Part shown: in pieces, positions 1-64,000 of the stretch
How the letters are laid out: each line of letters starts with the position of its first letter
Numbering within the stretch: the first letter of the stretch is position 1
Source of the DNA: a virus
Lineage: Duplodnaviria > Heunggongvirae > Uroviricota > Caudoviricetes
DNA: 64,000 nt
IMG/VR virus record: IMGVR_UViG_3300021254_000022
Location: 68,857 to 132,856 of that record
Strand: one strand, 5' to 3'
Notes under the pieces: model-generated
Told to the model about the DNA's origin: nothing
Database searches by the model: none
Seen by the model: only the letters and a program-made list of their open reading frames with translations
Program-made: the position numbers and the translations under genes

Positions 1-1
1 T

Positions 2-316
2 AAAGTAAAGAGTACAGTTAGTTTATTAACAACTTCAGGGGTTGTAACTGTCAAATTTAGAAAAGAATATTTTGCATTATTTGATAAGCAGATTTCTCAA
101 AAAGGTGCCGATGGAGTTAAACATGTGGTTGAAAAATCATGGTTTAATCGTGGAAGTATGATTGTCGTTATGGGAATTAGATCTGAAGATAATTTTGTAG
201 CAAAGAAATATGCAAGCTCAAGTGGTCATCAGTTATACAAAATTGAAAGTATTGATGAAAATGGAGATATTATTCTTCAGACCGAAAGAGCAAAAGGATT
301 CGCAGAGGATGAATAA
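2..316 (+). CDS. C-terminal fragment of a phage DNA polymerase III alpha (DnaE)-like protein; 5' partial
   Basis: Frame is open from base 2 (KVKSTVSLLTTSGVVTVKFRKEYFALFDKQIS...EKSWFNRGSMIVVMG) to TAA at 314-316. It resembles, from memory, the OB-fold C-terminus of phage DnaE-type polymerases and sits next to nucleotide-metabolism genes. No TAG. Confidence 0.55.
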   Translation, partial: KVKSTVSLLTTSGVVTVKFRKEYFALFDKQISQKGADGVKHVVEKSWFNRGSMIVVMGIRSEDNFVAKKYASSSGHQLYKIESIDENGDIILQTERAKGFAEDE

Positions 317-894
317 TGTATAAAATAATTGCAATTATTGGCGAAGCGGGTTCTGGTAAAGATACAATAATGAATAAAGTTATATATGAGGCCGGAGCAG
401 CGCCGGCCTCAATTTTTCATACGATAGTATCTTGTACCACAAGACCGCCAAGAGATTATGAAAAAAATGGAATTAATTATCATTTTTTAACTAATGAAGA
501 GTTTGCTGCACGAGTTTTAAAAAATGATTTTCTTGAAGTATCAGAATTTAATGATTGGTTTTATGGAACAGCAAAATCTGAACTAGATCCAAATAGAATA
601 AATATTGCAGTATTAAATCCAGAGGGAATAGAAAATATTCTTCTTCATGATGATATTCAATTAAAAGTATTTTATCTTGATGTAAAAGGTAAAACAAGAT
701 TAATTAGACAATTACAACGAGAAGAAAATCCTGATATACCTGAAATTTATAGAAGATATATTGCTGACGATGAAGATTTTAGTTATCTTCCTTTCGAATA
801 TGAAACTCTTAAAAATGAAAATAGTGTTGACTTCGAGAAGAGTTGGAGGCGGATTCTGGAGTTCGCGAGAGATTGGACGGCAAAAGATAAATAA
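316..894 (+). CDS. gmk: Guanylate kinase-like nucleotide monophosphate kinase (192 aa)
   Basis: P-loop GEAGSGKD plus the GK signature SCTTRPPRDYEKNGINYHF and WFYGT. Start overlaps the upstream stop (TAATG). Confidence 0.8.
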   Translation: MYKIIAIIGEAGSGKDTIMNKVIYEAGAAPASIFHTIVSCTTRPPRDYEKNGINYHFLTNEEFAARVLKNDFLEVSEFNDWFYGTAKSELDPNRINIAVLNPEGIENILLHDDIQLKVFYLDVKGKTRLIRQLQREENPDIPEIYRRYIADDEDFSYLPFEYETLKNENSVDFEKSWRRILEFARDWTAKDK

Positions 895-959
895 TTTATA
901 TTGAAAACCATATATAGTATGGCCCTAAAAAATATTTAGAATATATAGTGGAGGTTTAT

Positions 960-3254
960 ATGTCTATTCAAATTATAAAAAGAAATGGCGATATAGTAGA
1001 ATTTGATAAATAGAAAATCGTAAATGCTATTAATAATGCCTTCCTTGAAGTAGATGGAATATTATATGAAACTGATACTGCAACAGATATTGCTGATGAA
1101 GTAGAATCTATCGCAAAAGTTTTATTTAATAATCCAAAAGCAGAAATGCTTAGTGTTGAACGTATTCAAGATCTTGTTGAAGATTATCTTATGAGATCTG
1201 AGCGCCGTGATGTAGCGCGCGCCTATATTAGATATAGATATAGAAAAGAAGTAGCAAGAGCAACTTCAAGTACATTCTTTGATGCTATTGGAGAAAAACT
1301 TACTGCATCTAATGTACAAAATCAAAATGCAAATGTTGATGAAAAATCATTCGGTGGCCGCATGGGCGAAGCTACTGGGGTTATGACTCGTCAATATGCA
1401 CTTGATAATTTAATTTCTCCTAAACATGCAAAGAATCATTTAAATAATAGAATTTATATTCATGATCTTGATGCATATGCAGTTGGTATGCATAACTGTT
1501 TGAGTATTCCATTTGATGATCTTCTTGCTAATGGATTTAAAACAAGACAAACAGATGTGCGGCCGGCTGGTTCTGTCAATACAGCTTTTCAACTTGTTGC
1601 AGTTATTTTTCAGCTTCAAAGTTTACAACAGTTTGGTGGAGTAAGCGCTACACATCTTGATTGGACTATGGTCCCATATGTTCGTAAATCTTTCTTTAAA
1701 CATTTTAAAGATGGATTAAAATGGTGCGAAGAAGCTTCTGGAGGCTGGGTTATAGAATTTCTTGAACAAGAAGATATTACTCAAATCAGTATTGAAGACG
1801 ACGCTTATATGAAACATAAAAGAGCTTATGAGTATGCCTGTGAAATGACTGAAAAAGAAGTGCATCAAGCGGTTGAAGGCATGTATCATAATCTTAATAC
1901 TTTGCAAAGTAGAAGTGGTAATCAATTACCATTTACTTCTATTAATTATGGAACTTGTACACTTGCCGAAGGAAGATTAGTTACTTCAGAACTTTTAAAA
2001 GTATCTATTGAAGGTCTTGGAAGTAAACATCTTACAAGTATCTTTCCTTGTGGCATTTTCCAATGTATGAAAGGAGTTAACCGTGTACCAGGAGATCCCA
2101 ACTACGATTTATTCAGATTAGCTTTACAGTCTACCGCCAAGAGATTGTATCCAAACTATGCCAACGTGGATTGGAGCAACAATGCCGGATACGATGTGGG
2201 AGACCCCAGAACGTATTTCTCAACTATGGGGTGTAGAACGGCTAATGGATTAGACATCAATGGGCTAGGGCAGCTCAAGGATGGACGAGGTAATATATGT
2301 CCTGTCACTATCATAATGCCAACTTTGGCTATGGAAGCTATGGAAAAAGCTAAAGGTTATGATGCATATGGTGGACCAGGTAATGTGAAACTTGCTCATA
2401 TTGATTTTGGTGGAGATCCAATTGATATTTTTATGGAGATACTTGATGAAGCAATCCATGATGCTAAAGACGAATTAATTGAAAGATTTGAACACATATG
2501 TGCACAATCACCAAGTGCAGCTAAGTTTATGTGGGAAAATCGAACAATGGCAGGATATATTCCAGAAGAAGGAATTAGAAGTGCTATGAAACATGGTACT
2601 GTTGTTATTGGGCAATTAGGACTAGCTGAAACACTTCAAATTCTTATTGGAAAAGATCATACTACTGAAGAGGGTATGGTTCTTGCTAAACGTATTGAAA
2701 CGTTATTTAAGAAACGTTGTGCTGAATTTAAAGAACAATATAAATTAAATTTTGGAGTTTATTATACTCCTGCAGAAAATCTTTGCTATACAGCTATGAA
2801 GAAATTTAGATTGAAATATGGAACTATTCCAAATGTTTCAGATCATGATTTCTTTACTAATAGTATGCATGTCCCTGTATGGCATCAACTTAGTCCTTTT
2901 GATAAAATTGATATTGAAAGTCAATTAACAGGATATAGTAATGCCGGATGTATTACTTATGTAGAACTTGAAGAAAGCGTATGGAAAAATATTGATGCGC
3001 TTGAAACTCTTGTTAATTATGCTATGGATAAAGATATTCCATACTTTGCAATTAATGTGCCAAATGATAAATGTCTTGATTGTGGATATGAAGGAGAATT
3101 TAATGATTTCTGTCCTGAATGTGGTAGCCACAATATTCAGCAATTAAGAAGAGTTACTGGTTATCTTACTGGTAATTATACTACAGCATTTAATCTTGGT
3201 AAGCAAGATGAAGTTCATAATAGAGTAAAACATACGGGGTATATGGAACAATGA
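960..3254 (+). CDS. nrdD: Class III (anaerobic) ribonucleotide reductase with N-terminal ATP cone, 764 aa with TAG=Gln at codon 18
   Basis: GGAGG RBS, then ATG at 960. The ATP cone MSIQIIKRNGDIVEFDK(TAG)KIVNAI is in frame with the track ORF 1146..3254. Motifs: GMHNC, finger loop TMGCRT, zinc site CLDC...CPECGS, glycyl-radical loop RRVTGYL. Confidence 0.95.
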
Positions 3255-3808
3255 TAAAAAGTATTTTAGCTGGAATAGCTATAGCAATAGGAGCCTATAT
3301 AAATTTAAAAGTTGGAGGAATTGCTGGTGCAGTTTTGTTTTCTGTAGGCTTATTTCTCGTTTGTAATTTTAAATTAAACTTATATACAGGCAAAGTTGGT
3401 TACACAGGTATTATAAAAAATTTGCTAATTTTGTTAGGAAATCTTATTGGATCTTTATTCTTATATTTTTATCCAACAGAAAAAGCAGTAGAATTAATGT
3501 AGAATAAATTAAATACACCTTTATATATATCTTTCTTTAATGCTATTATATGCGGCATCCTTATTTATGCGGCCGTTGAAGCGTTTAAACAAAAGAAAGA
3601 TTATATGATTTTAGTATGCGTGCCGGCTTTCATCTTATTTGGCGCTGAACACTGTGTTGCCGATATATGTTATGCAGCTTCAGCGCGCGTCTGTTCTTGG
3701 CAATTAATTTTATTTTTAGTAATTGTGATACTTGGTAATTCAATAGGCTCCTTATTATTTAGATATTTTACTAAAGGAGATATAGACTCATGCGCTATGC
3801 GGGAATGA
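3251..3808 (+). CDS. Short formate/nitrite transporter (FNT/FocA family) channel, 185 aa with TAG=Gln at codon 84
   Basis: Track ORFs 3251..3502 and 3605..3808 are in frame and joined across the TAG at 3500-3502. Hydrophobic helices with FNT motifs LYTGK, GNLIG, EHCVAD (conserved His) and GNSIG. Overlaps nrdD (ATGA) and nrdG. Confidence 0.8.
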
Positions 3809-4296
3809 TTAAAAATGATTTTTCTGCCGCTCCTGGAGTTTGTGTTTCATTTTTTGAGCAAGGTTGCCCTCACCATTGTGAGGGCTGCCATAATCCAGAA
3901 ACATGGGATCCAGAAGGTGGTTATGAATTTACTAGTGAAACACTTGATAATTTAATGAAGGCGCTTAAAGCTAATAATATACATAGAGATTTATGTATTA
4001 TGGGCGGCGAGCCTCTTTGTCCTGATAATCAATTTCTTACTTTAATGATTGTAAATGAAATTAAAGAAAAACTTCCTAAAACTAAAATTTATATATGGAC
4101 AGGATATACTTTAAACGAATTAAAGAAAAGCAGTAATGTTCAACGTATTAAACAAATTTTAGAGAAATGCGAAATGATAGTTGATGGGCGTTTTATTGAA
4201 TCAGAACGAGATATTACTCTTTAGATGAGAGGATCTTCAAATCAGAATATTATTAAATGTAGAGATATTGATTGGGATGATGTTGACATTAATTAA
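3790..4296 (+). CDS. nrdG: Anaerobic RNR activating radical-SAM enzyme, 168 aa with TAG=Gln at codon 145
   Basis: Radical-SAM motif GCPHHCEGCHN and GGEP. The conserved C-terminal RGSSNQ motif lies after the TAG at 4222-4224, so readthrough is needed. Ends at TAA 4294-4296. Confidence 0.93.
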
Positions 4297-4311
4297 AAAA
4301 TATGTTATTAT
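4283..4311 (+). promoter_or_regulatory. Sigma-A/sigma70-type promoter for the 4329-6417 block
   Basis: TTGACA (4283-4288), 17 bp, TATTAT (4306-4311) with a TG extended -10; AAGGA RBS and ATG at 4329 follow. Confidence 0.75.
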
Positions 4312-4328
4312 ATTTATAAAGAAAGGAA

Positions 4329-4859
4329 ATGAATATGGTAACAGTTGAAAATATAAAGATTTTAGAAAAATTAAAAAACCATGAAGATGGAGAAGTTTTC
4401 TATGTAAAAGATGAAAATAAACTTTATGTTTGGAATGAAGGTTCTAGTTCTTTTAAAGAAGTTGATAAAAAAATGGTAACCGATGGTGGTTTAAAAATGA
4501 ACCTTTATGAAATAAATAAAAGTATTATTTCTCAATCAGAACCTCTTGATGAAGCAAAAATAAATGATCTTAAAGATATGGTAAATAGTATTTTAGATAA
4601 AAATTATTATTTATTATATGGAGAAGAAATATCTTATTTTACTTTATTTGAAAGAAAACCTCAAATTATTCAAGTCCCAGGAGAGGACACTTCATTGGGT
4701 AATATGTTAATTGAATGTTTAAAAGCTTTTGATAAAGTATATAGTTATGAACTTCTTGATAATGGAGCTATTGAAATTTGGGTTCATAATAAAGATAATA
4801 ATCTTGCTACTGTTTTATATCTTTTTGATTATACAGATGGAGTAGTTATATATGAATAA
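4329..4859 (+). CDS. Hypothetical protein (176 aa)
   Basis: Clean ORF with RBS, TAA stop and no TAG; no motif recognised. Confidence 0.8.
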   Translation: MNMVTVENIKILEKLKNHEDGEVFYVKDENKLYVWNEGSSSFKEVDKKMVTDGGLKMNLYEINKSIISQSEPLDEAKINDLKDMVNSILDKNYYLLYGEEISYFTLFERKPQIIQVPGEDTSLGNMLIECLKAFDKVYSYELLDNGAIEIWVHNKDNNLATVLYLFDYTDGVVIYE

Positions 4860-5112
4860 AATTATATGCAGAGTTGATCCAGGCTTAGGTCAATAGCATG
4901 TTTTATTTTATCAAGATGATAAATTAGAAACTCAAGAAGCTGTTCCTATGTCTGATCTTGCTAATTTCTTATTGAATACTTGTTATACTGAGAATTGTTA
5001 TAATTTACATTTCATAGGAAATTGGAAATTTTTAGAAGGAATTATTGAAGAAATTTCAACAGAAGAAACAACTAAATATAATACAAATAAAATTCAAATG
5101 GAGATAAATTAA
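4852..5112 (+). CDS. Hypothetical protein (86 aa), missed by the ORF track because of a TAG at codon 15
   Basis: ATG at 4852 overlaps the previous stop. MNKIICRVDPGLGQ(TAG)HVLFYQDDK...IQMEIN ends at TAA 5110-5112, which directly abuts the next ATG at 5113 and fills an otherwise empty gap. Confidence 0.75.
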
Positions 5113-5358
5113 ATGAGATATTTACTGAATGTCGTTAATACTTATAGAGTTCCAACAGTTGAAGATGCATTGGCTCTTAGAGAAGAGCTTCAGGAAACCC
5201 CTGGATGCGAATTGGTTAATTTTCAGTATACTACAAAATATACAAAAGCAAAGGGCGAAATCATTGATGAATATCAAGTGGTAAAAGCTAAATTGCAGTT
5301 TAATGAAGAGAAAGAGCCGGAGCAGGAAGTCGTTCCGAATTATGAGGTAGCTTTTTAA
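5113..5358 (+). CDS. Hypothetical protein (81 aa)
   Basis: ORF abuts the upstream gene and overlaps dUTPase (TAATG). Confidence 0.8.
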   Translation: MRYLLNVVNTYRVPTVEDALALREELQETPGCELVNFQYTTKYTKAKGEIIDEYQVVKAKLQFNEEKEPEQEVVPNYEVAF

Positions 5359-5909
5359 TGGCAAAGTTTGAAAAAGTAAATCGTTTTAATGATATTGATT
5401 TTGATATGCCTGCGCGTAAAACCATGTATAGTGCTGGATATGATTTTGTAGTAGCTGAAGATATTGTTGTTCCGCCAATGGAAAGCTTAATGGATGAGAT
5501 TGCTGATTACATTGCACTTGAAATTCATGGAGATTTAGATGAGCCTGTGAGTTTGGATGAAATGGCAGCAATTACTAAAAAATTAAAAGCTAAACCGACT
5601 CTTGTTTCTACTGGAGTTAAATGTAAATTAGATGCTGATCAATACCTTGAACTCAGTGTAAGAAGTTCTTGTCCATTAAAAAATTGGCTAATTCTTGCAA
5701 ATAGCGTAGGAATTATTGATGCAGATTATTATAATAATCCAGATAATGAAGGAGAAATATTTTTCCAAATGATTAATCTTTCACCTTTACCAATTTATCT
5801 TAAAAAAGGAGATAGAATTGGTCAAGGAATAATTAAAAGGTATGATCGTACAGAAGATGATCATGTAACAGATCTTCGTACTGGCGGTATGGGAAGTACT
5901 GGTGCATAA
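5358..5909 (+). CDS. dut: Trimeric dUTPase (183 aa)
   Basis: Motifs SAGYDF, VRSS, GIIDADYY, GDRIGQG and RTGGMGSTG. Confidence 0.93.
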   Translation: MAKFEKVNRFNDIDFDMPARKTMYSAGYDFVVAEDIVVPPMESLMDEIADYIALEIHGDLDEPVSLDEMAAITKKLKAKPTLVSTGVKCKLDADQYLELSVRSSCPLKNWLILANSVGIIDADYYNNPDNEGEIFFQMINLSPLPIYLKKGDRIGQGIIKRYDRTEDDHVTDLRTGGMGSTGA

Positions 5910-6417
5910 ATTACTTGCATTAGATCAGGCATCAAGAACAACAGGTTGGGCATATTATGAAGATAATCAATTAAAATAGTTCGGAAAATTTACTGCTGAT
6001 TAGGATGACATCGGAGAACGACTTTTCTATATCAGAAATCAAGTAAAAAATTTGATTTCTAAATACGAAATAGATGAGCTAGTTTTCGAAGATATACAAT
6101 TCCAAAAGTCAGTAAATGGAGTAAGTGTACCGGAAAATGTAAAAACTTTTAAAACATTAGCAATGGTTTTCGGCACAGTATATGAATTATGTGTTGAATT
6201 AAAACTACCCCGAACTGCAGTATTAGCAAGTGTTTGGAAAAGTAAATTAGGGATAAAAGGGCATGCACGAACTGATTAGAAAAAAGATGCTCAACGATAT
6301 GTAAGAGAAACTTATAATATTAAATGTACTCAAGATGAAGCTGATGCTATATGCATTGGAGCCTATATAGTAAACAGTAATATAACAATAGAAGAAGATC
6401 ATGATTGGTCTGATTAA
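5902..6417 (+). CDS. ruvC: RuvC-like Holliday junction resolvase, 171 aa with three TAG=Gln codons
   Basis: GTG start at 5902. Motifs LALDQASRTTGW (catalytic Asp), VFEDIQ, and C-terminal TQDEADAICIG. The last motif lies beyond the TAG at 6277-6279 (RTD-Q-KKDAQ). Ends at TAA 6415-6417. Confidence 0.85.
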
Positions 6418-6420
6418 AAC

Positions 6421-6464
6421 AAAAAAGAGGAGTTAGTAGTTAAACTACTAACTCCTCTTTTTTT
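6421..6464. terminator. Bidirectional rho-independent terminator between the converging replication and tail blocks
   Basis: 20-bp perfect inverted repeat aaaaaagaggagttagtagt / actactaactcctctttttt with A/T tracts on both sides. Confidence 0.85.
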
Positions 6465-6868
6465 GTTTCTATCTTTATCATTTTATTAGCTTTAACTTCA
6501 GCCTGTATTTGATTAGTAATATATGTGTTTAAATCTCCATAAACTTCAGAAAGATATTTTTGTCCTTCTTCTCCTAAAATTACTAAAACAGCGTTAAGAG
6601 TTCGATTAAATGCTTCTTTTTGAGCTTCTGGAGTAAAAGCGTCTTTATTTTTCAATGCGTCTACATATGTTTGATTTGTTGCAATTACACAAGTCTTAAT
6701 AGTTTCTGCAAGCAAAGCTATATATTTATTTTGAATTTCATTATTATTTTCTTTTATAATAATATCTCGTTGAGTTTCTATAAAAGTAATAAAATATTTA
6801 GTTAAAATTCCTAATAAAGGAATTATACAAACAACAAAAATTTCTTGAATAATTTTACTCCAATCCAT
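6440..6868 (-). CDS. Probable holin (LL-H-like, 142 aa)
   Basis: Single N-terminal transmembrane helix (IFVVCIIPLLGILTKYFI) followed by a soluble helical domain with TNQTYVDALK...EAF. Lies at the end of the tail block. No TAG. Confidence 0.65.
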   Translation of the reverse strand: MDWSKIIQEIFVVCIIPLLGILTKYFITFIETQRDIIIKENNNEIQNKYIALLAETIKTCVIATNQTYVDALKNKDAFTPEAQKEAFNRTLNAVLVILGEEGQKYLSEVYGDLNTYITNQIQAEVKANKMIKIETKKEELVV

Positions 6869-6953
6869 ATTGGTACCTCGATTCTATTTACTATTTATTT
6901 TTAAATAAAATTAATGTAGATAAAATTATATCTTTATTTTTTTATATTTATTA

Positions 6954-7361
6954 TTAATTTTCTACTGGACGGCTTTCAAAATCATCAATAGAACTTCTGT
7001 CAAAATCTTCATTCACATCTATATCATTTATATTTTGTTGACTTCCGTCAGAATAAAATCTTTTTCCTAAATTAATATGTACTGTTAATAATTTTGTACT
7101 ATCATCTATTGATAAATTAATATTACTAATTTTAGAATATCTATCTGTACTAAAAACAACTTGATTATCTTGTAATAAAGTAATATTATTTATATTTGCA
7201 AGAGCTAAATCTGCAAAAGCATATTGCCCAGAATTTTCTAAATTAAAAATATTGATAGTTAAAGTTCCATCAACATAATCTAATCTTCTTTGAAAATCTT
7301 CTTGAAAGTTACTATATGGAAGAGTAAAAGCTCCATCATTAATATTTAAAATATTATTCAT
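6954..7361 (-). CDS. Hypothetical acidic protein (135 aa) with its own promoter
   Basis: AGGAGG RBS, double TAA stop, no TAG. Confidence 0.8.
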   Translation of the reverse strand: MNNILNINDGAFTLPYSNFQEDFQRRLDYVDGTLTINIFNLENSGQYAFADLALANINNITLLQDNQVVFSTDRYSKISNINLSIDDSTKLLTVHINLGKRFYSDGSQQNINDIDVNEDFDRSSIDDFESRPVEN

Positions 7362-7385
7362 AAAGATCCTCCTATTTTTATATAT

Positions 7386-7414
7386 ATTATATCAAAAATT
7401 TTAGAGTGAGTCAA
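7386..7414 (-). promoter_or_regulatory. Near-consensus sigma-A promoter overlapping the tail-fibre terminator
   Basis: Minus strand TTGACT (7414-7409), 17 bp, TATAAT (7391-7386). Confidence 0.75.
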
Positions 7415-7434
7415 TTGCTCAACTCACTCTAAAA
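7394..7434 (-). terminator. Terminator downstream of the tail fibre gene
   Basis: 13-bp stem ttttagagtgagt / actcactctaaaa with a 10-nt loop and a T-tract on the minus strand. Confidence 0.75.
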
Positions 7435-7436
7435 TG

Positions 7437-10400
7437 TTAATTAACTTTAATCCAGATTCTTCCTTTTACCATAATATCTGCGGCAACTCCATTTTCAGGA
7501 TCACCCGCATGCCAAATTTCATAATCTGGAATTTCTGAAACATATCCAACTATTAATTCTGGATATCTTCTGATTTCACGTCTGCTCATTTTACTTACTG
7601 TACCATTAGGACCAGAACAAACTGCATCTCCAGGTTTATAATCATTTCTATCTCCATCAACATATGCAAGAACTCTTCCTGCAACGGCTATTGGAGTTTT
7701 AGATTCTGGAGTTTCATTCATAGATGTTCCATAAGTATCAGAAGTAATATTAGCACCTGCTTCTAGTCTATATTGAGTAATATGTTGTTCGCCATCACCA
7801 TTTTCAGCTACTACTTGACCCATTTGAACATCTTTAACTGTTTTACGATGTTCTGCATAGTCATTCCATACTGCATTATAAACACGCGCTGCATACCAAT
7901 AACCATCTGCTGTGCCATAAATTGAATTCATAGAAGAGTTATTTGCTCCATCAGTATGACTTGCGCTATAAATAGAATCTGCAGTATAACTTAATTGGAA
8001 TCTATTTGCCCAACCACTAGCATTATATTCACCTAACTGCCAAGATCCATTTGCTGTTTTTATAGATAAAATTGCATGCCAACCAGTAGAAGATGTCTCT
8101 CTTAATATGGCAGTATCTCTACAATTCCACCAAGAAGAACCTCTAGCTTCACGTCTAAATTGATTTCTAGCTTTTATAATAGGAGCAGTTAACCAAAGAT
8201 CTCCGCCATAACCATTTGCAGCATTTTCAGTTGTAACAAAATGGAAAGAAACACCAGGTCCTGCATTATCATTATCTGTAAATATTATTGCACCTGCTTG
8301 TCCGCTGCTCATACTATCCGTAGTATTAAATTGAATTTGAGGACCACCATCACCAAATCTAAAATTACCTGCAGCATTTGCAAGCATTTGATTTGCAGTA
8401 TTGCCATAAGTTCCACCCCAAATACGAATACCATTAGCTCGAATATCTACAGTTGCCCCATTTCGAGAATTAGAAATCTAATAATTATTCAATACAGATA
8501 CATTAGAAGCTGAAGATATAGTATTAGCAGTTGAATAATAAGCCATTCTATTAGCAGTGCCGGCAGCCGGATTAGAGCCTCCACCGCCCTGTAATAATGC
8601 CATTAATTGATTTTTATGTATAGCTCTTAATTCATAACCATTCCAAGCTGCTAAATAAGTAACATTAGAAGCTGAAAGACCTGCTGCACCATAATTTAAG
8701 TATATAGAATTATTATTAGTTCTATCCTTTACAGGTCCAATAAACTAAGTTGCAGTTACTGTTGCTGGAAAAACAGTATTAAAAGCATAATCATAAAGAT
8801 ATACATGATCTTGTAAAGCTAAATTGCTAGGAGTTGTCCATCCGACTCCGCCATAACCATAAATACATTGTACAATTAATCCATTAGCTTCACGACCTGC
8901 TGTAATAGTATCATGACTGAAAGTAAAACGAATTCTACCATACTATGAAGTAGCAGTATTTCCATAAGTAGTAAAATTACACTAAATAACATTCCAACCA
9001 GACCATCCTGAAATTGGCTAATTCTCACAAATTTTTAAAGTATAATTATTAGGATCATTTTGAAGAGCAGCATCAATAGTAACTTTACAATTATTAGAAT
9101 AATTAGTTGATATATAGATCATAATTTTTCTAAGTTGTGTATATACTAATCCTACTCCAGTATCCATAATAATTCTTAATTGGGAAGTATTAGAAACATT
9201 TCCGCTTGGAACCATCCGTAGTCCTGTTGTAGTAGTAAATAAACTTGTTTTTTGAGCGTTTGTTGCTCCATAATCTGTCCAAGTAGAACCCCCATCAGAA
9301 GAATATTGAATTGTTACTCCTTCAGCTTTAAAGCCTGCAAACCTATTAGCTCTTAATTTACTATTTAAAGCAGTATCAATTGGAGAAGTTGTCCCAGCAA
9401 AATTATTATTTCCAAATTGGATTTTAGAATCATAAATTTCTAAGTTACTTTTTAATTGATCTTTATGTATAGCTCTTAATTCATAACCATTCCAAGCTGC
9501 TAAATAAGTTATTGATGATAATCCTATAGCAGAAGCTCCATAATTAACATAAGTAGAAGTATTATTTGTTCTATCTCTTAATGCTGTAGCATTGCCATAT
9601 ACATTATCAATATAAGCATCTTTAAAATACCAACTTGAAGTTCCTAAACTCTAATGTCCAGAACCAGCGCCTCCACTTTGATAAGGAATAATACCCAAAG
9701 ATGTTGTTCTAATCCAACCAGTATCTACACCATCAGGATCTCCCATACCCCAATAACCATTAGCATGAGTCATAAGCATTGCAGGCTTTTTACCTTCAGC
9801 TCCATAAAAACGTCCATCAACTTTAATTGATAATTTTCCGCCAGAAGGATTATCTTTTCTAAATTCGATAGATCCTCCAGAAGAATCATTCCACGTTGTA
9901 ATTCCAGTACCAGTCTAATCTCCCCAGCCTGCAGAAGATTGAGAATTTGATGCAAATCCTAAAGGCATAGAAGATGTATTAGCATTACCGTTTAATACTA
10001 CATTTCCAGAAGCATCAGAGTAAACAACCCATTTAGAATGTTTACGAGAATAAATTCCACCATTGCCACTTGAACCAACAATAAAAGCAACCTAATTAGG
10101 ATTTGTTGCCTGAGTATTTTTTACTTCAAGTCCACATTCTTCTGCTTTGGTAATATAAATTGAATTAGCCATAGTTACAGAACCTTTGGTAATCGTTATA
10201 TTACCACTATTATACGCCATACTCATTTGAGTATCAACATAAGTAGATTGTTTTCCTGAAGCATTATAATTATCTCTAATATGAAGAGTACCACTTTCAT
10301 TTGCGATTTGCCAAGAAGCGGCAGTTCCTCGCCATAATTCAATAGCAACATTTCCATTTGAAGCATTTTTTGCTCCATCAATAATTAGACCGCCAGTTTC

Positions 10401-13400
10401 ACAAGTTGTTGAAGAAGCATTTGGTGCAATTCTTAACTAACCAGTGTAAGAACTTAAAGCCATTCTTACTGTTGGTTCTGTTGTATTTGCACTTGCCGCG
10501 GCCTCTGTCGCAGCTTCCCAGACCCAACCATATCCAGATGCATTTTGGATAATATTTCTATATGCCCAAGAAGTTACATTGCCTAAAGAACCTGGTTTTC
10601 CTCCAGTTGGGCAAGAACCATTTGAAGCATCTGACATATATGTATGCCATGTCCGATAAGAAGGACTATAATAACTAATTCTACCAAAAGAAGCATTTGC
10701 ACTTCTATTTAAATCTAATCTACCTCTTATAGAAACATTTCTGCTTCCAACAGTAGAACTATCATTTATATGAAGAACATCGTTAGCACCAAATTTAGCA
10801 ATATCAGAATTAGTACCATAAATATATAATCCATATTTATTAGTATTTAAATAAATTTTTTCTGCCCAATCTGAATCACTTTGATTTTCTATATATAGAA
10901 CAGCATCTCTAGAATTGTCACTTGAATTATTAACCATAACAATACTATTAGGAGTATACCATCCATCTTGATAACTACTATTATTTCCCCAAGATACTGT
11001 AGGAACTTTAGTATAATTTGCATCTATGGTGACATCAGAAATAGCTTCAACTTTTGTATTTAAAACATCATAACTTGCCGCAGTATCTAATCCATGTAGA
11101 TGTTCTACCCAAATAGATGAATAATTATTGCTAGTAGGATTTATATAAATAATAAAAGGTTCTGCTAATTTATAATAAATATTAACCTTTTCAATATCTG
11201 GGCCGACCATTGTAGCATAACTCTTATCTAAAGACCAAGCACTACCATTCCAATAAACATAATGTTTAAGTTCAATTTGCCCACGAGGATTAGCACTATA
11301 ATCTCCGCCGACTATAATAGTCATTGAGTGCATATACCAACGAGCTGAACCTTCAGGATTTAATGTTGCTGCTGCAGTTCCATGTTCTGGTAAAACAATT
11401 CTATACCATTTACTACGTTGAGCACTTCCTACATAAAGAGCTTGAGAACTCTATGTACGAATACCACCACTAAGATATAAATTTTTCCAACGATGATCTG
11501 AAAGACCTAAATTACCACTATTATCTACTCTTGGATAAATACTTGTTGTATTTGGATTTACATAGATATTTTTAGTTCCATTATATGCAAATGCAGTAAG
11601 AGCATTGGCATCATCTCGCATATTAAATACAAGATTACCTTGATCTGCTGCATCTAATTGATAATAAATATCTGCCGCATCAGTACCACCTGCCCAAGTG
11701 ATTTTTCCAGTTGGATCACTTGCCGCATTAGTAGCAATACTTCCCATATCAAGAGCATTAAAATATCCAGTTTTCCATCTCTATCCAGTAGTACCTAAAT
11801 CTAATAAAACATTTGTTTCAGGTCTTAGAGTTGCGCTATTTAATCTTAGATAACATTTTTTACCATCTGCCGCTGGATAAAATACTATATCACTATCTGC
11901 ACAAAGATATAAATTTTCATCACCTGAAGCTTTATTCACTTCTGTTCTAATAGTATTAGCGCTTTCACCACCGCCAATAAACATACTACCAGTAGACCAG
12001 ATAGCTAAAGCTTGATTATAACTAGTTGCAGTTGGAGTCTAAAATGCTCTAATATAACTACCACCTTGAGTATTAGACTATTCTGTAGCTTTAACTCTAA
12101 GAACAATAGAAGCCGCTCCAGCATCAGTATTTATATTTGCTGTAGTTGTATCTCTATCTATATAAAGAATACCATTTAAAACCTCAGCATTTCCACTAAC
12201 ACTTAAATTAAAATCAGTTCCACAAGCATGATTTATATATAATCTATTATGAACACTAAAACCATTTGTGCCACCATTAATGCCTGGAGCAGTAGTTCCA
12301 TTTGATCCATTTCTACGAATATAAAAATCACTATTTGCAGTTCCATAACTTCCAATAAGCCAAACATCTGTACCGGTTCCTGATTTAGTATCTTTTGTTC
12401 CACCTAAAGCAATAGTAGCCCAATTATTAGAAGCTCTGTTAATTCTTAAACCTTCATTATAACTATTTGTACTGCCAGAATACTAAGGATCAATAACTAT
12501 TTTGCCATGGATTAAAGTTTCATTTGGCGCTTCAGCAGAATTACTTCCTAATTGAGTTCTACCTGCTACATATAGAGCATTTACAGTAGTACTTGTAACT
12601 CCAGATAAAACTATTTCAGTAGGTTTATTTATAGTAAATTTAGAACCATTCCAAGTAATTTTTCCAGTTGTTGCATCAGTGGTATCAATAGTTGTACCTT
12701 TGCTTGCAACATATTGTAAAAATGCAAGACCAGTATTTCCATTTATACCTTTAAGACCTATATGGCCGGCAAGATTTACATCACCTAATGTAGCATCATC
12801 GCCAATAGCATTAAGAGTAGCATTAGCAAAATAAACTCTATTATTAAATTTAGTAACTCCGGCAAATAAAGCTTGAGGAATTGCATTATCATAAGTCGCA
12901 TTAGCAACAGAAGACATATCTTCACTATTTACACGAAGATATTGTGTAGAAAACATTCCATTACTGACATCAAAACGCCACTAATGATCAACTCCATTTG
13001 CCGTTCTTGTAGTTGCTGATCCAACAATATAAAAACTATTATTTAAAACGCCTAAACTAAACCATCTACCAGATCCAGAATTTTCTTGACGCATCCATGG
13101 CCAATAAGATCCAGTATCAGTTGCTTTACTAACTGCAAAAGCAACTCTGTTTTCAGTATTTTGTCCTTGTAACCAACTTCCTGCAAGAGAAGTACCATAT
13201 AAAGTTGCCCCATAGACACCTTTCCAACGGTAAGTTGCAGTACCCATATTAGCAGCTTGATCTACTTCTGGAGTAACATTGTCACCATCATCAATAGTTA
13301 CACCACTACTTTGTAAAGATAATGGTTTTTCGCTTTGGACATCCCATCTAACAATACGATTATCTTTTGCTGTATTAGCTGAAATTGTATCTTCACTAAT

Positions 13401-16400
13401 ACGAGCAGGAGCCATAGCATTTATAGTCTATTGAACAATTTCATTAGTTCCATCTGGTTCTGCTGTTACTTCTTCAATAGTAAATAAATCTCCTGGAACT
13501 GTTGCTTGATGATAACCATTTGTTACATCTATAATATCTAATCCAGTATAATTATCAGCTGGAATCATTACCCATAATTTTTTATAACTACCATTTTGTA
13601 ATGGAGTTTTATTTTCTGAATCATAACCAAATTTTACAGATAAAGAATTTATTCCACTAGCATTTAATAAACTTGCTTTAGGAGAATACCAATTATTAGA
13701 ACCATAATTATATCCACTAATTACTAAATCAAAATAATTATAAGATTGATATACTCTTATTGTAAAAGTAAGCATCCAAGCATACTACCATTTTATTCCA
13801 ATTTTATAATATTTTTTGTCTCCCTTTGATGCAGTAGTTCCATAATGAGCATTAGAGATTAATCCTTGAATCCATCCTCCAATATGAACTTTTCCGCCAT
13901 CGTCTTGAAGTTTCAAAGTTCCCATTGTAGAAGCATTTGTTTTTGATGCAATTTCATCTGTATCAAAACTTAAATGTTGTGCTGTAGTCTAACCAATATA
14001 TAAATTACCACCATTAGCATTTGAACTTGAAATATCAGAACCGTCACCAGTAATATATAACTTTTGTGGAATAGTTGTATATCCTGTGCTTGGAGCCATT
14101 AAAATTAATTCTCTATAACTTAATCCAGAATTTGCTCCTGCGTTATTATGGAATGGAAGTTTATATCCTCCACTTGTATATTGACGAACATAAATTCCTT
14201 CATTTCCATCATCACCAACAGCTAATTCTAAAGCTCCTACATTTGATGCTGTTTGATAACCACGAACTGTCCAACCGTCAGTACCGCCATTAACACCACC
14301 AATACCACGAGCAACCCCATTACCATCTCCAGTATTACTAAAAATTAAATAACCATCAATAGCGCTAGAATAAGTTGTATTACTTGCATTAGGATTATTA
14401 ATAACAGTACCATGAGAATCAAGAACTGTATATTCATTAGTCCCAACTAAATGCTTTAATCCATTAGTTCCTGGTGTTTGTATAACTACAGTATCATTAG
14501 AATCATTACCTACACCAATAACTAATTTATTAGCTTCGCCTGAAGTATTTTCAGTAGGCGCTGTACCTTCTGCTTTATAAGCAGAAATTCCAAGAGGATG
14601 AAACTAAATAAAAGCACGATCACTTGTTCTATTGATTGAAGTCGTAGATGTTTTGTCTGAACAGAATAATAATCCACTCATTCCAGTAGTAGCATCACCA
14701 TGCATTATAATTGAATTATATGCTGCATTATATCCTCCACCACTATAAGCATAAGATGTTCCATTTATTATTCCATCAAGTTCTAAGCCACCTTTAAGAG
14801 TTAGCTCTCCTCCTAAACTCATTCCTTTAGAAGCTGTAACATAACCTTCATAATCAATAGAAAATACATTTGTTGTATTATATCTCCAAATCCAACCTTT
14901 TGAGGTTATTGCTGGAGTTGTAGTTGTTGTTATATGACTGTATAAAGCATGATCTGATGTAACCTTACCATGAGTTCCAAAAGCAGAAGTCTAAGCAAAG
15001 AAAAATCCTTGATTAGGTGCCCCTGATGTTGGTGCTCCGCCATATAAAGAAATACCTGCGCCGGTATTTGTTGTTGTATTAGCGATACCAAAACTACTAC
15101 CTTCACCGCCGACTGTTACATCAAATTTATCTTGACCAATTCGTAAAGTGTTTGTCCAAGTTGATGCAGATGTACCAGATGTTGTAGATTGAATTACATA
15201 ATAATTAGTATTGCCACTTCCAGAACCTAAAACACCTGCACGCCAGCTAGCCCCAGTATTTGCATAATTATATAAATAATGTACAAATTTATCAGTATCG
15301 CCCATAATAATATTCAAATCATTTGTAAGGTATAATTTACCAGTATTTGAACTTAAAGCCATTAATGGAGTTGCAGCACTTGTTGTATCTGTTTTTTTAG
15401 CTGAACCGGCTTTAGCTTCCCAAATCCAACCATATCCATTAGTATTTTCGATCATTGATCGAATTGCCCAAGAGGTAACAGATGCTAAGGTAGAAGGTTT
15501 CCCTCCATCTGGAGCCTGTCCATTTCCGGCATCTTGCATATAAGTATACCAATTATAAAAAGTTTTATCATACCAACTAATTACTCCACCAGTTGCTACT
15601 GATTTCCTTTGTAGATTTAATATACTTGTATAAAGTTCTTTATAAATAAAAGATTGAGAACCAATATTGTGACTTAAATTAGCATCTGGCGCCAATCCTT
15701 CAGTTGTTGTTTGTCCATTTAAATAAGAAGTTCCTGTTACTTGAAAATTATAACTTGGATTTGATCCATTTGCAATTAAAGTATTAACATATAAACTTTT
15801 TTGTTTTACATGAATTGAAGGTGTTACAGATTGCCAAGTACTAGATCCCCAACTTGCAGGGTCTGAGTTAGTAGCAATCATAAAACTATCAACATTATTT
15901 TTAAATACTAATGCTAAATTTTCATTTCCTGCAGTTCCATATACTAATCCTGTAGTATAATTGGTATTATCTTCTCTAAAGCTAATACCCATTTTATTAT
16001 AAGGAACTACAATTCTATCTTTAAAAGTTTTAATTCCTGCAAAAGTTTGTGCTACTGCAGTCATTAAACCTGATACTTGATCTGTTGCTATTGGAAGTGC
16101 TGTTTGTCCAGCTCTATTATTTCCATCAGTGTAATCAAAAGTTCCTGTACTTGAAGTTACATTAAATGCTGGAGTTCCATATTTTATATATGTAGCAGTA
16201 ATTTCTTGATCTAATCCATCTTTTATTGCAGAAGTTACTGTACCAGTGATATTTTCTACTGTTAAAGTTTTTGTTGATGGATCATATGTAAAATTATTAT
16301 TAACAACAGGTTTTCCATTAGCCCCTAAATATGAAAACCAAACAGGTCTTGCTCCTGCACTAGATCCAGTTTCAATACCAGTATAATTAAAGCCAGAAGA

Positions 16401-18035
16401 TTTAGAAACTGTTAAATTTCCTTTCATTTCTAAACTACCATTGGCATCAATTACTTTTGGACCAGTAATAGTTTGTATCGTTGTATTAGCAGTAATAACT
16501 CCTGCTGTTGTAGTAGATGCGGCCGGAATATCTCGACTTCTTAAAACATGACCTTGACCATCTTTTAAAGAAATAACTACTTTATCTTTATTATTATTAG
16601 AAATTGTAAAATCTGCTAAATATGTTGAAATAATTTCTTGATTTAAAGAATCATATATTGCAATATCTGCATTAACTGCATGAGTAGCTTCACTAGCTGT
16701 ACCTTCTAAATCTCCAACAAATTTTGTAGCATGTAATTCTCCAGTACTTGGTTTTACATAAAAATTATTAGAAACATAAGTTACATCTCTTACAGTAGAA
16801 GTTAATGCTACTGAAGTTGAATGTGTTGCACCTAAAACTAAAGGCCTAAAATCAGATGTTGTAGTAACAGATTGTTCAACCTTTTTATCTGGAATTGTAA
16901 TATCAGTTACTTTAGCCCCATTACCATTTTTAAGAGTTAAAGTTTCTCCACTTATAGATCCAGTAGCAACATAAGTAGTTAAATCTTTATTATTATTATC
17001 ATAAAGTGCTACTAAAGCAGTATTTACTACTTCACCGAATCCTCCACTTGAATACATATAAACAGGATGATTTGGCATTAAATACATTCCTGTTGTTGAA
17101 TATGCCATACCTAATAAGACATAATGCGGATTTGAAGTTTCTGCCGCCGTAGGTATAGTTTGTGTTAATGGAGTTGTTGATGCTGGAGTGAAACTACCTC
17201 CTGATAAAGTTCCTTTAATAAATACAGGTTCATATGGAGTTAATGTAATATTTTGAGTTGTCGTAACTGTAAAAGCTATAAAAGTATAAGCATTATTATT
17301 AGTTCCATCTGCTGCAATAGCGCTTCCTGCATATAAAATAGGATAACGTAAATTAAATTGAGCACCTTTTTTCAAGTGAAAATAGCCTGATCCATTATTA
17401 ACTATAATGTTTCCTGCTACAATAGCTTCATTTGCAGCTTTAATATTAGCTTGAAATCTTAGTTGTTGAAAACTATTTGTATCATAATCTCCTAAGACCC
17501 ACCAACCTTCATAATTAGTGCCGCCAATATTAGCACTTGATCTATAAACCATTCTTAAAACATTATTTACTCCATAATGAGTAGTAAGTTTTGTATTACC
17601 ATAACGATAAATAATTTTGGCTCCAGAAGCCTAACCAGAATCAAGTGTTAAATTTAATGTTGTTGTGCTTGCGCCCGCGCGAGGAATCCAATAATCAATC
17701 ACTAAACCATCATATAGAGAAGTAATGCCAGTACCTGTTAAACTACCATTCCAATTACCATCAGTAGTAGCAGTTCCTACTATAAAAGTTTGTGATTTTA
17801 ATGTCAAGATAGCATCTGAGCTAGTATTTAAACTTACATTTCCTTGCTACTCGCCATTAACTGTTATACTATTGGCTTTTCCGCCCATTTGAACACGAGT
17901 GGAATTATCTTTATCAAAATAAATTACTCCGTGGTTATCTTCACCAATGGCAAATAACACTTGACCGGCTTCTTTTGCCTTGGCGTCAAGGTTAGACATC
18001 TAACCAGTCGTAAATTTAACTTTTTCATTAGCCAT
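7437..18035 (-). CDS. Giant modular tail fibre / receptor-binding protein (3532 aa under code 15)
   Basis: Ten track ORFs (7437, 9018, 10437, 11451, 11781, 12483, 12981, 13428, 14604, 14991) share one frame; the first ends in TAA and the other nine end at TAG. ATG at 18035 has an AGGAGG RBS. Rich in T/S/G/N with repeated fibre motifs (P...LG....RW..xY) and internal duplicated modules. Confidence 0.85.
8604..9509. repeat. 57-bp direct repeat pair (8604-8660 and 9453-9509; one mismatch), 849 bp apart and in frame
   Basis: Both copies encode TYLAAWNGYELRAIHK(N/D)QL and are identical at synonymous sites. Confidence 0.9.
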
Positions 18036-18120
18036 TTATCGAAGCTACCTCCTTTTTCGCTTTTCTATCTATAAGATATAAAATTTCAGTATTAAATACT
18101 TTTGGCTTTTGGCCAGAAAA

Positions 18121-18156
18121 CAAAAATAAGGGGAGAGACATAATGTCTCTCCCCTT
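18121..18156 (-). terminator. Terminator upstream of the tail fibre gene
   Basis: 14-bp stem aaggggagagacat / atgtctctcccctt followed by a T-tract on the minus strand. Confidence 0.75.
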
Positions 18157-18166
18157 CTTATATATA

Positions 18167-18892
18167 TTATAGTAAAATCCAATAAAGATCATTATTTGCC
18201 GCTTGCTGTGCATAATGAACCATCTATTCTAAGAAACTAGCTGTATAATCAGTAGCATCTTGATTTAAAACAGTTTTTTCATAATACTCTAAGTTTTGAT
18301 CAAAATCATTAACTGCAAGCGTATAAACACCTTGATTATTTATATAATAATATTTATTCTTTTTATAACTATATGAATTTAAATTTACTTTTTTATAAAC
18401 TTCATCATATTTAAATTCGATTCCATGTTTAACTTTACCTTCAGCCGGCAAAGTATTTAAATTATAAAGAAGATAAGTCCCCGTACTATCAACTTCAAAA
18501 AATCTAACAGAAAATTGAACTGTACCTGCTTTTTTTGTAGCTTCTCCATCTATTAACCAAGGAAATAGCATCATATCATCTTCATGATATGTATCTACGT
18601 CATAATAAGGTACTGGATAAATACGTCCATCTCCATTTGCATTTATATACTGTATTACACAAGCTAATTGAGATAAATCAATATTATCATAGTATCTTGC
18701 GACTTTAAAATAAACTGTCTCAGAACGATGATCTGTTTCAATACTTAGAAACTCGGGCGCAGTAATCGTCCGAGAATCTAAGTCAATTTCATACATAGGC
18801 TCTTTGCCTGGAACTAAGACGGCTAAGCTTGGGGCATTATTTTCTTGAATTTTATACAATAAACCATAATATTCTAAAGAATCTACTGTCAT
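18167..18892 (-). CDS. BppU-like baseplate/adaptor protein (241 aa, TAG=Gln at codon 223)
   Basis: IDLDSRTI...DHRSETVYFKVARYYDNIDL...WLI...ATKKAGTVQFSVRF resembles the BppU N-terminal domain. Readthrough of the TAG at 18224 gives TAA at 18167-18169. Confidence 0.7.
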
Positions 18893-18928
18893 AAAGCTTA
18901 AACCTCCTTTTTATTATCTCAACTAAAA

Positions 18929-21199
18929 TTAAGCATTGTTGATAGTAAAGAATGGAGAATAAGATACTGCAGTAGTTCCATTATAATGGTGAGTTACTTC
19001 TAGATAATAATATCCTGCATCACTTGGTCTATAAGTTATAGAATTAGCTCCTTCAATAAGGATATCTCCTCTAACATTTTCTGGATGAGCAGGATCACGA
19101 TATACATGATCATTTAATCCATAAGCTTGATCATATGCTGCCTGAAGATCTGTAGCAAGATCACTTCCATCTTCTTGAGCATATTGATACCATTGATATG
19201 TAATTGGAGTTTCATCTGCAAACCAATTTTCTTGCATAGCTTGGCTACTACCAGCAGTATTATTTGTTGGATAAGATACTGCAAAAGTAATACCTTGTGC
19301 TGCAGCATCGCTCTTTCTCATATCTTGAATAGCATTATCAACAAAACGAACAATCAATGGAACAGCCGGATGAGAAACTCTAATAGTAGTTTCCATACGA
19401 GTTTCTTTAGTATCTGCTGTTGTTATAGTAGGATCATTTACTTTATTCAAATGATTAGTAACTTTACAATAATATTTACCATCACCAACAGCTCCACCAG
19501 CATCAGTTTCAGTATCGGCACCAGTAATAATTAAAGTATCTGTTTGAGCACCTTCATATAGTCCTTCAGTATCTTCTAAAGCAGTTGCAGTTTCATCATG
19601 ACGACCAGGTGCTACTCTGAACCATTGATATGTTAAATCTCCTTCATCTGGAGTGCTTGCAATGATTTGAAGAGTTGCTTTATAATCATCTACATTAGGA
19701 TCCAAAATAACATTAGTTTCATCGTTATTTTCATTTGTAATAACTGGTGTAGCAGGTTTATAAATAAACATTTTAGTAGATTCTGCTGTGGCAGTACTAC
19801 GTCCTACACGATTAGTAACAATAACTTCATATTGTCCTTCAGAATCAATATCTGCTTCAGAAACTTGCTCATAGAACTGAATCCAACCATTATCTGGTTC
19901 CTCTGGCAGAGGCTTAGTTAATGCAAGTTTTTCTTCAAGATCTTCTTCAATGTAGGCTGTATAAGCTTCAATTCCTTCATCTTCTTTAATATAATAAGCT
20001 TTAGTGTTATTATATTCTACAGGTGTTTCAATTGGTCTATATACAATTCTGAAATCAATATCAGAAAGTCTATTTGTTACAAGATCATATTTCTTCCAAA
20101 CATAAGTAATTCTTCCACCTTGATCTGGTGTAACTGCTTGGATATAAGCTTTAGTAGCTTTAGATTTAAATCCATTATCGTTATTATTAACAGCCAATGT
20201 CATAACTTCAGGAAGATCAAGAAGAATATTAGGAACATTAGCTTGATTATTAGGATCATTATACTGAGTATCTTTCCAACGACTATTAATTAGATTTGTA
20301 TTATCAGTAATATTGGTATTCCATCTGCCTTCACTGATATACTTACTTAAATCAAAATCAAGTGAATTCTTAATAACAACTTCAACAGGTTGAGTTGCGA
20401 AAGAATAACTTAATGTATCACTTGTGCGATCCCATTTAATAAAACGAACTGAAAGTTCTACAGTACCAGCTTTCTCTGTTACTCCAGAAGAAATAGGCCA
20501 ACCAACTACTACATATCCTGGATACATGTCATAATCAACTGTCCAAGGTACTGAAATGCCTTCTTTATTTTTTCCTTCTTCATCTTTTGCTGCAGATTTC
20601 CACTGGATAATAGGTTTAATATCCGGATCTGCAAAATCTTGTGCATCATAAAATCTATTAATTTTGAAATATACGATTTCTGCGATTTCGTCACCTTGCA
20701 CTGATACTCCATATTTAGCAAAAGTATCTGCCGGAACTGTTACTACACGAGAATCTGCATTAATTTCAAAAAGATCTTCGTCTAATGGTAAGAAACTAAA
20801 CTTAGTAACTGATCTGCCCGCAGACTCTTCGCGATATTCATACTTAGTCAAATAAGTAATATAACTAAAATATTCAGATAAAGAAGTAATACCAAAATCA
20901 TAATAAGGTTTATGACTTTCGATAATTGCTAAATGCTCTTCTGTGCCGTCTGCAGGAGTAGTATCTTTAATATATTCATATTCAGTTCCTGCATCATTTA
21001 AAACATGTTTAAAATAATAAGTATTTGGTGCATAACTAAAGTTATCAAGACTACTTACTTCAACAGCTTTTAAAAGAGCGTTTTGACTACCAATAGGTAC
21101 TTCTTCTAAAGCTTCATTGTGTGTTGCTAAAAATGTTGAAGCCTTTTCAAATAACTCTAAATATTTAGATCTATTTTCAGAGGTAATTTTTGTAATCAT
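18929..21199 (-). CDS. Baseplate/tail protein with a BppU-like domain and about three Ig-like repeats (756 aa)
   Basis: Paralogous BppU-like segment (INADSRVV...DEIAEIVYFKINRFYD...KAGTVELSVRF) plus Ig motifs ITYVW/LTYQW/ITYQW and YEVIVTN/YYCKVTN/YYLEVTH. No TAG. Confidence 0.7.
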   Translation of the reverse strand: MITKITSENRSKYLELFEKASTFLATHNEALEEVPIGSQNALLKAVEVSSLDNFSYAPNTYYFKHVLNDAGTEYEYIKDTTPADGTEEHLAIIESHKPYYDFGITSLSEYFSYITYLTKYEYREESAGRSVTKFSFLPLDEDLFEINADSRVVTVPADTFAKYGVSVQGDEIAEIVYFKINRFYDAQDFADPDIKPIIQWKSAAKDEEGKNKEGISVPWTVDYDMYPGYVVVGWPISSGVTEKAGTVELSVRFIKWDRTSDTLSYSFATQPVEVVIKNSLDFDLSKYISEGRWNTNITDNTNLINSRWKDTQYNDPNNQANVPNILLDLPEVMTLAVNNNDNGFKSKATKAYIQAVTPDQGGRITYVWKKYDLVTNRLSDIDFRIVYRPIETPVEYNNTKAYYIKEDEGIEAYTAYIEEDLEEKLALTKPLPEEPDNGWIQFYEQVSEADIDSEGQYEVIVTNRVGRSTATAESTKMFIYKPATPVITNENNDETNVILDPNVDDYKATLQIIASTPDEGDLTYQWFRVAPGRHDETATALEDTEGLYEGAQTDTLIITGADTETDAGGAVGDGKYYCKVTNHLNKVNDPTITTADTKETRMETTIRVSHPAVPLIVRFVDNAIQDMRKSDAAAQGITFAVSYPTNNTAGSSQAMQENWFADETPITYQWYQYAQEDGSDLATDLQAAYDQAYGLNDHVYRDPAHPENVRGDILIEGANSITYRPSDAGYYYLEVTHHYNGTTAVSYSPFFTINNA

Positions 21200-21233
21200 T
21201 TAATCGCCCAATCCTTTCTTAATTTTTAAAAGC

Positions 21234-21261
21234 GAAGGCTAGAATTAAAATTCTAGCCTTC
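21234..21261. terminator. Stem-loop between the 21313 gene and the RBS of the 21199 gene
   Basis: 13-bp perfect stem gaaggctagaatt / aattctagccttc. Could be a terminator or a 5' stabilising hairpin. Confidence 0.55.
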
Positions 21262-21312
21262 ATTCATATATTCTTACAGAAAAGAAGTTATTTTATAACT
21301 GGTTTTGGCCAA

Positions 21313-21513
21313 TTACTCTTTTACTTCTTTCCAATTTTCTAATTCTTCTTCTGGAACAGTTACACATCTAGTTCTTCTATATCCATCCGTTAAGATTTTA
21401 CCCTTGTCTGCTTCTAGGGTATATCTATTTGTATAATAAATATCTTCAAGATGAACAGGACTTAAGATGGTTCCATTAGTTCCCATATAAAAATATAGAG
21501 TTGTTTTTTTCAT
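21313..21513 (-). CDS. Small hypothetical tail-associated protein (66 aa)
   Basis: AGGAG RBS, TAA stop, directly downstream of the giant 2412-aa gene. Confidence 0.7.
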   Translation of the reverse strand: MKKTTLYFYMGTNGTILSPVHLEDIYYTNRYTLEADKGKILTDGYRRTRCVTVPEEELENWKEVKE

Positions 21514-21532
21514 CTTTTATACTCCTTTCAGC

Positions 21533-24500
21533 TTACACAGGGATAATAGAAATCTGAGGTGCCGGTGTTTGATCTGTAAACCAGCTATTGATTTGATCTT
21601 CTGTTATTCCAGAACCATAGAAATCAACATACTCATATTTACCCCAGTCATTAGCTACGAATGCATAATATCCAACATTAGCATTAGTTAAACTTGAAGC
21701 CTGAGTTGAATTACCAAATCTAATTCTTACAATATGGTAAGTATTCTTTAAAGATAACCAAGAGAAAGCTCTTTGTCCAATAAAGTTAACTGATGCAGGA
21801 ATTTCAAATAAATCAATATTTGCATCTGCGTCAAGACCACCACCATATGCTTGCTCACCAATATAACGAAGCTCTTGTGCTCTTGATAATTCAGGAACCG
21901 CTAAAGCAGCATCCTGATTAAATGCCGTTTTGCCGATATATCTTAGACTTGCTGGAATTTGAACATATTTCAAGTTCGGGCAAGATTGGAAGCAAGACTC
22001 ATCGTATACCCACATATTTTCACCCATGATGAATACTGCAGTTAAACCATTTTGACTTTGGAAACCACGTTTTTCTACTCCAAATACTGGTAAACTATTA
22101 TGAGTTGCAGGAATTGTAATTTTACCTTGGTAAGCCATTCCATTTACTCCGCTTACAATATATCCATGAACTGATACTCCGCCCATTTGTTGAGCATAAT
22201 CGCTATCTGCCTCTCTAAAGTATAAATATTCATCAGGAGTTGGATTTTGGGTAGCATCTTCAACAATATAGCAAGCATAGAATGTTCTATCATTATTTTG
22301 AGAAATAATGTTTTCGATATTTACTAATTTTGCTTTTCTTGCTTCAGATGGATTCCAATCTTCTTTATTTAATACCCATCCTAAGAATTTATATCTTTGA
22401 GTTAATTGTAAATTAGATTCATTTGTTGCTGGTAAAATGTTCGGTGTAGATAAATATTCACCATAATTTACCCAAGTTTCATAAATTACAGAATCATCTG
22501 GATTTAAGAAACTAACTTTATATGCTTTAATAGAGAAAACTCCATAGAACACAAAAGTATCATTTCCTTCATCATCAAATGTTAAATCTCTAAACTGATC
22601 AGCAGTTGTTAAAATCATTCCAGAATTAATTAATTCTGAAGCTTGTGAATCACTTACAATACAATAATCCGGATTTAATGTCCAACCTCTAAAATCATAA
22701 TTTAATTTTGCAGGATTTTGTCTTTCTGGCAAAATCTCAGGATGAACATTACTGTCTTTATTATATCTAAATATTGCAATTTCATTATCTTTGCCGCTGT
22801 CTAGTCTTTGTACAAATTTCGCAATATATGCTTCATCAACATATTCTGCACAAATCTTAAGATCTGGCCATAATGTTTTATAAACATTATTTATTGCAGC
22901 TTCATTAATCTTAGTTTCTGGAGTATTATATACATAAATTTCACCTGTAATAGCAGGAACTGTTTTTGAATTATTTCCAGAAGTATTAATAAAGTGTTGT
23001 TCTGCAGCATTTGTTGAATTTGCGTAATCTGCTCTAAATACATCGAGTAATTGTAAATTTGTTACAGTTTCTTTAGCTGCATTTTCATCAAAAGTAAAGA
23101 TTTTTTCATTTAATGTTAAGTTATCCCATTCATCAATATCTGTTCCATAATATTTTACATAAGTACTATGATCTGTCAATCTATAATATGTAACTCTTCC
23201 ATCTTGAACTTCTCCATAAGGAACTACTGTATATGGAGTCCATTTTACATCATTGAAATTAACTTTTAATAAGTTATTTGATGTAGCTCCTAATTTCAAA
23301 TTAACAAGATTCTGTAATAATGTATAAGATTGATATCCTAATTTACCACCCTAAATTGTTACACTAGTCATAGCATGACCTGCACCATAATTATCTTCAT
23401 TTACATCTGTAACGCCTTCAATATATAATCCTCGATATGTTGCTGGATCATTTTTAACAAAATTCAACTTTTGAGTTGGATCAGTTAATCCTGCATCAGG
23501 ATTATTAACATTTCCTTCTAGATGACCAATTACTGGTCTTGAAGTTAAAAGTTTATTAAGGTCAGTAGCTTCAATCAAAGCTAATGAAGTTACAGTATTT
23601 GGAAGATGAACTGTATGAAGTGGTGCGCCTTTAGCAAAAGATACAGAAGTAAGTGGAGTATTTAACGCTCTAAACTCTTCTAATTTTGAAGAAGCTGAAA
23701 AATCTAAGTTAGCTCTAAATTCTGTTAAATTACAGAAGTTTGCTGATTTTAATAAAGGTTTATGATTTCCAGTTTCAATATCTGCTAAACTATCATTTAA
23801 GTCAAATTTACTTGGAGTTAATAAACTATTATAATAACCATCTACATCACTACCAAGATTTAAATCCAATAAACGTAAACCTTGTTTTAAATGGAATTCA
23901 CTTAAATAGGATACACTCATATCTCCTAAAGAACTTAAATAATTCATTCCAGGAATGTAATTTAATTGTTCATTAGGTGATTCTTTAGCATCTTTATATG
24001 TTGCTTCACCAATTGCAGGAGTCCATACTCCTTTTTGCTCTTCAGCAGTATCATTATACTTTGTATTAGGTCCTACAATTTCATCAGTTAAATAAAATAC
24101 ATATTGTTTTAAGAATGGTTTCATTTTAAAACCAGGTCTAGAATCAAAGTATTCTACTGGATAAGTTCCACGTTTAGTTGTAGGTGGATAATTTCCACTT
24201 GCAATATTTGCTTCCAAAGTAGCTTGAGGAACATCCATATATTTATCAGATGTTTGAGACAATCTATTACCATTAACACGCATCCATGTAGAAGCGCCTT
24301 TTACTTGCTCAACCTGATAATCTCCACCTTGCCACCAAGAATCAATATAATTCAAACGGTTTCTTAATAACAATTCAGTATTAAGAATTTTATCACCTTG
24401 ACAGCAATATGCATAAGAAGGAGCACCTTCTTTAATTAATTCTCCTGCAGTATTAAAATATCCTACTCCAGAAGCTGCTGTAGTAGCAAAATATTTATAA

Positions 24501-27500
24501 TATTCATCAAGACCAATTGCAATAACAGGTCTTAATCCTCTCATGGCATATGAATCAAAAATCTGACCATTACATTCGTATGCACCAGTAATATTTTCAT
24601 AAGATAAACTCTTAACAATTTTATCAGATCCAGAAACCTAAAGACCTCTTAAGATACGATAAGTATTAAGAATATCTTCATAGAAAATTTCATAAAAATT
24701 ATTCCATAATACAGATCCAGGAGTAGAGAATAGTCCATCCTTTGTAACATCTGCATCATAATCCCACAGATATGCACCAGAGTTGTTTAAACCTAATTGA
24801 GTATCAATATCATAGAATGTTGGATACCAAATATACTCGCCGCCGGCTTCATGTGGACCCCAAGTACTCATCATCACGTTCTTACCACGAGAGTCATAAC
24901 ATAATAATAATTCAGTCATAATAAAATAGATAGCGCAGTAATGTTTATCTAAATGTTTAGAAAATTCATTACGGAATTTTTCAGTACGATAACCAATACT
25001 ATCTTTAGTAAATCTTGTAATAAAACCGCCGCCTGAAGCTGGAGTTGAAGTTGCTCCATCGACTCCAGTATAATTAATTGATGTAGGATAATCAACATAT
25101 TCTACTTCTTCTTTTGAGATTGTAACATCTCCAGTTGATTTATCTAAAACAGGTTGACGAATAATAATATTTCTTAATTCTCCTGTTTCATCATCAATTA
25201 ATTTTGCTGTTCTATCAGTAGAGTCTAACCAATAAAATAAACGTTCTAAGTTATAATATCTTTGACGTACAAAGTGATTTTTCTGTGCATTAGTTGTGCC
25301 GATGACATCAATGATTTCTTGATCTGTAGTAGTACCATCATACTTACCTGTTGCACCAATCGCATCAATTTCATCGTCATATGCACTATATCTATATTCA
25401 AAATGTTGCATCATTTCAAGACGATCATCATAACCAGCCTAAGTTGTACCAAAACCAGTTTCTCTCGCCGCGGCATCAGGGAATCTCCAAGAAGTCCAGT
25501 CACCTTGGTTATCAGAAAGTTCCCAACATTCAGCAATCTTTTTAATTGTTTTACCTGTTGCAGCATTTATTTCACCACTTGTATATCCATAATATTCATT
25601 TGAACTTTTATCCAAATTCATATTATAACGACCGATATATTCATAAACGCTTCCTGCATCTGTTGGATTTTGAGAAGGATCTGCATATTCATGAAATACC
25701 AATAATGGGAATCCATATACAGAAGTTCTCATAGCACTTGCACTAAAGCCCTAATCTTCAAGAGGATGCTTTAAATATAATGGATGTTTTAAATTACCCA
25801 TTAAGTTAGCAAAACCTGTATTATAAGATCCAGAAGATTCCATATAGTCAATTTTCATTGTAAAGACATTAGTTCCAATATCTTCATTATCCATATGGAA
25901 AGTAGAACTTAAAACTTTATATAATTCTTTTAATCTATTTTCTTCTGCTTTAACTCTAGCTTCATATTCAGCAGTACGTTGAGCGAATAATTCATCACTT
26001 TCATTCTCTCCTTTTTCTATTGGAGGAACTAAAATATTAATATCACAATATTGAGGATCAATTGCTTTATTAGTAGTTTTATCAAAATACCATTTTTGAG
26101 TCATTAATTGACCTTTTAATGGACCATGAGCATATTTCCATTTCTTAGCTTTTTTATATTTAGTCTTATAATTACGTCTAGGATATCCTTGAGATGAAGT
26201 TCCTTGAACGTCAATATCAACACTTTCTGCGGTAAAAGAAGGACAATGTGTATAATAATACCATTCATCAATTTCACCTGCATCTAAAGCTGCATCCAAA
26301 GGAGTATTAACAAATTTTACAGAAACTTTACGTTTATCTCCTTTATAATATGGAAGAGTTTCACGATTCTTATCATCTAAAACTGTAACTTTCCATGTCA
26401 TATAAGGCATTGTCGGCTCTTCTGGATGTTGTTTATTATATTCAACTAATTTATCATAGCTTAAAACATATGGATTAGTAGTTAATGTTAATTGATTTTG
26501 ATCATATCTACTAATATCATGTAAATCAGATAGATAATTGTGAATAACTTGAGGCATTGTTAAACCAGAAGTATAAACACGAATTCTATATAAATCTAAA
26601 TCACAATAAGTTGAATTAAATACTAAGTCACTTGCGATTGTAAATGAAGGTGAAGCAGAAGTTAATGGAGGTAATGTTGTAGCACCTGATAAAATACCAT
26701 TCAAATAAATGTATACTAAGCTATCATCTGCTGAAATAACAAATCCAATATTAATAACTTCATCTTCTTTATAACGAACACTAACAAGTTTTTCTGGAGA
26801 TTGGAAAAATGCTTCTTGAGTACCAATAACAAAGCCTTCACCATTAGCATTTAACCATTTACAGATAACACCTGTTGTAATATTAGTTTCTTGAATTGTT
26901 TTTGCATCATTCATCCAAGGAGAACCATAATCATCAAAAAGAACTTCATATCTTGGTTCACCTTCTGGAATATTTTCATTCAAACGTTCAATTTCTTTTA
27001 GTGTTAAGCCATCAGTTTCAGCTTTATGTTCAACGCCTTGTTTATCTTTATAAAAGTATGTTGGAATTGTTGTAACTAATGTTGAATACTTTTGAACATT
27101 TCTTACGCGGAAACGAACTTCAAAACTATAATTACGCTGTCTACCTTGATTAAGAGTAATTCCTCCTGTAGGCATTGGAATTGTTACTTGTGCTCCATTA
27201 GCTACAGAAAGATAAGAACCATTACTATAATCTTTTGAACCTGGTTCTGGAGATATCCAACCATTATTAGCCCAGTTGAATCCTTCCAAAATCGCATTAG
27301 TTGTTCTTGAATCTGTTTCACTTATCCACTTTGTTCTAGTAGATAATAATTCAGAAGGTGAACGACCTGCCGTAGAAAAGTTCATCATTAAACTATATTC
27401 ATCTTCAAGCCCTAAATCTCTTGAGCCTTCTGTCGTAACAAAAATATCTATTCCTTTTGAAGCTAATCCACTAGCAATAGACAATCTGTTATTACCAACT

Positions 27501-28771
27501 TCATAAATTGAAGAAATATCCCAATAAGCCCAATTAGAAGTACTATATTCAACTTCTAATTCTGAAATTTGCATACCATTTTTAAATAATAATACTGAAG
27601 ATTTACGTTGATTTTGAACATCTTCAGGATTATAAACCATGAAAGGAATAGAAGCATTTTCATAGTTAATTACAGTTTTATCATATTTTCCTAACCAAAT
27701 AACAGGAGTATTTTCTTCTGGATCAATCCAAGCTGCCTCAAAAGAAATCTTATCTGATTCCAAAGTATTACCACTAATAGTAGCACTAACACTTAAATCA
27801 ATTTTATGTACACCATGAGAAAGATTTAATTCTCTATGGTTAACAGTAACAGTACGATCTTTATTATATTCTTGAGCATCAATAGTCCTACTCATTGAAG
27901 GAGCTTCCACTCCATCCACATAAGCATGTAATGTTTCAGTAATACCTTGACCTCCAATAGGAATGTAATGTAATGTTAAACGAATACCACTGTCATCCAT
28001 AATAATAGCTGGTATATATTCATCTTCAGTTGTCTTTTTAATTCCCATTTCAACAACTCTAATACCAGTTACTCGTTTAAATGGAGGTGTTGTCATTGTA
28101 CTATTATCCGCTGTTGCCGTAACAACCATGGTGATACTTTGATTTAAAGGCAAGAAACTCAAATCTAGTAAATATGGCTCTCCACTTTCAACATGATTTG
28201 CAACACGGCTATCAGTATATCCACCTTGGCCAGTAAATTCAAATGAAAGGGTTACATAAGGATCTGTTGTTGAAGTTGCTGTAACTGCAACATTATGTGT
28301 TTTTCCATAAATTAAAGTTTGAGAGCTTGCTAAAGTATCAGAGTCTACGACGACAGTTAAATCTGGCTTATAGCCACCGCCACCGCCTTCACCGCCGCCA
28401 CCAGATCCACTGATAGCAATTCTTGTACAAGTATAAGTTCCTTGAGCATTATTAACACTTACAATTTTATAAAATGCTCCATCTGAAGTATTTATAATTA
28501 AATCTTCTTCTTTAAGTGTAACACCTTCTTCAGTAATTGCACTCTGATTTAAAATATAAAATCCAAGGCCATCTGCGTCTTGAGGAACTTCCGCTTGCTG
28601 TGCATAATATAAAGATACTCCAGATCCACCGACTGGAATACGCTTTTCTTCTGCATCTAAATAAATTTTACCAGAATCTGAAGCAAAATAAACCCAACCT
28701 TCATTATGTCCGGTTGACAGAATCTAAGCTTCAGTACCATATACTGGTCTAAATTTAGTTTGAGTTGTCAT
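21533..28771 (-). CDS. Giant virion-associated protein (2412 aa): LamG-like domain, CotH-like kinase-fold region, leucine-rich repeats and C-terminal BspA-type LRR
   Basis: Five track ORFs share one frame and are joined by TAGs at 28724, 25751, 25439, 24638 and 23351. ATG at 28771 has a GGAG RBS. CotH-like motifs VQGTSSQGYPRRNYK, KIDYMESSGSYN, IGRYNMNLDK, DSRGKN and FYDIDTQLG. LRR stretches LEEFRALNT, LKYVQIPASLRYIGKTAF. Confidence 0.75.
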
Positions 28772-28801
28772 GCGGTATCTCCTTTCCATCTTTTTCTATA
28801 T

Positions 28802-28842
28802 AAAAAACAAAAAAGCGAGAGAGAAATGAATTTCCCTCTCGC
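28802..28842 (-). terminator. Terminator downstream of the 609-aa gene
   Basis: Minus strand gcgagagggaaa-ttca-tttctctctcgc followed by ttttttgtttttt. Confidence 0.7.
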
Positions 28843-28887
28843 TCTCCATCTCTCTATTGTAAATTGTGTTTTATTTTAAAACTATTG

Positions 28888-30717
28888 TTAGAAGCTGCCC
28901 CAAATCATTTCGATTTTTAAGCCTTTAACAGTTGCAGATGAATTTGAATCAATAGTTGCACTATCATATTGATTAATTGTTAAAGTTTCACTACTTAAAC
29001 CGAAGCGATCATGTTCAGTTGTTGCAGCTTTATTATAAGCAGTTTTTTGATCTAATTTTAAATCAATAATACCACTGTTTACTTTATTTTTTGTATAACT
29101 ACTTGCAGCAGGTGTAAGAGTAACATCTGTTGTAGTATCATATAATTCATATGGAGTTGTTGTTACTGCTGTGATATGTCCAGTAGCATCAGTACTAATT
29201 CCTGTAATTACTGGAATTGTTACTGTTGATGCAACATATTTATTACTTCCAGCATTCGCAATAGCACCACCATCTGAATAAGTCGTATTAGCAGTTGTAT
29301 TAGTTCTAGTTACGGGATCATGACTAACAACAAAAGTTTTTGAAGCTCCATTAGATCCTGAAAGAGTAGATTTAGTTTCAGTAATCGTAATATCTGCCGC
29401 TCCAGTAGTCGTATGTCCTTGAACTTTAATTAAACCTGTATTTTGACCATTTACATCTTGTAAATATAATCCATTAGTAGTATCTACAAATTTATATGAT
29501 GTATCTGTATCTGCAGTATCACGGACAATATCAAATGTCAATTTTGAAGGATCAATATATCCATTACTATTTTCTGTACCATCACTACTTCTTGCGATTA
29601 ATAATGAACGAGGATCTACATAAATTGTTTCATTTGTAATTGGATCCGTATAAGATGTTTGATAATCATCAGCAACTAAGAAAGAATCTCCAATAGATAC
29701 ATTTAATGTAGTTGAATCTTTCTTAATTGTAACTTTTCCACCAGTAACGCCAATAGTTGTTGCTCCAGTACCAGTTGGGCCTAAAGTACCTCTATATGTC
29801 ATGGCATTAAGTGAAGTCATCTTGTTATCAATTTCAGTTCTAGTATAAACTGGTAAAGTTGCAACACCAGAATCAAAATGTACATCTTGTGGAGTTTGTC
29901 CCACTCTTACTATTGGATCTGTAGCATCTTGAACTGTTTTACCATAATTATCAGTAATAGCAATATTAAAGCCATTTCCTTGTGCTGCAGTGCGTTCAGT
30001 AATTGCTAAAGTATTATTTTCAGCATTTAAAGTTGTAATAGTTACTGTATCACCAGAGGCTTCAATTGTTGCATTACTATTACCTGGTACTAATGTTACT
30101 TTACTATCATGTGTAGTATTAGCAGAATCTAATTTAATATCAACTCCACCACCACCAGTTTTTGTTGCTGTACTTAAAGTATAAGTATCACCAGCTACAG
30201 TAATCATAGGAACAGTATAATCACTACCATTAACTGTAACTGTCGTTGTAGTTTGAGTAACAGTATTACCATTGTCACCTTTAATTACAAAACGTCCAAT
30301 TTTTGTTTGACCGTTTGATTGAGCAATTGAATCTGCTACTCCAACTTGATTTGTAGCAACTTCCCAACTAGAAAATGTATTAGATGAAATGGTTGTATCA
30401 GTAAATGTATTTACTTGAACCCATTGTTGCCCATTATATACACATAAAATATTTTCTGCGGCTGCATAATAAAAGGTTCCTGTAATAGACTCAGATGTAA
30501 TTGGTAAATGATTTGTATCTGCTACTGTAATAACACCTTCATTAACAGAAGAAAGTGATGTATCTGAATTACCAATATATAATCGATGCGTATCACTTGT
30601 CAAATAAAAAGTACCATGAGTGGCACCTGCACTACTACCTGCAGCAAGTAAAAGATCTACGGCTGCCTGAGTACCGACTTTAAAACCTATATTTGCACCT
30701 GAATTAACACTTGCCAT
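28888..30717 (-). CDS. Thr/Ser/Asp-rich tail fibre-like structural protein (609 aa)
   Basis: Intact, TAG-free ORF with an AGGAG RBS. N-terminal FKVGT...GTFYLTSDTHRLYIG domain is shared with neighbouring fibre genes; one DxxGH motif. Confidence 0.7.
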   Translation of the reverse strand: MASVNSGANIGFKVGTQAAVDLLLAAGSSAGATHGTFYLTSDTHRLYIGNSDTSLSSVNEGVITVADTNHLPITSESITGTFYYAAAENILCVYNGQQWVQVNTFTDTTISSNTFSSWEVATNQVGVADSIAQSNGQTKIGRFVIKGDNGNTVTQTTTTVTVNGSDYTVPMITVAGDTYTLSTATKTGGGGVDIKLDSANTTHDSKVTLVPGNSNATIEASGDTVTITTLNAENNTLAITERTAAQGNGFNIAITDNYGKTVQDATDPIVRVGQTPQDVHFDSGVATLPVYTRTEIDNKMTSLNAMTYRGTLGPTGTGATTIGVTGGKVTIKKDSTTLNVSIGDSFLVADDYQTSYTDPITNETIYVDPRSLLIARSSDGTENSNGYIDPSKLTFDIVRDTADTDTSYKFVDTTNGLYLQDVNGQNTGLIKVQGHTTTGAADITITETKSTLSGSNGASKTFVVSHDPVTRTNTTANTTYSDGGAIANAGSNKYVASTVTIPVITGISTDATGHITAVTTTPYELYDTTTDVTLTPAASSYTKNKVNSGIIDLKLDQKTAYNKAATTEHDRFGLSSETLTINQYDSATIDSNSSATVKGLKIEMIWGSF

Positions 30718-30736
30718 ATATCTTTATCTCCTTTCC

Positions 30737-31627
30737 TCAAGATTCTACAAGGTCTTGCCATCTCAATTTATTATCAATTGCTTGGACATCTGTCTGCAAA
30801 GTAGTAATTTGAGTAGTATGTGTTTGAACAGTACTTTTTAACCGACCTATATCTAAAATTGCATCCGTCATATTATCGACTAAACCAGTATGCTCTGCAG
30901 TTCCAAAAACTTCATAATTTAATCGACTAATATCATAAAGAACGCCTGCAGTATTTCCTGTACCATCACTACCATAAATATCGGTATGCATAGTTGATAC
31001 AGTATTTTGTAATGCAGTAATATCTTGCATGTCTGGACGTAATGCAATCCAATCTGCAATTTCTTTTAAAGTATCAAAAGTTTCAGGAGCACTGGCAACA
31101 ATTTTTGCAGTCTCTTCAGCTGCAATATCTCTAATTGTTTTACCAGTCTAATCTGTACCTTTTAATCTATTTAATTCTGTGGTAAGAGCAATAGTAGGAT
31201 CTGCCCAAGTCGCATCTCCTCGTAAAAACAAATTCTATTGCCCATGCTATGGAGATGGAACTAAACCTGCAACGCCATCATCATTTTCAGTTGCACCGGT
31301 CATAACTTGAATAACTTGTGACAAAACGTAAGATAAAGGCTTAGGTACCCATCCATTATTTGCTGAATCATAAACTAATAAAGAATTATTCTAAAGAGTA
31401 ACGCCATTAGAATATAATATATCTTCTAAATCAGCTAAAGTTGTTGCTATATTTACGGTACCATCACTAATAAGTTTTGAACCTAAATATAATTTACCTT
31501 TAGTAGCGCCTGTCTCTGCAATAAAATAAAGAGTATCACCATCTTTATCGCCTAAGCTATTCCAAGCCGCAGGAGTCCCACGCAAAAATTTTACATAACC
31601 ACCACTTTGTAATGTATAATTTGGCAT
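30737..31627 (-). CDS. Short tail fibre/collar-like protein (296 aa, four TAG=Gln)
   Basis: Track ORFs 31391..31627 and 30737..31030 are in frame and joined through TAGs. Fibre motifs GLVPSP(Q)HGQ(Q)NLFLRGDATW and APETFDTLKEIADWI; C-terminal coiled coil; TGA stop. Confidence 0.75.
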
Positions 31628-31689
31628 TAAAAAGTTACCTCCTTTGTGCTCTTCTTTATATTATTTTAAAATTAGAAAGAATAAATTAA

Positions 31690-31724
31690 AATAGCTTGGC
31701 CTCAATTAAGAGGCCTAAGCTATT
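31690..31724 (-). terminator. Stem-loop terminator after the 2252-aa gene
   Basis: aatagcttggcctc-aattaa-gaggcctaagctatt with one bulge. Confidence 0.6.
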
Positions 31725-34700
31725 AAGGATTTTCTGGTTCGTTTTCTTCTTCTGGATATTCTAATAAACTAATAAGATTTTCTTTATCAGATAAAGGTAT
31801 TACTGTATCTGGAATTAAAGGAATTAAAGTTCTAATAGTATTTTCTAAAACTTCAATTCTATTTATTAAATCTAATGTATTAGCCTATTTCTAATTTCCA
31901 GCAGAAGTATAAGTGAAAGTATCAGTTTTCTTATAATAATTATCTTCTAAATCACTAATCTAATTACACTCTATTTCTATTGGCTCAAAAGTAGCAGATA
32001 CCTATCCATCAACTTCACTTAATCCTGTTATTGTAGAATTAGCGCCAGGAGTTCCAGTAAAGGTTCCTCCATCTAAACCTTCTATTTTAGCATCGACTTC
32101 TGTTTCGGTATAATATCTACTATCAAAATTAGTTGTTTCATTTACAGTAACCTAATTTGCTGTAATGGCAATATCTCCAAAAGTAGAAGTAGTAATCTTT
32201 CCATCCTAAATAGTAATACCTGTTAAAGTTTTATTCATATCAGAATTAGAAAGAGAAGAATCTAATCCTTCTATTGCTGTTTGAATAGCAACATCTCTTG
32301 CGCCAGTCGTAGCTGTAGTTTCATCATAAATTTTTTTCTATAATCTAGCAAAAGCTTCATTTATAGTAATTCCAGCTGCTATATCATCATTTGATTGATT
32401 AGTAGTATAACTAAAATTAGTTAATTGTAATTCACTAACATTCTATTGAGTATATTCAAATGCTCCTGTTGTAGCATTTAAAGTAATACCAGTTAAAACA
32501 TTTGCTACTGAAGTATTATTTGCATTTAAGGCTAATGAAAGTGTAGGAAGCGTAATTTCATATTCTGTTAAAGCTCCAATATGTCCAAATTTATCAGCTT
32601 GTGGATGAACTACTTTAAATTTCCCTCCATGATTTAAAGTAGCATTTGCAGATTGTCCTGCATCATATACATATGATGTTTTATCTGGTTCTGCATGGCC
32701 TATTGTAACTTTATCATTATCTGAATCTCCCGCTATTATTATCCATCTATCTCCTGCTGTAAATGTTACTGTATCATGAGTACATTCCGCTTCAAGAGTA
32801 GAAGAAACTGAAGTTAAAGCAGTAGTATTATTTGTACTTGCCGCTCCAATAGTGATTTTTCCAAAACTATTTGGCATTGTCCAAGTATGAGTATTTAAAC
32901 TTGTTAAATGACCTGCTTCATCTTTAGTAATAGAAATTGTTTCAAAAGTTTTTCCACTAGCTTCATCACTTAAACTGCCAGTAGTTGTTGTTGGATCAAA
33001 ATTATTAGTTAAATGAGAAAATGTTAATGTTTTTGTGTTTTCATCAGCTTTTAATCTAATCCATTTATTTTGTGAAGCAATATTAAGTGTATCTGTAACT
33101 GTTGCAGCTATAATATTATGATTTCCATCTGTATAACCCTATAAATCAACATCTGTAACTCCAACATTATTACTATGAGTAAATGTTTTAAAACTATAAG
33201 GCAATACATAATTATGAGTTTTATATGCTGTTATATGACCTGCATCATCATGAGTTATATCTTTTAAACTAAAAGCCCCATTTGATAAAGAAACATTATT
33301 AAAATCTGTTGCAGTACCATTATTTACATCAGCTTTATCTATAGCTGCCACATAATGATATAATTTAACTGTTCTATCATTCTAATTTACATTAACTTTA
33401 ATCCAAGCATTGCCAGGATTAATTGTTAAAATATCTTGTGTATTTAAAGCTGCAGTAGTTATATTTGAAGTATGCGCTGCTGCAGTGATTGTAGTTGAAC
33501 CATCTGATAATGGATCTCCAGTAGTACCTGTTGTTGTAATAAATTTAAAATTAAAAGGAAGAGTATATACATGATCTTGACGAGATCTAATATGACCCGC
33601 TTCATCATGAGTTATATCTTGAATATTAATTTGATTATTTACATTTTCTACTGTATCACCAATATCAATATTTAAGTCTGTTAATGCTTTTGCCGAAGTA
33701 GTAATTTCTCTTACTAAATGTCCAAAAGTAACAGAATCATCCGTTGTATCTACACTTAATTTCATCCATATATTTGCGGGTTTAAATGTAACTGTATCCT
33801 AAGTATTTTCTGCCGCGATAGTTGCTGCAGTATGAGTTAAATCTGTAACTGCTTCTGACGCTGCGCTAGTTGATACAAATTTAAAACCATATGGTAAAGT
33901 ATAAGTATTAGGATGATCTTCTAACATATGGCCTGCGGCATCCCATACTATATCATGAAGAACAATTTTATCATTATCTGAATTGGAAGTTACATTATCT
34001 GCATTTTTATTAGTTATTCGAGCTTCAGTCTAAGCCGCATTCGGACTATGTAATTTATGTCCTATTGTAAATGAATCATTTGTTGGATTTGCAACAAAAG
34101 CAATCCACTTATTTGCAGCAGTAATAGTCATTAAATCTTGAGTAGTATCTGCAATTAAAATTCCATTAGTTCTTGTGGTTGCAACAGTACTTCCGCTATC
34201 AACTAAATCTGTATCATGATCAACTTCATTAATTAAACTAAAAGCACGATAACTATAAGGTAATGTTTTTGTTTCAATATTGTTACCAACAACATGCCCC
34301 ATTGCATCAACTTTTGGAGTATATAATAATATTTTATTATTATTATCTGTCGGGGTAATTGCTGGATTTATTGAATCATTAGCATTGTTTTCAGAACCTG
34401 CACTTATATAGAAAGGAGTTGCAATGTTCATATTTGAGTTAGAAGTTGTACTTTTTACTGGCTAAAAATTATGATGTAATGTAATTTTTGGATTCCAAAC
34501 ATCACCATTTACATTTAATGTTAGCCATTGCTGACGCATATTTGAAACTTCTTCTACAATAGGATAAATATCAGATTTAACTCCTTTATCAGTAACACCT
34601 GGAGTTAAATCATTTGCATTCTTGACAAAAGGAGCTGTCTAATCTTGCATAGTGCTCCAATCTGCACTTGTAATACGACCATAATCATCAGCAATAGTAA

Positions 34701-37700
34701 TACCTAATGGTTTAACTTTTCCGAAGAATGCTACAATATCATTCATCTTATTAATCATACCATTGGCATTTCTTTCATCTCTAGTATAAAGATCATTTAT
34801 TTCAATGGTACTATTTAATTTAAGAATAAGCCCAATAATTGTATTTAAATTACGAGCAAAACCTTGCATTACTTGTAATTCATATTTTTCGCTTCGTTTA
34901 GCTAAAGTTACTGTTGGAGGAATTAATAATGCATTAGGATTCCAAGCAGACCCTTTCTTTAAAACGCCTGCCTTATCTTCATATACATAATACTATTCTC
35001 TTGTATATAAGGGAATATTATCAGGAATATTATCCGCTGTAACTAGAATATAATCTGCTGGCTAATCAGTAGGATGCCCATCACTATCTTTTTTATAAAT
35101 TATATTTCCCTCAGCATCTGTAACAGGAGTATAATAGGTATGAGATTGATAAAAGTTTATTTCTACTGGCTCTGGATCGAATCCAGGATCAACTAATTCA
35201 AACCATCCTTGTGTAGTAGGATTTCCTGTAGGATTTATAATTTTTTCATAAGTTAATTCATTATTATCTGATTTATAATAATCTTTACCACTTACAACTG
35301 TAGTATCAGAAGTTCTTATATAAATAGGTTCTTTAAAATAGTAATATGGAGCATTATCCGTTGAATATTCTGAATAATTATCAAGTATAATATTTCTTCC
35401 ATCTATATAATGATATATATGAGGAGAATAAAATTCAGTTACTTTTATAATTCCATAAGGTTCAGCATAATTAAAATTAACTGCTGATCTAAATGGAGCG
35501 TTTGGCGCTGGATTAGGATTTGCTCCAAAAACAAAAAATTGATCTTGAGTATCTGCACTAATAGGATCAATTTCACTTAAAGCTTTAACAAGTGAATATC
35601 CAGAAACTAAACCAGTAACAGGATCAAGAATTTGTCTATAAAAAGTATCTGTATAAAAAGCTGTTAAATGATATTTTTCACCCTCATTAATTATTACTTG
35701 ATTATCTGTGACAGGTATTAATTCTACTGTTTTTATGAAATATGTAACACCAGTTCTATAAGCATCATATGAAGGCCCCATAAAATCATAAATGTCTGTA
35801 GTATAAACTCCATCTACAGGTTCTTCTGCTCCATCTTTTAAAGTGCCAATATAGTAAACACCTTTTACATAAGTTTCTGCATTTACTTCAGTCGCACGTT
35901 CCCATCTTGTAATTTTATGATAAAGTTGAGCATTACCATTTTCATCAAGCTCAGCTTGTGTTTCTGCCGGTAAATAATATTCATCATGAGTTGGTTTTGA
36001 CTAACGATCTAAGTAATAAGCTCCATTTTGTTTATAATAATAAACGCCTGGAATATAAATTCCATCAAATAAACCATCTGCATAATCTGTAACTCTTATA
36101 GGATTCTTTAAAATAAAATAATCTCTATTCGGATCTGGAACATCTCCATTTTCAATTAAGAAATCTCTAGTAGAAGTTCTATAAAAATACTTTTTAGGTT
36201 CATATCCATCTGAAAGAGTTACAGGAATTAAATCTCTATTTATATCAATTTCAAAATACTTTTTCTCTGGATGATATTGGAGATCAGAAATATAATCTGC
36301 CATTCGTGGATTCATAGATCCATCTGCATTTAAAGCATATGTACTTCCATTAAAATCTTGATATAAATATCTATTTCCATCAAAAGATTGTAAATTTTCT
36401 TGTAAAGTAAAATCTTCTCCAGTTTCTAATCCTTTTTCATAATAAATAAGAGAAGGATCGTAATCAGTATTATGATTATTATCTTCTAAATAATTTGCCG
36501 CTGGAACATATTCATTAGTCTCAGGATCTATTACATAATAAAGATCTGGAATAAATTGTTCAGGTTTAATATCTGTAACTTGATTATATTGATAAGTTAC
36601 TTGTTCTGGCTCATAAATATATGTTAAATGTTTTCTCATATATTCATTTGTCGTAGAATTAAAATAAATTCTATTTTCATCAAGTGCAGAAATATTTTCC
36701 TATAAACTTTGATTTGAAGCTGGAGTAATAATCATTCCAATTAAATCATGAACAGTATTAATAGCGCCTGAAATTGTATTAACTGCTGCTTTATTATAAC
36801 TATGAAATTCCTAAGAAACAGGATCTTTACCATTCCCCTAACCTACTAAACGTAATCCTCTTCGAGATAATTTTATTTGAGCATCTTCCCAAGCAATATC
36901 TTGATTACGTCTATTTGAAGCAGCAATTGATTCATTTGTTTTTCTACCACCATAAATTAAATCCCACATTTCAGCCACTGCATCACCTAAAGCTGGCAAC
37001 ATTACGCTGAATTCTTGTGTATCTATTTGCGGCACCATATCAATTGAACCATTATGTTGATTATAAACGTGACCACTTTGACCCGAAGCGGTCATTTGAA
37101 TTTCATTTGTATTTTTCCATCCACTTTGGGCAATATTAGCATTATATTTACCAATATTTGCTTGATTAGGATCAATTATATCTAAACTATATGCGACTTT
37201 ATTTGATGAAAAACCATCTTTATTAAAATAGATAGCTGCATCAATATCAAATCCATCTTTAGAGACCATCCATTCACTTGCTTCTGGATTATATTGTTCC
37301 TATTGAATAGAAGTACCAAAATCATTAAAACCAGCTTCTGATGTCGGAAATTCTGCAGTCCATTGCATTTTAACATCAGAAGGATATAATTTTTTATCTA
37401 TCAATGAATTTCTCATTGGCATAGTACTACTATCCCCAGACACTAATCCGTTTGGATGAATATAAGGTCCTACTAAATCAGGATTTGCCGCTTTAATACG
37501 TGCGCCCCAAGATGCTGACATATGCATCAAATAATAAATATTTGTACTGGTTGTATCAAAATGAGGAGATGTAGGAACTATTTTTGGAGCATCTGCCGCT
37601 AATCCAAAAGTAGGAACAACGCTATTTAGTTCAGCAATCATTACATATTTTTCACGACCTGCTGTAAATACTTTTTGCCAAACTGTTGAATCATATCCTC

Positions 37701-38481
37701 TTCTTGCATCAGTATAAGAAGCTGTATCAAAAGCAAAATTCTTTTGATAAGGTGAATCATTATCATTTGTTAATTGAGTCCATTGATAATATCGTTTAGT
37801 AACTGTTTGATCATCAACAAGTTCTTCTTCTTCTGTTATATCATATAACATCCAATACTAAATATCTTCATTTGTACTATATTGATAGCCCGGCGCCAAT
37901 ATACAAACAGCCTAGTCTTGAACCCAATCTTCATAACCTAAACCAGGTCCTTTACTATTTGCAATTAAACCATTTTCTAATATTAAATAATGAGTTTCAT
38001 TAGACGTATTTAAAGTATCATATTCAGTACGAGTAATACTTTTTACTCTAAAGCCTCCATTTGCCGCCGAATCTTCAATTAATTGTTTATATTGAATTGT
38101 TTTTGGTCCAATGTCATAAATATTATGATGTTGTTTTATGACTGTGATAGAACCTTTTGGAATTCCTTCTATTGAAGAATCTGTAGGAGGAACTACTAAA
38201 GTATTTTGATCTATTTGAATAAATGGAGCAGCTAATATTGAACTATACATATTTCCATCTACACAATAGAAATCATAATTTTGAAAATATGGATTTGAAG
38301 TAGATACAAAATCATCTAGCGTAAATCCAATTGGTGCTTGATCATATTCAATAAGAACATACCGACCGGCATATACACCATCACTACCACAATTTAAATC
38401 CATTTCTGCTCTATTAGCATAAATTTTATCAAACTAAAATTGAGTTCGAGAAGTGTTCTTTATATTACCATAAAATCCCAT
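31723..38481 (-). CDS. Giant tail structural protein (2252 aa) with six tandem DxxGH modules
   Basis: Ten track ORFs share one frame and each ends at TAG. ATG at 38481 (MGFYGNIKNTSRTQF-TAG-FDKIY) has a GGAGG RBS; ends at TAA 31723. C-terminal fibre motifs such as FDSRYYTETEVD. Confidence 0.8.
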
Positions 38482-38837
38482 TAGATATCCTCCTCCTAAC
38501 TCACATAAATTGTATCTATAATTAATCCAGCATTTTTATTATTCTGAATTATATCTATAGATGCTGCATCAAATTTTATTTCATTAATTTCTGTCGCATT
38601 TTTCAAGTCTAATTCATAAATTCCAGTACTTCCAATTATAATAGCATCTGTAGTTGCACCATTTAAATAAAAACGAGTACCTGGAAGAGCCTGTATACCA
38701 AGTTGAATAATTGGAATATGGCTTCCACCTAGTTTTACAAACTCTCCAGATACTAAATCAGATGGTAATATAGTAGAAGGCTGGTTTCGAGATGAATTGA
38801 CTTCATAAAAACGATATTGTCTAATTTTATTAGCCAT
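38481..38837 (-). CDS. Small tail protein (118 aa, TAG=Gln at codon 114)
   Basis: Readthrough of the TAG at 38496 extends the ORF by 5 residues to a TAA that overlaps the next ATG (TAATG at 38483-38479). Confidence 0.75.
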
Positions 38838-38855
38838 TTAATCTCCTTATCCTCC

Positions 38856-41780
38856 TTAATAAATTCTATCAACAGCCTTAACAGCATTAATTGTCATCAT
38901 ACCATTATAGGTTAATTGATATGAAATTTTATCTATAATATATTCTCCATTTATCCCGCTATTATCATCTCTAACAAAAATTCTTGTATTAGGCTCCAAA
39001 TAATAAACAGGCACAGATTGTATTGTAATTGATTCTGTACAATAAGTATACTAATATAAGAAATCATCTAAGGCTTCTTTTGCAGATTTCTTTTGTGTAC
39101 TTAATGAAAATAAAGGATCCATATAATTTGGAAAACGCACAAAAGCATAACCTGGTTTTGCTGCTTTCTATTTATCAATTTCAGCATCCCAATCATCAGC
39201 ATCAATAAAAATTACTGTTGGAGTATCTCTATAATAAATAGCTTTTACATCTTTATCATTCACAGCTTTTGGCCGATTTCCAACATTCCTAACATTATAA
39301 AGAGAAAGAGATCCATCAACACTATCCAAAAAATCAAACCAAAATGTTAAATTTTGAGGAGATTCTGTAATAGAGGTATTCCATCCAAAATTAGGATTTG
39401 GTTCTGAAATTGTTGTATTTTGTGAATCGGCTAATACAACATATCTTTCTTTATCATAATCTCCTTCATGTCTTGTATAATATGTTCTATTAGGATCAAA
39501 AGTTCCTCCCTAATCAACATAATATACTTTAGAAGGATCTTTAAAAACAAATAATGTTGTATTATTTTCAAATTGCTAAAGATCTTTAGATGTTACATTT
39601 TTAGGTTCATAAACTCCAAAAGTCGTACAAGAGTAATATTTAACTGTAGCATCATATAAAGTACTATTATCACATTGTCTAAAATAATAATATTTTTTTT
39701 CAGTATCATTATCTATCATGCCGGCTGTCACATATGCTACATCATAAGTATAATCATAATGAGGATTATATAATTCTCGCCAAAATGAAAATATATCAGT
39801 ATAATATATTTCATAACCGGTTTGCCCTGTTGGATACCAATTTGGATTATTTTTTGCCACTGTTGCTAAAAAGTCTTTATCATGACCGTGTCTCATATAA
39901 TCTTTTGCCATTTGATAAATTATTTCTCTCCAATCACAATTATAATTATGATATTGTAAGAAATATTTCCAACGAGCTTCTTTCTCGTGAGCAATTTGTT
40001 CTTGATACTATTCTTGCATATCTTCACTTGGAAAAATAGGATTCCAAATATAAGAAGTAAAACCTTGACTTCTTGCATTTTCTACAAAATAAGTCCAATA
40101 TCTATGTGAACAATATGGATTATGAACTGTTGAATAAAGAGGGCCATTTAAATTACCATCTTCTGTATTTTTAACATCAAAAATGTGTAAATCTCTATTA
40201 GCATCCCAAGAAATACCATTAGGAAAATATTTTTGTAAATCAACTTTAGTAAATCCTTGACTATAGTTACCAACTCCACCATCTGGATATTCACCAGCTA
40301 ATTTATAATATAATTCTCCCCAAGTTTCCATATTCCACCACAAAGATCCTTCATAATTTAATCCATCTGGTAAAATATTTTGTTGGCTACCAATAACATC
40401 AATATCTTGTTCATTTTTTTCAAACTCTTCAAGTAATAATTCATATGACTTATAACCTGTAGTATAAACTTCTCCATCATAATTTTTATAATAAACAGGT
40501 TTTTTATCTATTGCATATCTGAGATGAATTGGATATGTACTTCCTTTCGTTGTAGATTTATTTCCCCAAATAGAAAAATCATTTTTTAATTTTGCCAAAT
40601 CTGGTTTATTCTAAAATGAACTAATTAAATTAGCATTTTCAAAAGAATAAGTAACTGCAGAAGTTAATGCATTAGGGGCAATATACTATTCAGAATCTTC
40701 ATTCGAAATAATATTATTAAAACTTACATTAACAAAAGTTCTTTTCCGCTAAAAATGAAAACGACCATCTATGTCATAAAAATATTCAAAATCACCTAAC
40801 ATATTTTTAATAGGCTCAAGGCATCCTTGAGCAAAAGAATTTCCTACCTAACCTATTAAATCTCCTGGATATGTTAAATCTGTTTCTCTAAAGCCTACAA
40901 CCTCACCATAAGTAACTTTAAAAACAGTATAAAAAATTCCATTTTCATCAACTACATAAGTAGGTTCTTTTGCATTTTTTAAATAATCTGTTCTTGAATT
41001 ATAAATAAATTTAGGATCATCTAAACTTATTTTGGTATTAAGTTTAATATATTTTCCATCTTGTTTTTTACCTAACCAATATTGTCTTGTATTTTCTTCT
41101 AAAAATATATTACTTACTTCACCACTCTAAACATTCTCAAGAAAATATAAAGGAGTATCTCCTCTATATTCAAGTAATTCTAATCCAACTTCATCTAAAT
41201 CAGTTATTATTATATTTTGATAAGGCTCGCGCGCATATGCATGAACTCCTTCTGTAATAATTTCTTTAAGAGGAATATCAGTAATTGTAGAAACTCCTTG
41301 AGAATCTACAGTTTCTAATTTTCCAAAATCTGCAGTTAATGAATAAATTGCTCCACCAACTCCACCATTAATAAGACACATTTTATCTTGTCCTTGAATA
41401 GAAACTGTATAACTGCTAATATTCTAAGTTGTAGAAAAAGATGTAATAATATAAATCCCCTATTTAAACCAAATTATATCTGGATAATCAGGATCTGTTC
41501 TATTTTCTACCCCAATAAATAATTTAAATTTAGTATTTAAGCCCCAATAAAAATCATGAATATTCAATTCTGGAGCAATTAAATTTATTGAACAAGTTCT
41601 TCGTAAATTTGAAGAGCCATTAACAGATATATTTCCTCCAGTAACATGACCTTCTATTTCTTCAAGATAATTTTCTTCAAAATCTAAAGAAATAATTTTT
41701 GCATAAATTACTTTTTCTTTTTGCTGATCTAACTCTTTTAAGAAATTTTTATCTAAAAAAGGATCTTTTTTTACTCTCAT
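38856..41780 (-). CDS. Tail hub/Tal-like protein, DUF5048-like N-terminus (974 aa)
   Basis: Four track ORFs share one frame. N-terminal GGNISVNGSSNLRRTCSINL...IWFK(Q)GIYII...I(Q)GQDKMCLING; C-terminal ESITIQSVPVYYLEPNTRIFV...YNGMMTINA. Confidence 0.65.
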
Positions 41781-44536
41781 ATTTCTAATCCATTTTCTTT
41801 CTTATATTTTAGAATAGCAGCATCTAAAGCTTTAATATAATTATCATAAGCTTTATCTATCTTCTTTTTCTAATTTATTAAATCTAAAGTATATTGTAAC
41901 TATTGCGCGCTATTCATTACAATATGACCATTAGATTGAACATATCTATTAAATAAAGTATTCCATCCTGTAGGATTAGTTCCAGTAATAGTATTTTGAT
42001 AATTTTGATAAGCTTTTTTAACAGCTGGCTAATTATCAAATATATATGTACTAATCTATTCAGAATAACTAACTTCTGTAATTACTCCCATATTAGGTTC
42101 TATACTAGTTACTAATTTTACATCTTGAACATCATATTCTTCAGTCTACTCTAAATCTAAAATTTCTTCTCCATTAATTTTAAAAGAAAATAAATCTGGA
42201 CTTAAAGCATAAATTTTATGATTATATCCATCAAGAATATAACCAGTATAAGGTTCAAATTTTTCATTCTCAATATCTTGATAATAGCCTCGATAAGAGT
42301 GAATTTTTCCAACAGCATCATAATAATTGTTTGTTGGTTTTCCATAATTTTCTTCTAAGGAATGAAATACTTCAGTACATCTAATTTCATAAAGCCCAAG
42401 CGGCATTAATTTATTTAAAGATACTTGTTGAGTTTTTTCTTTATCTAAATAAAAATTATATTGTTGTAATGCAACATTAGGATTAAATTCATAAGGATCA
42501 TTACAATTTATAAATATATCCTATAAATCTCTCTTTTTAAATCTAATTACACCAAAATGAGTAACTGAACATCTAGTATCATTAAGATATTTTATTAATT
42601 CCTTACGCTCTCCATTTATATCTCTAACTTCTCCAACAAATTGTCTTAATGGGATATCTTTAGCCTAGACTTTAGTAATTGTACCAAATACACTTACTGC
42701 TTTAGTATTAAAACTATAAGTAATAGATGGTGATGTAGAAACAAAATTTACATCATAATCACTAGGCCGAATAGCAATCGCAGAAAAACCATTTTGGCTT
42801 TCTGCATAATAAGCTCCTGTAACTCCAATTTCAATATAATTAACATCTAACCCTTCTTGAATCATAATAATAGTTCCAGGAACACAATCTTGAATATCTA
42901 CTGAATAAATTATTCGACCATCATTTATTGGAACCCATTTATTTTCATAATTATTTTCTTCTGCAATTTCAAGTATATTTACAGTTTTCCATCTCGTTAA
43001 TAATGATAAATTTTCAGAAGGATCTATTAATTTATACTTTTCAAGATTTTGTGTTGTAAATTCTGCAATTTCATATGCAGTACCTTTAAATGAATGTAAC
43101 ATTCTTCCTACTTTATCATTTGGAGTTAAACTAACATTAAGAATTCTTACAATAAAATTACCTTCTGTTGGAGATTTAAAAATTTTAGGTTTACCATTAT
43201 TTAACCAATCCTAAACACTTCTTTTAAATATTCTCTCAGAAGCAATATTATTGCTTGTTAAATCACAAAGGAAATTATCTTTTATTAACGTATTTTGATC
43301 TAAAAATAATCCAGATTCGTCTGTCTAAAATGAAATTAATCCTTGTATATCAAAACTCTTATAATAAACATTTCCATTTCTAACAATAAAAGGATATTTA
43401 GCGCCTATGGTTTCAACTTTATTTTCAGGAATATTATTTTTAAAATTAGTAATTTTAGGATCAAATTTAATTTTTAATTGCTGAGTTCCATCATACAAAA
43501 AAGCATGTTCGAAATCTGCAAAAACTTCTTCTGACTAAACTCTTTCAGAATAAATATCATATTCATTATATTGCTATAATGAATATTTATAAGTTACACC
43601 TTGTTCAATAGTACAATCAACTACACTCCAAGAGGAAGGCACCATAGATTGCATGTCAAAACGCCTAAATTCAGTCCACTTATAATTATCTTTTGAAGAT
43701 GCTTTACTAATTAAAAAAGTGCCCGAAACAATAGGTTCATCACAAATTAAATTTAACTTAATTAAACCATTTTCATAATCAAGAGATGCTTTTAATCCTA
43801 AATCTATTTCAGTACCTATAGATTTTGTTTGTATCAATCTATAAGCATGTGAGGATATATCAACTCCATTAATTGTCTATACTCTAAAAGTGATATAATA
43901 AGTTTGATCTGTTTTTAAATCTTGTGATAATAAAAAAGTTTCACGAGATTCATATGGAAGATCATCTTCTGATGTATTATGTAATTTCCATTCAGTATCT
44001 TCAATAATATTCCCATCCATATCTTTAACAATAAATCTATATTGATATAACTTTTCAGTTACATCTTTATTTTGCTGATCATATACTCCAGTATAAGAAT
44101 ATTGATGAGAATTAATTTCATTTTCATCTAACTTTTCTATATATACTTTTGGTCTTTCAGTATATTTAACAACTCCTACTGTTGAATAATATCCTACAAC
44201 TCCATCTAACCCGATGTAAGCAATTTGTATTTTGTAATATTGTCCAATTTTAAGAATAGTGTCAGCAATAGAAGTTACATTAAAAACTGCTACCATGTTA
44301 TTTTCTAAATCATAATATGATAAAGCAGTTAAATCTGTCGTAGTTGTAAGAAAAGTATCAATTACAGTACCATCAACATATTTAACTTTTAAAGCAAAAC
44401 CTGATATTTCACTTTTACCAACTGCCCGATTCATAGAAAAAGGGACTACCAGCGGGGTAGTCCCTGAATCGACATCTTGATAAAACGCTGGAATTGTTCC
44501 CTCTATATTTGGTGGGTACAATTTAGCCATTATCAT
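41777..44536 (-). CDS. Distal-tail (Dit)-like / baseplate protein (919 aa)
   Basis: Four track ORFs share one frame; ATGA overlaps at both ends. Central QLKIKFDPKITNFK...ETIGAKYPFIVRNGNVYYKSF segment and LHSFKGTAYE. Lies between the tail-tip gene and the hub gene. Confidence 0.6.
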
Positions 44537-44934
44537 TCTCCTTCATCATATTCTATAAAATCCATAATTGCATCCATTTGAGAAGTTGTCAACTCAAGAG
44601 AAGCAATATCGTCTAACTTAAAAGTATAATAAGAAACTTCCTGCTTAATATCAATTAAATCTTGAAGTTCTTTATTTACCAATTCAATATCTTTATTTTC
44701 AAAAACATATTTAGTTTCATCTTCTTTATCTGGAGTACCATATTTTTCAATAATATCCATACGAAGTTTCTCAATTTCTTGAGCTAATTCAAGAAAATCT
44801 TTCATATTTTTTCTTAAAAAGAATAATACTCTTGAAGGAAATTTTTCATCAGCTTGTCCTTCTCCAAATGCAGAAACTAACATTTCTGCTTGTGTATAAA
44901 TTTGTCCATTAGACATTTCTTTTGTCACTTTCAT
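44533..44934 (-). CDS. Hypothetical acidic helical protein (133 aa), possible tail chaperone
   Basis: Intact, TAG-free ORF with an AAGGA RBS. Confidence 0.7.
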   Translation of the reverse strand: MKVTKEMSNGQIYTQAEMLVSAFGEGQADEKFPSRVLFFLRKNMKDFLELAQEIEKLRMDIIEKYGTPDKEDETKYVFENKDIELVNKELQDLIDIKQEVSYYTFKLDDIASLELTTSQMDAIMDFIEYDEGE

Positions 44935-44970
44935 AATCCTTTTTCTCCTTTATTTTTATTTTATATAGTA

Positions 44971-47900
44971 TTAAGAAAATGTGATAGTGGCTGTACCAAA
45001 ATCATCATCATCAATTTCTGTTACTACACTAGAACTCCATACTCCATTAGATAAAGTACCTGATGAAGTATCGTCTATAAATTCAATAGCACTAGAAGTT
45101 GTTGCACTTGCTGATACATCATATTCATGATCATATTTTCCACTATTATTATTATACCAAGTCATATTACCAACATAAACGTATGTAGTGCCGCCTCCAC
45201 CTCCAGAAACGGTACTAGAAGTTGTGGCAACACCATCTCCAGTTTTAGGATAACCACTTTGTGATAAAGAGATATGTATTGTATTTCCATCAACCCAAGC
45301 AGATCCATAAACAGTGCCGCCTCCTCCGCCAGCATGAGTAACAGTTGTATAAGTATAACCAGTTGGAGCTGTAGAAGATGTATATAATACTGGAGTTACA
45401 CTAATAGTTTTACTTCCTTTTATGGTTGCTTTAAACTTTTTTTTTAAAGAATTAGCAAATGCAAGTTTTTTAAGATCTTCTAATGATCTGCTTTCACCAG
45501 CTGCTTTAAATTTATAACTTAATTTTTCATCTTTAATAGTAACATTAGAAGTGCCAACGCTTAACATATTATCTCCACCTAATCCACTTGGCTAAATATG
45601 TAATTGTTTTCCTTGAATATCTCCAGTAGAAGTTAATTTTATAGTAGCAGTTGAACCTCCGACATTAACGCTATCTAATTTAGCAACACCTGCTTTAGTA
45701 ATACTATAAGTATCAGAATCTCCAAATTGAAGAGTATTATCCATTACCATTTTGGATTTTACTGTTATATTACCAGTACCATAACCTGCTAATTCTTTAA
45801 CGTTTAAAGCTTCTTTTAATATTAATTTATTTAAAGATCCTTCGCCATCTGATTTAAAATAGTAACTTCCTGAACCAGGAGAAGTATTTCCATTACCACC
45901 AGTACTACTTCCAATCCATAATGTTTTTGTAGAAACAAGCTCGACATCTGCTACTATTTTATCGTGAACAGAAAGACCTGTTTTTCCATTTCCTGCTAAC
46001 CAAATTCCATTACTTCCTGAAAGAGTTACAGCATTGCTTGAATGTATTTCAATTCCAGCACCACCTACACCTTTTCCTTGAGCATCTATGTAATCGCTAG
46101 CCCATTCTATCGAAGCTTTTTCAGCATTTAAAATAAATTTAGTAGTTATAGATGAAAAATTAGCTCCATCACATTTCCAACTACCAAGTCCAGTTCCTCC
46201 AGCGCCTCCACCGAAACCGCCAGAAACACCACCAGTTCCAAAACCTCCAGCAGTACCTCCAGTATTAGAAGCACCACTCATGGTGACTCCTGCACTGGTA
46301 GCATTTAAGTTATTGGCATAAACATTTCCATTTATTCTTAAACTACCATTTACAACAGCTTCTTGTCCACTTTCAGTAAGAACTATATCTCCACCTAAAG
46401 TTAATTTTCCATCAGCTCCACCTTTAACATAAGCTTTGCCTCCTGCTGTTTCTAATGCGAATCCAGTATTATTTAATACAAAAGATCCTTTTCCTGCATT
46501 TATATCAATACCCTTAGTAGCTTTTATATCAATACCACCATCTGTTCCAGAACTTCCATTCATATTAATATAATTATTAGAATTAACATGAAGATTGATA
46601 CTAGGAACTGAAGCTTTTCCTTCTATATAAACAGTTGAAGCATATAATTTAAAATATCCTTTTCCTGCACCTGAAGAAGACCCCTCTTTATTTGTTAGAG
46701 ATAAACCTGCGCTTCCACCGTATAAATCAACTGGTTGTCCGCCAGTAACATCTCCTCCTTTTCGCCCTGCTTTAAAAGAACCTTCTTGTTCAGTATTAGC
46801 ATAAATTTTTAAAGAACTTTGTTGAGCAGCATTTAAAGCATAATCTTCACGTCCTAATTCAATAGTTTTTGCATAAATAAAACTTTTTGAATCTGTATCG
46901 TCTAATAATCCAGCCTAAAAATTACCTGCTATACTAGTATTGCCATAAAAATAACTATCTTTAGTATATGATCTAAATATACTTCCTTCATCTGTAATAA
47001 CAGTAGATTTTTTTTGTGAATGAGCAGTAAAAGTATAATTTGTTGGTGTAGTTGTTCCAGCATTCGCCATACCTACTGTTAAATTATTTCCAATAACTAC
47101 ATTTCCAGATATTAATGTATTTCTATAGATTACTACTCCAAATTTTTTAACACTTGCATCATTGGCATTTCGATCAGTATTACTTGTTTTAGCAATAACA
47201 CCTATATCACTTTGCCAAATTCCTTCTTTATCACCCAGGTAAGTTTTACCAGTAACTTTTAATATACCATAAATTTTAGTATCAGCATAAAAAATAGCTT
47301 TATTAATAGTAGGAGATTCTGTTTCAGATGTTAAATTAATTTCTTTACTTTCTCCAACTTCTAGTCTTCCAAAAATATAACTATTTCCATTAATGACAGA
47401 ACGACCATCAAGAACACTTCCACCTTTTAAGAAAAATCTTAAATTCTTTAAATTTAAAGAAGTTCCTTTGGGTGTTGTAAAATATTGATTATAATCATAT
47501 TTGTAATCATTTAAAGCATCATCTGCTTTTGTCTTTAAATCTCGTGTCTATCTATTTCCTGTGTACATAGGAGAACTTGTTGTTGAAATAACAAAATCTG
47601 TACTAGATTCTTCAAAATCTCCAGAATTTGGTGTTTCTCCTCTTGGCCCTACGGCTTGTCCACGAGGATGCATTGCATATTTATAAACAGCAAAAACATC
47701 TCTTACGCTTAAACCATCTCGACCTAAATATACTCCATATGGACTAGGTTCACTAGATGCATAAAATGATTCATTATTAGACAACCAACCATTATTAGAA
47801 TATAAAGCCCAACTAGATATAGTAAAAGGTCCAATTTTACCTCCTTGATCAGCTTTTAAGTAATCAAGAGTAACTAAACCTTTCCAACTAACACTAAAAA

Positions 47901-50900
47901 GTCCACCAATCATAAAAGGTCTATCATAAAGCTATTTAGTTACCTTTTTAATTTTTGGTAAGCTTCCCGTCGTCATAGCTTCTAATTCTGCATCTGTTTT
48001 AGAATTACAGTCTGCAACTAATTGAGCTTCAACAGTTTCTGCATCATCTTGAGCATTTATATAATCATAATTAGGAATATAAGAAGTTACTGTCTTCCCA
48101 GTTACAATTTGATCAGTTGCGGCAGAATTTAAAACTATTCTTCTTGAATAGTCTTTATTTTTTAATCCAGGAGAATAAGCATCTATTCTAAAACTATAAG
48201 CTGTTAATAAACTTCCTTTTCTTGTAGTTCCAGTTACTTCACTAGTTAAATTTTCATCTCCATTTAAATTAAAATATAAACCTCTACCAATCAATTCACC
48301 ATTTGGAGCTTGATAATCTCTCGATTTAATGGCCCAAGCGCCTTTTCCAATATTAATTAAATCAAGATTTTTATTTATTAAAACTCCATTATCATCATAA
48401 GAACTCCAATCTGGATTATTACTAATTGTTGGAGTATATTGATAATGAATTTTTAAATAAGGTTGTCCATCAGATCCTATAGCAACATAAGAGCCTTTAT
48501 AATGAGCATCTTCTTCTCCAGTATCAATCATACTTAAAGTAAAATCATGTCCATAAAGTGCGCCTTTTGTTAAATCTAATAAAACTCCAGTTCCTGTTTT
48601 TGTTGGATCTATAACTCCTGTTTCAGTCCCTGCAATTTGAGTTTTTGTAAATCTTGATGGAATATAATTCCAAGATTGTAAATAAAATTCACTTTTTGAT
48701 ACTCGAATTAAATCTTTTTCAATTTTTTTATTTACATTTGGAGTTGCTACATTATAATTTTTATAAGTTTTTGTCTAATCAAGAGTTCCAGTTACTACTG
48801 TTCCATCCCAATCTTCGACATAAGGTAATAAACCTTTGTTATTTAAAATATTTATTTTTTCATTATCAGTATTTCTATAATGAACAGCTAAAAATGGATC
48901 TCCATTGCTATTTAACTCAAAATATGAATCTTTCATAGCTTTGGTAGCAGCATCGCCTTCCTATCCATTATTAACGCCTTTTAATTTAAAATTATATCCA
49001 AGAATATAACCATTCTATAAATCAAAAAGGAAACCTTCACCGTATTCATTACTTTCTTTAAATTCAGATAAAAATTCCTAAGTATATTTTTTCTAAGCAT
49101 CGCCTGTATAAATCTATTTTATAGGATAATAATCTAAAATATCATCTTTAACAGTTTTACCATCAGCTTTAAAAATTTCTCCTTTAGGAAATTTAAAATT
49201 ATCTGTTTTTAAATAATAAGAATCATCAGCAATATGAATTAATTTATTCTAATTCTATGACTAAACATAAAAATATGGATTAGTAGTAGATATTCTAATT
49301 CTACTTCTTGATGCAGTATACTATGGTTTAAAATGCTCATCATTTAATAATTGAGTCTATCCAATTTCTTGAATATATAACCATTTTTTCCAATCATCAT
49401 CATATTTTTCTGGATTAGAATTAAATTCATTTAAAATTGCATCAATAGCATTTATAGACGGATTATAAAGTAAATTACTTTTTTTCTAATATGCAAGTTT
49501 ATAATTTTGATCAACAAAATCATTAGCGATAGTCTATTGTATTTTTGTTTTTTGAGCATTTAATAAAGTTTTTTGTTTATTTAAAGCTTGTACAATAGTA
49601 GCATATACTGTTGTAGTTTTTGTACTTGATTCTAAATCTATAAACTAGATTCCTGATAAATTAGCACCTTTAATATCAACTAATCCATCATCAAGATCAA
49701 TTAACATACCAGAATCTGCTTTTCTTGACAAACTAGCAATTTGTCCAGAATTACCATCAAATGTGATTTGTCCTCTATCAGATTTACCAATAAAAGCAGT
49801 TCCATCTACTTTAAATCCAAAACTTTGAACACCTTCATTGTATCCATATAATCCAAGAGGAATAACACTTTCAGATGTATTAGAAGTAATTGATGCAACA
49901 TCACCCATAATAACGCCATTAAAACGATTACGCTCATCTTTCATGCCGGCGCCCATTAAACTAGATAATATTGTACCATTTTCTTCATCTATACTCAGAC
50001 TGCCATCCCATGAATTTAATAATGCTGAAGTATAACTATTTTGATATATGTATAAAGGCTATGTCCAAACTAAATTATTATTTATATAACAATTAACAGC
50101 AATTTGTTTACCATTACTTTTTATATAATAAGAAGCTGGTATTAATTTATTATCACTTGATAAAGTTGGATAAAATTTCTTAAAATCATTTGCATTTTGA
50201 TTTGAAGTAAAAATTCCATCCATACCTGCCCCATAAGATATTTCCCAACGAACTTGATTAGTTATCTAAGTAGTTGTCCTATTATTATAATTGTAAATTT
50301 TATAAGAATTTTTATAATATTTAGGATTTATTCCTTGAGCATCATAGGAAATTCTATCGGCTCCATCAACACTTGTATAAATAATACTTGAACGTACAGG
50401 AATTGGTAAATATGTATCTAAAAATACCTATTTTCCATTAATATTAAAAGCTTGAGTAATTGAAGCTTTTAATATATGATATTTACATTTATTAATATCA
50501 TCCTATGCTTGAGGCATTGAAATTACTTGATTTCTTGAATTATTTCTTGTATCAAGATTTAAATATCCAGAATTTGGACCCGGGCTATACCATTCATAAT
50601 GAATTTTATCTGCTGGAATTGTATCAATAATATCATTTCCTTCAAAATTATATAAATGAGGAATGATTGTTATTTTATCTTTTATTTCCGTTCCTAGCTG
50701 TGTAGTAATAGCAGGTACTTTTCCTTCAATCTCTAATTCAAAAGAATAATCAGTTCCATTTGTTCCAGTAGGACCAAATGATAAAGTTGCTTGTGCTTTA
50801 TATACTCTATTATTTTTCCGAACAGTGCAATAAATAGTATTATTTGAATTTGCTTGAGTATAAAAATCTTTTACTCTAAAGACTTGACCACTTGAGCTTG

Positions 50901-53310
50901 GCCATTCGATTCCTTCTTCATGAGGTTCAAAACTTTCTCCAAGTCTAGTAATATCAATATAACCAGCCTATTCATTTATCGCCCAAGACTCAAAGCCTTT
51001 ATAATAATATTTAGTATTTTGTTGCCAATTTGATCCTGACGGAACAGCGTTATACTTTTTTGTATTAGGATTATAAGTATAAAGCTATCTATCACAATTT
51101 ATAAAATCTATAGCAACCTAAATATCTTTAGCTTCTGTATAAGCAGAAAATTCTATTTCTTCTTCAGGCTTCTAAATCATTGTATTTTTAGTAGGAATAC
51201 GCCATGTAATAGATTCAATTTTATCATTATTTCTATCACCCGACATTAATGTATCCCAACTAGCAGTTATAATACGTTTTTTCTAACTTTCTTTTTGGCT
51301 GATTATTTGTCCATCATCATCGTAAATTCTATAGTTACCTTTATATCCATCTTCATCTACAGTTAATTGTAAAGCGTTTGCTAATTCTAAAGTAGAATAA
51401 TCTGGAGAGGCATCTTCATTCGTAAAAGATAAAATTGCACTATAATATTTTTTTCCTGCAGCTAATCTAGATTGAATCCGTTCAATAACAATTCTTCGAG
51501 AAGAAATTTCACTATTTAAATTTTGTTCAACATCTAAAAGTAATCTACGATATTTTTTAGTAATATCATTTGCCGCAGAATCACTACGTTTTAAACCTTT
51601 TTCTGCTAATTCTGCTTCATAAGCAGCTATAATAGAATCAATTTCTGCATTTAATCCTTCTGCGCTAAGCCGCTGTGAATAATACTAAATTTCTTCTTCT
51701 AATTTAGTAATACCTAATATAACCCAATCATAAAAAGTATATCCAACTAAATCGCTTCCAATACGTGGATCATTTATTATTTTACGATAATATTTTCCTG
51801 CTGCGGTATAATTTGCTGCAGATGTATAAGTAATATCAGTTGCATCATAAGTATATAATGCACCATATTGCTCTTTTAAATCCTCAAATTGAGTTCTATT
51901 TTTTACTTCAATAGGATAATAAAGTCCTTTAAAATAATCTTCAAAAGGTTTTTTATTAGTTTCAGTATTTACAAATTGATCATTATAAATCGATTCAGCT
52001 ATTTTTTCCTATGCAGGGACTTCTATAATAATTTTAAATAATTGATTAGGTGATTTTATATCTGGATCAAAATTTAAATATTCAAACTTATTTTTATAAT
52101 TTGTAATTTCTTGCCAATAATTTCCTGCAAGAGGATCATTAATACCTTCCTAAATAACTTGTTGATACCAATGAACAACCACTCCTTCTGTAGCAAAATT
52201 ATCTAAATAATTTTCATATGCAACTGCCTCTTCTTCATTTACGAAATGAATCCAACGACAATACATATTTTTTCTATTTAAAAGTTTAAGCCATTTATTT
52301 TGTTCATTTTCACTATTATGTATCATTACTTGAGCTTGAAGTAATTGTTCATAATTATTATTATAATCTTCTAAACGGAGAGAATCAGCAATTAAATCTT
52401 TTTTATCATCTGTTAAATAAGAAGCATAAGTTGCAGAATCTAAAGTATATAATAAAATAGTATCTTCTGAAAATTTATCTAAAGAATATCCTAAACTAAT
52501 ATATATATTATTTACAAATAAATTATCTATATTTATGCCATCGGCTGAATTAACAAGTAATTCATTTTCTGAAATTCTAAAATCATTACCTTGATAAAAA
52601 GTAAGAGTCATTGACTCTATACATTCCATTTCAGAAATATCAACTACTTTTTTCTAAGTATAATAAGTCTCATAATTATATGGATCGCCATAAAAATCAT
52701 TAGTATTTAATACTACTGAATACAATTTTTGACTATTTTGAGTCTAAGTCGTACCCATAGTTCGAGTAACGATATCTAATCTTAATCCATATGTGCCTGC
52801 GCGCACTCCCAACTCTTTCAGCCAACTTTTAAAATCTGCTTTAATAGCTAGTTTATCATATCCTTTAAAATTTCTACCTGCAATTGACCAAATAGTTTTT
52901 TCAGTAATATTACCGTTAGCTTTTAAACTTGCCGGAAGTGTTTTAATGTCTTTTGTTATGATATTTTTTGTAATATCAATAAAAGATTTCATAGGATCTA
53001 CATAAGTGAAATGTTCACTATCATCTGTTACATAACGTCCTACTATAATCTTTTGTTTTGAATAATCATTTTCAACAACAGTTACTAAAACTACAGTTCC
53101 TTTAGAATAATTCGTATTATCTGAGAAAGCTTCATATGTACTTGACCCATCAGTTACAATATATTTTCCAATTGAACTATCTGAGGCATCTATGATGGTA
53201 GCAGTAACTGTTTTATCGTAAGTTAAAGCTTCAATTCGTTTACCTATAATTAAATCTAAAGCAGGTAAAACATTCTACATCGCTTCTGGAATAGATTGAC
53301 TACTTGCCAT
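44971..53310 (-). CDS. Giant tail-tip / central spike-like protein (2779 aa)
   Basis: Seven track ORFs share one frame. ATG at 53310 has an AGGAGG RBS; ends at TAA 44971. N-terminal OB-fold-like segment (TVTATIIDASDSSIGKYIVTDG); Gly-rich beta-repeat region GLYGYNEGVQSFGFKVDGTAFIGKSDRGQITFDG. Immediately follows the TMP. Confidence 0.75.
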
Positions 53311-53337
53311 AATTGGCCTCCTTTCTCTCCTTATTCT

Positions 53338-53366
53338 ATTATATCTTTAATTTTTCACAAAGTCAA
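53338..53366 (-). promoter_or_regulatory. Near-consensus sigma-A promoter for the 2779-aa gene
   Basis: Minus strand TTGACT (53366-53361), 17 bp, TATAAT (53343-53338), located downstream of the TMP terminator. Confidence 0.75.
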
Positions 53367-53386
53367 TTATTGAATATTACCCAATT

Positions 53387-53415
53387 AAAAAATGGGGAGA
53401 AATTAATTTCTCCCC
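53387..53415 (-). terminator. Terminator after the tape-measure gene
   Basis: Palindrome ggggagaaatt-aatttctcccc followed by atttttt on the minus strand. Confidence 0.75.
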
Positions 53416-53422
53416 TTTATTT

Positions 53423-56400
53423 TTATTTTGATTCATTAGCATATTGAGCTGCCAAATTAATAAGTCCATCGAAAGCTTCAATAATTTCAGTATGATCTGT
53501 TGCATTTGGAAATTCTGCTGTAATAGTAACCTATTGTTCTAATGTTTGTTTATTATTAAACATTCCACTAGATGATGAGAATAATCCACCCATAAATTGA
53601 CTTGCTGTTAAAGCATTTAAATCAATTATTTGAGAAATTTGTCTTATCATTCCAACAGCAGAAAGAAGATTTTCAGTATCTTGAGCATTTAATACAAGTT
53701 CTTTTTCATGTAATAATGCCAATTTGCCTTCAATACTATTCCAATTTCCGGTATATCCTCCACTATCAAGAGAGGCTAATGCTTTTTTATTAGTTTCTAA
53801 ATCTTTCTGTCCTCTTGCGTCTTGTTCTTTTAATTGTCCTACATAATTATTAATATATCCCTAAATATATTTTTTAATAACATCATCAGAATCAACATAG
53901 TTTTTCTGGTCAGTATTTAAACCTGCATCAGCAATCTAATCTACTGTTAATTTTTTTGCAGTAATTTCTTCAGTTTGAATTCCTGAAGAAGTACTACGAC
54001 TCTTTCTAGATCCATCTAAATTGCCTTCAGCCTCAATAACTTTTGCAATAGTATCAATTAGTAATAAATTTGCTCCTATTGTTTTTGTTACTTGTTCAAC
54101 ATAATTTTCTGCAAAATCTGCTGCTTCTTGAGCAATAGTTCTAAATGAATTTTGATATGTTTTAGATAAATCTTCTGCCGCTTCAGCTGCTTTATTAGTC
54201 TAATCAACAATACCATCTTCTCCATTTAAATTTTCTATTACATCTTCACCGAAGTTTTTAATAGAAGTTTCTCCATCATTTAAAGCTACATCATTCATAT
54301 TCATAGCTTCTTGATAAATTTTAATAGCTTCTAAAACAGCAGTAGATAAGCCAGTAACAAAAGCCTCTTGAGAATCTTTCATTGATGCAAAACCAGTTAA
54401 AACAGAATATTGAGTTTCAGTAAATTTATCAAGATATAGTTCATCTGCAGAAATTTTATATCCTGTCATTTCTGAATATGCTTGCCATGCTCCAGTATAT
54501 AATTCTCTATTATTACCAATAGCATTTCCAATTTGCTGCTCATATTCCTATCTTAATTGAGTATAATCGTCTTCAATTCGATGTACTGCATCCATATATT
54601 CTTCCATACTTGCAAAATCAGCCATATTTAATGCTGCAATTGCATCACGACATTCTTGATCTGCTTGAATAATCTAATCTTGTAAAGATTTAATATAATC
54701 AGTATTTAAAACTTGCATTTCATGAAGTTTATCTTCATAATTCTGTTCTGCATCAGCTACAGCATTCGCATCAGCCGTATAGACATATCCATAATTACCT
54801 TCAGCATCGCGCATCATTCTAACTTGAGATTTTGCATTACGGGATTCTTCAAGTTCATCTCTTGCTAATTCTATTTCATATTTTTTACGAAGGACATCCA
54901 GATCATATTGTGACATTTTTACGCCATCTTCATTTGCTGCGTTAATTTCTTGTTGTAATTTCTTTAAAGCTTGTTTATTTTTAATTTGATCTGAATCATC
55001 AATAGAAGCTTGAACTTCTCTACTTAATTTACTTAATTGATAAATTTTTTCATAATCTTCAACATAAACATCAGCTATTTGTTTTTGTCTATTATATTCT
55101 TCTGATAAAGCACTTAAAGTTCCCATAGAACCAGCAATACTCTATTCAAAATGCATTACAATAGTATCTAAAGCATCAACAAAATAATCTTGTGCTGCTT
55201 GGACTTCAGCTTCCCAAGATTCTAACCAACTCTATTGTGCAGAATTCCGTTCTTGTGTTATTGTATCAATTTGTTCTTTAAATTTATTAATTTCTTCACT
55301 ATAATCTGCATCATTAAGAGATTCAAAATAGCGTTTTTTCTCTTCTAAATCTGCTAAAGAACTTTCTAAGAAATCAAGTTGTGATTTTAAAGCTGAAGTA
55401 TTTGCTCTCTATTGATCAAAAGCAGCTTTGGATAAACCTTTACTTACTTCTCCACTAACATCTAATACTTTTTTACCAACAATACCAATAATATTTTTAT
55501 AAGTTTGAGTAAATGCCATAAGAGTTGAAATTTTTTCAGTCTACTAAGCCAAATTATTATTATACTTATCAAATACTTCACTTAAATTTGAGTACATCTA
55601 TTCACGTAAAGCTCTTTGAGATTCTAATAATCCCATTAAACTATCTCGATATTCTTCAAGAGTAGCAACTTTATCCGCTGTAAATAGATCTGTATTAACT
55701 AAAGAAGTTAAATCATCTTCATTCCATGTACCAGTCATTAAACGTTGCATTAAACTATTATCAACATCTCCTGTTGAGTTAATTACATCTCTAATTCCAT
55801 CTTGATAATATCCTAATTCTTCATTATATAATCTCATTTGTTCAGACATATAAGCTAAACGATCTCCAAAAGTATCTGCAACATCTCCTAAATTATCAAG
55901 ATATGCTTCTAAAGTTTTTAATACATTATCAGCAATCTAAACTTTTACTTGAACAGTGTATTGAGCTTTTTCAAGCATTAAATCATAAATTTTATTAGCA
56001 GTTTCCTAAATAGAATTTCCTAATTCATCCATAGAAGTTTCAGTTTCTTCAATTTCAGCTATATCTTCATCTAGATCATCTTTCCATTGACTTAAAGTTT
56101 CTTCTCTTCGATCAGCAATTAATTCTTCACCTTCATAAACTTTATTAGCAGCATATTCTCTCTAATCATATTCAGATTCAATTCCTTCTTCTTGAATTTC
56201 TCGAATAGTATCTATATAATGTTTCTTTTCATCATATACTTCTCCAGCTACACGGATCTCTTCTTCATGAGCATGATCTGCTGCTTGTTCTAAAGATTCA
56301 AAAGTATAATCAATAAGATCATTTTTATCTTCATAAAATTCTTTTATTCTATTCTAATTATTTTCAAATGCTAAATCAGCATCTGCTTGACTTCTATCAA

Positions 56401-59400
56401 ATTTATTATTAGCTTTATCAATACTTTTATCCCATTGATCTTCTAATCTTTCTATTTTAGCATTATATGCTTTACCTTTATCTTCACTGACTTCTTTTTC
56501 TGTTCCAACAGGAGTAGAAGCATTTACTACTGAAATATTTTTTGCCTATTGTAATTCTTTTTCTTTTTTCTCAACTTCAGCTTTAGCTTTTTCAATTTTT
56601 GATTGATTGCCTGTTTTTTGAGCTTTGACTAAAGCTTTATCTGCTTTTTTCAAAGCTTTTGATGCTGATTCTATTTTTTCATCTTTTTTTGCTTGAGTTG
56701 TACTTCCAGTTGCTTTGTTCCATGCTTTTTGAATTCCTTCATTATATGCAGAATCTGCTTTAGCAACATTTTTATTATAATTATCTACAGCTTTTTCCAT
56801 AGATTCATTATATTCATTAATACTTTTCTATTCAGCTTTTTGTTGATTTTTTGCTGATGTTACTCTATCTTTATACCATTTATCTGTATTATCTTTATTT
56901 GCTTTATTTCGTTTTTCATCTGATGCTGCAACGGTTGTATTATAATTATCAGTAATTTTATTCATATCTTTATTATAAGAGTTCATGGTTTTTATCATTT
57001 CATTATTATAATCTTTTGTTGCACTATGCATCTCATCATTTAACTTTTTAATATTTTCATTTCTTTGATCTATAATATCTGATTGTCCTTTATTATATTT
57101 CTCAACTTTCTTTGACTATAAAGTATTATAACCAGTTAAATATCCTTCATCACTAAATTCTGCGCCTTCTTTTTTCAATGATTTCTATAATTGTTCTCTT
57201 CTTGCAGCCTATTCACTATATAAAGTCTTTTGCATTTCTAACTATTTCTTTAAAGCTGCTGCTTCTTCATCAATAGCATCTAATCTAGCTTTACCAAAAG
57301 CTCTTTCTTTTCTTTGGCTAATTCCTTCTAAATTAGTAGCCATTTTTTGAAGTTCTTTATTTATATCATGATAACGGTCTATTTCATCACGTAATCGTAA
57401 AAAATAAGATTGATCTTTAATAATATATTCTTTATCTTCATAAACTTTTTGTCTATCTTTACTATATCTTTCATTATAATATTTTTTACGATCTGTATAT
57501 TCTTCATCTTTATAAGTTTTTCTATTAACTTGCTATCTAACTGCATCTGCTTTTTTATAATCATTTAGGTATTTTTGTGCTGTTGATTTATTAGCTTCCA
57601 TTCTAATAGTAGTAGTCCTTGGTCTTTCCTAACGACCACCACCACCTTTATTATGTGCTAAAACTTGGTTGGAACCTACATAATAATTATGATTATTTGA
57701 TACTTCAAAATTATATACGACTTTAAATTTAACATTAACATCAATCTAAGAAATTGTATATAATTCACCACTAGCAAGTAATAATTTATCTCCAACTTGC
57801 AATTCTGAAGCAGGAATCCATTTATTATTATTATCACGATTAATTAAAAATCTATGAATTCCAGTAACTTTTATTTTTTCATTATTAACATATAATGTAT
57901 AAATTTCATCTTTAGTAAAATGAATCATCGTTTGAAGAACTTCACTGTATTCATTTTTCATAGTTTTTTCATTATAAGAAAGAACTAAATCTCCAGCTTG
58001 AATATCTTCAATATTTTTATAACCATTTATTGTTGAAATTGGAGTGCCTGCAACGAAACAACTTCTACCTTTATTATGAGCAAGAATTCCATTTTTCCCA
58101 ACATAATAATTGTGATTATTTGATACTTCAAAGTTATAAACTATTAATTGTCTAATATCTATTTTTATACAATAAATTTTATGCCAACCATAATCTGCAA
58201 ATTGAACTAAATCATTAATTTGTAATTCTGAAGCAGGAATCCATTTCTTTTCATTATTACGATTAATTAAAAATCTATGAATTCCAGTAACTTCTATTTT
58301 TTCATCTTCTATATATAGGCTATAAATTTCTTCTTTAGTATCATGAATAAAAGTTTCAAGAACTTCACTATATTCATTTTCTTCATTTTCTTCATTATAA
58401 GAAAGAACTAAATCTCCAACCTAAATATCTTCAATATTTTTATAGCCATTTATTGTTGAAATTAAAGTACCAGCAACAAAACAACTTCCTCGGCTTGCCG
58501 GTTTATTACTACCACTCTTATTGGCACTAGAAATATTACCTCCGCCGGTGTGGTTAGCATTAGATACTTCTACTGCAGTAGATGTATTTTCTTTATTAAC
58601 GGTATCAGTAATTTTATGAGGCTATGTATGAATTTCATCATAACCTAATTCAAGAGTTTGAGTTTGCCATTGAATGGAAGGAATACCCATAGTTCCTTCA
58701 CCGAAACCAACTGTCGGTAAACTTACAGAATAAGGATGAGGAACATTAGTGACATCCCAGCCTTCGCCTTCAACTTCATCTGCAGAAGTATCTGTCTATT
58801 GATTTACTTTTGCATTTATTCCTAAAGCATCAATTATTGCTTGACCCATTGGAGGCATCATATTATAAATATTTTGACCCAATTGTTCAAAAGCACTTTG
58901 TACAGTTGAAGTTTTTTCTACAATAGGTGTAACATCACAATCAATACCCATATTATGGAAAATTGCTTCAATTTCGTCTGCAGTATATCCAGCTTGTGAT
59001 AAAATATTTGCATATTTAGTTAAAATAGCAGTATCATCAGCATCTAATTCTCCTTCTGGAAGATTCTCTAACCAATCAGAAATAAGAACTTCATCTTCTC
59101 CAATAGTGGTAACTAATGGAGTATCATTTGCCTGCATTTCTAATTCAAGACCTTCAGCATATTTAATCTATAAAGCATCTATTGCATCTTCATTACCATT
59201 CATAGCTTCAGTAATAAGATCCATATTTTGAGCTAAAAATTCTGCACTTACTGATGCGCCATCTTCGCCACCAATTAATTGAGAAACAGTTTGACTTAAT
59301 GCGCTTACATTATCTTCCTAATCATATAATAATGAATTAAATGCTTCAATATCATTACTTTTATAAGCTTCATTTAATTGAGACAGAGTACTTGAATAAT

Positions 59401-62400
59401 CTTCCCAATTTTTTTGTAAATCTGTAACTGCTTCATTTGTAGCGATATAACGTGCTGCCATTTGAGTAGCTACAGATGCATTTTTAGATGCTGCGGCATA
59501 AGCTTGATTTCCATTTTTGCCTAATTCTTGATAACGTTTTGCTAAAGCTTTAACTTGAGATTCTTCTACTTTATATTTTTTAGAAACTTCTGCTGCTCTT
59601 GTTGCTAATTCTAACTACATTTTTGTAGATTTTTTAGCTTCAGAATTATTACCTCTTAAAGCTCTTTGATATTGCTGTAATTCTCTTGAACAACTATCAT
59701 ATTTAGAAGCTACTTTCATTAATGCTTCAGATTCTAATTGTAAAGCTTCCTTTTCTCCAACATGGCGACCTTTTAGAACTCCCAATAAAGATTCAAAATC
59801 TTCCATATTATTGCAACAAGCTGCAATACTTCTTGCATTTTTACTAAGAGTTCCTTCCATTTGATTCATTCCCACTAAATAATCAAATAAAATTTCAGAA
59901 GCCTGTTCTGTAGTTATCATCCAATCTTCAGTATTATCTCGAAGTTCTATTAATTTTTCAGTATATTCAGATTGAGTCAAAGAACCGGCTTCAAAAGCTC
60001 TATTCATATTTTCAAGATTTTCTGCAAAAGATGCATTTTCATCAAAATTATACTAAAAAGCTTCTTCTGTTTTATCTGCAAAGTCTTTAAGATCTAATCC
60101 TACATCTTCTAATTTTAAACCATATACTTTTAATGCTTCTTCTGCGGCAGCTAATTTATCATTAGCCTCTCCTTCAATACCATCAAAAACATTTTTAATA
60201 GCATTTCCAAGAGCTTGATAATTATTAGCACTAATTTCTTCTCCTTCTGGAGCAAAAGCTTTTACAATAGCAGGAAAAGCTTCTTCAGCAGCACTTTTAA
60301 TATCTTTATGAACTGCTGTAACATCTGCGCCATAGTTTTGCCACATTTTATCTGTAGCTTCCCCCTATGTCTAAAGTTCTTGTAAAGCTTTACCTTCTTC
60401 TTCTAATGCTTTTAATCTTAAATCATCTGTTGCCGTATCATCTTTAGAAATTTGAGCAAAACCCTTTTGACGTTCTTTAGGATCTTCTACTTGTAAGAAT
60501 TTATCAAATTGTTCTTGTGCAGTAAGAGTATCTTTTGTCAACTTTAAATATTCTTCAGCATCAAGTTTTCCTTTTAATAATGCTTCATTTAAAGCTTCAA
60601 TAGACTCTTTTGTCGTAACTTCATCATGACCCAAAATTTCTTTTAAAAGTTTTTCATATGCTTCTGCTGTCATGCCACTATCGTCTATATGACTACGCAA
60701 ATCATCAATAGACATTGTAGTAGTATCAATACCTTCAACAGCCTTTTCCCATGCAGCTTCTCCCATAGCTCCACGAAGTTCTGTATTATTTAGGTCATCT
60801 ATAGTAATCTAAACTTTGTTTGTATTATCAGCAAAAAATTTAGCTTTACTATCAGCATCTTCTATTGCATTACCAATAGTTAAAAATTGATCAGGATTTA
60901 ACTCTGAAATTTTATTTTTAATTAATTCATAACTATTTGCGACATCTTTTAATTCAACAATGCCATCTGCCCCAGGGGTAATTTTTTCAATAAAATCATC
61001 AGCACCAGAAATTTCATTTACCCAAGTTCCAATATCTTCTAAATAAGATCTAACTTGCTCAAATTCTTCAGAATCCTTAGGAATAATTCCTTGTTCTACC
61101 CAATATTTTAATTCTTTAAAACTTTCTATTCCATTTAAAAATTCTGTTGATAAAACTGTATTATAATTTTTTACAGTCTGTACATAATTTTTATAAGCTT
61201 CAGAACTTTTATCCCAAGATCCAGCTGTTGAAGATAGTTCTTGATAAAAACCTGAAACATCAGCTCCTGCATTTTTTAAAATTTCAACTTGTTTATCAAA
61301 ATTATCAGCTTCTTCTTGACTAGTTAATCCTGAAAATAAAGATAATTTTTTCTCTGATGGAAGATCTTCTAATAATGTTTTTTGTCTAGCAATATGTATA
61401 GCTTCAGATAATTCATCAGCATCTTTATAAATTTCTCTAGTTCCGTTCTCTGTTTCTCTTGAGAACTAATCTAAATCAATTCCAGTAGCTTTTAATAAAG
61501 AAATTTCTTCTGAAGATAAAGTATCTCCATTTTTTAAATCTCTACTATCTAAAGTTTTCCAAGCATCTGTAATTTGTTGAGCAGCATACTCAGCATTAAT
61601 TTCTGCTTCTTCTGCAACCTAAGTAACTTCTTCACCATATTTTTCGACATCAGCATATAACTATTGAACAGCTAAATCGTCTTCTAGCATTTGATCTCTT
61701 GCGGCATCCATATCCTCTTGAGAATAAGCTTTACCCTAACTATTCTATTGTGCAGTTTGCATTCCTGTATATTTAGCACGAGACTATTTTGCTGTTTCTT
61801 CAGCTTCTGGAATTAAAACATCTTTAGTATATTTCTATAAATCTTCAAGAGTCTTTTTAGTACTTTCTAAATTTTGAATCTAAGCATTACTTAAATCATT
61901 TTGTAATTTTTCTAAATATGCAACTCTTTCTGAATCTTCCATTTTCAAAAATTCAGAGAATTTAATAATAGGCTCTTCCATTCCTTCAATGGTTTCGCCC
62001 CAAGAAATATTACTATCAGTCTAAAATTTTCTTAATTCAGAAAGAGACATTCCGGTCTTAAATTTAGAATTATCTAAAGCATCAATATTTTGACCAATTT
62101 TATTAGCATTTTCTTCATTATTAATCTATTCATTAATTAATTTACTTAATTCTTCAACTTCTTCAGCAACTGCTTGAGGATCTGTTTTAAATTTAATTTT
62201 CATTCCTGCAGTTAATTCAATTTTATCAAAAGCAGCCTAAGCTTCTTCAGACAACATATTATATAATTGTCCAATTTCAGAAGAGTCCCAATTATCTGCC
62301 GCATTTTTAACTGCATTTTGTACTGTAGAAATTACTCCTGAACCAAAATCCTGATATTTTTGAATTCCAGCATAATAATTATCAATAATTGCTCTTACTT

Positions 62401-64000
62401 CATCATCAGTTTGATCAGCATAAGCTCCTACTTCTCTTAATTTTGCTAAAGTTGTTTCAACTAATTCAGCATAATCATCTTCTGATTTAACTTTTCCTTC
62501 AAACTATTTATCTATATCCCTAATAGTTGATTTTCCTAAATAAGAATCTAATTCTTTCTATAGATCAATAACATTTCCATACTCATCTTCAATTAATTTT
62601 AAATAATCCCCTAATTCTTTCCATAATCTATTATCATTTAAAGCAGCAGGATTCTCAGTATTTGCAGCAACTTCATCTTGGATAGCTTTTACTTTGGCAT
62701 AACTTTCAATAATACCATCAATTCCCTAACCTTCAATATTTAACTATAGACCACCTTTTTCAAAAGTATCTGTCTCATAGTCCATATTTAAATTATCTAA
62801 TGCAGTTTTTATTTCTTGATTAACACTATCTTCCCAATTATTACCGTCGCCATCAGTAAAATGTAATTCAAAAGTAAAAGCATTATCTAATTGTGCTTGA
62901 ATTTCTTTATGTAAAGAAGCCCATAAAGTATCATCTTCAGATTTCATTCCTAAATCTGTAAAAATAGTCTAAAAATCTACATCTGCTACCATACTATTGA
63001 GCTGTTCTTCTGTTATGCCTGGAGTCTGTTCTCTCCAATACTGCTTTTCTTGTTCTATTAATTCATCTAACTATCCTTGATATTTATCATAAATATTTTT
63101 TAAATTATCATATAATACGCCATAAGATTTATTAGTTTCATCATTAATAAAATCTCGAAACTGTGCAATACCCCAATCCCATCTTGAAGTATCAATTAAC
63201 TAACCAGAAGTATTTACAAAAGAATCTGAAGTCTAAACTTCTGCTATTAAAGCAGCATCGGCTGTATTTTTTGCAGCCTAAGCTGTTTTTACAGCTTCTT
63301 CAAATTTAGCATCTGAAACATTTAATATATCTGAAAGAAGACCCTGATAATCTCCTCTCATTACTTTAACAGCTTCACTTTCTAATCCTAAAGCTTTTAT
63401 TACTGCACTTGCAGCTTCAACTAAAGCTGCTCTTCCAGTTCCAGTTTCCTAAAAAACAGTTAAACAATCTTGATAAGTTTTAATTAAGTCTTCATTAGCT
63501 TCCTATTGCTTCTTAGTTTCATCCCATTCTGTTTTATACTTTTCAGCTACTTCTTTTGCAACTTTAGCATTTTCTTCTAATGCTTTCTAATTATTTCTTG
63601 CTGCAGCTTCATTAGCCGCAAAAGCTGCCGTTAATGCTCCAACAGCAACAACAACAGGTAAGATAAAAGGTGCAATCGGAGCAATTGCAGCTCCTAAACC
63701 TGCAAAAGTTCCTGTTAAACTACTTAATGCAGCAATAGAATTACTAAATTCCATTGTTCGTTTTAATAGATTTATAACAACAATTATTGCTCCAATTGAT
63801 GTAACTATTTTCTAAGAATTTGAAGCACTAGAATCTCCTAATGTGGTAAATAAATTTGTTAATCCAGATAAATAACTAGAAAAACTCATTAATAAAGACG
63901 TACCTTTACCAAACATTTTTGACCATGATCCTTGAACCTATGGAGCTTTGCTTACAATTGTATCAACATTTTCTGCCAAAGATCTTAATTTAGCCTCTAC
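53423..64000 (-). CDS. Tape-measure protein, 5' partial (>3525 aa), containing two tandem Hint domains
   Basis: Twelve track ORFs share one frame. Long Ala/Glu/Lys coiled coil, hydrophobic segments at about 63620-63880, roughly 11-residue Y/W periodicity at 56300-57050, C-terminal GYTG...LALLHEKELVLN motif; TAA at 53423-53425. Confidence 0.88.
57650..58060 (-). mobile_element. Hint domain copy 2 (BIL/PT-HINT-like, 137 aa) inside the TMP
   Basis: CFVAGTPIST...VTGIHRF...VYNFEVSNNHNYYV...LAHN; the +1 residue is Lys. 94/137 aa identical to copy 1 by manual alignment. Confidence 0.9.
58073..58483 (-). mobile_element. Hint domain copy 1 (BIL/PT-HINT-like, 137 aa) inside the TMP
   Basis: CFVAGTLIST...VTGIHRF (block B TxxH)...VYNFEVSNNHNYYV...LAHN; the +1 residue is Lys. 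Confidence 0.9.

What the first reader, a model, noticed from the sequence alone, without database searches (positions are those of the whole stretch)
960..53310. Recoded TAG codons at positions 12-18 of all giant genes and nrdD: possible 5' translational gates
Seen, first TAG by codon number: tail fibre 12 (18000-18002), 2412-aa protein 16 (28724-28726), 2252-aa protein 16 (38434-38436), 2779-aa protein 12 (53275-53277), nrdD 18 (1011-1013), 4852 gene 15, ruvC 26. In nrdD it is the only TAG in 764 codons. In the 2412-aa gene it is one of five and is followed by about 990 TAG-free codons. Uniform placement would put a TAG this early roughly 2-3% of the time in each of those two genes. Counter-examples exist: first TAG at codon 79, 84, 107, 114, 145, 220 and 223 in other genes. 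Inference: an early TAG makes host RF1 abort translation after about 15 residues until the phage switches the code. This cheaply gates the most costly genes and is a more specific design than general TAG enrichment in late genes.
Basis: partly seen in the sequence, partly recalled or inferred. Interest (0 to 1): 0.75.

Follow-up and report, generated by a model that had tools for sequence, protein, structure and literature searches.

The report
Early TAG codons in recoded phage
In this gut phage, which reads the stop codon TAG as glutamine, TAG codons really do pile up in the first 10-40 codons of genes that otherwise avoid TAG, but the evidence fits "an aborted read is cheap and harmless there" at least as well as a purpose-built switch for the giant genes.

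Summary
In nrdD, GT2 and RuvC the TAGs lie inside Pfam domain matches.

In this 156-kb genome, TAG is the most 5'-enriched of 59 codons: 32 observed against 16.9 expected in codons 2-30. Other rare codons show a weaker rise of about 1.6x with the same shape.

I fetched nine whole related TAG-recoded phages:
- The bias sits in TAG-poor genes. Genes of 300 aa or more with one or two TAGs have 24 TAGs in codons 2-30 against 7.2 expected (3.3x). The best control codons reach 1.9-2.6x.
- TAG-rich late genes are flat at about 40% of Gln codons.
- Giant genes in relatives show no excess (16 against 15.6), and orthologs of this phage's giants do not keep the TAG.
- nrdD orthologs repeatedly carry a TAG in the first 45 codons, often their only one: 11 of 21 against 1.8 expected.

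The bias survives strict start-codon filters and a control for residue variability. Head TAG frequency never exceeds the level in TAG-saturated genes.

Best reading: position-dependent tolerance of a leaky codon, which makes these genes dependent on the suppressor tRNA. A selected gate is possible but not shown. Neither this scan's earlier notes nor the papers I searched report this bias.

The parts
960..3254 (+). nrdD (anaerobic ribonucleotide reductase, 764 aa). Its only TAG is codon 18 at 1011-1013, inside the ATP-cone.
   Evidence: Pfam NRDD 1e-142 and ATP-cone residues 3-96. GGAGG lies 5 nt upstream of the ATG. TAG verified.
4852..5112 (+). 86-aa gene of unknown function; single TAG at codon 15 (4894-4896).
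   Evidence: No Pfam family.
5902..6417 (+). RuvC-like resolvase (171 aa, GTG start). TAGs at codons 26 (5977-5979), 34 (6001-6003) and 126.
   Evidence: Pfam RuvC match at residues 6-76 covers both early TAGs..
7437..18035 (-). 3532-aa tail-fibre-like giant gene. First TAG at codon 12 (18000-18002), immediately followed by ATG. Next TAGs at 63 and 135, then none until 1015.
   Evidence: AGGAGG 12 nt upstream, with TAA directly before the ATG.
21533..28771 (-). 2412-aa giant gene. TAG at codon 16 (28724-28726), one of five; the next is at codon 1007.
   Evidence: P(TAG at or before codon 16)=0.115 by Gln-shuffle and 0.031 by uniform placement.
31723..38481 (-). 2252-aa giant gene. TAG at codon 16 (38434-38436); 24 TAGs in all.
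   Evidence: Orthologs that are 70% identical in the N-terminus have ACT or TCC at this site.
44971..53310 (-). 2779-aa giant gene. TAG at codon 12 (53275-53277); 33 TAGs in all.
   Evidence: Orthologs have GAA at the site and their first TAG at codons 76 and 97.
53423..64000 (-). 3' part of the 4304-aa tape-measure gene, whose start lies beyond the window at about 66337. First TAG at codon 10; 84 TAGs in all.

Best explanation
TAG is a glutamine codon in this phage. It is read by the phage's own tRNA(CUA), presumably in competition with the host's release factor 1, so every TAG is a leaky stop.

In genes translated while suppression is incomplete, TAG is purged from the gene body. These are mostly replication, nucleotide-metabolism and accessory genes, which are TAG-poor. 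TAG is tolerated in roughly the first 40 codons. A failed read there releases a peptide about as short as, or shorter than, the ribosomal exit tunnel can hold. Such a peptide costs little and cannot fold into a harmful truncated protein.

Late structural genes are translated when suppression works well. They carry TAG at a flat, saturated level.

The early TAGs of nrdD and the giant genes are instances of this position-dependent tolerance. Its by-product is that these genes are throttled until the suppressor tRNA is available.

Shown here: TAG is used as a sense codon, the phage carries the suppressor tRNA, and the positional statistics hold. Inferred: competition with RF1, the timing of expression, and why short abortive products are harmless.
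For: TAG reads as Gln:
- Own TAGs align to Gln in relatives 24.5% of the time, against a 3.1% background, with the same substitution profile as CAA/CAG.
- tRNA-CUA lies at genome 20170-20259.
- No release-factor gene was found.
- TAG makes up 0.073 of Gln codons in the + strand block and 0.24 in the structural block.

The bias is confined to TAG-poor genes:
- In ten genomes, 136 genes with no TAG beyond codon 100 carry TAG at 19% of Gln codons in codons 2-10, 18% in 11-20, 6% in 21-30, 10% in 31-40, 3% in 41-60 and 4% in 61-100.
- TAG-rich genes are flat at 0.30-0.43.
- Genes of 300 aa or more with one or two TAGs have 24 against 7.2 expected, z=7.0. This holds under strict start filters at 3.2-3.7x, p<=1e-4.

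Features that fit tolerance:
- Head frequency stays at or below the saturated level.
- Other rare codons show the same but weaker 5' rise. A position-dependent cost of premature termination predicts this; the framework is in PMC13271495.
- Sites are not conserved. nrdD uses four different head sites, and the giants' sites are not kept.
- There is no dependence on gene length.
- Head TAGs are more often followed by C (21% against 14%, p=0.004). In E. coli that is the weakest termination context (my own knowledge). It suggests selection for read-through, not for a tight stop.
Against: - There is no 5'-to-3' decline of TAG within gene bodies beyond codon 100 (Stouffer z=0.02). A cost simply proportional to wasted length does not fit. 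A threshold near tunnel length has to be assumed.
- In three of this phage's giants, the 1000 codons after the head are TAG-poorer than the distal part. This is the opposite of a waste gradient.
- Three genes of this phage have every head Gln codon as TAG and none in the body: the NlpC/P60 lysin 3 of 3 (p=0.0009), the Cys-repeat protein 2 of 2 and GT2 2 of 2. Head TAGs are mildly clumped by gene (p=0.02). This hints at gene-specific selection.
- nrdD head sites reach 0.34, above the 0.07-0.14 of the TAG-poor class overall.
- A TAG lowers full-length yield whatever its position. Tolerance therefore needs that loss to be compensated or harmless.
- Expression timing, RF1 competition and suppression efficiency were not measured.
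Confidence: 0.5

Rival explanations
1. Selected 5' gate or throttle. One or a few TAGs near the start are kept by selection in particular genes, such as nrdD, a secreted peptidoglycan hydrolase and the giant virion genes. These genes then cannot be translated until the suppressor tRNA has accumulated. The aborted product is a harmless peptide of 10-30 residues.
For: - nrdD orthologs of recoded relatives carry a head TAG in 11 of 21 TAG-bearing cases, against 1.8 expected. It is often the only TAG in about 750 codons, and it occurs at four different sites, so the gains were repeated.
- At variable alignment columns, TAG is 0.34 in the nrdD head and 0.094 in the body (p=0.0009).
- The NlpC/P60+SH3 hydrolase has three TAGs, all within its first 31 codons (signal-peptide region). 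This fits the published idea that recoding guards lysis genes (10.1101/2021.08.26.457843).
- All five giants of this genome have a TAG by codon 16 (joint p about 0.002).
- Head TAGs are mildly clumped by gene.
Against: - Giants of nine relatives show no excess.
- Orthologs of the giants lack the TAG. The two 2779-aa orthologs use CAA/CAG early although 54-79% would be expected to have a TAG by chance.
- Head TAG frequency is never above the saturated roughly 0.40.
- There is no length dependence.
- Giants with 23-84 TAGs need no special first one.
- Head TAGs favour the weak +4 C context.
- The suppressor tRNA sits in the same-strand tRNA island as several head-TAG genes, so any delay may be short.
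Confidence: 0.3
2. Generic N-terminal codon effect. TAG behaves like any rare or slow codon. Such codons are enriched in the first 30-50 codons of bacterial and phage genes (the 'ramp', or effects on initiation and mRNA structure). Nothing is specific to its being a stop codon.
For: - Rare codons rise in the same codons 11-30. GCC 1.67x, GCG 1.61x and CTG 1.68x in this genome. The rare-GC set is 0.16-0.18 there against 0.06-0.09 later.
- In nine relatives, pooled TAG enrichment is only 1.19x. That is no more than ATA, GTC, GAC and CTA.
Against: - In matched strata, TAG is about twice as enriched as the best other codons: 3.35x against 1.9x for GTC and CTG and 2.6x for ATA.
- In this genome the odds ratio for codons 11-30 against 41-100 is about 5 for TAG and about 2 for rare codons (my arithmetic on the counts).
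- The effect is absent from TAG-rich, presumably highly expressed, virion genes. A ramp should be strongest there.
- TAG and CAA have the same G+C content, and the co-enriched codons in this genome are G+C-rich. Low mRNA structure is therefore not the cause.
Confidence: 0.13
3. Artefact or neutral by-product. Either starts are called too far upstream, so that in-frame TAGs of the 5' leader are counted. Or TAG simply marks young Gln codons at fast-evolving residues, which are commoner in N-terminal tails.
For: - In-frame TAGs do occur just upstream of true starts. PolIII-alpha orthologs L174, L175, L177, L180 and L188 have them at -20, -9 and -6.
- One of my head-TAG calls (G007 18899) is probably such a case.
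- TAG is commoner at variable than at conserved columns in the nrdD body (0.094 against 0.033).
- Fast-evolving genes gain TAG (10.1101/2023.08.07.552389).
Against: - The signal survives after requiring an ATG start, an RBS match of 5 nt or more, and no ATG/GTG/TTG within 25 codons after the first TAG: 3.2-3.7x, p<=1e-4.
- Head TAGs lie inside domain matches in nrdD, GT2 and RuvC. In relatives they lie inside conserved motifs of DnaB and GIY-YIG.
- Among variable columns only, head still exceeds body: nrdD odds ratio 5.0, p=0.0009; all TAG-poor genes odds ratio 7.1, p=0.0025.
Confidence: 0.05

Closest known systems
Stop-codon recoding (TAG to Gln, 'code 15') in gut phages as a regulator of late and lysis genes (Borges et al., preprint 10.1101/2021.08.26.457843; proteomic proof in PMC9523058)
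   Same: The phage has its own suppressor tRNA(CUA). TAG is used as Gln. TAG is rare in replication genes and common in structural genes. A cell-wall hydrolase is recoded. The idea that in-frame stops block translation until the code is switched is the same.
   Different: Those papers compare genes with one another. In the texts I could search, none analyses where in a gene the recoded stops lie. Here the new point is a within-gene bias. TAG-poor genes carry their few TAGs in the first 40 codons or so, and TAG-rich genes show no bias.
Selection against nonsense (premature-termination) errors that grows with codon position (Gilchrist and co-workers; PMC13271495)
   Same: Error-prone codons are tolerated near the 5' end, where an aborted chain has cost little. 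Ordinary rare codons show the same, weaker trend in these phages.
   Different: Here the 'error' is termination at a reassigned stop codon, a far larger effect than drop-off at sense codons. The profile is a step within about 40-100 codons, not a steady gradient along the gene.
N-terminal rare-codon enrichment or '5' ramp' of bacterial genes (Tuller 2010; Goodman 2013; recalled from my own knowledge, not checked here)
   Same: Rare codons are enriched in the first 30-50 codons, and this is seen here too.
   Different: The TAG enrichment is about twice that of other rare codons in matched tests. It is missing from the TAG-rich virion genes.
Amber mutants and suppressor strains of classical phage genetics, and polarity of early nonsense codons (own knowledge)
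   Same: A single early amber codon makes a gene conditional on a suppressor tRNA. Early nonsense codons give the shortest fragments.
   Different: Here the ambers are natural, are spread across many genes and recur in related wild phages.

Membership tests
TAG-to-Gln recoded ('code 15') phage with own suppressor tRNA | In-frame TAG inside conserved domains of essential genes | tested here: met
   The ATP-cone match (3-96) covers nrdD codon 18. The GT2 match (7-134) covers codons 13 and 28, and the RuvC match (6-76) covers 26 and 34.
TAG-to-Gln recoded ('code 15') phage with own suppressor tRNA | TAG columns align with Gln in homologs | tested here: met
   Of 445 aligned TAG columns, 24.5% are Gln against a 3.1% background, and 15% are TAG. 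The profile matches that of CAA/CAG.
TAG-to-Gln recoded ('code 15') phage with own suppressor tRNA | Phage-encoded tRNA with anticodon CUA | tested here: met
   ARAGORN finds it at genome 20170-20259. The acceptor stem is U1-A72, G2-C71, G3-C70 with G73, as in tRNA-Gln, and there is a long extra arm. Six of nine relatives also have one.
TAG-to-Gln recoded ('code 15') phage with own suppressor tRNA | TAG rare in early or replication genes and common in late or structural genes | tested here: met
   TAG over Gln-like codons is 0.073 in the + strand block and 0.240 in the - strand structural block.
TAG-to-Gln recoded ('code 15') phage with own suppressor tRNA | Host uses the standard code with RF1 | not testable with these tools
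   The host is unknown. Strong AGGAGG sites suggest a Firmicutes-type host. The phage record has no release-factor gene.
   nrdD shows recurrence: 11 of 21 against 1.8 expected, at four sites. The giants do not keep it.
   Giants in relatives have 16 observed against 15.6 expected. There is no length difference among TAG-poor genes (p=0.21).
   Head frequency is 0.14-0.19 for the TAG-poor class and 0.34 in nrdD. TAG-rich genes sit at about 0.40.
Generic N-terminal rare-codon bias or ramp | TAG enriched no more than other rare codons | tested here: not met
   TAG is 3.35x (z 7.0). GTC is 1.94x, ATA 2.60x and CTG 1.90x in the same stratum.
Generic N-terminal rare-codon bias or ramp | Rare sense codons enriched in the first 30-50 codons | tested here: met
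   GCC, GCG, CTG, CTA and CGC are 1.6-1.7x in this genome. ATA, GTC, GAC and CTA are 1.2-1.3x in relatives.
Position-dependent cost of premature termination | Avoidance of the error-prone codon rises steadily along the whole gene | tested here: not met
   There is a steep fall within the first 40-100 codons but no trend beyond codon 100 (Stouffer z 0.02). A step fits better than a linear cost.

The most novel reading that the evidence does not exclude
In a whole clade of TAG-recoded phages, a TAG placed within about the first 40 codons is a selected, suppressor-tRNA-dependent checkpoint. It sits on otherwise TAG-free genes such as nrdD, other replication and accessory genes, and a secreted cell-wall hydrolase. 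This would add a middle tier between TAG-free immediate-early genes and TAG-laden late genes. The position would be chosen so that the aborted peptide never leaves the ribosome tunnel.
Probability: 0.3. Interest if true: 0.75.

Novelty: new variant of a known kind. Interest (0 to 1): 0.55.

Why it matters
Work on recoded phages has asked which genes carry reassigned stop codons, not where in the gene they lie. A head-specific bias confined to TAG-poor genes says three things.
- Suppression is incomplete while those genes are expressed.
- The damage from a failed read depends sharply on chain length.
- Some replication and accessory genes are tied to the suppressor tRNA by one codon.

This gives simple, testable handles on the timing of the code switch, namely TAG-to-CAA swaps at single sites. 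It informs models of how a stop codon is captured step by step: head sites may be the entry points. It also matters for annotation, because standard-code gene callers will clip these N-termini or drop the genes.

Tried and rejected
1. Start-codon misannotation as the sole cause. Rejected by RBS inspection, by domain matches that cover the TAGs and by strict filters. One relative's call (G007 18899, PolIII-alpha) is probably an artefact.

2. 'Young Gln at variable residues'. TAG is indeed commoner at variable columns, but head still exceeds body among variable columns.

3. Low G+C or mRNA structure. TAG and CAA have equal G+C, and the co-enriched codons in this genome are G+C-rich.

4. Site-by-site conservation of the giants' TAGs. 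Not found.

5. A linear waste gradient along gene bodies. Not found.

6. Close orthologs of the giant genes and of the lysin in IMG/VR. None found by four scans. The 96%-identical nrdD relative (L001) has a swapped tail module, so its record lacks the tail-fibre start.

7. PolIII-alpha orthologs as an unbiased second gene family. Their heads hold almost no Gln codons, so the test was uninformative.

8. Paralogy among the five giants as a source of non-independence. No BLAST matches between them.

9. A regex search for a shared tail-fibre N-terminal motif in relatives. Too few hits to use.

10. Neighbours of nrdD in 80 short loci. Weak and non-significant at 1.2x. The whole-genome sets were needed to see the stratified effect.

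Full report
**What the window is**

The window is bases 68857-132856 of a 156,391-bp phage record. The record has about 33% G+C (31-32% across the window) and strong AGGAGG ribosome-binding sites. A tRNA island at 0.6-23.6 kb holds 27 tRNAs and a tmRNA. One of the tRNAs has anticodon CUA, at genome 20170-20259.

TAG is a sense codon:
- It lies inside Pfam domain matches of NrdD (ATP-cone residues 3-96 cover codon 18).
- It lies inside the matches of a GT2 glycosyltransferase and of RuvC.
- Of 445 TAG columns aligned to homologs from related phages, 24.5% are Gln against a 3.1% background. The profile matches that of CAA/CAG.

This agrees with earlier notes of the scan (e1-1678103, e1-1678104). 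No release-factor gene is present.

**Checking the observation**

Every coordinate in the finding is exact.
- The nrdD and giant-gene starts are ATG with GGAGG/AGGAGG 5-12 nt upstream. None has a plausible alternative start behind the TAG.
- nrdD has one TAG in 764 codons, at codon 18.
- The 2412-aa gene has five, at 16 and then 1007 onward.
- The fifth giant gene, the 4304-aa tape measure whose start lies beyond the window, has its first TAG at codon 10.

**Is it more than chance?**

I called 127 genes over the whole genome with an RBS-aware caller reading TAG as Gln. I then shuffled TAG among the Gln codons (TAG, CAA, CAG) of each gene.

| Test | Observed | Expected | Significance |
|---|---|---|---|
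| TAGs in codons 2-30, whole genome | 32 | 16.9 | 0 of 2000 shuffles |
| Genes with a TAG by codon 30 | 24 | 14.8 | p=0.001 |
| All five giants with a TAG by codon 16 | 5 of 5 | - | joint p about 0.002 |
| Window only, first TAG at or before codon 18 | 6 genes | 2.9 | p=0.034 |

The peak is broad. TAG makes up 0.21, 0.31, 0.37, 0.18, 0.10 and 0.05 of Gln codons in successive ten-codon bins. It is not a narrow 12-18 window.

With the same within-gene test applied to all 59 degenerate codons, TAG ranks first (1.90x, z=4.65). GCC, GCG, CTG, CTA and CGC are also enriched at 1.6-1.7x, with the same peak at codons 11-30. Part of the signal is therefore a generic N-terminal rare-codon effect.

**Relatives**

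nrdD has hundreds of relatives in IMG/VR, and I analysed 80 loci.
- Of 21 dereplicated orthologs with a non-terminal TAG, 11 have one within the first 45 codons, against 1.8 expected (p<2e-4).
- It is often the only TAG in about 750 codons.
- It occurs at four different aligned sites: 16/18, 32/33, 39 and 43.

I then fetched nine whole related genomes (G002-G009, G011). All use in-frame TAG, and six have a tRNA-CUA.

Pooled, TAG is only 1.19x enriched in codons 2-30. That is no more than ATA, GTC, GAC or CTA. The effect is sharply stratified:

| Gene class | Enrichment in codons 2-30 |
|---|---|
| TAG is under 10% of the gene's Gln codons | 2.9x (p=1e-5) |
| TAG is 10-25% | 1.8x |
| TAG is 25% or more | 1.03x |
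| Giant genes (1500 aa or more) of relatives | 16 observed, 15.6 expected |

In a matched control, I took genes of 300 aa or more in which a codon occurs once or twice. TAG gives 24 against 7.2 expected (3.35x, z=7.0). The next codons reach 1.9x (GTC, CTG) and 2.6x (ATA).

I also classed genes only by TAG use beyond codon 100. The 136 genes with none there carry TAG at 19%, 18%, 6%, 10%, 3% and 4% of Gln codons in codons 2-10, 11-20, 21-30, 31-40, 41-60 and 61-100. TAG-rich genes are flat at 0.30-0.43.

The head-TAG genes include NrdD, GyrB, DnaB-like helicases, a GIY-YIG nuclease ('YVGqT') and a RecA-like ATPase. In this phage they also include a secreted NlpC/P60+SH3 hydrolase (TAGs at 5, 20 and 31 and none later), a Cys-repeat protein (7, 20) and GT2 (13, 28).

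**Artefact checks**

In-frame TAGs do occur in 5' leaders, so over-long ORFs are a real danger. One of my calls (G007 18899) is probably such a case.

The enrichment nevertheless holds at 3.2-3.7x (p<=1e-4) under these filters: an ATG start, an RBS match of 5 nt or more, and no ATG/GTG/TTG within 25 codons after the first TAG. It also holds after dropping G007 and this genome.

A second neutral idea is that TAG marks young Gln codons at fast-evolving residues. This is partly true: in the nrdD body, TAG is 0.094 at variable columns and 0.033 at conserved ones. It is not sufficient. Among variable columns only, head exceeds body in nrdD (0.34 against 0.094, p=0.0009). The same holds in all TAG-poor genes (0.074 against 0.011, p=0.0025).

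**Gate or tolerance?**

Against a purpose-built gate on the costliest genes:
- Relatives' giants show no excess.
- Orthologs of this phage's giants have ACT/TCC, GAA or AAA/AAG at the aligned sites. The two 2779-aa orthologs have early CAA/CAG and their first TAG at 76 and 97.
- Among TAG-poor genes, an early TAG does not depend on length (p=0.21).
- Head TAG frequency never exceeds the saturated level of late genes.
- Head TAGs are more often followed by C (21% against 14%, p=0.004). In E. coli that is the weakest termination context (own knowledge).

Against a simple cost proportional to wasted length:
- TAG shows no 5' skew within gene bodies.
- Three giants are TAG-poorer in codons 41-1000 than further on.
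- A few genes have all their head Gln codons as TAG, and there is mild clumping by gene.

I therefore favour a threshold form of tolerance. A read that fails within about 40 codons releases a peptide no longer than the exit tunnel, which is cheap and harmless. Deeper failures give costly truncated proteins. This matters only for genes translated while suppression is incomplete.

Dependence of these genes on the suppressor tRNA follows mechanically. Whether it is selected for remains open. I put tolerance at 0.5, a selected gate or throttle at 0.3, a generic rare-codon effect at 0.13 and artefact at 0.05.

**What is known**

Recoding of TAG to Gln in gut phages is published. So are its concentration in late and lysis genes and the idea that it blocks premature translation (10.1101/2021.08.26.457843; PMC9523058; 10.1101/2023.08.07.552389). 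In those texts and in other searches I found no analysis of where within genes the recoded stops lie. Earlier notes of this scan hold none either. The position-dependent cost framework is that of nonsense-error models (PMC13271495).

The finding is thus a new facet of a known phenomenon. It is real and statistically solid across a clade, with an undecided adaptive status.

Noticed in passing
window 17997-18002 (- strand): In the 3532-aa gene the codon-12 TAG is directly followed by ATG (GGT TAG ATG). Termination followed by re-initiation could give a protein lacking 12 residues without any suppressor. In the 2779-aa gene an ATG directly precedes the TAG.
   Followed up: no
genome 7265-22504 (outside the window, + strand, tRNA island): Six of the head-TAG genes of the + strand block lie inside the tRNA island, around the suppressor tRNA at 20170-20259. 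They include the NlpC/P60+SH3 hydrolase, the Cys-repeat protein, an SH3 protein directly after the tRNA, and GT2. Their bodies have no TAG.
   Followed up: partly
window 7437-38481 (three giant genes): After the head TAG, codons 41-1000 of the 3532-, 2412- and 2252-aa genes are TAG-poor (2/29, 0/31 and 7/49 of Gln codons). The distal parts are richer (20/80, 4/52 and 16/35). This may be because the distal, receptor-binding parts evolve or recombine faster.
   Followed up: partly
L001/L081 (IMGVR_UViG_3300032038_000681) against window 1-6900: This relative is 91% identical in DNA across the polymerase-nrdD region. It diverges completely after about window 6870. Its tail module is different (genes of 2009, 229 and 606 aa with first TAGs at 66, 9 and 16), so there is a recombination boundary at the start of the structural block.
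   Followed up: partly
G006 (IMGVR_UViG_3300021399_000007) 90222-90296: ARAGORN calls a tRNA with anticodon TTA (ochre-reading) next to the tRNA-CUA of this relative.
   Followed up: no
genome 673-985 (outside the window): ARAGORN calls a phage-encoded tmRNA with tag peptide ANYEYRMAA at the head of the tRNA island. A ribosome-rescue RNA is of interest in a phage whose genes hold many leaky stops.
   Followed up: no
L174, L175, L177, L180, L188 (PolIII-alpha orthologs), just upstream of the aligned start: In-frame TAGs lie 6-20 codons upstream of the true start, in the leader. This is a trap for code-15 gene callers, which may extend ORFs through them.
   Followed up: partly
window 3251-3808: A formate/nitrite-transporter-family (FNT) membrane protein gene sits between nrdD and nrdG. 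Formate is a known reductant for class III ribonucleotide reductases (own knowledge), so the three genes may form one functional cassette.
   Followed up: no

Follow-up and report, generated by a model that had tools for sequence, protein, structure and literature searches.

The window, a stretch of 64,000 nucleotides, comes from a 156-kb gut phage genome in which TAG is recoded to glutamine, and carries most of a giant tape measure protein (TMP) gene that contains two tandem Hint domains. The initial 779 codons of this gene extend beyond the window end to base 135193 of the parent contig G000:C1, and the full-length product has 4304 aa (P0122; L001:283-13194 on the parent contig). The minus-strand frame is open from window position 53423 past 64000 only under genetic code 15 (TAG=Gln), and the full gene includes 84 in-frame TAG codons. 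The features on which the argument depends are these, in window coordinates:

53423..64000, minus strand: TMP gene, window part, 3525 of 4304 codons plus stop
53741..53761, minus strand: GGYTGNW, the conserved C-terminal TMP motif, ~110 aa before the end and common to homologues
57350..57379, minus strand: DRYHDINKEL, where the conserved coiled-coil part begins downstream of the linker
57596..57649, minus strand: C-side flank, KGGGG and then RQERPRTTTIRME
57650..58060, minus strand: Hint/BIL copy 2, 137 aa, Cys1 to His-Asn, TMP residues 2760-2896
58061..58072, minus strand: inter-copy linker Lys-Gly-Arg-Ser, its Lys being +1 to copy 1 and its Ser -1 to copy 2
58073..58483, minus strand: Hint/BIL copy 1, 137 aa, Cys1 to His-Asn, TMP residues 2619-2755
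58484..58549, minus strand: N-side flank, the conserved TGGGNISSANKSGSNKPASR motif and then Gly-Ser at -2/-1
63614..63799, minus strand: two hydrophobic, transmembrane-like segments in the N-part of the TMP, from a reading of the sequence

Judged by its domain content, its position in the structural module and its C-terminus, the protein that hosts the Hint domains is a genuine phage TMP of the TP901 type. The profile TIGR01760 (tape_meas_TP901) matches with E 6.7e-32 and 111 bits against a cut-off of 28.8, PF10145 matches residues 148-486 (E 6e-25), and the C-terminus matches the TMP family phrog_4211 (E 2.7e-12); upstream of the gene are those for portal, TerL and virion proteins, and downstream of it one for a tail protein. 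The 1408 aa that follow copy 2 consist of coiled coil and the TMP C-terminal motif and match no toxin family, and the motif (E/D)RYH...DRAFGK that follows the Hint site recurs in nearly all Hint-bearing TMPs.

In the TMP frame the insertion reads ...NKPASRGS/C-137aa-HN/KGRS/C-137aa-HN/KGGGGR..., where slashes mark the domain borders, and it is situated at 61-67% of the chain. The two copies are spaced 423 nt from start to start and are identical at 94 of 137 residues (68.6%) and at 77.6% of nucleotides, their differences concentrating at residues 98-120, with a dN/dS between them of 0.44. Both retain Cys1, VTGIHRF in block B, VYNFEVSNNHNYYVG in block F and a terminal AHN, and both are followed by Lys at +1. 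Since there is one in-frame TAG in each (58421-58423 in copy 1, 57746-57748 in copy 2), the domains are intact only when TAG is read as Gln. No third Hint turned up when the entire 156-kb genome was scanned in six frames. The initial annotation had described this tandem layout, period and identity, the catalytic residues kept in both copies, and an insertion in a linker followed by about 1400 aa of TMP, and had excluded a homing endonuclease; all of this is borne out, the linker being of low complexity (S/T/P/R/G), the downstream part counting 1408 aa and a length of 137 aa leaving no room for an endonuclease. Two of the checks it had proposed gave the same answer, in that translation with code 15 yields a single open frame through the TMP and both Hints, and the PT-HINT, Hint_2 and Intein_splicing profiles all pass their cut-offs.

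Of these profiles, PT-HINT (PF07591) matches over two stretches with E 3e-36 and 125 bits (cut-off 27.7); Intein_splicing and Hint_2 are likewise from Pfam, the NCBIfam profiles for intein N- and C-terminal regions also match, and a match to Hom_end_hint is weak and confined to ~30 N-terminal residues. With phmmer the BIL of C. thermocellum, 2LWY, is matched over its full length (E 3.6e-20 for copy 2; 39% identity), and 2LWY is also the top Foldseek match (TM 0.91, rmsd 1.6 A) of an all-beta AF2 model of the tandem (mean pLDDT 79), the next structural match being Tetrahymena BIL2 (TM 0.76-0.80, 28-29% identity). On the residues present, both domains are type-A BIL Hint domains, catalytically intact, endonuclease-free and with a non-nucleophilic +1 position. 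Like the type-A BILs already described (Amitai 2003; Dassa 2004; Aranko 2013; 2LWY), they combine a Hint fold of ~137 aa with Cys1, the block B Thr-x-x-His and a final His-Asn, lack both an endonuclease and a Cys, Ser or Thr at +1, and occupy a variable, non-conserved region of their host, here the S/T/P/R/G linker, which in the nearest homologues has no insertion. Unlike them, the TMP-linker Hints reside in a phage tape measure protein, at one fixed site in more than 100 giant TMPs, have a near-invariant Lys-Gly after the Asn and Gly or Ser before the Cys, and occur in arrays of two or three copies only 2-6 residues apart.

This arrangement is no rarity. At least 120 metagenomic giant TMPs carry one to three Hint copies at the same linker, 31 of them as double and 5 as triple arrays, and the N-side flank in our phage aligns with the SA[NH]KS[SA]GG of these Hint-bearing homologues. 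Across the 158 domains of 120 giant TMPs, Cys1 and His-Asn are kept in every one, Lys-Gly follows the Asn in 157, and 153 have Gly or Ser at -1; each of the 157 homologous domains aligned has C1, T66 and H69 (157/157), and the block B T..H and block F are conserved in at least 97%, at a mean pairwise identity of 60%. The junction HN/K inside arrays is kept in 41/41 cases, the array linkers being typically 2-6 residues with Lys-Gly first, and the ~30% of carriers that have two or three copies keep them intact despite divergence to 54-73% identity. On this pattern the catalytic residues are under strong purifying selection, in agreement with the earlier view that both copies are maintained and contrary to neutral evolution of those residues. 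In the wider BIL family the +1 position varies (K in 99/207), and many BIL-bearing proteins with unrelated functions also have tandem arrays or duplications.

The closest relatives of the phage TMP present a different picture. Hint-less alleles, which the initial annotation had suggested looking for, are found at this very linker: all of the best 118 homologues of the C-part are without Hint, a count to be read knowing that both homologue sets are biased, one having been picked by Hint similarity and the other by C-part similarity. The closest (P0103, P0123-P0131) are ~39-45% identical over 71-100% of the C-part. Hint-less homologues align on both flanks, the N-side with ...GGNISxxNxxGGNKPxxx and the C-side RQERPR with RQSAPR, RESTP or RASAPR, and at the site itself they hold a short Ser/Thr/Pro/Arg linker alone. 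A TMP tree of the last 950 aa places P0122 as the sole Hint carrier in a clade of 11 with 100% support, and within a clade of 67 with 99% support in which the other 66 are Hint-less. Its Hints nevertheless share 60-72% identity with those of TMPs that are only 25-33% identical to it in the C-part. In the Hint tree, copies 1 and 2 are mutual nearest neighbours (SH-aLRT 91), grouped with P0078, and sister copies are found likewise in P0011, P0018 and P0006. Because P0122 is the sole carrier in a strongly supported Hint-less clade, the cassette looks laterally gained, and we consider both a lateral origin and duplication in place likely on these phylogenies. Within the large Hint-bearing TMP clade inheritance is vertical, with only 5 state changes among 220 TMPs. 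When the TMP gene was compared by megablast with 50,697 phage records there was no match, and the C-terminal 526 aa gave no confirmed relative in IMG/VR. Against isolated phages, tblastn yielded only distant Hint matches, which lie in unrelated proteins of Ruminococcus NatCom phages and Erwinia jumbo phages and in Campylobacter RNR inteins. Proteins made up of the C-part alone would point to a natural split of the gene at the Hint site; looking for them gave only 5 weak partial matches, and since the method relies on shared words this counts neither for nor against such a split.

In explaining how an intact pair of Hint domains comes to lie in the middle of a molecular ruler, we on balance favour a BIL cassette that arrived laterally, was duplicated in place and is obliged to excise itself, with re-ligation of the flanks as the favoured outcome and cleavage as a side-path or alternative. 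The cassette, GS-[Hint]-KGRS-[Hint]-KGGGG, would have entered the disordered inter-module linker of a Hint-less TMP lineage by recombination with a distant TMP that carried Hints, and then duplicated in the P0122 lineage. After translation each copy would fold; an N-to-S acyl shift at Cys1 would engage the small residue at -1, which is Ser here and either Gly or Ser across the family, in a thioester; cyclisation of the terminal Asn would cut the chain before Lys+1; and the freed Lys+1 amine would attack the thioester and re-join the flanks. The ligation route published for type-A BILs needs no Cys, Ser or Thr at +1 and uses the freed amino group (PMC4031507). Excision of both copies would leave an 11-residue scar, GS-KGRS-KGGGG, and the linker of the closest Hint-less relative likewise has 11 residues (STTPRSRSGSP), although the equal length may be coincidence. 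Hydrolysis of the thioester is the expected side reaction and would give a 2618-aa N-part and a 1408-aa C-part. The element would on this account be a self-removing passenger and not a device that the tail needs, and we propose that catalysis is preserved in the Hints because a 15-kDa knob left behind in the ruler would do harm. The length of the TMP determines the length of the tail, so that an insertion in mid-ruler which did no more than cleave would come at a cost. The conserved internal HN/K (41/41) is something that pure separation of the halves does not need. That the cassette is self-excising is a prediction we hold to be highly probable; whether its productive outcome is re-ligation instead of cleavage we regard as evenly poised. 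Against the passenger view, type-A BILs in vitro give more cleavage than splicing products (PMC4031507), vertical inheritance at one fixed linker in a large clade fits a selected function as well, and extra copies reduce the yield of an element that must splice, yet are kept in ~30% of carriers.

A different explanation is that the Hints provide a protease-free maturation, cutting the TMP at the inter-module linker into parts of 2618 and 1408 aa whose separation is itself selected, for example because the C-part alone serves as the ruler or the parts are released separately at ejection, with extra copies boosting the cut. Cleavage prevails in characterised type-A BILs (PMC4031507), +1 Cys/Ser/Thr are absent, and the same Hint site is used in more than 100 divergent TMPs. 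Lengths of the C-part vary little (median 1101 aa, IQR 1048-1167), those of the N-part from 728 to 4184 aa, multiple copies would be redundancy for separation and a burden for splicing, and the Arg/Pro/Ser-rich linker of Hint-less relatives could be cut by a protease. Post-translational processing of TMPs is established for lambda, where gpH becomes gpH*, and for T5 pb2. These cuts, for which no Hint domain is known to be responsible, fall near the C-terminus, unlike the Hint site at 61-67% of the chain described here; in a separate homologue set (P0062, P0086, P0120) a Hint does lie just upstream of the C-terminal GGYTGNW motif. Yet the closest relatives of P0122 have no Hint, and Hint cleavage is therefore not needed in its lineage; a recently gained mid-ruler cut would leave a covalent ruler about a third as long; separation alone does not need conserved residues at all junctions, internal ones included; and the invariant Lys+1 would have no role in plain hydrolysis. 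We consider selected cleavage rather unlikely for these reasons. The initial annotation had proposed a maturation switch built into the TMP, of which the intact type-A BIL in a real TMP linker is supported and the special built-in switch is not, given the Hint-less relatives; the tandem state is a duplication specific to this lineage, of a kind that recurs in unrelated BIL-bearing proteins.

A further alternative gives Lys+1 a more direct part, in that its epsilon-amine, from the same or a neighbouring TMP chain, would attack the Cys1 thioester and join the halves by an isopeptide bond or cross-link the TMP trimer covalently. The contrast between Lys+1 in 157/158 TMP-site domains and K in 99/207 of the wider family would agree with this, as would the Gly or Ser at -1 and the poly-Gly flanks. 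There is also a published precedent for the lysine-mediated chemistry that had been suggested for this locus, and it comes from the second-closest structure: in the BUBL BIL2 of Tetrahymena thermophila (6Y75, 6TMM), a lysine epsilon-amine is reported as the nucleophile that forms an isopeptide bond in splicing (Chiarini 2021, as relayed in PMC8616854). The BIL2 locus resembles ours in having repeated BIL-type Hint domains, but its flanks are ubiquitin-like domains conjugated to targets, whereas here they are TMP linker, with 4 residues between the copies. Attack by the alpha-amine and by the epsilon-amine fit the present data alike, however, and the Lys may instead help the Asn to cyclise or go back to the founder of one clade. 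As an account of this locus we find isopeptide formation distinctly improbable, and its extension to the family, in which the TMP-linker Hints would be a phage-tail BIL subfamily whose Gly/Ser(-1)...Asn/Lys-Gly(+1,+2) signature reflects lysine-dependent, enzyme-free isopeptide ligation or cross-linking, improbable. Were it true, the Lys+1 epsilon-amine would take over the N-part from the Cys1 thioester and tandem copies would install several such bonds.

The notion that the domains are selfish canonical mini-inteins spliced by the class 1 route, or a PT-HINT module that frees a C-terminal toxin, has in its favour the Intein_splicing, PT-HINT and NCBIfam intein matches, but is scarcely credible and was rejected on the identity of the +1 position and on the domains that lie downstream: +1 is Lys, a homing endonuclease is absent, the site is a disordered linker and not a conserved active site, and in place of the toxin and secretion or trafficking N-terminus of a polymorphic-toxin protein there are TMP coiled coil with its C-terminal motif and a TP901-type N-terminus. 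Actinobacteriophage TMPs also contain self-excising Hint-fold elements, but these are, as the paper that describes them defines it, class 1 or class 3 inteins, which splice via a +1 nucleophile (bioRxiv 10.1101/2025.01.02.630785), unlike the endonuclease-free, Lys+1 domains of a disordered linker described here.

Equally hard to credit is that the tandem is an assembly artefact, or that it consists of inactive domains which stay in the mature TMP as structural parts: repeats are prone to mis-assembly and contigs of public runs break at words common to both copies, but the copies differ at 22% of bases, homologues have the same arrays, and the inter-copy junction is bridged in four independent runs, on which grounds the artefact was rejected, as the initial annotation had anticipated. 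Contigs of these runs, from four studies, tile the region at >=98% identity, and a 290-nt piece (57841-58130) spans the junction in each; their ten variants within the two Hints are five synonymous and five conservative, with none at catalytic residues. A catalytic residue is lost in 0/158 domains, which argues against a purely structural role.

Our literature search brought up no account of Hint or BIL domains at TMP linkers, only canonical inteins in actinophage TMPs. The initial annotation knew of no tandem-Hint TMP, and although none appears to have been described, such proteins are not rare, as the 31 double and 5 triple arrays show. BILs in TMP linkers are an apparently undescribed, large population in gut phages, placed at one fixed linker and with a near-invariant Lys. 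For the phage of P0122 the evidence points to a tolerated passenger, which makes the biological weight of this single locus moderate. Code 15 is indispensable for reading the ruler gene and its inserts in TAG-recoded phages, and tail-length predictions for such TMPs should be calculated with the Hints removed. Little is understood so far of how TMPs are processed while tails assemble and DNA is ejected. Inteins and BILs underlie protein-ligation tools, and if the Lys is the ligating nucleophile these domains would be a natural, compact ligation module that requires no cysteine in its product.

The tape measure protein (TMP) of this phage, P0122, contains two tandem Hint domains, each opening with a cysteine (Cys1) and closing with His-Asn:

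Residues 2619-2755, window 58483-58073, minus strand: copy 1, 137 aa
Residues 2760-2896, window 58060-57650, minus strand: copy 2, 137 aa

The copies are spaced 423 nt apart, are 68.6% identical in protein and 77.6% in DNA, and stand in the order ...NKPASRGS, copy 1, KGRS, copy 2, KGGGGR; Cys1, VTGIH, VYNFEVSNNHNYYVG, AHN and a lysine at +1, the host residue following each domain, are common to both. The initial annotation had described this arrangement (two intact Hints in the TMP frame, a 423-nt period, about 69% identity, Lys at +1), and all of it was found; under the code-15 translation that it proposed (TAG read as Gln) the frame is open, and PT-HINT (PF07591, E 3e-36), Hint_2 and Intein_splicing from Pfam pass their cut-offs, in two stretches each. 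The tandem arrangement is not an assembly artefact, in agreement with the earlier judgement that this was unlikely: four runs, drawn from four studies and labelled, where a label exists, as bovine-gut or other metagenomes, yielded contigs that cover the region with at least 98% identity, and a piece in each of the four runs bridges the junction between the copies.

P0122 is a tape measure protein. Residues 148-486 match TIGR01760 (E 6.7e-32) and PF10145 (E 6e-25), there are two hydrophobic segments, the C-terminus matches phrog_4211 ('tail length tape measure protein'), and the gene is preceded by portal, terminase and virion protein genes and followed by a tail protein gene. Read with the standard bacterial code, this stretch falls into short frames; with TAG as glutamine it forms a single minus-strand frame from window 53423 to beyond the window end, which on the parent contig (156,391 bp, of which bases 68857-132856 make up the window) has an ATG start preceded by an AAAGGAG ribosome site and encodes 4304 residues, with 84 in-frame TAG codons. 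Recoding is supported by one of the 27 tRNA genes on the parent contig, which is likely to read TAG:

G000:C1:20170-20259 (parent contig, outside the window): tRNA with anticodon CTA, labelled Pyl by ARAGORN

Direct population-level support comes from window position 57535, where contigs from independent metagenomes differ between TAG and CAG at a Gln codon of the TMP (57533-57535, minus strand).

Two genes lie ahead of the TMP gene, in the usual place of tail assembly chaperones; the first (174 aa) has PHROG matches only of unknown function and the second (387 aa) has no PHROG match. Four further giant genes lie downstream, and the 2779-aa and 2252-aa products have no Pfam or PHROG match at E<=0.001:

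L001:13326-15074 (parent contig): gene pair (174 and 387 aa) immediately before the TMP start
Window 7437-18035, minus strand: giant gene, 3532 aa (code 15), downstream of the TMP
Window 21533-28849, minus strand: giant gene, 2438 aa (code 15), downstream of the TMP
Window 31723-38481, minus strand: giant gene, 2252 aa (code 15), downstream of the TMP
Window 44971-53310, minus strand: giant gene, 2779 aa (code 15), downstream of the TMP

DNA at least 98% identical to window 57300-58800 occurs in gut metagenomes of several studies (runs X2, X3, X5 and X6), some labelled bovine gut; the phage thus has a wide distribution in animal gut samples.

On every point that can be tested, copies 1 and 2 agree with type-A bacterial intein-like (BIL) domains: Cys1, His-Asn, no +1 nucleophile, a location in a variable linker and no endonuclease, the last as first claimed. 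By sequence, the closest solved relative is a Clostridium thermocellum BIL domain, 2LWY, whose alignment extends over the full length (E 3.6e-20). AlphaFold2, given 24 tandem homologues, models the tandem (mean pLDDT 79) as two all-beta domains with disordered flanks; a Foldseek search with this model ranks 2LWY first (TM 0.91, rmsd 1.6 A, 39% identity), followed by Tetrahymena BUBL BIL2 and then by mini-inteins and Hedgehog. Assignment as a class 1 intein or as a polymorphic-toxin module was considered and rejected on the features that define each.

The same element recurs in other giant TMPs. A homologue search limited to proteins of similar size returned 182 giant proteins (about 2000-5500 aa), and nearly all of the best 120 combine PF07591 with the TMP domain PF10145; among these 120, 84 carry one Hint, 31 carry two and five carry three in tandem. 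Cys1 and His-Asn are present in all 158 full-length domains; 157 have Lys at +1, mostly with Gly next, and the preceding (-1) residue is Gly in 79 and Ser in 74. Linkers within arrays are 2-6 residues long, most commonly KG, and copies in the same protein are 54-73% identical, none having lost residues of blocks A, B, F or G. The site is near-uniform, on the C-terminal side of ...SA(N/H)KS(S/A)GG... and on the N-terminal side of ...(E/D)RYH...DRAFGK..., with poly-Gly on either side; the protein part that follows the Hints varies little in length (median 1101 aa), while the preceding part can be anything from 728 to 4184 aa. There is a second recurrent site, immediately ahead of a conserved C-terminal GGYTGxW...LHxKELVLN module:

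P0062, residues 3132-3278: second Hint of this protein
P0086, residues 3117-3263: second Hint of this protein, with Met rather than Lys at +1
P0120, residues 2982-3118: sole Hint of this protein

TMPs of the lambda type are trimmed at about this point.

An exhaustive search without profiles, across 1.84 billion cluster representatives, matched 20,391 proteins at E<=0.001, of which 5,367 remain at E<=1e-10. Many of the best 150 carry arrays of 2-6 contiguous Hints, and 99 of the 207 Hints in these 150 have Lys at +1, the others another residue. Array hosts unrelated to TMPs include a subtilase-PKD protein, a laminin-G protein and nearly all-Hint metagenomic proteins, and tandem BIL arrays are thus general to the Hint family, not specific to TMPs. 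In P0265, P0372, P0256, P0245, P0251 and P0284, three to six BIL-type Hints are contiguous, with spacers often of only K, KG or KGG.

The lineage of P0122 itself appears to have gained its Hints laterally. When the 1405 aa that follow the Hints served as query, 229 TMPs were returned; of the best 120, 118 were new, and these carry no Hint. The nearest of the 118 (P0103, P0123-P0131) share about 39-45% identity with this C-terminal part across 71-100% of its length. Such relatives align to both flanks as far as the Hint site; there, in a multiple alignment, ...GGNKPxxx is separated from R(Q/E)SxPR by no more than a short linker of Ser/Thr/Pro/Arg(/Gly). In P0103, the closest, this linker is STTPRSRSGSP, 11 residues, the same length as the extein residues that P0122 would keep once both Hints were removed (GS+KGRS+KGGGG). 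Hint-less and single-Hint forms, which the initial annotation had suggested looking for among aligned homologues, were both recovered. Hint presence requires no more than five changes on a tree built from the C-terminal 950 aa of 220 TMPs, and P0122 is the sole carrier in a clade of 11 (100% support) and in one of 67 (99% support); its Hints are 60-72% identical to those of TMPs whose C-terminal parts are only 25-33% identical to its own. The simplest history is that P0122 received the cassette through recombination with a distant TMP that bore Hints; that every sampled relative has lost it is less parsimonious, with sampling bias as a caveat.

The tandem state probably then arose locally, judging from the tree of all 158 domains, in which copies 1 and 2 are mutual nearest rows, with an SH-aLRT of 91, and share their group with the single Hint of P0078. 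Single- and double-copy proteins are interleaved on this tree; P0011, P0018 and P0006 also hold sister copies, and older shared duplications lie behind the arrays of P0026-32 and of P0002-5 with P0016, P0019, P0020 and P0022. Between copies 1 and 2, dS is 0.50, dN 0.22 and dN/dS 0.44, and replacements are concentrated at residues 98-120, matching the loop in which inteins carry their endonuclease. Ten variants were found within the two Hints across four samples, five synonymous and five conservative replacements, the catalytic residues being untouched. Both copies are maintained, as had been proposed, and the catalytic positions, array-internal junctions included, are under purifying selection.

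The Hints of P0122 lie in a disordered linker, and its closest relatives function without them. Tail length is set by TMP length, and three 15-kDa knobs per array level would be unlikely to fit side by side in the tail-tube lumen, so that the Hints would have to be removed. According to PMC4031507 (citing Dassa 2004, Aranko 2013 and Amitai 2003), type-A BILs form a thioester at Cys1 and cleave at the C-terminal Asn, and the amino group so released can then react with the thioester, joining the flanks; in vitro, cleavage products nonetheless dominate. Since the insertion is tolerated in a lineage that had worked with an uninterrupted ruler and every junction of every copy is kept, we infer excision with re-ligation as the productive path: the Hints would be cleanly removed and the flanks re-joined through the Lys+1 amine, with cleavage as a side-path. 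We give this about an even chance. That cleavage into two working fragments is the selected outcome would account for an element passed on vertically at a single site within a large TMP clade, and for extra copies being retained repeatedly; against the conserved junctions, we regard it as rather unlikely. An isopeptide or cross-linked variant is improbable; for Tetrahymena BIL2, splicing through a lysine epsilon-amine to an isopeptide bond is reported (PMC8616854).

BIL domains and the chemistry they perform are already known, as are inteins in actinophage TMPs; our literature search found no publication that describes BILs occupying one fixed linker position in giant TMPs, the invariant Lys-Gly signature of these BILs, or tandem BIL arrays in that linker. 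While the P0122 locus is of moderate interest, the TMP-linker Hint family is of higher interest, because the question posed by its Lys+1 is directly testable.
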